Shown here piece by piece: positions 1 through 64,000 of a stretch of 64,000 bases of DNA. The position numbers and the translations under genes are program-made. The notes below the pieces were generated by a model. The model did no database searches and was not told the origin of the DNA. It worked only from the letters and a program-made list of their open reading frames with translations. Source of the stretch: Isurus oxyrinchus (taxonomy: Eukaryota). The stretch lies in NCBI GenBank assembly GCA_026770705.1, contig JANJGN010000010.1:56792001-56856000 (forward strand), in the 5' to 3' direction. Each line of letters starts with the position of its first letter. Position 1 is the stretch's first letter.

Positions 1-316
1 AAAGCTGGCAGATTGATCAGCACCTCATCCACCATCCTAAACATTCACTTCCTCCACCACTGTGTTTCACAACTGTAGTCTGTACAATACTAGTTGTACT
101 GCAGCAACTCATCAAAGTTTCTTCATTAGTTCCTTTGAAACCCGTGACCTCTACCACCTAGGACAAGGATAATAGGTGCATGGAAACACCATCACCTTCA
201 CCACACATATGGCAATAGCTTAGGAAAGCGACACACTATCACCTTCTCAACAGCAATTTGGAATGGACAATAAATGCTGACCGTATCAAAGATGCCACAT
301 TCCAGGAATGAATAAA
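1..316 (+). mobile_element. Decayed non-LTR retrotransposon (LINE) 3' end
   Basis: Ends in gatgccacattccaggaatgaataaa followed by an (AT)n tract, resembling recalled LINE 3' termini. No intact ORF; family not determined. Confidence 0.45.
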
Positions 317-2484
317 TATATATATACATATATGCAAGCCACCTGTTTCCATTCAGAATGATCACCTGGGACCAATGAACTTAACAGTGCACAGCTTGAG
401 TGAAGATCATGCCACTGCTATATGTGTCAACAATACACGACCACTTCCAATTTCTATCCTGGATTTCTTTGTTCTGCATGGAAGTCATCAATTTTTGTGA
501 ATAACTGACAAATATGGTGAACAGTAAAGGTATGAAGATGAGATGGAAAGGTTCAGTACAGCCACATACTATTATTGGATACCAAGATCAACAGCAATAT
601 AAGACAGCTCACATTTTCAATCCAAAATGTCTTCTGTACAACTGGGAATGAGGCCAGTGTCACTCATCCTGAATGTGTTTGACATACTTCTCCATATATT
701 AGTTACAATCATTCATCCAACAGCTATATTTTTGACCTTGTGACCCAACTGGGATGATTTCTTTATAACTTAACAGAACCTGTTTCATTGTTGCAATGCT
801 GACTGATAACAGGAACACTTCCGTTGATAGTTAAAAGATAACTGAAGAAAGGATATATCAATAACACTGGCTGGAATCCAATGTGCATATGGAACTGTAA
901 TGTATTTCAGGCAAGTTAGTTATCCCTCAGGTCAGCATTTTCCCTGCCTTCAAAACTTCTTATGCAAAATTGAGGTATTCAACGAGAAAAATGCACCATG
1001 CATGTAATTGTAGGTATTTTAGTTTCATGGTGGAATACTACCCAATTTACCTGTCCTATTGATCTACTGTGTATCTAAAATCATATTAAGTGCTGCAGTT
1101 GACATTTTACAGTTAATATTCAAATCTCAAATAAAAGACTGCAATATTTGATTGTTTTCCTTTTATATGTTATAACTTAAATCAACTGTTAAGATAGGAC
1201 ATTAAAGAAGAACAGTGCCTTAAATATTGAAACATATTTTAGTGCATAGCACTTTCAAAGAAGTTAAAAATCTGTAGATTTGTGAGTCACTTTTATATTA
1301 GTCTCACTTAATTCAATTAGATTCTAATCTGCATTTACAGTGTATTAACTGTACTGGCTTTGTCTTATTTATGGCCTTTCACATACCAAATTAGGTTCAC
1401 TTATTAAATTACATTAACACAGTACAAAGCTCCCTTGGGCTTTCTCTTTTTCCACTCTCTACTCCTGATTATTTTTTTGTTTCATTAACAAGGCTAAAGT
1501 AAACGCCATTTACCTGCAGCTTTGCAGAGAGGGTTTGAGGTGCTTGCAGATCCCTGTTAGTTCGCTCAGTGAGATTTGCTGCTCACACCCTCGGACTGCA
1601 GGTTGGAGAGTTCATCCTGCACTGGCCCTGTACCCTCCTGCAGCTGGAAGGGACAAGCTAACCTCTGCCCAAAATAAAAATCGCCTGTGGTGTTTAGTAC
1701 GCGGGCATTTACTGAAGTGCCCTTACTCCATACAGGGTTGCTATGCCGTCTTTCTAATTCAGGGCGTGTTTCCTTTCCCCCCATTAGTTTTGTAACATCA
1801 CCTAGAGACAACGAGTTTCTTTTAAATCTGTTGAGGGAAGACTGACTCCTATTGGTTTGGGACTCGGTATTACACCATCAACGTTTCATGTGTCTGTGCG
1901 CGTGTGTTCGCGGCTAAGGGGTGGGGATGCCGTTACTATTAATATGTAGGAGAGGTTGTTGTACATGTGTGGGGGCGGGATTGTAGCCTATGCGTTTGTA
2001 TGTAGGGGGTTTTTTGGGAGGATCAGATCTTGTGGAATTAACTCGGGAACCGAATTATTCAAACTATTAGATCCACACTGTAGCTAATGTACATACTCAA
2101 AATAACAATGAAGAGTGAACTTATTGAAGCCAGTTCCTGTCGCTGGGTAGATGTCTTTGGGTGAAGTATTTTCTTCGTATGATTAAAGTATGATATGAGT
2201 ACAATTAATACAATTATTGATGAGCAGCTGTTGAAACCCCTTTTTGAAAGATTCTAATTTATGGAGAAGTGTGCCAAACAGACACATTCTCGGTTGTACT
2301 TGGTTTTGGATTAAAAGTGTGAGCAGTCTTCCATTGCTGCTGATGGTATTGATATGTGACTGTACTGAACCTTTCCACCTCATCCTCTGCCCTGTCATCT
2401 CTGGGGGGGGAGGGGGGGGGGTGGATTCTAACACCCATTGTACCGCAAACATCAATTTTCTGGGTCGATCAGTTAGTAGAGGAC

Positions 2485-2590
2485 ACAAAAACAGAAAATG
2501 CCGGAAAAACTCAGCAGGTCTGACAGCATCTGTGGAGAGAGAGAGAAAGAGTTAACGTCCCGAGTCTGTATGACTCTTCTTCAGCTCTGA
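2485..2590 (-). mobile_element. Penelope-like terminal fragment (second copy at ~4833-4944)
   Basis: ggaaaaactcagcaggtctgacagcatc...gagttaacg...gagtc...gactcttcttcag is homologous to the terminus of the Penelope-like insertion at 31238-31377. Confidence 0.7.
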
Positions 2591-2705
2591 AGCGTCTGCT
2601 CCCTCCAAACCCAGCAGAAATTTATGCTTGCTTAGCTTCCACAAATAACTAAATGAGCGTCTCCCCACTTGCCGCCACCCTCCTTCGAATCTCGTTGAAC
2701 TCATG

Positions 2706-2814
2706 CTAAAATTAGAAAAGTTTTCCCCCCACCCCCCTCTCCCTCTTCCCCCGGTGTTCTTCAAGTGGTTGGGACCAATCCGGGTTCCCCGCGGCTCAGG
2801 TTTCACTATAAGAA
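2706..2814 (+). promoter_or_regulatory. tnnt3: Skeletal-muscle core promoter, copy A
   Basis: MEF2 site CTAAAATTAG 2706-2715 (YTAWWWWTAR), C-rich box, CCAAT 2775-2779, MEF3/Six site TCAGGTTTC 2796-2804 and TATA-like TATAAGAA 2807-2814, followed ~90 nt later by the donor GCG|GTAAGA. Confidence 0.75.
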
Positions 2815-2836
2815 CTGAATTAATCACTTTGCGAAG

Positions 2837-2900
2837 TGCAGCAGAGCCGACTGCCTGTTAAAGCCATCAGGGATCCTCCCTCCAGCAGCTTCGCTTTGCG
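2837..2900 (+). other. tnnt3: Non-coding exon 1, copy A (start approximate)
   Basis: Starts ~30 nt after the TATA box, contains no ATG and ends at GCG|GTAAGA. Vertebrate troponin T genes have a non-coding first exon. Confidence 0.6.
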
Positions 2901-4130
2901 GTAAGATCCTTCAGCCCGCTCTTCCCGTTCTCGAGACCTTCAAATCACGGCCAATCTTAAGAATGGGAAGGTTTCCGTGTTGAACAGTAATGTGATTTAA
3001 AATACAGGACCATACTGATGTTTCGATATTTTTCAGTGAGCTGATCGAGCTGATGTTCACTCTAGCCATTATTCATCAGCAATGTCGAAGTTGGACATTT
3101 TCTGGAGAGTAATGTTACCTGATCAGGTGTTTAGCTATTAGATAGATATTAAATGTAATATGGGAACCCTTTCGGCTGTTTTGCATTCGGCATGTTTGAG
3201 GATTTGGAAACATGACTGAATCTGGTTTATCACGGCAGATAATGGGGGTTCATTTTAATTGTCTCAAATTAAATTAGGAGGCACCGCTGTGGGACCGGGG
3301 TTAGTCTGAAATCGGGAACCTTTTAATTGAAATAAAGGATTACTTCTGTAACAATGGTTTACATATTCGGAAACATTCGCAGTTAGGTTGCGTTTGTATG
3401 ATTGGCATTCAGTTAGCTGCGCTGAGTGGGTTTGAGGATGCGGATACCTGCAGTGATGAGGAGGTGGGGAGGGGTAGACTGTGGTTTTTCGCTGTTTGCA
3501 TGTAGGGCCCCCAAGTAAAGACCATTATTGATAATTGTACAGTTACTCGGTTGTGGGGTCCGGTGGCGATTTTGAAAGAAATTCGATTCTGATTGAATCT
3601 CTATTCATTCCCATGATTGGGCCAGAGAGAGAGAATTAAACTAGAAAAATGTGGATCTTGAAAATAGAGGGAGACCTGAAAAAGAGAGAAAAGGAGCTGG
3701 GGAAATGGAGATTGGGTGAGGTAGACTGGGAAAAGAGGGGAATAACCACCAGAGAATAATTGGAGGGAAGGTGAAAGTTTAGTTTTCGCTGAGAAAGCGG
3801 AACTGTTACACCAATAGAACAATTGAATCAGAGGAGATCTGTACTCAACTCTGGAAGTGGGTATGTTAAACATGTACAATGTAGACAAGTAAACTCCAGA
3901 GCAATGTGGCAAAATTCATTAAGAACAAGGCACGGAATAAATTACCGTGGCACAAATACTTCGCCGGAAAGGGGTTATTATCATCGTGCGAATTGGGTAG
4001 CAGTTGGTGAATTATTTAATGTTCTTGCTTGAAATAATCCGAATGCGCAGTGTTTAATTGAATTGATGTATTAATGTTCCTGCCTTACTTTAGCTAAAGA
4101 AATTAGATTTAATCCGCAGCCAGTGAATGG

Positions 4131-4147
4131 GCAGCAGCTGCAGCTGA
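4131..4147 (+). promoter_or_regulatory. Tandem myogenic E-boxes in intron 1 (second copy at ~6484-6500)
   Basis: gcagCAGCTGCAGCTGag gives two adjacent CAGCTG sites, preceded by A/T-rich MEF2-like sequence. Enhancer function is inferred. Confidence 0.4.
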
Positions 4148-4276
4148 GCAATGTCCCAGACGCGGATTACCTTACTGGGCACTTACACCATCAACGTTTC
4201 ATGTGTCTGTGCGCGTGTGTTCACGGCTAAGGGGTGGGGATGCCGGTACTATTAATATGTAGGAGAGGTTGTTGTA

Positions 4277-4324
<48 letters not shown>

Positions 4325-5059
4325 GTTGTAGCCTATGCGTTTGTATGTAGGGGGTTTGGTGGGGGGATCAGATCTTGTGGAATTAACTCGGGAACCGAAT
4401 TATTCAAACTATTAGATCCACGCTGTAGCTAATGTACACACTCAAAACAACAATAAAGAGTGAACTTATTGAAGCCAGTTCCTGTCGCTGGGTAGATGTC
4501 TTTGGGTGGAGTATTTTCTTCGTATGATTAAAGTATGATATGAATACAATTAATACAATTATTGATGAACAGCTGTTGAAACCCCTTTTTGAAAGATTCT
4601 AATCTATGGAGAAGTGTGCCAAACAGACACATTCTCGGTTGTACTTGGTTTTGGATTAAAAGTGTGAGCAGTCTTCCATTGCTGCTGATGGTATTGATAT
4701 GTGACTGTACTGAACCTTTCCACCCCATCCTCTGCCCTGTCATCTCTGGGGGGGGGGGGGGGGGGGGGCGGAATTCTAACACCCATTGTACCACAAACAT
4801 CAATTTTCTGGGTCAATCAGTTAGTAGAGGACACAAAAAACAGAAAATGCCGGAAAAACTCAGTAGGTCTGACAGCATCTGTGGAGAGAGAGAGAGAGAC
4901 AAGAGTTAACGTCCCGAGTCTGTATGACTCTTCTTCAGCTCTGAAGCGTCTGCTCCCTCCAAACCCAGCAGAAATTTATGCTTGCTTAGCTTCCACAAAT
5001 AACTAAATGAGCGTCTCCCCACTTGCCGCCACCCTCCTTCGAATCTCGTTGAACTCATG

Positions 5060-5168
5060 CTAAAATTAGAAAAGTTTTCCCCCCACCCCCCTCTCCCTCT
5101 TCCCCCGGTGTTCTTCAAGTGGTTGGGACCAATCCGGGTTCCCCGCGGCTCAGGTTTCACTATAAGAA
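5060..5168 (+). promoter_or_regulatory. tnnt3: Skeletal-muscle core promoter, copy B
   Basis: Same motifs as copy A: MEF2 5060-5069, CCAAT 5129-5133, MEF3 5150-5158, TATAAGAA 5161-5168. Confidence 0.75.
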
Positions 5169-5190
5169 CTGAATTAATCACCTTGCGAAG

Positions 5191-5254
5191 TGCAGCAGAG
5201 CCGACTGCCTGTTAAAGCCATCAGGGATCCTCCCTCCAGCAGCTTCGCTTTGCG
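5191..5254 (+). other. tnnt3: Non-coding exon 1, copy B (start approximate)
   Basis: Same sequence as copy A; donor GCG|GTAAGA at 5254/5255. Confidence 0.6.
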
Positions 5255-7762
5255 GTAAGATCCTTCAGCCCGCTCTTCCCGTTCTCGAGACCTTCAAATC
5301 ACGGCCAATCTTAAGAATGGGGAGGTTTCCGTGTTGAACAGTAATGTGATTTAAAATACAGGACCATACTGATGTTTCGATATTTTTCAGTGAGCTGATC
5401 GAGCTGATGTTCACTCTAGCCATTATTCATCAGCAATGTCGAAGTTGGACATTTTCTGGAGAGTAATGTTACCTGATCAGGTGTTTAGCTATTAAATAGA
5501 TATTAAATGTAATATGGGAACCCTTTCGGCTGTTTTGCGTTCGGCATGTTTGAGGATCTGGAAACATGACTGAATCTGGTTTATCACGGCAGATAATGGG
5601 GGTTCATTTTAAATGTCTCAAATTAGATTAAAAGGCACCGCTGTGGGACCGGCTGCCTGTGTGCGAGGTTAGTCTGAAATTGGGAACCTTTTAATTAAAA
5701 TAAAGGATTACTTCTGTAACAATGGTTTACATATTCGGAAACTTTCGCAGTTAGGTTGCGTTTGTATGATTGGCATTCAGTTAGCTGCGCTGAGTGGGTT
5801 TGAGGATGCGGATACCTGCAGGAGGGGTAGACTGTGGTTTTTCGCTGTTTGCATGTAGGGCCCCCAAGTAAAGACCATTATTGATAATTGTACAGTTACT
5901 CGGGTGTGGGGTCCGGTGGCGATTTTGAAAGAAATCCGATTCTGATTGAATCTCTATTCATTTCCATGATTGGGCCAGAGAGAGAGAATTGAACTAGAAA
6001 CATGTGGATCTTGAAAATAGAGGGAGACCTGAAAAAGAGAGAAAAGGGGCTGGGGAAATGGAGATTGGATGAGATAGACTGGGAAAAGAGGGGAATAACC
6101 ACCAGAGAATAATTGGAGGGAAGGTGAAAGTTTAGTTTTCGCTGAGGAAGCGGAACTGTTACACCAATAGAACAATTGAATCAGAGGAGATCTGTACTCA
6201 ACTCTGGAAGTGGGTATGTTAAACATGTACAATGTAGACAAGTAGACTCCAGAGCAATGTGGCAAAATTCGTTAAGAACAAGGCACGGAATAAATTAGCC
6301 TGGCACAAATACGTCTCCGGAAAGGGGATATCATCATCGTGCGAATTGGGAATCTGTTGGTGAATTATTTAATGTTCTTGCTTGAAATAATCCGAATGCG
6401 CAGTGTTTAATTGAATTGATGTATTAATGTTTCTGCCTTACTTTAGCTAAAGAAATTAGATTTAATCCGCAGCCAGTGAATGGGCAGCAGCTGCAGCTGA
6501 GCAGTGTCCCAGACGCGGATTACCTTACTGGGCACTGGAAAGGCATCGCCTAATTAGGAAGGAGAGCGGGGCCTGCGAGAAATATTCTCGTGATCCTTAG
6601 AAGCTAAAGACGTGGAAATAGGATCTTGCGAATGCAGGCGTTGTGCATTCCCAGCTGTTGGCCTTGCCTCCCCGTCCCCTGCTGAACTTTTCTAAAGAGG
6701 TTTATAAATGGAAATGTATCCACCCACGCTGCTCTTTTTACCTGAGCGGCCCGAAGATCAGCTCTGGAATGGAGCACTGCATGTGTTTAAGGTTGTCGGG
6801 AGGGATCAATGCACTATCAGTGTCTGTCTGAGAGTGGAGCACAACACGAGCCATATAAAGCTTTTTTTTTCACAACCATAGCAGGTCTGAAAGCACTTTG
6901 CAGCCAACTGTGATTTTGAAGTTTGGTTACTGTCCTAGTCTAGGGAAACAGGATGAGTGAAGTGGAAAGCATTTTTCATCTGGGTTTATGTGTATTTCCA
7001 TATCAATATGTCATTTCTTTGTGTGTCTGTGTTTTTCTATAGCAGTACAACCATCAAAACACACATTTAAAACACTTTGAAATATGAGAAATGTAAGTTT
7101 TTTTTAAAAAGAAAACTTTTTACCAATGAGATTTTTTTTGGAGGAGACAGCGTTGTGCCAAGAGAATATTAAAGAATCACCTCAGACACCAGAAATCGTT
7201 TTCTTTTGCTTCTTCTCACCTCCGTTCTGTACCTGAAGTGCACAGACCAGGAGGTGCCAGTTTGCTACTATCTGATCTCAGTCAGGGCTTGTCTGTGATA
7301 CCCTTACAGTGAAATAGCCTCTCACTCTTACACGCATCTCACTTGAACAAGCACTCTTGCAAGATTCCAGAGGCAGGTACTGTACCTCAGCAGGGAACCA
7401 ATATCTTCAGTAGGACGAAGGGACGGACAGACGAGGGTTTTTTGAAAAAGAGATGGCTGCAGTATTTTAAATTTAGGAGTTTGTAGTGTGAAATCTAAAG
7501 CACAATTTAGTTGTCACGGAAAGTGAATTTTCACAGAGCTTTCCGTTCGTCCTAATTTCAGCAGAAGGGCCACGGAAAGACCGAAATGACGTAAACACCA
7601 AACACTGTTTACTCTGGGCTTTTCACGGCGTTTCCACCCAGAATACAGCGGGAAAAAAGCGCGGGAATCTCCGCGTAAAATCAACAATACAAATTTGGGG
7701 GAGGGGAGAGGTCTTGAGGAGTTTAATTGCAAGTCCTTTTAGCCGGGTAGTGCACCTGAATA

Positions 7763-7827
7763 TAAAAACAAAAAAACTACGGATGCTGGAAATCCAAAAC
7801 AAAAATAGAATTACCTGGAAAAACTCA
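7763..7827 (-). mobile_element. Short Penelope-like terminal fragment
   Basis: taaaaacaaaa...gatgctggaaatccaaaacaaaaatagaattacctggaaaaactca matches 31238-31304; flanked by GAATA on both sides (possible TSD). Confidence 0.7.
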
Positions 7828-8613
7828 GAATAGTTGTTTTCCTTGCTGTCACGTCTGTTTGGAATAAATCAAGAATCTTGTTTGAGAGTGGGCAACTTTT
7901 CTTTTCAACATTGTTTCCATGTTTTGTTTTATAAAATCTGATCATAAAGGAAAATTGAAGCCTTTTGTTGGGTACATTTCCAAGTTTGCACTACCATAAC
8001 CTCTTCCACCCGTTGTGCATAGCAGGAAGTGTGGGCTTTTCCCTCCACCCTGGGGTTCGATCCATTAAAATTAAATGGGATTTTTTTTTTACTTTACACT
8101 TCCGGCCAGTAGCTTTGCCCAATGACCATGCATTTTGGAAATTTAGGTGCCTATTGCAAGTAGTTTCAATGGTTGGATTATAATGTGCATCCACAGTCCT
8201 GGCATATAAAGTTGATGGTTGAGACTCTCTGATTTGTTTGCTATTCCCAAATGATTGGGTGGTTGGCCCATGGAGGTGGGGTGGTCAGAGATGTGCAGAA
8301 AATGTAAATCGACAAACCCATCAGTGTGTGAATAGGTCATGAAATGACAGCTTGCCATGACTGTATGGACAGCTGATGATGCTGCTTTCAGACACTTGGA
8401 TGGCAGCAGTAATATCTCCCCCTGTATTTTGGTGACTATCAAAAAGGAATCATTAGTTCTGCACTGTTAATGAGGCTATTTCTGTTTGGTGATTTTCATT
8501 ACATGTTGCATACTTTAAATTGTAAGACCAAAGGCAATGGCCCTTACATGGTGTGGTCATTCTAATAGTGACTCTGTCTTTCATTTTTGTAGATCTAAAG
8601 GGCCCAGCTCAAA

Positions 8614-8633
8614 ATGTCTGACACAGAAGAAGT
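8614..8633 (+). CDS. tnnt3: Fast troponin T first coding exon (exon 8593-8633), MSDTEEV
   Basis: Acceptor tcatttttgtAG at 8592, aaaATGTCTGACACAGAAGAAGT, donor GTAAGT. MSD-EE is the typical troponin T N-terminus. Confidence 0.9.
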
Positions 8634-8869
8634 GTAAGTATTTATCCGAAGTATTGTTAGTCATAATTTAGTTTAACCAATGTTTGGGATGACAGAATTA
8701 AAGCGGATGAGCACCAACTCAGTTTTGCCATGAAAATTTTTAACTGCAGGCCAGAAACTTGTCTTTGTAATACCTGTATTTTAAAGTCTTTAAACAAATC
8801 AATGTTGATGTGACTCTGCATTGCACATTTTACCTGAGAGTAACCCCGTGTTCTTTTCTCCTCTTGCAG

Positions 8870-8877
8870 GTACGAAG
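8870..8877 (+). CDS. tnnt3: 8-nt microexon (V)YE, phase 2 to 1
   Basis: ttcttttctcctcttgcAG|GTACGAAG|GTAAGT. It converts the phase-2 end of the start exon to the phase 1 that all downstream cassette exons need. Confidence 0.85.
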
Positions 8878-9351
8878 GTAAGTCCATCCTTTGTCTTGCA
8901 TGTACAGATGTAATGAAGCCAAGCTTACACACATGTATAGTAATCATTGTAATAATCTTTGTTGTCGCATGAGAATTTGATCACATTCTAATGCCTAATT
9001 GTTCACAGTTATTCACTTTGAATTCATTTTTGTCCCAGTAGATTATTGCACAATATTTTAAATTATTTCAAATTTGACTTAAACTCTGAGGGTTGGTTTG
9101 AAATTGTGGAGCATGCCAGCACCCTAGTGGTTCCAACAGAAAAGGGGCTAGAGCCATTCTGAGATGTGTTCTTCACTTAAATAGAGCCAGAGACATGTGA
9201 ATACCAATCAGGTATCCCAATTCAGCTGGCTCGATTCAGTTTGGGAGCAAGGGAATTTGGTGATGGAAAGTGTAGTTTATTTTTGTGGAGTTTGATGTGT
9301 CACTCCTGCTCCTCCGTGTCCCACAAAAATAATTTGAAATTTACCTTTCTG

Positions 9352-10897
9352 TAGAATCATAGAAGGAGGCCATTTGGCCACACATGTCCATGCTAGCTCT
9401 CTGCAAGAGCTATTCAGTTAACTCTATTCCCTTGCTCTGTAAAAATGTTTTTCCTGTTGTCACCATTGGTTCTTTTGCCATTCACCTTAAACCAGTATCC
9501 TCTGGTCCTTGATCTTCCTGTCTAGACCCAACATGATTTTGAACACTTCAATCATATCCCCTGTCATCCTTCTCAAAGAAGAACAGCTCCAGCTTCTCTA
9601 ATCTATTCACAAAACTGAAGTTCCTCATCCCTGGAACCATTCTTGTAAATATTTTCTGCACAATCTCTAAAGCCTTCATATCATTCCTAAAATGTGCTAC
9701 CCAGAACTGGACACAATATTCCATTTGAGGACAAACCAGTGATTTATAAAGATTCATCATAACTTTCTTGCTTTTGTTTTCTTATACTTCTGTTCATAAA
9801 GCTGAGGACAGTATATTCCTTTTTTAATCACTTTGTCATCTTCAATGACATATCCTTAAGCCTCTCAGTTCCTGCATTTACTTTAGGATTATACCCTTTA
9901 TTTTATATTGCCTTTCTTCGTTCTTGCTACCAAAATGCATCACTTTTCACTTCTCTTCATTAAATTTCATCTTTCACATGTCAGTGCATTCCACCAGCCT
10001 GTCTGTAGCCTCTTGAAGTCTATCATTCCTTTTCACAGTTCACAATATTTTGCAGTTTTGTGTCATCTACTAGTTTAAATTTTAAAATTGTGCCCTGTAC
10101 ATCCAAATTTAGGTTATTAATATAGATTAAGGAAAGCAGACACCCCAGCACCAACCCTGTGGAACTCCACTGTATTTCTGCAGTCTGAAAAATAAGCTTC
10201 ACCACTATTTTCTGTATTCTGTCACTCAGGAAACTTCATATCCATGTTGTCACTGTGCCTTTTATTTCATGGGCTTCAACAAGTCTATTATGTGGCACTT
10301 TATCATATGTCTTTAGGAATTCCACATACACCATATCAATTATATAACCCTTATCAACCCTCTCTGTTACCTCATCACAAAACTTGAAAAAGTTAGTTAA
10401 TCATGATTTGCCTTTAAGAAACCTTTGCTGACCTTCCTTAATTAATCCACATTTGTCCAAGAGACTGTTGATTTTCTCCTGGATTATCATTTCTCAATGC
10501 TTTCCCACCACCAATGTTAAACTGAATGACGTGTAGTTGCTGGGTTTATCCTTACCCAGGGATAAGGGTGTAGCATTGCAATTCTCCAGACCACCACAGT
10601 TTACATCCGTACTTCCCTTAGCATCATTGGATGCATCCCATCTGGTCCCAATGAATTATCAACTTTAAGTACAGTCAGCCTTTATAATGCCTCCTCTTTT
10701 TCAATTTTTAGCCTATTCAGTGTCATAGCCACCTCCTTTTTCAGTGGCCTCTTTCGCATTATCACCCATTTTGGCAAATTAAACTCAACCCTAAACTTTA
10801 TTTCTGACGAGGCTAGCAAAAGAGGAGGTAGTTGATCACTGAATGGGCTAAACATTGATAAAGAGGAGGTATTAGAAAGGCTGTCTGTATTTAAGCT
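9352..10897 (-). mobile_element. Decayed CR1-type LINE; its 5' part (10453-10897) is amplified in every array unit
   Basis: Minus-strand ORFs 9548-9760 (LYKSLVCPQMEYCVQFW...) and 10023-10205 (...LIYINNL...KLVDDTKL) are CR1 ORF2 RT/C-terminal remnants; agaatcatagaa tail at ~9353. Confidence 0.85.
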
Positions 10898-12595
10898 AAA
10901 GTTTATTTTAAATTATTATAACGATAACAAAATAATGGCGGATGATGTTGCAAGAATCCAGAGTAATGGTTTTATATTATTTGCAATTGAATCACAACTT
11001 TTGTTTTTACAAAAATGATGATACTTAAAAAAAAGCCTAACCTTTAATGAAGTAAAATGGAAAACTGGGCAGGCTGTATAATGGTCAGCTGATTCAATGT
11101 CGCTCGTTTTACACCCTGCCATTGTTGAAGGTTCTGGCGTATTCCTTTATATCAGTTGACCGCTGTGTTGTCAGTCAAAATGTGGCACCTAGCAGAGTGA
11201 TTGCAGTCACTTATTGTGTTGTGGTTGATTTAACTCCTTACCTTATGATTGCCCATATTGTGCATCTGTATGCATATGTAACTTACTTATGTGAACTATG
11301 TGGCAAATCAAGAACATTTCTATTAAGTTGGTTAGTTGCAATGACAGAGTAATACATAAAATACATTTAAAATAACGATCTGTTATTTTAAATTATTCTG
11401 TACATTCTATGTGTGTGTGTTTATGTGTATAGGCAGAGATGGCATCTAAAGTATAACTATATGAACTACTTCAACAATTGCCCAGCAATTTTTATAATGT
11501 TTGGTCGTTCAGGATTCACTTAATTTATATGCCTCCATATATTCTTTTACACATTCCTTTCCCGGCCTTAATTTTGATTTATTTAATATTTTAATCTCTA
11601 ATTATACTGATTTTGAATTAATATAATTATCAATTTTTCAAAAATACTTGAGTTCTTTCTTATTTTATAATTTTTTAAAAATGTGTTGCAGTATTATGTA
11701 CTGTATTTCTTGGAGGTTGGAAGTGTCAGTTGCTGAACTGCAAACTCAGCTTGGATCTGATGGTTATTCTCTTAACACTAAGTCTGCACAGCTGCCATTA
11801 CAAATAGAGAGAAGTTCTAGCTCATGGAAATTTCCTGTCTTCCCTCATCCCCCTTCCCACTTCATTACTTTTTGAGTTTTTACTCCTTCTCTATTTGTCT
11901 GATCAAGTTGCATCTTGCAGCTTGTTAGATATGCTTTTAAAGTTTGTTACATATTGTTTTTTGGATTGGGTGCTAAAGGGTTCCCTCATCATAACTTCCA
12001 AAATGTAAGGATTTAAAAAAAAATAGCTTCCTCCAGTTTTCTCTCCTTGCCATAAAGTGCAAAGTCCTTGCAATGATGCTCGAAGCCATTCTTCAACTCA
12101 AGCCTTGCTAGTGAGTGTTAGCAGGCTATTTAACCATACACTAATAACCAAGCCCCATGGATGCTGGCAGGCCTCTGGAATGTTACCTGAATGGCAATTC
12201 TTTTTGTGTGAACCTGTGCAGTGTGTGTCGGCCAGTCAGGTAAATCATTGCAACTATACATGATCGTGTTCTGACCTGATCCTCCCACATGTGCAATTTC
12301 CATCAGAAGTCATTGAATGAGATTTCTGGCTGACTTTTCTCTGTCTAGTTTAGGATGTTGTGGTCAATTGTAATGTCATAAGTTGTGCACTAACTGGGAG
12401 TAGTTAACTCAGCTCAGGTTAGGGGTGAAAACTGGGATCTTCTAGGAGCATTTTGAGCTTATCCAGTTTACAGCTGGCTAATGGTCCAGGAAATTTGTAG
12501 GGAATCTTATAGTCGATGCCCATGGTGAAGCCAGTGTAAGTAATGAAGACTGAGTTTGCTGTGATTAATCTATTATCTCTGGTATTGGATTACAG

Positions 12596-12619
12596 AACAT
12601 CAAGAACATGAAGAGGAAG
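12596..12619 (+). CDS. tnnt3: 24-nt His/Glu microexon, unit 1: EHQEHEEE
   Basis: ggattacAG|AACATCAAGAACATGAAGAGGAAG|GTAATG; phase 1-1, in frame. Confidence 0.8.
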
Positions 12620-15600
12620 GTAATGATGATGATTCCCAATTTCTCTTTGTTTTGCCCACTACCTTCTTTTACTTATATAAGTTAACACTACAATACAATT
12701 CCAGCACTCTTAATGTTGTAATATCATGAAGGGCAAGCACTTCAGTATTTTTTTCTGATCTATGGCTACCAGATTCTACCTGTATCTTTGTATCTTGCCC
12801 AAGCAGCTTTTTTCATGTGTGAGCCTAGGCAGGATATGTTGACAGATTATTTGATTTTGGAGAGCATCACAGCAGAACCTAAATTTGCCTTCACCTATCA
12901 TCTACACATGGAGTAACAGCAGACTTTATTGATAGGAATCACAAGTGGGAAGCAATGGTTGACATTTTACCTGTGCCTAGCTCAAAGTTATTGGGAACAG
13001 CTGTAATGCTCCCTGCCTGAGGCTTGACTGATTGAGCAAGGGCCAGACATTCAGCCTGGGGCATTAAAGTAACACCTAATTTACCCACTGTGTTTCCTCC
13101 CTCTTTTTTTAGTCGCCTCTTAACATACACCATCACAGAAAATTTTATTTCAGTTGTTCTATAATTTCCCCTTACCCTGCTTAGTTCATTGGGAAGAATG
13201 GAACTGTGGAACTCATTGGGCACATCTCCGAGGGTACAAACCCATCTCTTTACCAGATTATGACATACACATACAACTGCTAAATGACAACTGCAATGGA
13301 ACTCTCTTGAAATCAAATCTTAATTGCCTGTTGAAAAAATGGATCTTGTTGCAGGTGTTATGTTTTCACTGTGTACAAAAATGACCAAACAAATCTGCAT
13401 AATGCTGTGCCAACTTTTAAATGAAATCAGAACATGACTAGTGCTGAGGACTATTAAGTATCTAATACCTGCATTCACCTAAACATAAGCAAAAGTAATA
13501 GATAACCTTTAAAATAGGCTATAGTATAAATTTATTTACATCGTGATTTGACTAACAACGGAAAGTCAAATTTTGATATATGCAATAGGTTGGCAGTCAA
13601 TTAAATAATAGGTTAACCCCTTCCATATTAATTTCAAGAAGAAATGTTTATATTGGTTTCCTGCTACAAACTTAGATTGAGCGTGTTTAGGATGCCACCA
13701 GAACAAAGAGATTGGTTGTAAAAGTGCAGTGTCAGAATAAATTTGACTTAAGTACCAAAATACTTATAGAAGGTAGTTGCATATATCATGGTTTCAACAT
13801 TGATTTGAAATTGGAAATATAAATAAAAATATAATTGTAAGTGAGTGCTGGGTGAATTTGTAGCTCTAAGGTTTTAATTGTAAACAGGTTTTGATGTTTT
13901 GGAATTGATCTTGATTGAGTTGTTTCACAGTGAATGGAAATGCTTCAAACTGTTGGAAAATGTTGAACTTGAGCATGGTTGGACTTTTTTGTAAGTGCAA
14001 CTTGTCAGAAATGATTTTAAGTGAATTCCATTGTAAATATAACTGTTCACAAATTCACAATCCTAATTCTTAAAAATCTGTTAATCCTACAATCTTCAGA
14101 TTTTCAAAATCCATGTTGACATTTAGTAGTCACTACTTCCTCATTCATTCAACATTTTCTACTATCCTTTTCAACCCTGGTAGTGTCATTCAAGGTGGAC
14201 TTTTACCATTCACACTGTTTTCCCAATTCAAAGGCAATGAAGGTAAAAGTTCTACTGTCACCCAACCAAGAATGGTGTAGATTACTCCTGCTGCCTTGGG
14301 CCATATGCCAATCAAATATTATTTATTATATCATTTCATGATACATCAGTAAATAGATTTCTTTTAGAAGAATTTCTGCAATAAAAGCTTCAATATTAAG
14401 CTTAATATCAATGAACAGAAAAATGGTTTTGCATTTTAAAAAAAATTCCATTTAGGGTGAGTTGATTGCCTTTAGCACTCAACTCAACCCAAATCTCCTG
14501 AAATGGGAGGAATTTAAGGGTGTTGGAATGATACTTGTGACTTTTTTTTTGTTTGGGTTTATGTGTAACAAAGTTGTCCTTTATTTCAACAATTAGATGA
14601 TATTTGTGCATGCTGAATTGAAAGTTGTGTTAATGGTGTCAGGGTGTGGTGTTTTGCTCTTGTGCAGATTTTTCTTTAATTATACACTGGTTTCTCCTGA
14701 TATAACTTTTATAACATAGTTAAGTCAATATTGTTCCTTTTCTGCTTTTCCACCTGTGCCTTTCTATTCCATGCACTGCTGCTTTTCTGCTTGCTACACG
14801 CTAACAACATCTTCAGCAATGGTTGTCCAAGAGTCTATTGATTTGTCCTGGATTATCATTTCTCAATGATTTCCCACCACCAATGTTAAACTGATTGACC
14901 TGTAGTTGCTGGGTTTATCCTTACCCAGGGATAAGGGTGTAGCATTGCAATTCTCCAGTCCTCTAGCATTAATCTTGTACATATGGATGATTGGAAAATT
15001 ATGGCTTGTACCACCACAATTTACATCCATACTTCCCTTAGCATCATTGGATGCATCCCATCTGGTCCTGATGACTTATCAATTTTAAGTACAGTCAGCC
15101 TTTACAATGCCTCCTCTGTGTCAATTTTTTGCTTATTCAGTGTCTTAGCCACCTCCTTTTTCAGTGGCCTCTTTCTCATTATCACCCATTTTGGCAAATT
15201 AAACTCAACCCTAAATTTTATTTCTGACGAGGCTCGCAAAAGAGGAGGTAGTTGATCACTGAATGGGCTAAACATTGAAAAAGAGGAGGTATTAGAAGGG
15301 CTGTCTGTACGTAAGCTAAAGTTTATTTTAACTTATTATAACAGTAACAAAAATAATGGCAGATTGTTTTGCAAAAATCCAGAGTAATCATTTCATATTA
15401 TTAGCAATTGAATCACAACTTTTGTTTTTTACAAAAAAGCCTAACTTTTAATGAAATAAAATGGAAAACTGGGCAGGAAGTATAATGGTCGGCTGGTTCA
15501 ACCTCGCTCGTTTACACCCCTGCCATTGTTGAAGACTCTGGTGTATTCCTTTATCTCAGTTGACCGCTGTGTTGTCAATCAAACTGTGGCATCTGGCAGA

Positions 15601-15722
15601 GTGATTGCAGTCACTTATTGTGTTGTGGTTGATTTACCTTATGATTGCCCATTTTGTGCATCTGTATACATATGTAACTTACTTATGTGAACTATGTGGC
15701 AAATCAAGAACATTTCTATTAA

Positions 15723-15761
15723 CAAAAACAAAATTACCTGGAAAAACTCAGCAGGTCTGGC
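15723..15761 (-). mobile_element. 39-bp Penelope-like fragment with ~14-bp TSD, unit 2 only
   Basis: caaaaacaaaattacctggaaaaactcagcaggtctggc is flanked by aacatttctattaa / aacatttctatgaa; the other units show the empty site. Confidence 0.85.
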
Positions 15762-17033
15762 AACATTTCTATGAAGTTGGTTAGTTGCAATGACAGAGTA
15801 ATACATAAAATATATTTAAAATAAAGATCTGTTATTTTAAATTGTTTTGTACATTCTATGTGTGAGTTTGTTTGTTTTTATGTGTATAGACAGAGATGGC
15901 ATCTAAAGTATACCTATATGAACTGCATCAACAATTGCCAGCAATTTTTTAAAGTTCTGTCGTTCAGGATTCACCTAATTTATATGCCTCCATATATTCT
16001 TTTACTCATTCCTTTCCCTGCTTTAATTTTAATTTATTTAATATTTTAGTATGTAATTATACTGATTTTGAATCAATATAATTACCAATTTTTCAAAAAT
16101 ACTTGAGTTCTTTCTTATTTTACAATTTTTTTTATGGACAGTATTTCTTGGAGGTTGGAATGTCAGTTGCTGAACTGCAAACTCAGCTTGGATCTGTTGG
16201 TTATTCTCTTAACACTAAGTCTGCACAGCTGCCATTACGAATAGAGAGAAGTTCTGGCTCATGGATATTTCCTGTCTTCCCTTTCCCTCTTCCCTCTTCA
16301 TTACTTTTTGAGTTTTTGCTCCTTCTCTATTTGTCTGATCAAGTTGTAACTTATAGCTTGTTAGATATGCTTTTAAAGTTTGCTACATTTTGTTTTTTGG
16401 ACTGGGAGCTAAACAGTTCTCATAATAACTTTCAAAATGTAAGGATTTAATAAAAATAGCTTCCTCCAGTTTTCTCTCCTTCCAGTAAGTGCAAAGTCCT
16501 TGCAATGATGCACGAAGCCATTCTTCAACTCAAGCCTTGCTAGTGAGTGTTAGCAGGCTATTTAACCATACCCTAATGACCAAGCCCCATGGATGCAGGC
16601 AGGCCTCTGGAATGTTGCCTGAGTGGCCATTCTTCTTGTGTAAACATGTGCAGTGAGTGTCGGCCAGTCAGATAAATCATTGCAACCATATATAATCCTG
16701 TTCTGACTTGATCCTCCCACATGTGCACTTTCCATCATAAGTCATTGAATGAGATTTCTTGCTGACTTTTCTCTGTCTAGTTTAGGATGCTGTGGTCAAT
16801 TGTAATGTCATAAGTTGTGCACTAACTGGGAGCAGTTAACTCAGCTCAGGTTAGGGGTGAAAACTGGGATCTTCTATGAGCATTTTGAGCTTATCCAGTT
16901 TACAGCTGGCTATTGGCCCAGGACTTTTGTAGGGAATCTTGTAGTCGCTGCCCATGGTGAAGGCAGTGTAAGTAATGAAGACTGAGTTCGCTGTGATTAA
17001 TCACCATTTATTATCTCTGGTGTTGGATTACAG

Positions 17034-17057
17034 AACATCATGAACATCACGAGGGAG
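17034..17057 (+). CDS. tnnt3: 24-nt His-rich microexon, unit 2: EHHEHHEG
   Basis: ggattacAG|AACATCATGAACATCACGAGGGAG|GTAATG; phase 1-1. Confidence 0.75.
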
Positions 17058-20000
17058 GTAATGATGATGATTCCCAATTTCTCTTTGTTTTGCCCACTGA
17101 CGTCTTGTACTTATATAAGTTAACGCTACAATACAATTCCAGCACTCTTAATGTTGTAATATCATGAAGGGCAAGCACTTCAGTATTTTTTTCAGAGCTA
17201 TGGCTACCAAGTTCTATCTGTATCTTTGGTATCTTGCCCAAGCAGCTTTCTTCATATGTGAGCCTAGGCAAGATATATTGACCGATTATTTGACTTTGGA
17301 GAGCATCACAGCAGAACCTAAACTTGCCTTCACCTATCATCTACACATGGAGTAACAGCAGCCTTTACTGATAGGGATCACAAGTGGGAAGCAATGGTTG
17401 ACATTTTTCCTGTGCCTAGTTCAAAGCTATTGGGAACAGTTGTAATGCTCCCTGCTTGAGGCTTGACTGATTGAGCAAGGGCCAGACATTCAGCCTGGGG
17501 CCTTCCAGTAACACCTAATTTACCCACTGTGTTTCCTCCCTCTTTTTTTAGTTGCCTCTTAACATACACCATCACAGAAAATTTTCTTTCAGTTTTTCTA
17601 TAATTTCCCCTTACCCTGCTTAGTTCATTGGGAAGAATGGAACTGTGGAATTCATTGGGCACATCTCTGAGGGTACAAACCCATCTCTTTACCAGATTAT
17701 GACATAAACATACGACTGCTAAATGACAACTGCAATGGAACTCTCTTGAAATTAAATCTTAATTGTCTATTGAAAAAGTGGATCTTGTTGCAGGTGTTAT
17801 GTTTTCACTGTGTACAACAAATGGACCAAACAAATCTGCATAATGCTGTGCCAACTTTTAAATCAAATCACAGCTTGACTAGTGCTGAGGGCTATTGAGT
17901 ATCTAATACCTGCATTCACCTAAACACAAGCAAAAGTAATACATAACCTTTAAATTAGGCTATTGTATAAATTTATTTACATCGTGATTTAATAACAAAG
18001 GAACGTCAAATTCTGATATATACAATAGGTTGGCAGTCAATTAGATAATAGATTAACCCCTTCCATATTAATTTCAAGAAGAAATGTTTATATAGGTTTC
18101 CCACTACAAACTTAGATTGAGTGTGTTTAGGTTGTAGCCAGAATAAAAAGATTGCTTGTAAAAGTGCAGTGTCAGAACAGATTTGACTTAAGTACCAAAA
18201 TACTTATAGAAGGTATTTGCATATATCATGGTTCAACAATGATTTGCATTTGGAAATATAAATAAAAATATAATTGTAAGTGAGTGCTGGGTGAATTTGT
18301 AGCTCTAAGGTTTTAATTGTAACCAGATTTTGATGTTTTGGAATTGATCTTGATTGTGTTGTTTCACAGTGAATGGAAATGCTCTCGAACTGTTAGAAAA
18401 GTTTGATCCTGAGCAAGGTTGAACTTTTTCGTAAGTGCAACTTGTCAAAAACGATCTTAAGTGAATTCCATTGTAACTATAATGGTTCACAATTTCACAA
18501 TCCTAATTCTTAAAAATCTGTTAATCCTACAATCTTCAGATTTTCAAAATCCACTTTGACATTTAGTAGTCACTACTTCCTCATTCATTCAACACTTTCT
18601 ACTATTCTTTTCACCTCTGGTAGATTTCTTTTAGAAGAATTTCTGCAATAAAAGCTTCAATATTAAGCTTAATATCAATGAACAGGCAAATGGTTCTGCA
18701 TTTAAAAAAATTTCCATTTAGGGCGAGTTGATTAACTTTAGCATTCAACTCACCCTAAATGTCCTGAAATGTCAGGAATTTAAGGGTGTTGGAATGATAC
18801 TTGTGACTTTTTGTTGTTTGCGTTCATGTGTAACAAAGTTATCCTTTATTTCAGCAATTAGATGGTATTTGTGCATGCTGAAGTGAATTGCAGTGAAAGT
18901 TGTGTTAATGGTGTCAGGGTGTGGTGTTTTGCTCTTGTGCAGATTTTTCTTTAATTATACACTGGTTTCTCCTGATATAACTTTTATAACATATTTATGT
19001 CAATATTGTTCCTTTTCTGCTTTTCCACCTGTGCCTTTCTATTCCATGCACTGCTGCTTTTCTGCTTGCTACACGCTAACACCATCTTCGGAAGAGGTAG
19101 TCCAAGAGTCTATTGATTTTGTCCTATTTTATCATTTCTCAATGCTTTCCCACCACCAGTGTTAAACTGAATGACCTGTAGTTGCTGGGTTTATCCTTAC
19201 CCACGGATAAGGGTGTAGCATTGCAATTCTCCAGTCCTCAAGAATTAATCTTGTACATATGGATGATTGGAAAATTATGACGGGTGCCACCACATTTTAC
19301 ATCCATACTTCCCTTAGCATCATTGGATGCATCCCATCTGGTCCCGATGACTTATCAACTTTAAGTACAGTCAGCCTTTATAATACCACCTCTTTATCAA
19401 TTTTTAGCCTATTCAGTGTCTTAGCCACCTCCTCTTTCAGTGGCCTCTTTCTCATTATCGCCCATTTTGGCAAATTATCTCAACCCTAAACTTTATTTCT
19501 GACGAGGCTAGCAAAAGAGGAGGTAGTTGATCACTGAATGGGCTAAAAATTGAAAAAGGGGAGTTATTAGAAAGGCTGTCTGTACTTAAGCTAAAGTTTA
19601 TTTTAAATTATTATAATGATAACAAAATAATGGCAGATGGTGTTGCAAGAATCCAGAGTAATGGTTTTATATCATTTGCCATTGAATCACAACTTTAGTT
19701 TTTCCAAAATGATGATACTTAAAAAAAAAGCCTAACTTTTAATGAAGTAAAATGGAAAATTTGGCAGGCTGTATAATGGTCGGCTGATTCAACCTCGCTC
19801 ATATTACACCCTGCCATTGTTGAAGGTTCTGGCGTATTCCTTTATATCAGTTGACCGCTGTGTTGTCAGTCAAAATGTGGCATCTAGCAGAGTGATTGCA
19901 GTCACTTATTGTGTTGTGGTTGATTTAACTCCTTATCTTATGATTGCCTATATTGTGCATCTGTATTCATATGTAACTTACTTATGTGAACTATGTGGCA

Positions 20001-21298
20001 AATCAAGAACATTTCTGTTAAGTTGGTTAGTTGCAATGACAGAGTAATATATAAAATATATTTAAAATAATGATCTGTAATTTTAAATTATTCTGTACAT
20101 TCCATGTGTGTGTATGTGTGTGTGTTTATGTGTATAGACAGCGATGGCATCTAAAGTATATCTGTATGAACTACTTCAGCAATTGCCAGCAATTTTTTTA
20201 ATGTTCTGTCGTTCAGGATTCTCTTAATTTATATGCCTCCATATATACTTTTACACATTCCTTTCCCTGCTTTAATTTTGATTTACTTAATATTTTAATC
20301 ACTAATTATACTGATTTTGAATTAATACAATTATCAATTTTTCAAAAATACTTGAGTTCTTTGTTATTTTGTAATTTTTTAAAATGATTTGCACTATGAT
20401 GTACAGTATTTCTCGGAGGTTGGAAGTGTCAGTTGCTGAACTGCAAACTCAGCTTGAATCTGATGGTTATTCTCTTAACACTAAGTCTGCACAGCTGCCA
20501 TTACGAATAGAGAGAAGTTCTGGCTCATGGAAATTTCCTGTCTTCCCTTTCCCCCTTCCCTCTTCATTACTTTTTGAGTTTTTGCTCCTTCTCTATTTGT
20601 CTGATCAAATTGCATCTTGTAGCCCGTTAGATATGCTTTTAAAGTTTGTTACAGGTTTTTTTTTTGGATTGGTTGCTAAAGAGTTCTCTCATCATAACTT
20701 CCAAAATGTAAGGATTTAAAAAAAAATAGCTTCCTCCAGTTTTCTCTCCTTGCCAGAAAGTGCAATCTCCTTGCAATGATGCACGAAGCCATTCTTCAAC
20801 TCAAGCCTTGCCAGTGAGTGTTAGCAGGCTATTTAACCATACCCTAATAACCAAGCCCCATGGATGCTGGCAGGCCTCTGGAATGTTGCCTGAGTGGCCA
20901 TTCTTCTTGTGTAAACCTGTGCAGTGAGTGTCGGCGGGTCAGATAAATCATTGCAACCATATATAATCCTGTTCTGACTTGATCCTCCCACATGTGCACT
21001 TTCTAGCAGAAGTCATTGAATGGGATTTCTGACTAACTTTTCTCTGTCTAGTTTAGGATGCTGTGGTCAATTGTAATGTCATAAGTTGTGTCCTAACTGG
21101 GAGCAGTTAACTCAGCTCAGGTTAGGGGTGAAAACTGGGATCTTCTATGAGCATTTTTAGCTTCTCCAGATTACGGCTGGCTAATGGTCCAGGACTTTTG
21201 TGGGGAATCTTATAGTCGATGCCCATGGTGAAGGCAGTGTAAGTAATGAAGACTGAGTTTGCTGTGATTAATCTGTTATCTCTGGTGTTGGATTACAG

Positions 21299-21322
21299 AA
21301 CATCATGAACATCCCAAGGAAG
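21299..21322 (+). CDS. tnnt3: 24-nt His-rich microexon, unit 3: EHHEHPKE
   Basis: ggattacAG|AACATCATGAACATCCCAAGGAAG|GTAATG; phase 1-1. Confidence 0.75.
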
Positions 21323-24300
21323 GTAATGATGATGATTCCCAATTTCTCTTTGTTTTGCCCACTGCCATCTTTTTCTTATATAAGTTAACACTACAATACA
21401 ATTCCAGCACTCTTAATGTTGTAATATCATGAAGGGCAAGCACTTCAGTATTTTTTTCTGAGCTATGGCTACCAAATTCTATCTGTATCTTTGTATCTTG
21501 CCCAAGCAGCTTTCTTCATATGTGAGCCTAGGCAGAATATGTTGACAGATTATTTGACTTTGGAGAGCATCACAGCAGAACCTAAACTTGCCTTCACCTA
21601 TCATCTACACATGGAGTAACAGCAGACTTTATTGATAGGGTCACAAGTGGGAAGCAATGGTTGACATTTTTCTTGTGCCTAGCTCAAAGCTATTGAGAAC
21701 AATGCTCCCTGCCTGTGGCTTGACTGATTGAGCAAGGGCCAGACATTCAGCCTGGGGCCTTCCAGTAACACCTAATTTACCAACTGTGTTTCCTCCCTCT
21801 TTTTTTAGTCGCCTCTTAACATACACCATCACAGAAAATTTTCTTTCTGTTGTTCTATAATTTCCCCTTACCCTGCTTAGTTCATTGGGGAGAATGGAAC
21901 TGTGGAACTCATTGGGCACATCTCCAAGGATACAAACCCATCCCTTTACCAGATTATGACATACACATACGACTGCTAAATGACAACTGCAATGGAACTC
22001 TCTTGAAATCAAATCTTAATTGCCTGTTGAGAAAGTGGATCTTGTTGCAGGTGTTATGTTTTCACTGTGTACAAAAAAGACCAAAAAATCTGCATAATGC
22101 TGTGCCAACTTTTAAATTAAATCACAGCATGACTAGTGCTGAGGGCTTTTAAGTATCTAACACCTGCATTCACCTAAACATAAGCAAAAGTAATAGATAA
22201 CCTTTGAAATAGGCTATTGTATAAATTTATTTACATCGTGATTTGACTAACAAAGGAACGTCAAATTCTGATATATGCAATAGGTTGGCAGTCAATTAGA
22301 AATAGATTAACCCCTTCCATATTAATTTCAAGAAGAAATGTTTATATTGGTTTCCCACTACAAACTTAGATTGAGTGTGTTTAGGATGTAACCAGAACAA
22401 AGAAATGGTTGTAAAAGTGCAGTGTCAGAACAAATTAAACTTAAGTACCAAAATACTATAGAAGGTATTTGCATATATTATGGTTTCAACATTGATTTGA
22501 ATTTGGAAAAATAAATAAAAATATAATTGTAAGTGAGTGCTGGGTGAATTTGTAGCTCTAAGATTTTAGTGGTAACCAGGTTTTAATGTTTTGGAATTGA
22601 TCTTGATTGTGTTGTTTCACAGTGAATGGAAATGCTTTCGAACTGTTAGAAAAGTTTGATCTTGAGCATGGTTGGACTTTTTCGTAAGTGCAACTTGTCA
22701 GAAATGATTTTAAGTGAATTCCATTGTAACTATAATTGTTCACAATCCTAATTCTTAAAAATCTGTTAATCCTACAATTTCAGATTTTCAAGATCCATGT
22801 TGACATTTAGTAGTCACTACTTCCTCATTCATTCAACATTTTCTACTATTCTTTTCATCCCTGGTAGTGTCATTCAAGGTGGATTTTTACCATTCACACT
22901 GTTTTCCCAATTCAATGGCAATAAAAGTAAAAGTTCTACTGTAACTCAACCAAGAATGGTGTAGATTACGCCTGCTGCCTTGGGCCATATGCCAATCAAA
23001 TATTATATATTATATAATTTCATGATACATCAATAAATAGGTTTCTTTTAGAAGAATTTCTGCAATAAAAGCTTCAATATTAAGCTTAATATCAATGAAC
23101 AGGCAAATGGTTCTGCATTTAAAAAAATTTCCATTTAGGGCGAGTTGATTGCCTTTAGCATTCAACTCACCCTAAATGTCCTGAAATGTCAGGAATTTAA
23201 GGGTGTTGGAATGATACTTTTGACTTTTCTTTTTATTTGGGTTTATGTGTAACAAAATTGTCCTTTATTTCAACAATTAGATGATATTTGTGCATGCTGA
23301 AGTGAATTGCAGTGAAAGTTGTGTTAGTGTGTCAGGGCGTCGTGTTTTGCTCTTATGCAGATTTTTCTTTAATTATACACTGGTTTCTCCTGATATAACT
23401 TTTATACCATATTTATGTTAATATTGTTCCTTTTCTGCTTTTCCACCTGTGCCTTTCTATTCCATGCACTGCTGCTTTTCTGCTTGCTACACGCTAACTC
23501 CATTTTCAGAAGAGGTAGTCCAAAAGCCTATTGATTTTGTCCTGGATTATCATTTCTCAATGCTTTCCCACCACCAATGTTAAACTGATTGACCTGTAGT
23601 TGCTGGGTTTATCCTTACCCAGGGATAAGGGTGTAGCATTGCAATTCTCCAGTCCTCTAGCATTAATCTTGTACATATGGATGATTGGAAAATTATGACT
23701 GGTACCACCACAATTTACATCCATACTTCCCTTCGCATCATTGGATGCATCCCATCTGGTCGCAATGAATGATCAACTTTAAGTACAGTCAGCCTTTATA
23801 ATACCACCTCTTTATCAATTTTTTGCTTATTCAGTGTCTTAGCCACCTTGTTTTTCAATGGCCTCTTTCTCATTATCACCCATTTTGGCAACTTGAACTC
23901 AACCCTAAACTTTATTTCTGCCGAGGCTAGCAAAAGAGGATGTAGTTGATCACTGAATGGGCTAAAAATTGAAAAAGGGGAGTTATTAGAAAGGCTGTCT
24001 GTACTTAAGCTAAAGTTTATTTTAAATTATTATAACAATAACAAAATAATGGCAGATGGTGTTGCAAGAATCCAGAGTAATGGTTTTATATTATTTGCCA
24101 TTGAATCACATCTTTAGTTTTTACAAAAATGATGATACTTAAAAAAAAAGCCCAATTTTAAATGAAGTAAAATGGAAAACTGGGCAGGCTGTATGATGGT
24201 CGGTTGATTCAACATTGCTCGTTTTACACCCTGCCATTGTTGAAGGTTCTGGCGTATTTCTTTATATCAGTTGACCGCTGTGTTGTCAGTCAAAATGTGG

Positions 24301-25708
24301 CATCTAGCAGAGTGATTGCAGTCACTTATTGTGTTGTGATTGATTTAACTCCTTACCTTATGATTGCCCATATTGTGCATCTGCGCAACTTACTAATGTG
24401 AACTATGTGGCAAATCAAGAACATTTCTATTAAGTTGATTAGTTGCAATGACAGAGTAATACATAAAATATATTTAAAATAAAGATCTGTTATTTTAAAT
24501 TATTCTGTACATTCTATGTGTGTGTGTTTATGTGTATAGACAGAGATGGCATCTAAAGTATACCTATAAGAACAATTGCCAGCGTTTCTTTTAATCTTCT
24601 GTTGTTCAGGATTCACTTAATTTATATGCCTCCATATATTCTTTCACACATTCCTTTCCCTGCTTTAATTTTGATTTATTTAATATTTTAATCTCTAATT
24701 ATACTGATTTTGAATTAATATCATTATCAATTTTTCAAAAATACTTGAGTTCTTTCTTATTTTATAATTTTTTAAAAATGTATTGCAGTACTGTGTTGTA
24801 CTGTATTTCTCGAAGGTTGGAAGTGTCAGTAGCTGAGCTGCAAACTCAGCTTGGATCTGATGGTTATTCTCTTAACACTAAGTCTGCACAGCTGCCATTA
24901 CGAATAGAGAGAAGTTCTGGCTCATGGAAATTTCCTGTCTTCCCTTTCGCCCTTCCCTCTTCATTACTTTTGAGTTTTTGCTCCTTCTCTATTTGTCTGA
25001 TCAAGTTGCATCTTGTAGCCTGTTAGATATGCTATTAAAGTTTGTTACATTTTGTTTTGCTGGATTGGGTGCTAAAGAGTTCTCTCATCATAACTTCCAA
25101 AATGTAAGGATTTAAAAAATGTAAGGATTTAAAAAATAAATAGCTTCCTCCAGTTTTCTCTCCTTGCCACAAAGTGCAAAGTCCTTGCAATGATGCTCGA
25201 AGCCATTCTTCAACTCAAGCCTTGCCAGTGAGTGTTAGCAGGCTATTTATCCATACCCTAATAACCAAGCCCCATTGATGCTGGCAGGCCTCTTAAATGT
25301 TGCCTGAGTGGCCATTCTTCTTGTGTAAACCTGTGCAGTGAGTGTCGGCCGGTCAGATAAATCATTGCAACCATATATAATCCTGTTCTGACCTGATCGT
25401 CCCACATGTGCACTTTTCCATCATAAGTCATTGAATGAGATTTCTGGCTGACTTTTCTCTGTCTAGTTTAGGATGCTGTGGTCAATTGTAATGTCCTAAG
25501 TTGTGCCCTAACTGGGAGCACTTAGCTCAGGTTAGGGGTGAAAACTGGGATCTTCTATGAGCATTTTTAGCTTCTCCAGATTACGGCTGGCTAATGGTCC
25601 AGGACTTCCGTAGGGAATCTTGTAGTTGATGCCCATGGTGAAGGCAGTGTAAGTAATGAAGACTGAGTTTGCTGTGATTAATCTATTATCTCTGGTGTTG
25701 GATTACAG

Positions 25709-25732
25709 AACATCATGAACATCACGAGGGAG
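25709..25732 (+). CDS. tnnt3: 24-nt His-rich microexon, unit 4: EHHEHHEG
   Basis: ggattacAG|AACATCATGAACATCACGAGGGAG|GTAATG. Confidence 0.75.
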
Positions 25733-28700
25733 GTAATGATGATGATTCCCAATTTCTCTTTGTTTTGCCCACTGCCATCTTTTTCTTATATAAGTTAACG
25801 CTACAATACAATTCCAGCACTCTTAATGTTGTAATATCATGAAGGGCAAGCACTTCAGTATTTTTTTCAGAGCTATGGCTACCAAGTTCTATCAGTATCT
25901 TTGTATCTTGCCCAAGCAGCTTTCTTCATATGTGAGCCTAGGCAGGATATTTTGACAGATTATTTGACTTTGGAGAGCATCACAGCAGAACCTAAATTTG
26001 CCTTCACCTATCATCTACACATGGAGTAACAGCAGACTTTATTGATAGGGATCACAAGTGGGAAGCAATGGTTGACATTTTATCTGTGCCTAGCTCAAAG
26101 CTATTGGGAACTGTAATGCTCCCTGTCTGAGGCTTGACAGATTGCGCAAGGACCAGACATTCAGCCTGGGGCCTTCCAGTAACACCTAATTTACCCACTG
26201 TGTTTCCTCCCTCTTTTTTTAGTCGTCTCTTAACATACACCATCACAGAAAATTTTCTTTCAGTTTTTCTATAATTTCCCCTTACCCTGCTTAGTTCATT
26301 GGGGAGAATGGAACTGTGGAACTCATTGGGCACATCTCCAAGGATACATACCCACCCCTTTACCAGATTATGACATACACATTCGACTGCTAAATGACAA
26401 CTGCAATGGAACTCTCTTGAAATCAAATCTTAATTGCCTGTGCAAAAGTGGATCTTGTTGCAGGTGTTATGTTTTCACTGTGTACAAAAAAGACCAAACA
26501 AATCTGCATAATGCTGTGCCAACTTTTAAATTAAATCACAGCATGACTAGTGCTGAGGGCTATTAAGTATCTAACACCTGCATTCACCTAAACATAAGCA
26601 AACATTATAGATAACCTTTGAAATAGGCTATTGTACAAATTTATTTACATCGTGATTTGACTAACAAAGGAACGTCAAATTCTGATATATGCAATAGGTT
26701 GGCAGTCAATTAGAAATAGATTAACCCCTTCCATATTAATTTCAAGAAGAAATGTTTATATTGGTTTCCCGCTACAACCTTAGATTGAGTGTGTTTAGGA
26801 TGTCACCAGAACAAAGAGATTGCTTGTAAAAGTACAGTGTCAGAACAAATTAGACTTAAGTACCAAAATACTTATAGAAGGTATTTGCATATATTATGGT
26901 TTCAACATTGATTTGAATTTGGCAAAATAAATAAAAATATAATTGTAAGTGAGTGCTGGGTGAATTTGTAGCTCTAAGCTTTTAAATTTTTGATGTTTTG
27001 GAATTGATCTTGATAGTGCTGTTTCACAGTGAATGGAAATGCTTTCGAACTGTTAGAAAAGTTTGATCTTGATCATGGTTGGACTTTTTTGTAAGTGCAA
27101 CTTGTCAAAACCAATTTTAAGTGAATTCCATTGTAACTATAATTGTTCACAATCCTAATTCTTAAAAATCTGTTAATCCTACAATCTTCAGATTTTCAAG
27201 ATCCATGTTGACATTTAGTAGTCACTACTTCCTCATTCATTCAACATTTTCTACTATCCTTTTCAACCCTGGTAGTGTCATTCAAGGTGGACTTTTACCA
27301 TTCACACTGTTTTCCCAATTCAAAGGCAATGAAGGTAAAAGTTCTACTGTAACTCAACCAAGAATGGTGTAGATTATACCTGCTGCCTTGGGCCATATGC
27401 CAATCAAATATTATATATTATATAATTTCATGATACATCAGTAAATAGATTTCTTTTAGAAGAATTTCTGCAATAAAAGCTTCAATATTAAGCTTAGTAT
27501 CAATGAACAGGAAAATGTTTCTGCATTTTAAAAAATTTCCATTTAGGGCGAGTTGATTAACTTTAGCATTCAACTCACCCTAAATGTCCTGAAATGTCAG
27601 GAATTTAAGGGTGTTGGAATGATACTTGTGACTTTTTTTTTGTTTGGGTTTATGTGTAACAAAGTTGTCCTTTATTTCAACAATTAGATGATATTTGTGC
27701 ATGCTGAAGTGAATTGCAGTGAAAGTTGTGTTAGTGGTGTCAGGGCATCGTGTTTTGCTCTTATGCAGATTTTTCTTTAATTATACACTGGTTTCTCCTG
27801 ATATAACTTTTATAACATATTTATGTTAATATTGTTCCTTTTCTGCTTTTCCACCTGTGCCTTTCTATTCCATGCACTGCTGCTTTTCTGCTTGCTACAC
27901 GCTAACAACATCTTCAGAAGAGGTTGTCCAAGAGTCCATTGATTTTGTCCTGGATTATCATTTCTCAATGATTTCCCACCACCAATGTTAAACTGAATGA
28001 CCGTAGTTGCTGGGTTTATCCTTACCCAGGAATAAGGGTGTAGCATTACAATTCTCCAGTCCTCTAGCATTAATTTTGTACATATGGATGATTGGAAAAT
28101 TATGACTGGTACCACCACAATTTACATCCATACTTCCCATAGCATCATTGGATGCATTCCATCTGATCCTGATGAATTATCAATTTTAAGTACAGTCAGC
28201 CTTATAATGCCTCCTCTTTATCAATTTTTAGCCTATTCAGTGTCTTAGCCACCTCCTTTTTCAATGGCCTCTTTCTCATTATCCCCCATTTTGGCAAATT
28301 GAACTCAACCCTAAAATTTATTTCTGAAGAGGCTAGCAAAAGAGGAGGTAGTTGATCATTGAATGGGCTAAAAATTGAAAAAGGGAAGTTATTAGAAAGG
28401 CTGTCTGTACTTAAGCTAAAGTTTATTTTAAATTATTATAACAATAACAAAATAATGGCAGTTGGTGTTGCAAGAATCCAGAGTAATGGTTTTATATTAT
28501 TTGCAATTGAATCACAACTTTAGTTTCTCCAAAAATACTTAAAAAAAAGCCTAACTTTTAATGAAGTAAAATGGAAAAGGGCAGGCTGTATAATGCTCGG
28601 CTGATTCAACCTCACTCGTTTTACACCCTGCCATTGTTGAAGGTTCTGGCGTATTCCTTTATATCAGTTGACTGCTGTGTTGTCAGTCAAAATGTGGCAT

Positions 28701-30123
28701 CTAGCAGAGTGATTGCAGTCACTTATTGTGTTGTGATTGATTTAACTCCTTATCTTATGATTGCCCATATTGTGCTTCTGTATGCATATGTAACTTACTT
28801 ATGTGAACTTTGTGGCAAATCAAGAACATTTCTATTAAGTTGGGTCGTTGCAATGACAGAGTAATACATAAAATATATTCAAAATCAAGATCTGTTATTT
28901 TAAATTATTCTGTACATTCTATGTGTGTGTATGTGTGTGCTTATGTGTATAGACAGAAATGGCGTCTAAAGTATACCTATATGAACTACTTCAACAATTG
29001 CCAGCAATTCTTTTAATGTTCTGTTGTTCAGGATTCACTTATTTATATGCCTCCATATTTTCTTTTACATTCCTTTCCCTGCTTTAATTTTGATTTATTT
29101 AATATTTTAATCTCTAATTGTACTGATTTTGAATTAATATGATTATCAATTTTCCAAAAATACTTGAGTTCTTTCTTACTTTCTAATTTTTTAAAAATGT
29201 GTTGCAGTATTCAGTACTGTATTTCTCGGAGGTTGGAAGTGTCAGTTGCTGAACTGCAAACTCAGCTTGGATCTGATGGTTATTCTCTTAACACTAAGTC
29301 TGCACAGCTGCCATTACGAATAGAAAGAAGTTCTGGCTCATGGAAATTTCCTGTCTTCCCTTTCCCCTTCCCTCTTCATTACTTTTGAGTTTTTTGCTCC
29401 TTCTCTATTTGTCTGATCAAGTTGCATCTTGTAGCCTGTTAGATATGCTATTAAAGTTTGTTACATTTTGTTTTGCTGGATTGGGTGCTAAAGAGTTCTC
29501 TCATCATAACTTCCAAAATGTAAGGATTTAAAAAATGTAAGGATTTAAAAAATAAATAGCTTCCTCCAGTTTTCTCTCCTTGCCACAAAGTGCAAAGTCC
29601 TTGCAATGATGCTCGAAGCCATTCTTCAACTCAAGCCTTGCCAGTGAGTGTTAGCAGGCTATTTAACCATACCCTAATAACCAAGCCCCATGGATGCTGG
29701 CAGGCCTCTTGAATGTTGCCTGAGTGGCCATTCTTCTTGTGTAATCCTGTGCAGTGAGTGTCGGCCTGTCAGATAAATCATTGCAACCATATATAATCCT
29801 GTTCTGACCTGATCCTCCCACATGTGCACTTTCCATCATAAGTCATTGAATGAGATTTCTGGCTGACTTTTCTCTGTCTAGTTTAGGATGCTGTGGTCAA
29901 TTGTAATGTCCTAAGTTGTGCCCTAACTGGGAGCACTTAGCTCAGGTTAGGGGTGAAAACTGGGATCTTCTATGAGCATTTTTAGCTTCTCCAGATTACG
30001 GCTGGCTAATGGTCCAGGACTTTCGTAGGGAATCTTGTAGTTGATGCCCATGGTGAAGGCAGTGTAAGTAATGAAGACTGAGTTTGCTGTGATTAATCTA
30101 TTATCTCTGGTGTTGGATTACAG

Positions 30124-30147
30124 AACATCATGAACATCACGAGGGAG
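30124..30147 (+). CDS. tnnt3: 24-nt His-rich microexon, unit 5: EHHEHHEG
   Basis: ggattacAG|AACATCATGAACATCACGAGGGAG|GTAATG. Confidence 0.75.
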
Positions 30148-31985
30148 GTAATGATGATGATTCCCAATTTCTCTTTGTTTTGCCCACTGCCATCTTTTAC
30201 TTATATAAGTTAACGCTACAATACAATTCCAGCACTCTTAATGTTGTAATATCATGAAGGGCAAGCACTTCAGCATTTTTTTCTGAGCTATGGCTACCAA
30301 ATTCTATCTGTATCTTTGTATCTTGCCCAAGCAGCTTTCTTCATATGTGAGCCTAGGCAGGATACGTTGACAGATTATTTGACTTTGGAGAGCATCACAG
30401 CAGAACCTAAACTTGCCTTCACCTATCATCTACACATGGAGTAACAGCAGACTTTATTGATAGGGATCACAAGTGGGAAGCAATGGTTGACATTTTACCT
30501 GTGCCTAGCTCAATGCTATTGGGAACAGTTGTAATGCTCCCTGCCTGTGGCTTGACTGATTGAGCAAGGGCCAGACATTCAGCCTGGGGCCTTCCAGTAA
30601 CACCTAATTTACCCACTGTGTTTCCTCCCTCTTTTTTTAGTCGTCTCTTAACATACACCATCACAGAAAATTTTCTTTCAGTTGTTCTATAATTTCCCCT
30701 TACCCTGCTTAGTTCATTGGGGAGAATGGAACTGTGGAACTCATTGGGCACATCTCCAAGGATACAAACCCACCCCTTTACCAGATTATGACCTACACAT
30801 ACGACTGCTAAATGACAACTGCAATGGAACTCTCTTGAAATCAAATCTTAATTGCCTGTTGAAAAAGTGGATCTTGTTGCAGGTGTTATGTTTTCACTGT
30901 GTACAAAAAAGACCAAACAAATCTGCATAATGCTGTGCCAACTTTTAAATTAAATCACAGCATGACTAGTGCTGAGGGCTATTAAGTATCTAATACCTGC
31001 ATTCACCTAAACATAAGCAAACGTTATAGATAACCTTTGAAATAGGCTATTGTACAAATTTATTTACATCGTAATTTGACTAACAACGGAACGTCAAATT
31101 CTGATATATGCAATAGGTTGGCAGTCAATTAGATAATAGATTAACCCCTTCCATATTAATTTCAAGAAGAAATGTTTATATTGGTTTCCCACTACAAACT
31201 TAGCTTGAGTGTGTTTAGGATGTCACCAGAACAAAGATAAAAACAAAACAAAACTGCAGATGCTGGAAATCCAAAACAAAAACAGAATTACCTGGAAAAA
31301 CTCAGCAGGTCTGGCAGCATCGGCGGAGAAGAAAAGAGTTGACGTTTCGAGTCCTCATGACCCTTCGACAGAACTTGATTTCGAGTCCAAGAAAGAGTTG
31401 AAATATAAGCTGGTTTAAGGTGTGTGTGTGGGGCGGAGAGATAGGGAGAGAGAGAGGTGGTTGTGTAGACAAACAAGCAGTGATAGAAGCAGATCATCAA
31501 AAGATGTCAGCAACAATGGTACAAAAGAACACATAGGTGTTAAAGTTAAAGTTGGTGATATTATCTAAACGAATGTGCTAATTAAGAATGGATGGTAGGG
31601 CACTCAAGGTACAGCTCTAGTGGGGGTGGGGGGAACATAAAAGATTTTAAAATATTTAAAAATAATGGAAATAGGTGGGAAAAGAAAAATCTATATAATT
31701 TATAGGGAAAAAGGGGGAAACAGAAAGGGGGTGGGGATGGGGGAGGGAGCTCACGACCTAAAGTTGTTGAACTCAATATTCAGACCGGAAGGCTGTAAGG
31801 TGCCTAGTCGGAAGATGAGGTGTTGTTCCTCCAGTTTCCGTTGGGCTTCACTGGAACAATGCAGCAAGCCAAGGACAGACATGTGGGCAAGAGAGCAGGG
31901 TGGAGTGTTAAAATGGCAAGCGACAGGGAGGTTTGGATCATTCTTGCGGACAGACCGCAGGTGTTCTGCAAAGCGGTCGCCCAGT

Positions 31986-32387
31986 AGCAAAAGATGTAAC
32001 ACCTGCCCCTTCACTTCCTCTCTCCTCACCGTCCAAGGGCCCAAACATTCCTTTCAAGTGAAGCAGCATTTCACTTGCATTTCCCCCAACTTAGTCTACT
32101 GCATTTGTTGCTCCCAATGTGGTCTCCTCTACATTGGAGAGACCAAACGTAAACTGGGCGACCGCTTTGCAGAACACCTGCGGTCTGTCCGCAAGAATGA
32201 TCCAAACCTCCCTGTCGCTTGCCATTTTAACACTCCACCCTGCTCTCTTGCCCACATGTCTGTCCTTGGCTTGCTGCATTGTTCCAGTGAAGCCCAACGC
32301 AAACTGGAGGAACAACACCTCATCTTCCGACTAGGCACCTTACAGCCTTCCGGTCTGAATATTGAGTTCAACAACTTTAGGTCGTGA
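31986..32387 (+). pseudogene. 5'-truncated GIY-YIG endonuclease coding fragment of the Penelope-like element
   Basis: RCNTCPF...FTCISPNLVYCICCSQCGLLYIGETKRKLGDRFAEH...VACHFN...EQHLIFRLGTLQPSGLN shows the VY..YIG motifs with CxxC, the conserved R and E, and the terminal GLN typical of PLE endonucleases. No RT domain. Confidence 0.88.
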
Positions 32388-32772
32388 GCTCCCTCCCCCA
32401 TCCCCACCCCCTTTCTGTTTCCCCCTTTTTCCCTTTCTTTCCCTATAAATTATATAGATTTTTCTTTTCCCACCTATTTCCATTATTTTTAAATATTTTA
32501 AAATCTTTTATGTTCCCCCCACCCCCACTAGAGCTGTACCTTGAGTGCCCTACCATCCATTCTTAATTAGCACATTCGTTTAGATAATATCACCAACTTT
32601 AACTTTAACACCTATGTGTTCTTTTGTACCATTGTTGCTGACATCTTTTGATGATCTGCTTCTATCACTGCTTGTTTGTCTACACAACCACCTCTCTCTC
32701 TCCCTATCTCTCCGCCCCACACACACACCTTAAACCAGCTTATATTTCAACTCTTTCTTGGACTCGAAATCA

Positions 32773-32810
32773 AGTTCTGTCGAAGGGTCATGAGGACTCG
32801 AAACGTCAAC
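32773..32810 (+). ncRNA. Minimal type I hammerhead-ribozyme-like motif with variant core (mirror copy on - strand at ~31335-31377)
   Basis: aGTT-CTGTCGA-a-GGGTC-atgag-GACTC-GAAA-CG-TC^AAC: stem I GTT/AAC, stem II, GAAA box and palindromic ACGT in place of stem III. The core CUGUCGA deviates from CUGANGA. Confidence 0.55.
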
Positions 32811-35800
32811 CCAGAACAAAGAGATTGCTTGTAAAAGTACAGTGTCAGAACAAATTAGACTTAAGTACCAAAATACTTATAGAAGGTATTTGCATATATT
32901 ATGGTTTCAACATTGATTTGAATTTGGCAAAATAAATAAAAATATAATTGTAAGTGAGTGCTGGGTGAATTTGTAGCTCTAAGCTTTTAAATTTTTGATG
33001 TTTTGGAATTGATCTTGATTGTGTTGTTTCACAGTGAATGGAAATGCTTTCGAACTGTTAGAAAAGTTTGATCTTGATCATGGTTGGACTTTTTTGTAAG
33101 TGCAACTTGTCAAAACCAATTTTAAGTGAATTCCATTGTAACTATAATTGTTCACAACGCTAATTCTTAAAAATCTGTTAATCCTACAATCTTCAGATTT
33201 TCAAAATCCATGTTGATATTTAGTAGTCACTACTTCCTCATTCATTCAACATTTTCTACTATCCTTTTCAACCCTGTTAGTGTCATTCAAGGTGGACTTT
33301 TACCATTCACACTGTTTTCCCAATTCAAAGGCAATGAAGGTAAAAGTTCTACTGTAACCCAACCAAGAATGGTGTAGATTACGCCTGCTGCCTTGGGCCA
33401 TATGCCAATCAAATATTATATCTTATATAATTTCATGATACATCAGTAAATAGATTTCTTTTAGAAGAATTTCTGCAATAAAAGCTTCAATATTAAGCTT
33501 AATATCAATGAACAGGAAAATGTTTTTGCATTTTAAAAAATTTCCATTTAGGGCGAGTTGATTAACTTTAGCATTCAACTCACCCTAAATGTCCTGAAAT
33601 GTCAGGAATTTAAGGGTGTTGGAATGATACTTGTGACTTTTTTTTTGTTTGGGTTTATGTGTAACAAAGTTGTCCTTTATTTCAACAATTAGATGATATT
33701 TGTGCATGCTGAAGTGAATTGCAGTGAAAGTTGTGTTAGTGGTGTCAGGGTGTCGTGTTTTGCTCTTATGCAGATTTTTCTTTAATTATACACTGGTTTC
33801 TCCTGATATAACTTTTATAACATATTTATGTTAATATTGTTCCTTTTCTGCCTTTCCACCTGTGCCTTTCTATTCCATGCACTGCTGCTTTTCTGCTTGC
33901 TACACGCTAACAACATCTTCAGAAGAGGTTGTCCAAGAGTCCATTGATTTTGTCCTGGATTATCATTTCTCAATGATTTCCCACCACCAATGTTAAACTG
34001 AATGACCTGTAGTTGCTGGGTTTATCCTTACCCAGGGATAAGGGTGTAGAATTGCAATTCTCCAGACCTCTAGCATTAATTTTGTACAGATGGATGATTG
34101 GAAAATTATGACTGGTACCACCACAATTTACATCCATACTTCCCATAGCATCATTGGATGCATTCCATCTGGTCCTGATGAATTATCAATTTTAAGTACA
34201 GTCAGCCTTTATAATGCCTCCTCTTTATCAATTTTTAGCCTATTCAGTGTCTTAGCCACCTCCTTTTTCAATGGCCTCTTTCTCATTATCCCCCATTTTG
34301 GCAAATTGAACTCAACCCTAAAATTTATTTCTGAAGAGGCTAGCAAAAGTGGAGGTAGTTGATCATTGAATGGGCTAAAAATTGAAAAAGGGAAGTTATT
34401 AAAATGACTGTCTGTACTTAAGCTAAAGTTTATTTTAAATTATTATAACAATAACCAAATAATGGCAGATGGTGTTGCAAGAATCCAGAGTAATGGTTTT
34501 ATATTATTTGCAATTGAATCACAACTTTAGTTTCTCCAAAAATACTTAAAAAAAAGCCTAACTTTTAATGAAGTAAAATGGAAAAGGGCAGGCTGTATAA
34601 TGCTCGGCTGATTCAACCTCACTCGTTTTACACCCTGCCATTGTTGAAGGTTCTGGCGTATTCCTTTATATCAGTTGACTGCTGTGTTGTCAGTCAAAAT
34701 GTGGCATCTAGCAGAGTGATTGCAGTCACTTATTGTGTTGTGATTGATTTAACTCTTTATCTTATGATTGCCCATATTGTGCTTCTGTATGCATATGTAA
34801 CTTACTTATGTGAACTTTGTGGCAAATCAAGAACATTTCTATTAAGTTGGATTGTTGCAATGAGTAATACATAAAATATATTCAAAATCAAGATCTGTTA
34901 TTTTAAATTATTCTGTACATTCTATGTGTGTGTATGTGTGTGTTTATGTGTATAGACAGAAATGGCATCTAAAGTATACCTATATGAACTACTTCAACAA
35001 TTGCCAGCAATTCTTTTAATGTTCTGTTGTTCAGGATTCACTTATTTATATGCCTCCATATTTTCTTTTACATTCCTTTCCCTGCTTTAATTTTGATTTA
35101 TTTAATATTTTAATCTCTAATTGTACTGATTTTGAATTAATATGATTATCAATTTTCCAAAAATACTTGAGTTCTTTCTTACTTTCTAATTTTTTAAAAA
35201 TGTGTTGCAGTATTCAGTACTGTATTTCTCGGAGGTTGGAAGTGTCAGTTGCTGAACTGCAAACTCAGCTTGGATCTGATGGTTATTCTCTTAACACTAA
35301 GTCTGCACAGCTGCCATTACGAATAGAAAGAAGTTCTGGCTCATGGAAATTTCCTGTCTTCCCTTTCCCCTTCCCTCTTCATTACTTTTGAGTTTTTTGC
35401 TCCTTCTCTATTTGTCTGATCAAGTTGCATCTTGTAGCCTGTTAGATATGCTTTTAAAGTTTGTTACATTTTGTTTTGTTGGATTGGGTGCTAAAGAGTT
35501 CTCTCACCATAACTTCCAAAATGTAAGGAATTAAAAAATAAATAGCTTCCTCCAGTTTTCTCTCCTTGCCACAAAGTGCAAAGTCCTTGCAATGATGCTC
35601 GAAGCCATTCTTCAACTCAAGCCTTGCCAGAGAGTGTTAGCAGGCTATTTAACCATACCCTAATAACCAAGCCCCATGGATGCTGGCAGGCCTCTTGAAT
35701 GTTGCCTGAATGGCCATTCTTCTTGTGTGAACCTATGCAGTGAGTGTTCGCCGGTCAGATAAATCATTGCAACCATATATAATCCTGTTCTGACCTGATC

Positions 35801-36109
35801 CTCCCACATGTGCACTTTCCATCATAAGTCATTGAATGAGATTTCTGGCTGACTTTTCTCTGTCTAGTTTGGGATGCTGTGGTCAATTGTAAAGTCCTAA
35901 GTTGTGCCCTAACTGTGAGCACTTAGCTCAGGTTAGGGGTGAAAACTGGGATCTTCTATGAGCATTTTTAGCTTCTCCAGATTACGGCTGGCTAATGGTC
36001 CAGGACTTTCGTAGGGAATCTTGTAGTTGATGCCCATGGTGAAGGCAGTGTAAGTAATGAAGACTGAGTTTGCTGTGATTAATCTATTATCTCTGGTGTT
36101 GGATTACAG

Positions 36110-36133
36110 AACATCATGAACATCACGAGGGAG
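36110..36133 (+). CDS. tnnt3: 24-nt His-rich microexon, unit 6: EHHEHHEG
   Basis: ggattacAG|AACATCATGAACATCACGAGGGAG|GTAATG. Confidence 0.75.
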
Positions 36134-39100
36134 GTAATGATGATGATTCCCAATTTCTCTTTGTTTTGCCCACTGCCATCTTTTACTTATATAAGTTAAC
36201 GCTACAATACAATTCCAGCACTCTTAATGTTGTAATATCATGAAGGGCAAGCACTTCAGTATTTTTTTCTGAGCTATGGCTACCAAGTTCTATCAGTATC
36301 TTTGTATCTTGCCCAAGCAGCTTTCTTCATATGTGAGCCTAGGCAGGATATGTTGACAGATTATTTGACTTTGGAGAGCATCACAGCAGAACCTAAATTT
36401 GCCTTCACCTATCATCTACACATGGAGTAACAGCAGACTTTATTGATAGGGATCACAAGTGGGAAGCAATGGTTGACATTTTATCTGTGCCTAGCTCAAA
36501 GCTATTGGGAACTGTAATGCTCCCTGTCTGAGGCTTGACTGATTGAGCAAGGGCCAGACATTCAGCCTGGGGCATTCCAGTAACACCTAATTTACCAACT
36601 GTGTTTCCTCCCTGTTTTTTTAGTCGCCTCTTAACATACACCATCACAGAAAATTTTCTTTCAGTTGTTCTATAATTTCCCCTTACCCTGCTTAGTTCAT
36701 TGGGGAGAATGGAACTGTGGAACTCATTGGGCACATCTCCAAGGATACAAACCCATCCCTTTACCAGATTATGACCTACACATATGACTGCTAAATGACA
36801 ACTGCAATGGAACTCTCTTGAAATCAAATCTTAATTGCCTGTTGAAAAAGTGGATCTTGTTGCAGGTGTTATGTTTTCACTGTGTACAAAAAAGACCAAA
36901 CAAATGTGCATAATGCTGTGCCAACTTTTAAATTAAATCACAGCATGACTAGTGCTGAGGGGTATTAAGTATCTAACACCTGCATTCACCTAAACATAAG
37001 CAAACGTTTTAGATAACCTTTGAAATAGGCTATTGTACAAATTTATTTACATCATGATTTGACTAACAACAGAACGTCAAATTCTGATATATGCAATAGG
37101 TTGGCAGTCAATTAGATAATAGATTAACCCCTTCCATATTAATTTCAAGAAGAAATGTTTATATTGGTTTCCCGCTACAACCTTAGATTGAGTGTGTTTA
37201 GGATGTCACCAGAACAAAGAGATTGCTTGTAAAAGTACAGTGTCAGAACAAATTAGACTTAAGTACCAAAATACTTATAGAAGGTATTTGCATATATTAT
37301 GGTTTCAACATTGATTTGAATTTGGCAAAATAAATAAAAATATAATTGTAAGTGAGTGCTGGGTGAATTTGTAGCTCTAAGCTTTTAAATTTTTGATGTT
37401 TTGGAATTGATCTTGATTGTGTTGTTTCACAGTGAATGGAAATGCTTTCGAATTGTTAGAAAAGTTTGATCTTGATCATGGTTGGACTTTTTTGTAAGTG
37501 CAACTTGTCAAAACCAATTTTAAGTGAATTCCATTGTAACTATAATTGTTCACAATCCTAATTCTTAAAAATCTGTTAATCCTACAATCTTCAGATTTTC
37601 AAAATCCATGTTGACATTTAGTAGTCACTACTTCCTCATTCATTTAACATTTTCTACTATCCTTTTCAACCCTGGTAGTGTCATTCAAGGTGGACTTTTA
37701 CCATTCACACTGTTTTCCCAATTCAAAGGCAATGAAGGTAAAAGTTCTACTGTAACCCAACCAAGAATGGTGTAGATTACGCCTGCTGCCTTGGGCCATA
37801 TGCCAATCAAATATTATATATTATATAATTTCATGATACATCAGTAAATAGATTTCTTTTAGAAGAATTTCTGCAATAAAAGCTTCAATATTAAGCTTAA
37901 TATCAAAGAACAGGAAAATGTTTTTGCATTTTAAAAAATTTCCATTTAGGGCGAGTTGATTAACTTTAGCATTCAGCTCACCCTAAATGTCCTGAAATGT
38001 CAGGAATTTAAGGGTGTTGGAATGATACTTGTGACTTTTTTTTTGTTTGGGTTTATGTGTAACAAAGTTGTCCTTTATTTCAACAATTAGATGATATTTG
38101 TGCATGCTGAAGTGAATTGCAGTGAAAGTTGTGTTAGTGGTGTCAGGGCGTCGTGTTTTGCTCTTATGCAGATTTTTCTTTAATTATACACTGGTTTCTC
38201 CTGATATAACTTTTATAACATATTTATGTTAATATTGTTCCTTTTCTGCCTTTCCACCTGTGCCTTTCTATTCCATGCACTGCTGCTTTTCTGCTTGCTA
38301 CACGCTAACAACATCTTCAGAAGAGGTTGTCCAAGAGTCCATTGATTTTGTCCTGGATTATCATTTCTCAATGATTTCCCACCACAAATGTTAAACTGAA
38401 TGACCTGTAGTTGCTGGGTTTATCCTTACCCAGGAATAAGGGTGTAGAATTGCAATTCTCCAGTCCTCTAGCATTAATTTTGTACATATGGATGATTGGA
38501 AAATTATGACTGGTACCACCACAATTTACATCCATACTTCCCATAGCATCATTGGATGCATTCCATCTGATCCTGATGAATTATCAATTTTAAGTACAGT
38601 CAGCCTTTATAATGCCTCCTCTTTATCAATTTTTAGCCTATTCAGTGTCTTAGCCACCTCCTTTTTCAATGGCCTCTTTCTCATTATCCCCCATTTTGGC
38701 AAATTGAACTCAACCCTAAAATTTATTTCTGAAGAGGCTAGCGAAAGAGGAGGTAGTTGATCATTGAATGGGCTAAAAATTGAAAAAGGGAAGTTATTAG
38801 AAAGCCTGTCTGTACTTAAGCTAAAGTTTATTTTAAATTATTATAACAATAACAAAATAATGGCAGTTGGTGTTGCAAGAATCCAGAGTAATGGTTTTAT
38901 ATTATTTGCAATTGAATCACAACTTTAGTTTTTACAAAAATGATGATACTTAAAAAAAAACCTAACTTCTAATAAGTAAAATGGAAAACTGAGCAGGCTG
39001 TATAATGGTCGGCTGATTCAACCTCGCTCGTTTTACACCCTGCCATTGTTGAAAGTTCTGGCGTATTCCTTTATCTCAGTTGACTGCTGTGTTGTCAGTC

Positions 39101-40515
39101 AAAATGTGGCATCTAGCAGAGTGATTGCAGTCACTTATTGTGTTGTGGTTGACTTAACTCCTTACCCTATGATTGCCTATATTGTGCATCTGCATGCATA
39201 TGTACCTACTTATGTGAACTATGTGGCAAATCAATAACATTTCTATTAAGTTGGTTAGTTGCAATGACAGAGTAATACATAAAATATATTTAAAATCAAG
39301 ATCTGTTATTTTAAATTATTCTGTACATTCTATGTGTGTGTGTGTGTTTATGTGTATAGACAGCGATGGCATCTAAAGTATACCTATATGAACTATTCAA
39401 CAATTGCCAGCAATTTTTTTAATGTTCTGTCGTTCAGGATTCACTTAATTTATATGCTTCCATATATTCTTTTACACATTCCTTTCCCTGCTTTAATTTT
39501 GATTTATTTAATATTTTAGTCCGTAATTATACTGATTTTGAATTAATATAATTATCAATTTTTCAAAAATACTTGAGTTCTTTCTTATTTTATATATTTT
39601 TAAAAATGTGTTGCAGTATTATGTACTGTATTTCTCGGAGGTTGGAAATGTCAGTTGCTGAACTGCAAACTCAGCTTGGATCTGATGGTTATTCTCTTAA
39701 CACTAAGTCTGCACAACTGCCATTACGAATAGAAAGAAGTTCTGGCTCCTGGAAATTTCCTGTCTTCCCTTTCCCCCTTCCCTCTTAATTACTTTTGAGT
39801 TTTTGCTCCTTCTCTATTTGTCTGATCAAGTCGCATCTTGTAGCCTGTTAGATATGCTTTTAAAGTTTGTTACATTTTGTTTTGTTGGATTGGGTGCTAA
39901 AAAGTTCTCTCATCATAACTTCCAAAATGTAAGGAATTAAAAAATAAATAGCTTCCTCCAGTTTTCTCTCCTTGCCACAAAGTGCAAAGTCCTTGCAATG
40001 ATGCTCGAAGCCATTCTTCAACTCAAGCCTTGCCAGTGAGTGTTAGCAGGCTATTTAACCATACCCTAATAACCAAGCCCCATTGATGCTGGCAGGCCTC
40101 TTGAATGTTGCCTGAATGGCAATTCTTCTTGTGTGAACCTGTGCAGTGAGTGGTCGCCGGTCAGATAAATCATTGCAACCATATATAATCCTGTTCTGAC
40201 CTGATCCTCCCACATGTGCACTTTCCATCATAAGTCATTGAATGAGATTTCTGGCTGACTTTTCTCTGTCTAGTTTGGGATGCTGTGGTCAATTGTAAAG
40301 TCCTAAGTTGTGCCCTAACTGTGAGCACTTAGCTCAGGTTAGGGGTGAAAACTGGGATCTTCTATGAGCATTTTTAGCTTCTCCAGATTACGGCTGGCTA
40401 ATGGTCCAGGACTTTCGTAGGGAATCTTGTAGTTGATGCCCATGGTGAAGGCAGTGTAAGTAATGAAGACTGAGTTTGCTGTGATTAATCTATTATCTCT
40501 GGTGTTGGATTACAG

Positions 40516-40539
40516 AACATCATGAACATCACGAGGGAG
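40516..40539 (+). CDS. tnnt3: 24-nt His-rich microexon, unit 7: EHHEHHEG
   Basis: ggattacAG|AACATCATGAACATCACGAGGGAG|GTAATG. Confidence 0.75.
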
Positions 40540-43500
40540 GTAATGATGATGTTTCCAAGCTTCTCTATGTTTTGCCCACTGCCATCTTTTTCTTATATAA
40601 GTTAACGCTACAATACAATTCCAGCACTCTTAATGTTGTAATATCATGAAGGGCAAGCACCTCTTTTTTTTCTGAGCTATGGCTACCAACTTCCATCAGT
40701 ATCTTTGTATCTTGCCCAAGCAGCTTTCTTCATGTGTGAGCCTAGGCAGGATATGTTGACAGATTATTTGACTTTGGAGAGCATCACAGCAGAACCTAAA
40801 CTTGTCTTCACCTATCATCTACACATGGAGTAACAGCAGACTTTATTGATAGGGATCACAAGTGGGAAGCAATGGTTGACATTTTATCTGTGCCTAGCTC
40901 AAAGCTATTGGGAACAGCTGTAATGCTCCCTGTCTGAGGCTTGACTGATTGAGCAAGAGTCAGACATTCAGCCTGGGGCTTTCCAGTAACACCTAATTTA
41001 CCAACTGTGTTTCCTCCCTCTTTTTTTAGTCGTCTTTTAACATACACCATCACAGAAAATTTTCTTTCAGTTTTTATATAATTTCCCCTTACCCTGCTTA
41101 GTTCATTGGGGAGAATGGAACTGTGGAACTCATTGGCCACATCACCGAGGATACAAACCCATCTCTTTACCAAATTATGACATATACATACGACTGCTAA
41201 ATGACAACTGCAATGGAACTCTCTTGAAATCAAATCTTAATTGCCTGTTGAAAAAATGGATCTTTTTGCAGGTGTTATGTTTTCACTGTGTACAAAAAAA
41301 GGGACCAAACAAATCTGCATAATGCTGTGCCAATTTTTAAATTAAATCACAGCATGATTTGTGCTGAGGGCTATTTAATACCTGCATTCACCTAAACATA
41401 AGCAAAAGTAATAGTTAACCTTTGAAATAGACTATTGTATAAATTTAATTACATTGTGATTTGACTAACAAAGGAACGTCAAATTCTGATATATGCAATA
41501 GGTTGGCAGACAATTAGATAATAGAGTAACCCCATCCATCTTAATTTCAAGAAGGAATGTTTATATTGGTTTCCTGCTACAAACTTAGATTGGGTGTGTT
41601 TAGGATGTCACCAGAACAAAGAGATTGCTTGTAAAAGTGCAGTGTCAGAACAAATTTGACTTAAGTACCAAAATATTTATAGAAGGTATTTGCATATATT
41701 AAGGTCTCAACATTGATTTGAATTTGGAAATATAAATAAAAATATAATTGTAAGTGAGTGCTGGGTGAATTTGTAGCTCTAAGGTTTTAATTATAACCAG
41801 GTTTTGATGTGTTGGAATTGATCTTGATTGTGTTATTTCACAGTGAATGGAAATGCTTTCGAACTGTTAGAAAAGTTTGATCTTGAGCATGGTTGGACTT
41901 TTTCATAAGGTCAACTTGTCAAAAGCGATTTTAAGTGAATTCCATTGTAACTATAATTGTTCACAAATTCACAATCCTAATTCTTAAAAATCTGTTAATC
42001 CTACAATCTTCAGATTTTCAAAATCCATTTTGACATTTAGTAGTCACTACTTCCTCATTCATTCAACACTTTCTACTATTCTTTTCAACCCTGGTAGTGT
42101 CATTCAATGTGGACTTTTACCATTCACACTGTTTTCCCAATTCAAAGGCAATGAAGGTAAAAGTTCTACTGTAACCCAACCAAGAATGGTGTAGATTATG
42201 CCTGCTGCCTTGGGCCATATGCCAATCAAATATTATATATTATATAATTTCATGATACATCAGTAAATAGATTTCTTTTAGAAGAATTTCTGCAATAAAA
42301 GCTTCAATATTAAGCTTAATATCAATGAACAGGAAAATGGTTCTGCATTTAAAAAAATTTCCATTTAGGGTGAGTTAGCATTCAGCTCACCCTAAATGTC
42401 CTGAAATGTCAGGAATTTAAGGGTGTTGGAATGATACTTGTGATTTTTTTTTGTTTGGATTCACGTGTAACAAAGTTGTCCTTTATTTCAGCAATTAGAT
42501 GGTATTTGTGCATCCTGAAGTGAATTGCAGTGAAAGTTTTGTTAATGGTGCCAGGATGTGGTGTTTTGCTCTTGTGCAGATTTTTCTTTAATTATACACT
42601 GGTTTCTCCTGATATAACTTTTATAACATATTTATGTCAATAGTGTTCCTTTTCTGCTTTTCCACCTGTGGCTTTCTATTCCATGCACTGCTGCTTTTCT
42701 GCTTGCTACACGCTAACACCATTTTCAGAAAAGATTGTCCAAGAGACGGTTGATTTTGTCCTGGATTATCATTTCTCAATTCTTTCCCACCACCAATGTT
42801 AATCTGAATGACCTGTAGTTGCTGGGTTTATCCTTACCCAGGGATAAGGGTGTAGCATTGCAATTCTCCAGTCCTCTAGCATTAATCTTGTACGTATGCA
42901 TGATTGGAAAATTATGGCTTTTACCGCCACAATTTACATCCATACTTCGCTTAGCATCATTGTATACATCCCATCTGGTCAAGATGAATTATCAACTTTA
43001 AGTACAGTCAGCCTTTATAATACCTCCTCTTTATAATTTTTAGCCTATTCAGTATCTTAGCCACCTCCTTTTTCAGTGGCCTCTTTCTCATTATCACCCA
43101 TTTTGGCAAATTAAACTCAACCCTAAACTTTATTTCTGACGAGGCTCGCAAAAGAGGAGGTAGTTGATCACTGAATGGGCTAAAAATTGAAAAAGACAAG
43201 TTATTAGAAAGGCTGTCTGTACTTAAGCTAAAGTTTATTTTAAATTATTATAATGATAACAAAAATAATGGCAGATGGTATTGCAAGAATACAGAGAAAT
43301 GGTTTTATATTATTTGCAATTGAATCACAACTTTAGTTTTTACAAACATGCTAATTCTTAAAAAAAGCCTAAGTTTTAATGAAGTAAAATGGAAAAGCGG
43401 GCAGGCTGTATAATGGTCGGCTGATTCAACCTCGCTGGTATTACACCCTGCCATTGTTGAATGTTCTGGCGTATTCCTAATATCAGTTGACCGCTGTGTT

Positions 43501-44935
43501 GTCAGTCAAAATGTGGCATCCAGCAGAGTGATTGCAGTCACTTATTGTGTCGTGGTTGATTGAACTTCTTACCTTATGATTGCCCATATTATGCATTTGT
43601 ATGCATATGTAACTTACTTATGTGAACTATGTGGCAAATCAATAACATTTCTATTAAGTTGATTAGTTGCAATGACAGAGTAATACATAAAATATATTTA
43701 AAATAAAGATCTATTATTTTGTTATTCTGTACATTCTATGTGTATGTGTGTGTGTGTGTGTGTGTGTTTATGTGTATAGACAGCGATGGCATCTAAAGTA
43801 TACCTATATGAACTATTCAACAATTGCCAGCAATTTTTTTAATGTTCTGTCGTTCAGAATTCACTTAATTAATACGCCTCCATATACTCTTTTACATATT
43901 ACTTTCCCTGCTTTAATGTTGATTTATTTAATATTTTAGTCCCTAATTATACTGATTTTGAATTAATATAATTATCAATTTTTCAAAAATACTTGAGTTC
44001 TTTCTTATTTTATATATTTTTAAAAATGTATTGCAGTATTATGTACAGTATTTCTCGGAGGTTGGAAGTGTCAGTTGCTGAACTGCAAACTCAGCTTGGA
44101 TCTGATGGTTATTCTCTTAACACTAAGTCTGCACAGCTGCCATTCTGAATAGAGAGAAGTTCTGGCTCATGGAAATTTCCTGTCTTCCCTTTCCACCTAC
44201 TCTCTTCATTACTTTCTGAGTTTTTGCTCCTTCTGTATTTTGTCTGATCAAGTTGCATCGTGTAGCTTGTTAGATATGCTTTTAAACTCTGTTACATATT
44301 GTTTTGCTGGATTGGGTGCTAAAGAGTTCTCTCATCATAACTTCCAAAATGTAAGGATTTAAAAAAAAAAGCTTCCTCCAGTTTTTTCTCCTTGCCACAA
44401 AGTGCAAAGTCCTTGCAATGATGCTTGAAGCCATTCTTCAACTCAAGACTTGCCAGTGAGTGTTAGCAGGCTATTTAACCATACCCTAATAACCAAGCCC
44501 CATGGATGCTGGCAGGCCTCTTGAATGTTGCCTGTGTGGCCATTCTACTTGTGTGAACCTGGGCAGTGAGTGTCGGCCGGTCAGATAAATCATTGCAACC
44601 ATATATAATCCTGTTCTGACCTGATCCTCCCACATGTGCACTTTCCATCAGAAGTCATTGAATGGGATTTCTGGCTGACTTTTCTCTGTCTAGTTTAGGA
44701 TGCTGTGGTCAATTGTAATGTCCTAAGTTGTGCCCTAGCTGGGAGCACTTAGCTCAGGTTAGGGGTGAAAACTGGGATCTTTTATGAGCATTTTTAGCTT
44801 CTCCAGATTACGGCTGGCTAATGGTCCAGGACTTTTGTGGGGAATCTTGTAGTTGATGCCCATGGTGAAGGCAGTGTAAGTAATGAAGACTGAGTTTGCT
44901 GTGATTAATCTATTATCTCTGGTGTTGGATTACAG

Positions 44936-44959
44936 AACATCATGAACATCACGAGGGAG
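44936..44959 (+). CDS. tnnt3: 24-nt His-rich microexon, unit 8: EHHEHHEG
   Basis: ggattacAG|AACATCATGAACATCACGAGGGAG|GTAATG. Confidence 0.75.
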
Positions 44960-47155
44960 GTAATGATGATGATTCCCAATTTCTCTTTGTTTTGCCCACT
45001 ACTATCTTTTACTTATATAAGTTAATGCTACAATACAATTCCAGCACTCTTAATGTCATGAAGGGCAAGCACTTCAGTATTTTTTATGAGCTATGGCTAC
45101 CAAGTTCTATCTGTGTCTTTGTATCTTGGCCAAGCAGCTTTCTTCATATGTGAGCCTAGGCAGGGTATGTTGACAGATTATTTGACTTTGGAGAGCAGCA
45201 CAGCAGAACATAATCTTGCCTTCACCTATCATCTACACATGGACTAACAGCAGACTTCATTGACACGGATCACAAGTGGGAAGCAATGGTTGACATTTTT
45301 CCTGTGCCTAGCTCAAAGCTATTGGGAACAGCTGTAATGCTTCCTATCTGAGGCTTGACTGAGCAAGGGCCAGATATTCAGCCTGGGGCCTTCCAGTAAC
45401 ACCTAATTTACCCACTGTGTTTCTTCCCTCTTTTTTTAGTCACCTATCATACACCATCACAGAAAATTTTCTTTCAGTTTTTCTATAATTTCCCCTTACC
45501 CTGCTTAGTTCATTGGGGAGAATGGAACTGTGGAACTCATTGGGCACATCTCCGAGGGTACAGACCCATCCCTTTACCAGATTATGACATAAACATATGA
45601 CTGCTAAATGACAACTGCAATGGAACTCACTTGAAATCAAATCTTAATTGCCTGTTGCCTATTGAAAAAGTGGATCTTGTTGCAGGTGTTATGTTTTCAC
45701 TGTGTACAAAAAAAGACCAAACAAATCTGCATAATGCTGTGCCATCTTTTAAATCAAATCACAGCATGACTAGTGCTGAGGGCTATTAAGTATCTAACAC
45801 CTGCATTCACCTAAACATAAGCCAAAGTAATAGATAACCTTTAAAATAGGCTATTGTATCAATTTATTTACTTCGTGACTCAACTAATAAAGGAAAGTCA
45901 AATTCTGATATATGCAATTGGTTAGCAGTCAATTAGATAATAGGTTAACCCCTTCCACATTAATTTCAAGAAGAAATGTTTATATTGGTTTCCTGCTACA
46001 AACTTAGATTGTGTGTTTAGGATGTCACCAGAACAAAGAGATTGGTTGTAAAAGTGCAGTGTCAGAACAAATTAGACTTAAGTACCAAAATACTTATAGA
46101 AGGTATTTGCATATATCATGGTTTCAGCATTGGTTTGAATTTGGAAATATAAATAAAAATATAATTGTAAGTGAGTGCTGGATGAATTTGTAGCTCTAAG
46201 GTTTTAATGGTAACCAGGTTTTAATGTTTTGGAATTGATCTTGATTGTGTTGTTTCACAGTGAATGGAAATGCTCTCGAACTGTTAGAAAAGTTTGATCT
46301 TGAGCATGGTTGGACTTTATCGTAAGTGCAACTTGTCAAAAACGATTTTAAGTGAATTCCATTGTAACTATAATTGTTCACAAATTCACAACGCTAATTC
46401 TTAAAAATCTGTTAATCCTACAATCTTCTGATTTTCAATACCCACGTTGACATTTAGTAGGCACTACTTCCTCATTCATTCAACATTTTCTACTATCCTT
46501 TTCAACCCTGGTAGTGTCATTCAAGGTGGACTTTTACCATTCACACTGTTTTCCCAATTCAAAGGCAATGAAGGTAAAAGTTCTACTGTAACCCAACCAA
46601 GAATGGTGTAGATTACTCCTGCTGCCTTGGGCTATATGTCAATCAAATATTATATATTATATCATTTCATGATACATCAGTAAATAGATTTCTTTTAGAA
46701 GAATTTCTGCAATAAAAGCTTCAGTATTAAGCTTAATATCAATGAACAGGAAAATGGTTCTGCATTTTAAAAAATTTCCATTTAGGGCGAGTTGATTGCC
46801 TTTAACATTCAACTCACCCTAAATGTCCTGAAATGTCAGGAATTTAAGGGTGTTGGAATGATAGTTGTGATTTTTTTTTGTTTGCGTTCATGTGTAACAA
46901 AGTTATCCTTTATTTCATCAATTAGATGGTATTTGTGCATGCTGAAGTGAATTGCAGTGAAAGTTGTGTTAGTGGTGTCAGGGTGTGGTGTTTTGCTCTT
47001 GTGCAGATTTTTCTTTAATTATACACTGGTTTCTCCTGATATAACTTTTATACCATATTTATGTCAATATTGTTCCTTTTCTGCTTTTCCACCTCTGGCT
47101 TTCTATTCCATGCACTGCTGCTTTTCTGCTTGCTACACGCTAACAACATCTTCAG

Positions 47156-47173
47156 AAGAGTTTGCTGAGGAAG
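47156..47173 (+). CDS. tnnt3: 18-nt cassette exon EEFAEE
   Basis: gCTAACaacatcttcAG|AAGAGTTTGCTGAGGAAG|GTATGT; phase 1-1. Confidence 0.85.
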
Positions 47174-47654
47174 GTATGTAGTGCACTCTAACTTTACCCT
47201 TTTCTTAATTCATCTAATTTTCTCATCATTCCTTTTACATTTCCTTCATTTTGATATTCTCTCCTCCTTAGTTCGTATTTTCGGCATTTCTCTTTCTTTT
47301 TCTTTTTTCTCTTTTTTCTTCTTTCCATTGGATTGCTATTCCCTCATTATTTTCTTCATTCTACCATTTTTTACCTTTATTTTCATCTCATTTACCTTTT
47401 GCCTTTCTATATTTTCCTCTTTTATTGTTTTTCCTTGTTTTTTTCCCTCCTTCATTTTCTTATTTTTCTTTTCCTTCATTCTATAATTCTGTATGCTCCT
47501 TTATCCTCAATAGTCTGTATCTTCCTTTATTCTCAATGTTGTGTATCCTCCATTCTCCTAATAATTACATAGCCTCTGTTTTCCCAGTTATAATTGTGTA
47601 TCCTTCATTATCTCTATCAATTGTGTATCTTGGAGTATTCCAATTATTACAATT

Positions 47655-47830
47655 CCTTTGTTATCCCAATAATTCTGTATTTTACATTATCCCCAATAAT
47701 TGTATATCCTACACTATCCCCAATAATCTTGAATTCTACATTATCCCCAATAAATATGTATTCTTCATTATCGCCAATAACCTTGTATCCTTCGTTATCC
47801 TTAATAATCCTGTTCATTATCCCTAATCAT
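47655..47830. repeat. Degenerate 27-bp minisatellite
   Basis: Units such as attatccccaataattgtatatcctac, actatccccaataatcttgaattctac, attatccccaataaatatgtattcttc and attatcgccaataaccttgtatccttc. Confidence 0.75.
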
Positions 47831-48091
47831 CCTACATCCCTCATGCCCAATTATTGTGCATCCTTTGATATTCCAATGCTTTAATTGTTTTGGGACTAGG
47901 CAGTCTTTGAACTGTTTAAGTTAGTGATGCAGGAAAGGTGCTCCTTTTGCTTTCTGGTTAATGATTTGTTGGTTCATTTTAGTTTTGTCCTGTGTCTGCC
48001 ATGTTCTTATCTATTGTTGTCAATGCTCAGTATTAACATGATTTTGCTTCTTTGTATTTGCCACTCACTGCATGTACCTGGCATCTCCCAG

Positions 48092-48109
48092 AAGCGTACA
48101 GTGAAGAAG
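48092..48109 (+). CDS. tnnt3: 18-nt cassette exon EAYSEE
   Basis: catctcccAG|AAGCGTACAGTGAAGAAG|GTATGT; phase 1-1. Confidence 0.8.
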
Positions 48110-48743
48110 GTATGTTGCTTTCTTTTATTCCAAGTCTCCTTTTCAGGAAACATTTTAGACCAGTTGTATTTTGAAACTGTCAGATTCCGTGACAATGGGG
48201 ATAATTTTAACCCACCCTCCCTGGTGAGCACAGTTAAAATAGCTGTACAAAGACTTGCCACTCTGTTCCTGCTCAACTCCCGCTTAGTATCAACTTAACT
48301 AACTTAAAGGTTAAACTTAACCTTTTTTGGTGTCAGAGGTGCCTGCCTGATTCATGTTGGGACTTCATTAGTATCATTAGTGATACTTCTGACATTATTT
48401 GGACTCAAATGGTATCTTAATAGCTTATTGGGTGGGGTACTCATTGTGAACTTCCTGTTCATTAAAACCTGGTAGGAACGAGGAGGAAGAGGTACTCTAA
48501 TTCAAATAAAAATCTTTTCTTAATGGGGTCATCTGGTGGAGAAGGGCTGGGCACAGATTCAAGAGATAATCAAGAGGATGAATTAAAATGGAGAGGAGAA
48601 TTTACTGCTGTCGACAAATATTTTCCTACAGAATGTAATCCAAATTTACATTGCCATCTTTTTGCCATTTTGCTGAAACAAAATGGAGGGGGTTGTGGTA
48701 GTGGAATGGAAATTCATAAATCACAACTGGAGTTCTGATGTTG

Positions 48744-51700
48744 CATAGCAACATAGAAACTGGAGCAGTCCCTTTTAGCCCCTTGAGCCTGTTCTGTAAT
48801 TCAGTAAGATCATGGGTGATCTGCAGCCTAACTCCATGTACCCATCTTTACCCCATGGCCCTTGATACATTTGGCTAATAAAACTATAAATCTCATTTTT
48901 AAAATAGCAATTGATCTAGTATCAATCGCCCTCCATGGTCGGGAGTTCCAAACTTCTACCATTCTTTGTGTGAAGAAGTGTTTCCTAATTTCACTCCTGG
49001 AAAGGTCTGGTTCTAATTTTTAGACTGTGTCAGCCTTTTAATAAACTCCCCAAGTAGCAAAAATAGTTTCTCCTAATATATCCGTCCTGTCCTCCATACC
49101 ATCTTGAAAACTTCGGTCAAAGCACCCTTCACCTTCTAAATTCCAGGGGATACAATAGTAGTTTGCATAATCTCTCCTTGTGATTTAACCCTTGCAGTCC
49201 AGTTATCACTCTCTCCTTGTGATTTAACCCTTGCAGTCCAGTTATCACTCTGGTGAATTTGCACTGTGTTCCTTCTGAGGCCAATATCTCCATGTGGTAC
49301 CCAGAAATGCTCACAGTACTCCATGTTAATTTCAATTAGTGCTTATTGTAGAAGAATGAGTCAAAGCTGGTCTTTTACTTCAAGCGGACTTTATTCTTAA
49401 AACAGCTCTGCAGAGTAGCAGAATCTCCCAATCCTTTCCACCCCTGAGTGTTGTAGTTGTACACTTTTATAGGTGAGCCTATGGCCATCATCTGTTCTAA
49501 CAATGTAATTGCTATACAATGTAATTGCTAGTCAACAAGAAGATTGTTACTGGACCTTGACAATGGAATTACTGATGCATTGACACTCCAGGTGTGGTCG
49601 AACCAGAGCTTTGTAGAGCAAAGCACAATTTCTTCTCCCAGGTAGCCTGTTCCGCTAGATATAAAAGCCAGTATTCTGCTAGATTTTTTGATTACTTTCT
49701 TTGTCTGTTCATGACATTTAATGATCTGGCATCTGGACACCCAGGTCTCTTTGCCCCTCCACTGTTTCCAACTTTTCACCATTTAGAAAGTACCCGTTTT
49801 ATTCCTTTTAAGTCCAAAGTGGATGACCTCTCATTTGCTTATATTGAAATCCATTTGTCGCTGTTTTGCCCATTTACCTAATCTATTATTATCTTATAAT
49901 TTCACACTACAACCCACACTGGATACAATTTGGTCTATCTTTGAATCATTGGCAAATTTGGCTATGCCTTCCATCCCATCATCTAAGTTTTTAATGAATA
50001 GAATGAACAGTTGAGGCCACGACACATCCTTGCAGGATACCATTTATCACATCCTGGCAATTAAACCACCAGCCCATTATCCCTACTCTTTCCGCTCAAG
50101 TAATTTCCTAGCCAGGCCAGTAATTTGCCCTCAATTCTATGGCCCAGCTCGCCGACACGTAAACTTACATGTGGTGACATCGGGCGGGCGTCCCGACATC
50201 ACTGCGCGTCATTTAGGTTTTCAGTTCGGCAGGCACACGGTCAGGCAAAGAGCCCAGCCGGCCTTCGCATTTTTCATTGAACCTCATCCACAGGCGGGAT
50301 GGGGTTTCATGAAGTGTTTAAAAATTTTCAAAAAAATTCATTGACATGTCCCAGCTCATGTGACACTATCACATGACAGGACATGTTTTAAAAGTTTTTC
50401 ATTTCTTTATTTAGATCTTTAAAACTTAAACAAATCTCCCTGAGCCCGCCCACGTAAAATGGTAGTGCAGTCCTGATTGGGGGGCGCCGATTGGATTTGC
50501 GCCTGCCCCCGCACAACACCACCACCCCCCCCCCCCTCCCCACACCCCCCACCCCCGACAGGGATAAATTTCTGCCCCGTGAGCTTAAAGTCACTTATGA
50601 CAGACTTTATCAAATGCCTCCTGTAAGTCCCTATAAATAACATCGATAAACATCTTGTTGAGCACTTTAGTCACCTCTTCAAAAAATGTAATGTGATTCG
50701 TCAGGCAAGATCTACCCTTTACAAATCCATGCTGACTTTCTGACAGCTGGAAATTTTCAAGGTATTCAGTCATTCTATCCTTAATTATGGACTCTAGCAA
50801 TTTCCCAACAATCGATATTAGGTTAACTGGCCTATAATTTCCTGGTTTGCCATCTCACCTTTCTTAAATAATGGAGTGACATATGCAATTTTCCAACCTA
50901 AAGGAGAAATTTGGAAGATTATAGTTAGGGCACCTACAGTGTTCTTATCTACCCTCTTTAAAACCTTGGGATGGAAACTGTCTGGCCCTGGAGATTTGTC
51001 ACTCTTTAATGTCATTAATTTCTCCATTACTGTTATGTTGTTTCTGCTCAATTTGTTCAGTTCCTGTCCCTGATTCAATGGTTTACTTTGGATATCTGAT
51101 ATGCTGACTGCTTCCTCTAGTCTAAATACTAATACAAATCAATTATTCAGCATGCTAGATATTTCCTTATTACCATTGACAGCATCACCATTATCAGTCT
51201 TCAAAGGCCTGACATTGCTTCTGACCACTTTTTTTTCCAAATGTAAGTTTTTTTGTGTTGATTTTGATATCCCTTACCAGTTTATTTTTGTCCACCCTTT
51301 TTGTAGCTCTTACCAGCTGCTTTGTCATCCTTTGTTGCTCTTTGTATCTTTGCCATCTGCTAGGATTTGTGCTTTGTATGCTCTTTTAATTTTATGTTGA
51401 TTCTTACCTCTTTCATTGTCTGTGGCTGTCTACTTTGGCAAGTAGAACTCTTGTCCTTTGTGGGTATAGATTGGTCTATATCATGTTAAATTCATATTTT
51501 GAACACCACCACCAACCTTCTGCTTAATCCATTAGCAGATTTTCCTAGTTTTCTGTGGACCGTCTCTGTCTGATCGCTTTGAAGTCAGCCTTGCTTAAAT
51601 CTAGAACTTAATAGCTGCTTCATGTTTCTCCCTTCTAAACACCATGTTGAACTCAATCATGTTAGATAAATGTTTATGCATCCGTTAAGGTGTTTAACTA

Positions 51701-51900
51701 AACCTGTCTCATTACTAAATCTAATTTGCTCCCTTGATTGGTTCTAAGACATATTTTGCAGAAAACCTTCCCGACACACCCAAGAAATTCATCACCTTTC
51801 TGACATGCCTACCTATCCTAATCTTTTGAAGTTTAAAATCCCTAAATAAAACCACTCTACCTTTATTACATACTTATCTATTCTCAGTATTCATACAAGC
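48744..51900 (-). mobile_element. Long decayed CR1-type LINE with nested insertions (boundaries approximate)
   Basis: Minus-strand remnants MEYCEHFWVPH, SQHGFVKGRSCLTN...IYRDLQEAFDKVCH and KSPGPDSFHPKVLK...WKIAYVTPLFKKG are CR1 ORF2 RT motifs. Internal 39-bp tandem duplication at 49171-49248. Confidence 0.85.
50137..50578. mobile_element. GC-rich insertion interrupting the CR1, probably a non-autonomous DNA transposon remnant
   Basis: Abrupt CpG-rich block ending in ataaatttctgcccc, after which CR1 homology resumes. The left terminal repeat is not clearly visible. Confidence 0.4.
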
Positions 51901-53185
51901 TACCACGTCAAAGCTACTATCAGAGACCTATACATAAGCCTATAACTCCCACTACAGTCTTAAATCTTTTCTATTTCTTAATACTACCAATAAAGCCTCC
52001 ACTGCTTGTGCACCTCTCATTCTATACTCTCTTATCATTGAAGTAATTTCATCCTTAAGTGCTAAGTTCTCTCTGCCTTGACCATTTTCCCTATCTTTCC
52101 TGTAGATTATAAACTGCTATATTTTGCTCCCAGTGCTGACCATCCTGCAGCCATGTCTCTGTAATGGCTAGCATATCACAGCCTCCAAGTTGACTCTCTG
52201 CCTGCAATTCATACACTTTGTTCCATATGTTTGTATAAAAAAATGCTTATTCGAGCAACACACCCTAACTTTCCTGCTGCTTTCCTGTTACTCACACGTT
52301 TCCTTTTTCTCTTTCTTGGTTTAGTGACTACATCTTTTAGCTTTCTTTTAATCTATGGTGCCTAATACAAAAGTTCTGATGATTACCCACTCTCTTTCCT
52401 CCTACTTGTTTTCAAACTATTATCTATACTACCTTTTTCACCTGAGCTCATCCTCGGCACTTAGTGTTTGAAGTTGTTGAAGGATCCACTAGGTCTCTTG
52501 TCCCTGCCCAGTTCAGGTGGTACCAATCACAGTGGTACCATTCCTTCCTGTCCCAGTAATGGGTGATTGTAACCCATGAAATGGAATCCCTCTTTCCCAC
52601 ATCATTCTATCAGCTACACTTCATCTCCCTAATTCACATCCCTATGCCAGTTTGCATGTGGCTTTGATAATAATAGACATAATAACCCTTGAGGTCATGC
52701 CCTTAAATTTAACTCCCAGTTCCTGGTCCTCTTCTCCTTTTCTTATTTTCCATGTTGTTGGTCCCAACATAAAACTGGTTCCTCCCCCTCCCTCTCCAAT
52801 ATATTTTCAAGCCTGTTTGAGATGCCCCTCACTGTGGAACCAAATAGTAACAAACTATCTGGAACACTTGTTCCTGCTCAATCCTCCTAACTATTGAATT
52901 CCCAATAATTATCACTAGTCCCTATATTGCCCACTCCCTCACCCTGAACACTCTCTTGCTCCAAGGTGCTATGGACTGCATGCTGGCTGCCTATCTGATG
53001 GTCTTTATCGTTATTTCAACATGTAGCAAGTATAACAAACCCACTGGATAGGTTCAGATTCTGCAGTTCCTCATTCTGCATCTCACCCTTACTTTGTACA
53101 CTGTCGATCACACAAACTTGAGTCCGATCCTGTATGTCTCTACAAGATATGCCCAAAATCTGAAACAAGCAGCTCAGAAATTGCT

Positions 53186-53908
53186 CATAAGAACATAAGA
53201 ACTAGGAGCAGGAGTAGGCAATTCAGCCCCCGAGCCTGCCCCACCATTCAATACGATCATGGCTGATCTCATTTTGGCCTCAACTCCAAGTTCCTGCCCT
53301 CTCCCGATAACCTTTCAACCTGTTACTAATTAACAATTTGCCTATCTCCTCTGTAAATTTATTCAGTGTCCAGGTATCCACTGCACTCTTGAGATAGTGA
53401 ATTCCACAGATTCACGACCCTTTGAGAAAAGTAATTCCTTCTCATCTCCGATTTAAATCTACCACCCCTTAGCCTAAAACTATGGCCTCTCATTCTAGAA
53501 TTCCCCACAAGGGGAAACATTAGCTCCACATCTACTTTGTCTATCCCCTTTAGCATCTTACATACCTCAATTAGATCTCCTCTCATCCTTCTAAACTCTA
53601 GCGAGTATAGGCCTAAACTGCTCAATCTCTCCTCATAAGACAAGCCCCGCATCTCTGGAATCAATCTAGTGAACTTCCTCTGAGCTGCCTCCAATGCAAC
53701 TACATCCTTCCTCAAGTAAGGGGACCAAAACTCTGCACAGTACTCCAGGTGCAGTCTCAGCAATGCTTTGTACAGTTGCAACAACACTTCCCTATTTTTA
53801 TACTCTATTCCTTTAGCAATAAATGCCAAAATTCCATTATTACCTGCTGTACCTGTATACTAGCTGTCAGCGATTCATGCATGAGGACACCCAGATCCCT
53901 CTACACTG
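53186..53908 (-). mobile_element. CR1 LINE 3' fragment, relatively young
   Basis: ORF 53359-53829 (FIAKGIEYKNREVLLQLYKALLRLHLEYCAEFWSPYLRKD...RRMRGDLIEV...YFSQRVVNLWNSL) is the CR1 ORF2 C-terminus; (cataagaa)n tail. Confidence 0.9.
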
Positions 53909-55425
53909 CTCCTCCTCCTCCCTCATATTCAGTGTGTTTCCAACTCACACTCCAGCTCAATGATTCTGAGACCGAGAGAATCGAGGTGGAGATATCAACT
54001 GCAGATTTGTTCACTCAGGATAGTTTCACTGTCCTCAGAATTCCACATACTGCAGTCCAGATACAGGACCTGCTCTGTCATTCTCTTACTCTCAATTATT
54101 TATATTAAGTTTTTAGCTTGTTGTAAATTTTTTGTCTTTTTCTACACACTAACTTGCATTATGCAGTGGACAAAAATGTTAAACACTTAGTGCTTCAAGC
54201 TTCCATTACAATTATTGGAGGTGAAAATAAAAAGCAGCACCTCCTTCCCCCTCTGTGCCAAATTCCCACTTGCACCCAGTTGCTGACTTTAGCACTCTGT
54301 TATCATTGCATTCTTTTCACAACCACTCTGTGCAGCAGCAGATATACTGTTTACTTATGAGTCAGACCCAAGTTACAATGCTCACAGCAATTAACACCAC
54401 AGCTTACAACTGATTGGCAGTTAAGTAGGTTAACTAGTTGCAGTTATTTTTACAGTTTCTAAACTGTAAATACTTACCAGAGAATTTCTACTTGCAAGTC
54501 CCCAAATTTTGCATTCTGTTGCATTCTTTTCAAGGTGACTGTGGACAATCCACGTGATAATGAAAGTTTGTCAAAAATCTATCATTTAATACATGCACAA
54601 GCATTGATGCAGAAGTCTAGGAGGAGAAAATAATTGGCTTTAAGTTTGAAAAATCAAAGTGACGTTTGCTTTATTTTGCATTATAGAATTTTGTGGATAG
54701 CTTACTCAGAAAGTGGACAGTCCAACCCAAAAAATGAGACAGGTGACAATCTTAATCTGAAAAAACAATCGATTTAGTTTACATTCTAAACCGCAACCTT
54801 TGGTTGTTTTGAGTAAAGGATGTGTAATTAAGTCTACAATTCATGTTCTTGGTCATATTCAAAGCCTAATGTAATGGCTCAAATGTGAAAGTTGTATATT
54901 ATGTTACCCTCTTTATGTTTTGCCATTATCCAATAATCGTGACACAGTGGAAGATTTGTCAGTCTTCCAGTATTTGTTCATGGACAGTTTATTAGATGCA
55001 ACTTTGTATGCTACATAACCCAGCTTCATACTCATGGTGGAGGGATGAAGAACTTTTGAGCATTGGCAAAGGACAAATACAGAGATCTTCTTATGTCTGT
55101 TGTCTGAATGGTTTTTATTCCTGAAATGCCAGAAATTTATTGATGTTTGAAAGATACTTTTTTTTGTTTGTGCTCATGTCTAACAAAGTACCCTATATTG
55201 TAACAATTAATTAGCATATCTACATCTTGAAATGAATTGGAGTGAATGTATGTGAACAAGTGGCGTTTTGCTCTTGTGTTTATTTCTCTTTAATTTTATA
55301 TTAGTTTTTACTGATACAATTTATAAATTAAAGTCAATAATGCTCCTTTTTTGCTTTTCTATCTTATAACTTTCAATCCCTGCACTGCTGCTTTTCTGCT
55401 TGCTGTACATTAACACTATCTTCAG

Positions 55426-55443
55426 AAGAGGTTGTTGAAGAAG
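55426..55443 (+). CDS. tnnt3: 18-nt cassette exon EEVVEE
   Basis: aTTAACactatcttcAG|AAGAGGTTGTTGAAGAAG|GTATGT; paralog of 47156-47173. Confidence 0.85.
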
Positions 55444-56244
55444 GTATGTAGTGCAATATCCATTTACTTCCCTTTTCTTCGTTCATCTGTTTTTTCTGTA
55501 ATCTCCTTTTAGTTTCCTTCATATCTTTCTTCATTCTTCTTTTCCTTCATTTGTATTTTAGTCCTTTCTCTTTTCTTCTTCATTCTCCCCTTCCTTTCCA
55601 TTGGTATGCTATGTTCTGATCTTTTCTTTACTTCATTCTTCTGTTTTACTTTCATTCTATTTTTCTCTCATTCGCTTTTTTCTCTTTTAATCATCATTTC
55701 CACTTTACTGTTTTTCCCTTATTTTTTCTCCCCGTGTTCGTTTCCTTACCCTCAATCTCAATCATTCCATTGCGTTATCGCCTTCAATTATACAGGATCC
55801 TTCATATTTCCAATCATTTTGCAACCTTGGTCATCCCAATCATTCTGTTTCCTCCTTCATTCCTAATTATTCTGTATCAATCAGTAAGCTCAATGATTGC
55901 ATATCATCCATCACTACCATTCATTAAGTGATGTATTGGAGTTTCCTTCATTATTTCTTATAGACAGGTGGTTTATTAGATGTAATTTAAACAGCTTTTG
56001 ATAATGTGAGCTGTAGAAGCAATGCCGATATGCAATTATTGAGCTGTTAATTGTCCTGGAGTTAGATAAACTGATTTGAGTAATTTAATGAAGCTAGAAA
56101 GGTGACCTTCATGCATTTGTTAGTTCTTCTCGGGGTAGTCCTGCGCCTGCTGCATTGACACCTTTTGCTCTTCAACGCTCAGTATTAACATGTATTTTGC
56201 TTCTTTGTATTTGCTGCTCACTGCATGTACCTGACCTCTCCCAG

Positions 56245-56262
56245 AAGTGCACCATGAAGAAG
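56245..56262 (+). CDS. tnnt3: 18-nt cassette exon EVHHEE
   Basis: cCTGACctctcccAG|AAGTGCACCATGAAGAAG|GTATGT; paralog of 48092-48109. Confidence 0.85.
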
Positions 56263-57632
56263 GTATGTTGCTCTCTGCTGTTTTTTAAAAAATCATGCAT
56301 GGGATTCCATGTTATTCCAAGTCTCCTTTTCAAGGAATGCTTCAGACAAGTTATATTTTGAGACCATGATGTTCTGTGAAAATGAGGACAGTTGTGACCC
56401 ACCCTGCCTATCCAGTGTACACTTAATATAGCTGTGCAGAGACTTGCCACCCTATTCCCCTGTGATTCCTGCTTTTTACCATCTTAACTGGGCCCTTGTG
56501 GGGGTTGCCAAAGTGCATTCTTGACACAGGCAGGTACCACATTAATTAGATCCTTATGCTAACATTAAAATTCAGATTGCATTTTAATGGCCTATTGCAC
56601 AGCTACCCATCTTGATTATCCTGCTCAGTAAAACTTGGTGGGGAAACAGTGGCTTTTGGTTTATTTTGGTGTTATTTACATTTTAAAAAACAAATTTGGA
56701 TGTTTCATTAAAAATGTGTCATTTAATCTAATCTATAACTCATTTTCTTGATCATCTTCAAGTCCCAATGTAATGTCTCTACATTTATATGTTACCCCCT
56801 GTATATTATGTATATTATGTCATCACCTAACAATCGTGGCACATAGAAGGTTTGCCGATATACAGAGTTTGCGCATGAATAGTCTACAAACACAGTTGTG
56901 TCCGGCACATATCCTTACTTCATACTTGTGGTCAGGAAATGGGGAGTTTAGAGCATTGGCAAAAAACTAAATATTCTGTTATTCTGAATAATTTTATGTG
57001 CCTCTATAAACATTTAAATTCATTTGCATATAGTTGTAAAGTAATGTAATGAATATAAATGAACACGAGGTCAGATTTATCCCTGTTTATACCAAAATTT
57101 TAATCTAAGCAGAGGATTGAATCCATGTTGGCAGTCAGAATGTAGATGGCTATGATCACATTGCTGATTCTCACAGTGCATAATCGTTGCTCAATTTAAT
57201 ATAGTTCAATTTGTGCGTATACAATTGGTGATTCTAGACTCTCATAAATTGTCTGAATAAGGCAGAATGTTTTAAAACAGAGAGGTGATATTGTTAGTGA
57301 GATGATCAGATAAACGTTGAGCAACCTGCAAAAGCCTGAAACTTCAATAACTCCAGAGATGGTTCAGTTTAATCCTGACAAATAAGTCGAGTACAAGCAG
57401 GAGCCAGTTTACACATCTGATTCAAATCAGACTTTGATAGACGTCAAGTCAACTCTGACCTCCAATCAACAGTGAGAGCAAGGCATTCTAGATCCTGGGT
57501 GCATCTTTAGTGCAGTATGGTTCCGTGGAAGCCCACGGTCAGTCTACAAATTTCACTAAATGGAATAACTGTCCTGAACACATTTACTTAATCTTGTTTT
57601 GCTCTGTTGTGTTTTTTCATTGCATTGCACAG

Positions 57633-57656
57633 TTTATGGAAACGAAGAAGAAGACG
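57633..57656 (+). CDS. tnnt3: 24-nt cassette exon VYGNEEED
   Basis: gttttttcattgcattgcacAG|TTTATGGAAACGAAGAAGAAGACG|GTATTT; phase 1-1, acidic. Confidence 0.75.
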
Positions 57657-60143
57657 GTATTTTTGCTTTATCACCAATGTAAATTCACCCCACTGAACGC
57701 TAACTATCTACCCCTTCCCCCAATTCTCTGGGGTTAATTCTTCTAAATGTGTGGCTTGAGGTGATCCAGTAGCAGACTATATATAACGTATTATATAGCT
57801 GCGAGATTCAGCTAGTATTTTGACTAACAGGTTTCAGTGCAGTGATCATTAAATGTATTACAACCTGATCACTTTTGGTTTTATTCACAATGCTGAATGC
57901 TAAAATATTAATGTTGTCTTTTACACTGTCAATTTCATAATCTGTCTTCATTTCATAAATCAACCTAATTTCTTTGAGGATTAGTGTGTGTGCTTTTGCT
58001 GATAATATTGGTAGCAGAATGTTTCAAATAAAAAGGTGGTGTTAAATTGTGCTGGATAACATTGCTGGACAATTAGGGGTATTCATAAGAGGCCCTGACA
58101 GAAGGTTGTGCACCAGCTTCTCTGCTGCAGAAAGGTCAGGCTAAATGGATGAAAAGGTTACAAATTTGGGTGGGGGTAGTGAGATGGAGTTAATCCCACC
58201 CCGCTTCTGCAAAAAAAATGTTGTTTTTCCAAAATACAAGCAAAGGGAATATTTTTAAAATGGAAATATTAATTTTCAAAATATTTTAAAATCACGAGGA
58301 TTGCATATCACCCCCTTTAGCTCTGTTTTCTTTTAAGTTTTGTATCCTAATTTTCACCAAAGGGAAATGCATCACCTAACAAATAGGAAACGGGGACAGC
58401 CTAGGGCTCTAAGCACTTTTATTGGCTTTAAAGACACTGTGACCTGATGTTGGGAGATACGATTGTACTGTGTTGATATGCAGAGCATCTACTTTTCCGG
58501 AACTAATTCCACACTTCTTTGAATCAATCGATCAGGTGACTTTGTTCACTGGCATTCACTCAGTAGTACACTGGTAGGGTTGGGGGGGTGGGTGTGAATG
58601 TTGGGGTGGGGGGATTGGAGGGAGGAATGATTAAGCAGGCCAGTGGAGTGAGCCACCAGCTTCCTAAGCTGGCAAACTGCTTAGGGAGGTACCTGCTGGA
58701 ACACACAGCTAAATACTATCCTGGATTAACAACTGATGCTTTAAATCAACCATAGAAAGCTAAGCTATTAAAAAGGCAATTCTTCACAAACATTTTGATT
58801 TTGTTTGATTTCAGAAGGATAGCTGTGTGTAGGTTTCCTCACAGTGAAGTCATGCATAAATAACGTAATGTTGCATTTCATTGTGATTTATGGCGTTGTC
58901 CTATGTGTTTGTGAACAAATAGGAAACATTATTTGTCATTTTCCCTGAAGGTGGTGTGCTTCAAAGACGAGAATACTCTTATGTTTTAATTCATTTTTAA
59001 TGGTCCATAACACCTCAATGAAAGTTCAGCACCCATGCCCCATTAATAAAGCCAAGGCCGTAATAAGTTGCCTTTGCACCCCCACCCCAATCAATCTTCT
59101 CTGTACAGATATATTTAAGATAATCTGCAATATAGCATTAATATCCAAAAGCTAATTTTGTTTGCTATATTGTCAAGATGGCGCTGGTGGACATTATCAG
59201 TTTAGGTGGTCAGTGGTCCTACTTGAAAACAACTGGGGCCTAATGAATGTATATAAAGAGGGGTTGGATTATGCAGTTAGACAAAAAAACTGTTTTCATT
59301 TCCATGTAACTTCCTCAATCTGCTGAAAATCACGGACAGTACATGTCAAGGTGGGCCATTTCCAGTGTTAATGACAACTATTGTAGGGGGAAGCTGGAAA
59401 TAGGTCTGACCTTCATTGCTATTTAGTTTTCTGGGTGGAGTTTTGAGCCTTAAGTGCCTCCTTAACTTCTGGAAAGCCAGAAGCACAGACACTCTTTAAC
59501 TCTTAGAATCTTAGGTTTATTAGTTTTGATTTTATTGAAAATGATAGACAGGAGGTAATTTGTAGCAGTCCAATGTTTCAAGTTGCTCCATTTTGTTACT
59601 ATTATCTACTAAGATCATTTTCTCTTTTTCATTGTTCCTTTTTTCCTCCATAGCTCCTGTTTGTTCTTAAGGTGTTGACTCATGTTGAGGTACAGTTCCC
59701 CAGGTACTGGATGCCCCACAGTTATGTTGGGGAAGGAATGATTGACCAGACACTGATTGCAATTCCAGAAATGTCTGAAGGAAAATGTCTGTGACTGAGG
59801 ATCATGTTACACAGGAACAGGCTCAGCTGTGATGATTTCCAGGAATGAATAGCCTGCCAGCATTCACTGATAAATGACCACACATGAATAATGGACACTT
59901 GGGTTAGGTACTGAACAATAAGTACCACCTGTAGAACCATCCCTAACATGGAGTCAACACCTTCAGGCAATCGGGGTGGAAATTGGGGAGAAAAAAATAA
60001 CTTAATTTGTAATGCAGCAGATTGTACTTTTTTTTTCAAAAAAAGCTACAATATTTGGGTGTTGCTTATGCTATATTTTGTCTTTAATTTTGGAGAAAAT
60101 GGCTCATTTTTTTAATTTACTTTTTTGCTTTATTTTGCTACAG

Positions 60144-60162
60144 AGGAAAAGCCAAAGATAAA
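60144..60162 (+). CDS. tnnt3: 19-nt exon EEKPKI(K)
   Basis: tttattttgctacAG|AGGAAAAGCCAAAGATAAA|GTGAGT; matches TNNT3 EEKPRPK, phase 1 to 2. Confidence 0.92.
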
Positions 60163-60609
60163 GTGAGTAGAGATTTATAATGAATTCAAAAGTTTATTTA
60201 ATGCGGGAATACTCATAAAATGTCAATTTGCCAATGGCTTTCATCAGATGTATTGCTTCATTTGTCTCTGGGCCTCCAGTCATAGCTCACAGAGCAGCGG
60301 TATATTAATTGAGCATGGGTTTTATATTTTTCCCTCTGCTCCCTTTTCTTTCCCAACAGTGGGAAGCTATTCTGCAGGTGGTACTCTCTTAGCATCCAAG
60401 TTACTATAGAATGCATTGTTTGCACTCCAGTCTGTTTCTATGGAGAAGCTGCCAGCCATGACCTCACCAACTATAGGGACGGGATGTTAGATGTTGAGTA
60501 TTCTGTAGTGCACCATGTTGGAAGGTGACTGAGTGTAAGTTGTAGCCTTGTGTAAGTCACTGTTCAGATTTGCCAAACTCAGCAAAAGGTTAATGGAACA
60601 ATGATGCTG

Positions 60610-60880
60610 TAATAGCAGGAGGATGGCTGACCAGAGGACAGAGAGTTAAAATAATTGACAAAAGATCCAGAAGGCAGATGAGTCATTTTTTTTATGCAGC
60701 CAGTTATGATCTGAAATTCACTGCTTGAAAAGGTGGTGGCAGCATATTCTTTCTAGAAATGGGAAAATTTGCAGGGCTACAGGGAAAGAACATGACAAAT
60801 TGGATAGCTCTTTCAAAGATCCAGCACAGGCACAATGGGCCAGGTGGATGCTGTCTGCGCTGCGTCATTGTATTGTATTT
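60610..60880 (+). mobile_element. Old CR1-like 3' end fragment
   Basis: accagaggacagag...ttttttttatgcagccagttatgatctgaaattcactgc...gggaaaatttgcagggctac...ggccaggtgg resembles the CR1 terminus. Confidence 0.55.
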
Positions 60881-61429
60881 GTACCACACAACCCAAAAGA
60901 ACACAACGTGAGTGAAAATTTGCTCCTGTGAGCAACCAGTATTCGTCTTTTCAATTTCTTGAGTATGGAAAAATCACTGCTCTTAGGGCTAAGCTCCTGG
61001 CCTGATTATAATGTGGAACAAATAGAGACAGAGGCTTGATTTTTCCAGTGGGGAGGCCATGCTCGAAAGTACAGCAGATTGCAGGTAGGACTACAAAATG
61101 TCACTCCAATTTGATAGCCCACATTACCACCAAGTGCAGCTCCTCATTGACAACTGGGATCATGGAATTAGCCTGTGATCCAGTCTCTTGGAATTTACAA
61201 TTTAAAAAAAAATGACTGAGAAAAAGGGTGTAATCTATATATGTGATTGCAAATTTTGCATAGGTTGTAACCTTTCTATCCACATACCTTACTTCCCATT
61301 GATAGAAAAACATGGCAAAAAATTGTGACACTTATCATTGTACATTACTGTGTCAAAAATGTTCCATTCATGCAACATAGTATTCCTGACAGTAAATATT
61401 ATGCTTTTGTTCTGTCCGTATCCTTCCAA

Positions 61430-62070
61430 ACTGTTCCTTCTTCCCATTCGCCTTTTATTCTCTACTTCCCTTCTATTTCCCTCCGGCTTTTCCTCTGTGC
61501 TCCTCCTTTTCTCTCTCCTCCTCTGTCCTTCTATTTCCCTCCTTCCCTTCTTGTCATGCATGTTTTTCTCTTCTGACTCCTTCCTTATCTTTTGTGCTCT
61601 TTTCCTTCATTTCTCTTCTCCCTCCTCCTTCCTTTGTGTGTGTGTGTCTCTCTCTCCTTCCTTCTCATTCTTCTTCCCTTCCATCTGTCTTACCCATCTG
61701 TATCTTTCCCCTTTCATTCTATTCATCCTACTTCTGTTCTATCTCCCTTCATTCGTTTTCTTCTCCTCCACTTCCATCTCTACCTTTCTCCTGCTTACTC
61801 TCTTTCTGTATGTTTCTACTTCCCTTCTCTCACTCTTCCTCCTCCTTCCCTTGTTTCTCTGTCTTTCTTTCACCCTTTATTTCCCTTGCTTTCTCTCCTC
61901 TCCACTTGCTTCCCTCTCCTTTTCATTTCTGTCTCTTCGAATCCCATTTTTGTCCCTTATTTCGTTGCCATTCATCCCTTTGCTTCACTCTCTCTGTTGT
62001 TGTTTTCTCACGCCTATTTCTGTCTCTGGTCTTTTTTGGACCTCTCTTTCTTTCTAAGTCATTTTTCCAA
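61430..62070. repeat. Polypyrimidine low-complexity tract
   Basis: About 600 nt almost entirely C/T on the + strand; source of the overlapping Phe/Leu/Ser ORFs. Confidence 0.85.
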
Positions 62071-62725
62071 GTAAATTCAGTAATCCCATGTTCTCTGCAT
62101 TGAATCTTACTCGACGGAACTAACTCTAATTCTATGACCATGTTTCCATTCAGCACATTCAGTGTTTAATTTTCTCTTATCTCTTCTTTGACTTTGTTTT
62201 ATTCACTTTCCCTTCCTCTACTGAGCTTGACATGGGGGATGAAAAGGAAGTGAATAGCTGAAGCAGCATAGACAGCTGCAGGGATATGGGAGTCTGTTGG
62301 GGCTACCACGACAACATGGGGAACAGGAGGCAGCTGAGCAGGATAATTGCAACAGTGCAAAGATTAACAATGAGAGCTTTTAAGTAGTGGTGGTAATTGT
62401 CATTTGCAGTGACCGTGGGAAACTAACAGTTCTAAAAAGGACAGTGTAATGGGCGGGCAATCTACAACCACCAAATATCCACCAGGTTTGGAGTGAAAAT
62501 TGCTGTAGTGTCTTTAATGTGAAAAAAAAAATGATTGTGGAGGTGGATAAGAGAAACCAATGCAGAGCTGTGGAGGTAGCAATAAGGGTATTGGCATTGA
62601 AAATGTTTCATTCCCCAGAGCGCACACATCCTTCACCATGATGAAGAAACAATTTGCAGAAAAAGCCCCAAAAACTTTCACAATCTGAGTTCTAGCTGTC
62701 ATTAACTCTTGTTGCTTTTTTACAG

Positions 62726-62771
62726 ACTGACTGCCCCCAAAATCCCAGAGGGAGAGAAAGTTGACTTTGAT
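62726..62771 (+). CDS. tnnt3: 46-nt conserved exon (K)[15 protein letters not shown]
   Basis: gcttttttacAG|ACTGACTGCCCCC...GTTGACTTTGAT|GTGAGT. The peptide equals the recalled fast TnT motif [15 protein letters not shown] (slow TnT has PPKIPEGERVDFD, cardiac PPKIPDGERVDFD). Confidence 0.96.
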
Positions 62772-63364
62772 GTGAGTGCAGAAGTTATCAAACAAACTAT
62801 TCATTATTAATAAGCTTGTTGTTTTGTTGATGGCTTCATGAAACTTACTTTCTTTCATAATATATATGCTCAAAATGAGCAATGATTTTAAAGTCATGAA
62901 GGACTGTTGTTTCTATTCTGAGTAGGATTCAGGGAGGAAGCAAAGGTAGATTTTTTTGGAATTTTTCTTTTTTTCTTCAAAGTATTCTCCCCTCCTCTCC
63001 CATTGAGAGGTGCTGAAAATGGAACAAGGTTCCACAAGCACTAATCATTCTCTAGAACTTTAGTACTATTTTTTTGTGTGGGAGCAGAAAATTAACATCA
63101 GTGCATTATATAATCATATGGAGATCACAGTTGACTCAGATTCTACTATTCATTAGTATCAGGAATAGCATTTCCCAGCAAGGGTACTAAGATGACAACT
63201 AGAAACAGGAATCTTGGCTGATTATTTTTTTCCCTGCCTAGAAGAAGAGCAATGAGATCAATGATAGGGCCAGACTGAGATCACAAAATATGATCACAAG
63301 ACGATTTCAAGAAAACTCCTCCAGGTCATTTCTGTCCATCCATTCAGAACATCCCCAAAGATAG

Positions 63365-64000
63365 CATTGTAGGCAGTGCAGATGGAAGTGTAAGATTATA
63401 AAGAGGTATTCATGGATTAAATAAATGGGACGAAAATGTGGCAAATGGATTTCAATGTAGGCATGGGTGAGGCCATCCTCTTTCGAGCTAAGAAAGATAA
63501 AACAGGGTATCTTGTAAATGGTGAAAAGCTAGAAACAGTGAAAGTCAAAAGAGACCTGGGGGTCAGTTGCATAAATCCTTAAAATGTTGTGAACAAGTGC
63601 AGAAAATTATCAAAAAAGCTGATGGAATGCTGGCCTTTATATTGAGAGGATGAGAAATCTAGGAGGTAGAAGTCATGTCTCAGCCACACAGCTGGAATAC
63701 TATGAGCAGTTCTGAGCACCAACCCTTAAGAAAGCATATATATGGCCTTGCAGGAGCGCGGGGGGTAAATGCAGCACAGGCTTATCAGAAAATATCTGGA
63801 CTTCAAGGGTTAAATTATTGAGACTACACAAACTAGGGTGATATATCCTGGAATTTAGAAGGCTATTGGGTAATTTTATTGAAGTTTTCAAGATATTAAG
63901 GGGAACAGTTGGGGTAAATAGGGAGAAACTATTTTCACTGGTTGAGAAGTCCAGAATGAGAGGGCATGGTCTAAAAATTAGAGCCAGGCCTTCCAGTAGT
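63365..64000 (+). mobile_element. Decayed CR1-type LINE fragment
   Basis: tggcaaatggatttcaatgtagg...agagacctgggggtc...ctggaatactatgagcagttctg...gaatttagaagg...agggcat follows the order of the CR1 ORF2 C-terminus. Confidence 0.75.

Follow-up and report, generated by a model that had tools for sequence, protein, structure and literature searches.

The window analysed here, 64 kb of the Isurus oxyrinchus genome, contains eight 24-nt phase-1 exons rich in His, carried on tandem units within tnnt3, the gene for fast troponin T. To judge from the comparisons between species, this array arose in the lamniforms by amplification of an ancient single-copy chondrichthyan exon, which gained His stepwise. 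We consider it somewhat probable that the amplified exons provide a disordered N-terminal tail, dosed by splicing, that would be a local, pH-dependent modulator of fast troponin T. The array and its exons are as follows.

10453..47164, + strand: tandem array of eight units, 4275-4427 nt each apart from unit 5 (6005 nt), 93.0-98.5% identical
12596..12619, + strand: His exon 1, EHQEHEEE, the peptide of the first copy of 21/21 white-shark models
17034..17057, + strand: His exon 2, EHHEHHEG
21299..21322, + strand: His exon 3, EHHEHPKE, with three non-synonymous changes
25709..25732, + strand: His exon 4, EHHEHHEG
30124..30147, + strand: His exon 5, EHHEHHEG
31238..32810, strand not assigned: insertion of 1573 nt in unit 5, a GIY-YIG-bearing retroelement fragment (PF01541, E 8.4e-5) with inverted ends and a 12-nt target-site duplication, presumably Penelope-like
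36110..36133, + strand: His exon 6, EHHEHHEG
40516..40539, + strand: His exon 7, EHHEHHEG
44936..44959, + strand: His exon 8, EHHEHHEG

In all eight cases the exon is preceded by ggattacAG, followed by GTAATG, stop-free and in phase 1-1, and with every copy joined there are 29 His (2+4+3+5x4). The preliminary description is borne out on these points, including the starts and the peptides, and also on the origin of the array by multi-kb tandem duplication; its unit length of ~4.4 kb holds for seven units (4.3-4.4 kb) but not for unit 5 (6.0 kb). The outer units are the oldest and units 4-6 the youngest. A filter for AG, 24 open and His/Glu-rich nucleotides and GTRA, designed after the exons had been seen, returns eight candidates on the + strand, none on the - strand and none in 100 shuffles (2-nt blocks). 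An assembly artefact, which had been offered as a refutation, is rejected: it is unlikely because the units differ, there is no N in the window and the insertion in unit 5, with its target-site duplication, is private to that unit. In addition, a search of the 4.98-Gb genome with 501 nt spanning copy 5 yields exactly eight matches, all of them inside the array.

Seven further micro-exons complete the tnnt3 frame, listed here with the larger exons on either side.

8593..8633, + strand: first coding exon of tnnt3, ATG at 8614, ending in phase 2; peptide identical to the white-shark tnnt3a N-terminus
8870..8877, + strand: 8-nt exon 3, phase 2 to phase 1, matching ...EEVYE of shark proteins
47156..47173, + strand: 18-nt optional exon EEFAEE, with the duplication breakpoint inside it
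48092..48109, + strand: 18-nt optional exon EAYSEE, with counterparts in ray and skate proteins
55426..55443, + strand: 18-nt optional exon EEVVEE, an older duplicate of the exon at 47156
56245..56262, + strand: 18-nt optional exon EVHHEE, an older duplicate of the exon at 48092
57633..57656, + strand: 24-nt optional exon VYGNEEED, identical in peptide to catshark isoforms
60144..60162, + strand: 19-nt exon EEKPKIK, phase 1 to phase 2, closing the variable region
62726..62771, + strand: exon that opens the conserved core of troponin T, the other core exons lying 3' of the window

The frame therefore closes, as had been claimed, but the exons at 8593-8633 and 62726-62771 end and begin in phase 2, and the 8-nt and 19-nt exons are needed between them and the His exons. 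Because five optional micro-exons, one 24 nt long and the others 18 nt, lie inside the variable region, RT-PCR across it would yield mixed 18- and 24-nt steps, not the pure 24-nt ladder that had been anticipated. Units 1-7 each end with a copy of the acceptor of the EEFAEE exon, the breakpoint being within that exon, and would-be exons at these relic acceptors would start at 14817, 19092 (where the AG is lost), 23510, 27918, 33923, 38321 and 42729. Additional exons at the unit junctions were considered and rejected, as none of the 7 relic acceptors has a strong donor pattern within 300 nt.

The core exons match white-shark tnnt3a, with mismatches only at exon edges, where residues are translated from intron. 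Both alternative 3' exons (16/17), a trait of TNNT3, are found beyond the window. Fast troponin I is ~0.5 Mb upstream on the same strand, with fast TnI as its best PDB matches, and TNNT3 in tandem with fast troponin I is locus II of PMC9825255. Core, 3' exons and neighbour together support the identification of the gene as tnnt3, in agreement with the preliminary description, which had also correctly placed the host among the cartilaginous fish.

At the same position, a single His-poorer copy (EHEEHEEG type, 2-3 His only) is present in 5/5 informative sharks and rays from outside the lamniforms (catshark, bamboo shark, sevengill, electric ray and skate), copy number here being as annotated and the models of 8 further chondrichthyan species being without the relevant part. 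This exon encodes 7-11 residues, the skate having the 11-residue form, and its use is optional; some predicted catshark isoforms have it and some do not. In the white shark, 21 distinct RefSeq sequences have 1, 2, 3, 4, 5 and 6 copies in 1, 2, 8, 4, 4 and 2 cases, although these are predicted models in which identical 24-mers can inflate the isoform combinations. The white-shark tnnt3a models (XP_041053846.1 and sister isoforms) share the first copy, main unit, position and core with Isurus oxyrinchus, but have six copies, the second and sixth being EHHEHEEG, rather than eight with one EHHEHPKE, a variant absent from the 21 models examined. The partial basking-shark model XP_078405216.1 has at least 5 units at this position, but of the EHEEHHEG type. 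The examination of orthologous chondrichthyan loci that had been proposed thus finds the exon present, in one copy in non-lamniforms and in several in white and basking shark; it is already part of automatically predicted RefSeq isoforms of the white and basking sharks.

The single-copy exon is evidently the ancestor of the lamniform array. Amplification of this optional His/Glu exon would have begun with a 4.4-kb tandem duplication with its breakpoint inside the next micro-exon, followed by unequal crossing-over mid-array, and His would have been gained in steps, from 2 to 3 to 4 per 8 residues. A change from Glu to His requires two base changes, and intermediates are seen, Gln in copy 1 of Isurus oxyrinchus and Asp in the basking shark. 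The oldest units differ by about 7%, which at 7e-10 per year gives an age of ~50 My. Scaled by the older duplication of the exon pair (JC 0.20-0.23) and the shark-ray split, the age is up to ~90 My, and at the rate used in PMC12358869 it is ~19 My; these dates do not tell one from two origins of the lamnid and basking-shark arrays.

Among 203 troponin T N-termini with a core anchor, 83 carry 8 or more His within a 32-residue stretch (18 from white shark, 1 from basking shark and 64 from galliforms), and no cluster is present in the others; none is found in the non-galliform birds, turtle, mammals and bony fish sampled. The galliform Tx segment, encoded by the P exons, is in the same gene and the same variable N-terminal region, is likewise His/Glu-rich and built of mini-exons in tandem that keep the frame (birds have as many as seven), and is similar in computed titration and in size, the number of His being 18-23 for chicken and turkey, 20-22 for white shark and up to 29 for Isurus oxyrinchus. 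The avian unit, however, is the 5-residue AHH(E/A)E, with HxxxH spacing only (0 i+3 pairs), while the shark unit is the 8-residue EHHEHHEG, without Ala, with both HxxH and HxxxH and without the H(E/A)EAH motif. The shark exon directly follows exon 3 and has an ancient shark exon as ancestor, whereas the bird repeats are further downstream (in protein order only). The single-copy shark ancestors, and the absence of a cluster in the intervening lineages sampled as proteins, do not fit homology with the avian P exons. Different unit length, motif and exon position indicate that the shark tail is convergent on Tx and not homologous to it. The independent convergence claimed for this locus therefore holds with respect to birds, but the cluster is not peculiar to this genome. 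Units of 4.4 kb are a property of the shark array; metal binding and muscle-specific splicing are reported for birds only.

No description of the shark cluster was found in the literature searched, which did not extend to most subscription journals or to the primary Tx papers. All that PMC11016001 mentions is that some few isoforms of fish, among them cartilaginous ones, have a Zn-binding motif. The word 'shark' does not appear in two reviews of 2026, nor 'histidine' in the text of PMC9825255, the supplementary alignments of which may hold these sequences.

Several copies are expected to be spliced in together, in variable number, because every copy is in phase 1-1, and this presumably applies in Isurus oxyrinchus as in the white-shark models. 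Any subset of 0-8 copies had been thought usable; the variable number is seen in the white-shark models, but 1-8 is the more probable range, given that none of these 21 models lacks the first copy. It might instead be that the copies are mostly skipped or used singly, giving a protein with one or two units and an array of little consequence. The His-exon acceptors are indeed weak (60% pyrimidine), a consensus GTAAGT is ~60 nt upstream of every His exon, and 0/956 protein-database candidates for short His-rich troponin T fragments passed 1e-5 in a weak search. Against this, 20/21 white-shark models contain at least two copies, with junctions between variants that can be told apart, and the basking-shark model has its five or more; we consider this reading very improbable. 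Four assembled-contig runs (RNA status guessed, no tissue record), picked from 24 matching the tnnt3 last exon and 3' UTR, have zero depth on the His exon and equally zero on control exon 2 across positions 6700-13000; one of the four aligned nothing, and the splice joints listed from the runs are repeat-derived. Splicing-factor motifs carry no weight as evidence here: none of the eight His exons has an RBFOX site inside 250 nt, QKI sites occur at 2/8, and MBNL-type sites number 2-3 per side.

Neutral copy-number drift is a serious rival, although we consider it unlikely. Here the variable N-terminus would tolerate nearly any acidic filler, phase-symmetric exons would survive being duplicated, unequal crossing-over would account for the further changes in copy number and the gain of His would be incidental. 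Within the array the His exon is no better conserved than its flanks: 6/24 of its columns vary, all non-synonymously, against a background of 16.2%, and copy 3, with its Pro, is degenerate and may be decaying. Copy number differs between Isurus oxyrinchus (8) and the white-shark models (6), and two other duplications are present at the locus in this large genome. That the locus duplicates readily is shown by a neighbouring 2.3-kb duplication of 94.6% identity, diverged to a similar degree as the array. Tx itself was reportedly presented in the title of a 2001 paper as tolerance to structural drifting. Against drift, the 60 nt upstream of the His exons vary at only 3/60 columns (binomial p 0.008 against the same background, with 3% of windows equally low), and the donor varies at 0/8 columns (p 0.24). 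All eight copies keep AG/GT and are free of stops and indels, a weak point, as chance alone often allows as much. His rose through two-step codon changes at two positions in two lamniform lineages, and 6/8 copies are of the most His-rich form.

If the tail is a modulator of fast troponin T, it would resemble Tx as a disordered, alternatively dosed N-terminal extension, presumably in fast muscle. Falling pH in anaerobic work would protonate the imidazoles and collapse the strong negative charge, changing troponin T conformation and tropomyosin binding. Between pH 7.4 and 6.2 (His pKa 6.5) the computed N-terminal charge goes from -24.7 to -8.2 with all 8 copies, compared with -20.0 to -9.6 in chicken TnTx7 and -20.5 to -18.0 in catshark X11. 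A main role as bulk proton buffer is rejected because the capacity of the tail, at most 0.6-1.7 mM per pH unit if 20-29 His are present and troponin is assumed to be at 0.05-0.1 mM, is small against muscle buffering, which is tens of mM per pH. In birds, Zn bound to Tx changes the conformation of distant regions, and the binding of tropomyosin is stabilised at low pH (PMC8990283 and PMC11016001); the function of avian Tx itself is still debated (PMC7581897).

The tail is expected to bind Zn, Cu and Ni in vitro. That it serves mainly to bind metal, whether as ligand or chaperone for Zn/Cu (e.g. supplying AMP deaminase) or as a Ca2+ reservoir of low affinity, roles that have been proposed for Tx, would be consistent with the 13 HH, 14 i+3 and 11 i+4 His pairs of the eight joined copies; the accessible sections of PMC11016001 report that Tx binds Zn and several Ca2+ and propose a TnT-AMPD1 zinc bridge. 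By an estimate from background muscle values, however, the total Zn of muscle would fall far short of the number of sites, and the AMPD1 partner site is restricted to primates and rabbit in the same review. We regard this reading as improbable. A metal-stabilised helix of Tx appears as a title in the reference list of PMC8990283, itself available in part. Also against a main role as metal site, the shark unit has lower helix propensity (0.58 against 0.40/0.32 for AHHEE/AHHAE). The helical i,i+3 and i,i+4 spacing noted earlier is present, but Gly occurs in most units and metal-free AlphaFold2 predicts disorder and no helix: in white-shark X2, residues 8-78 have pLDDT <50 and the His segment 30-33.

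It is possible, if doubtful, that the lamniforms, the sole sharks with regional endothermy, evolved a Tx-type cluster under selection, perhaps twice, as the lamnid and basking-shark units differ, and that it tunes thin-filament pH sensitivity through 1-8 copies. Filter feeding in the basking shark weakens a simple link with burst swimming, although regional endothermy is reported as probable for that species (PMC10645071). In lamnids the metabolic capacity of white muscle is raised (PMC5630876). For these warm-bodied sharks of high performance the cluster would be a candidate change in a contractile protein, one that selection scans of ortholog alignments would probably miss because it sits in skipped micro-exons. 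With one origin alone, the galliform Tx, adaptation is indistinguishable from drift. A second origin of this feature, deemed galliform-only, would open that question to comparison, since the lamniform array has a different repeat unit and a traceable single-copy ancestor, and the copy number is 1, 5 or more, 6 and 8 in different species.

The eight His-rich 24-nt exons of the preliminary description are confirmed in position, in acceptor and donor context and in their open phase 1-1, as are the 29 His counted among the 64 residues encoded by the joined exons. A post hoc filter for His-rich exons of the form AG/24-nt/donor, designed after the exons were known, finds eight on the + strand, none on the - strand and none in 100 shuffles. 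Units of ~4.4 kb had been described, which holds for seven (4275–4427 nt), while unit 5 is 6005 nt through an insertion of 1573 nt. This insertion is a recent retroelement, presumably Penelope-like. The main features are as follows.

8870-8877, + strand: 8-nt micro-exon, frame closure
10453 to about 47164, + strand: tandem array of eight units, one His exon each
31238-32810, no strand assigned: unit-5 insertion, 1573 nt, with 650-nt inverted ends (98%), a 12-nt target-site duplication and a GIY-YIG match
60144-60162, + strand: 19-nt micro-exon, frame closure

Pairwise identity between units is 93.0–98.5%, the outer units 1, 2 and 8 being the most divergent and units 5 and 6 the closest pair, as is expected under unequal crossing-over in mid-array. 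A 501-nt array probe has eight matches in the genome, every one inside the array. An assembly artefact is unlikely given the divergence of the units, the private insertion in unit 5 and these eight matches. There is also a consensus GTAAGT donor ~60 nt 5' of every His exon (8/8; e.g. 12537), just upstream of the branch region and too near the exon for an intron; it could silence splicing or act as a decoy.

The host gene is tnnt3, because the core exons, which extend into the adjoining 20 kb of the contig, agree with white-shark tnnt3a save at exon edges, both alternative 3' exons are found, and a fast troponin I is encoded ~0.5 Mb upstream in the same orientation. Linked fast TnT and fast troponin I constitute locus II in the available text of PMC9825255. 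On these grounds the host animal is classed as a lamnid-like shark. Troponin-family matches in the genome fall at four loci (contigs C10, C30, C13 and C9, C13 having two TnI-like genes in tandem), which accords with the four-locus scheme in that text, gene types being assigned on C10 alone.

The exon frame first proposed was right for the His exons, but seven micro-exons had been overlooked, two of them essential for closing the frame and five optional. The duplication breakpoint falls within the 47156 micro-exon, so that units 1–7 each terminate in a duplicate of the acceptor of that exon; no strong donor pattern lies within 300 nt of these relic acceptors (0/7). The micro-exon pair 55426/56245 is derived from 47156/48092 by an older duplication (flanks 80–83% identical), which, with the array, means that micro-exon duplication has been repeated at this locus. 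Counterparts of both pairs are present in ray and skate proteins. Introns by the micro-exons have long pyrimidine-rich low-complexity tracts (61430-62050, 47200-47830).

White-shark isoforms are numbered to X31, and the 21 distinct sequences examined have 1–6 octapeptides each, the first being EHQEHEEE in all 21. At least two are present in 20 of the 21, with junctions joining distinguishable variants; that the copies are mostly skipped is thus very improbable. In basking shark, a partial model includes at least five units of EHEEHHEG type. The five informative non-lamniforms (catshark, bamboo shark, sevengill, electric ray and skate) have a single copy with 2–3 His, and it is absent from some catshark isoforms; the models of eight other chondrichthyan species are uninformative as they do not contain this region. 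All these comparisons rest on predicted proteins, models which require transcript support for introns. The single copy in non-lamniforms and several in lamniforms indicate amplification of an ancient optional exon in lamniforms, EHEEHEEG moving towards EHHEHHEG. Two nucleotide substitutions are required for each Glu-to-His step, and the intermediates Gln and Asp still occur. The skate form of the ancestral exon (proteins P0217 and P0278) is 11 residues long and includes a third His, which amounts to a modest expansion in a separate lineage. The feature, presented as singular, is less so for being common to other lamniforms, and its support is now stronger: it is highly probable that the array is at once genuine, exonic and amplified in lamniforms.

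Of the 24 runs listed, 20 cover the last exon and UTR completely or in part. Four runs over 6700-13000 have zero depth at the His exon and likewise at control exon 2, so this read test is blind. There were no short His-rich TnT fragments among 956 candidates.

Among 203 listed TnT N-termini with a core anchor, 83 have at least 8 His in 32 residues (white shark 18, basking shark 1 and galliform 64 among the matches listed), the sample being the best 120 of each similarity search plus cluster members and not a census. A yellowfin tuna fast TnT isoform (P0080) has HDHVEEEHD, with 3 His, above most teleost entries seen, yet no cluster. Tunas converge on lamnids.

A functional likeness to the galliform Tx segment may be proposed, but the shark tail is no member of Tx, since motif, unit length and exon ancestry all differ. 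No description of the shark cluster was found in the abstracts and main-text passages searched; the available text of PMC11016001 goes no further than to note that a few isoforms of cartilaginous fish carry a Zn-binding motif. The cluster is therefore provisionally undescribed, its sequences being already public as RefSeq predictions. The lamniform array is a second origin bearing on the long-standing question of adaptation or drift.

In an AlphaFold2 model of white-shark isoform X2 (25-sequence alignment), residues 8–78 have pLDDT < 50 and no helix; the long helix begins at residue 90. With independent sites and assumed pKa, the computed charge swing between pH 7.4 and 6.2 is about 16–17 for all eight copies, 12–13 for isoform X2, 10–11 for chicken TnTx7 and 2.5 for catshark. 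As a bulk proton buffer the tail would make a minor contribution, no more than 1.7 mM per pH unit. In the available text of PMC8990283 and PMC11016001, Zn on avian Tx shifts conformation out to the tropomyosin-binding region, and low-pH protonation is proposed to act likewise. A mainly metal-binding role seems improbable for the shark tail, and we lean slightly towards a splice-dosed, pH-responsive modulator.

Neutral drift as the explanation of the array is rather unlikely, and the evidence for selection is mixed. In the 60 nt 5' of the His exon, 3/60 columns vary across units vs a 16.2% background (p 0.008), with 3% of windows equally low; the donor varies in 0/8 columns (n.s.). The exon itself is not conserved, with 6/24 columns varying, all non-synonymous, and Pro in copy 3. 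In two lamniform lineages the changes run towards His, which may point to selection. Depending on rate, the age of the oldest units could lie anywhere from about 19 to 90 My, a spread compatible with one origin or two.

Of comparable divergence to the array is a 2.3-kb tandem duplication (1870-4183 / 4183-6536, 94.6% identical), each copy of which has a MEF2-like site (2706/5060), CCAAT, TATAAG (2807/5161) and a GTAAGA donor (2901/5255); CpG o/e is raised here, at about 0.6 vs 0.21 in the array. The whole resembles a muscle promoter of tnnt3 that has been duplicated together with a non-coding first exon. There is also a well-formed 50-nt AG...GTAAGT exon candidate at 7043-7092, 5' of exon 2, possibly an additional 5' UTR exon; its bin has depth in sequencing run X2 only (mean 14.9).
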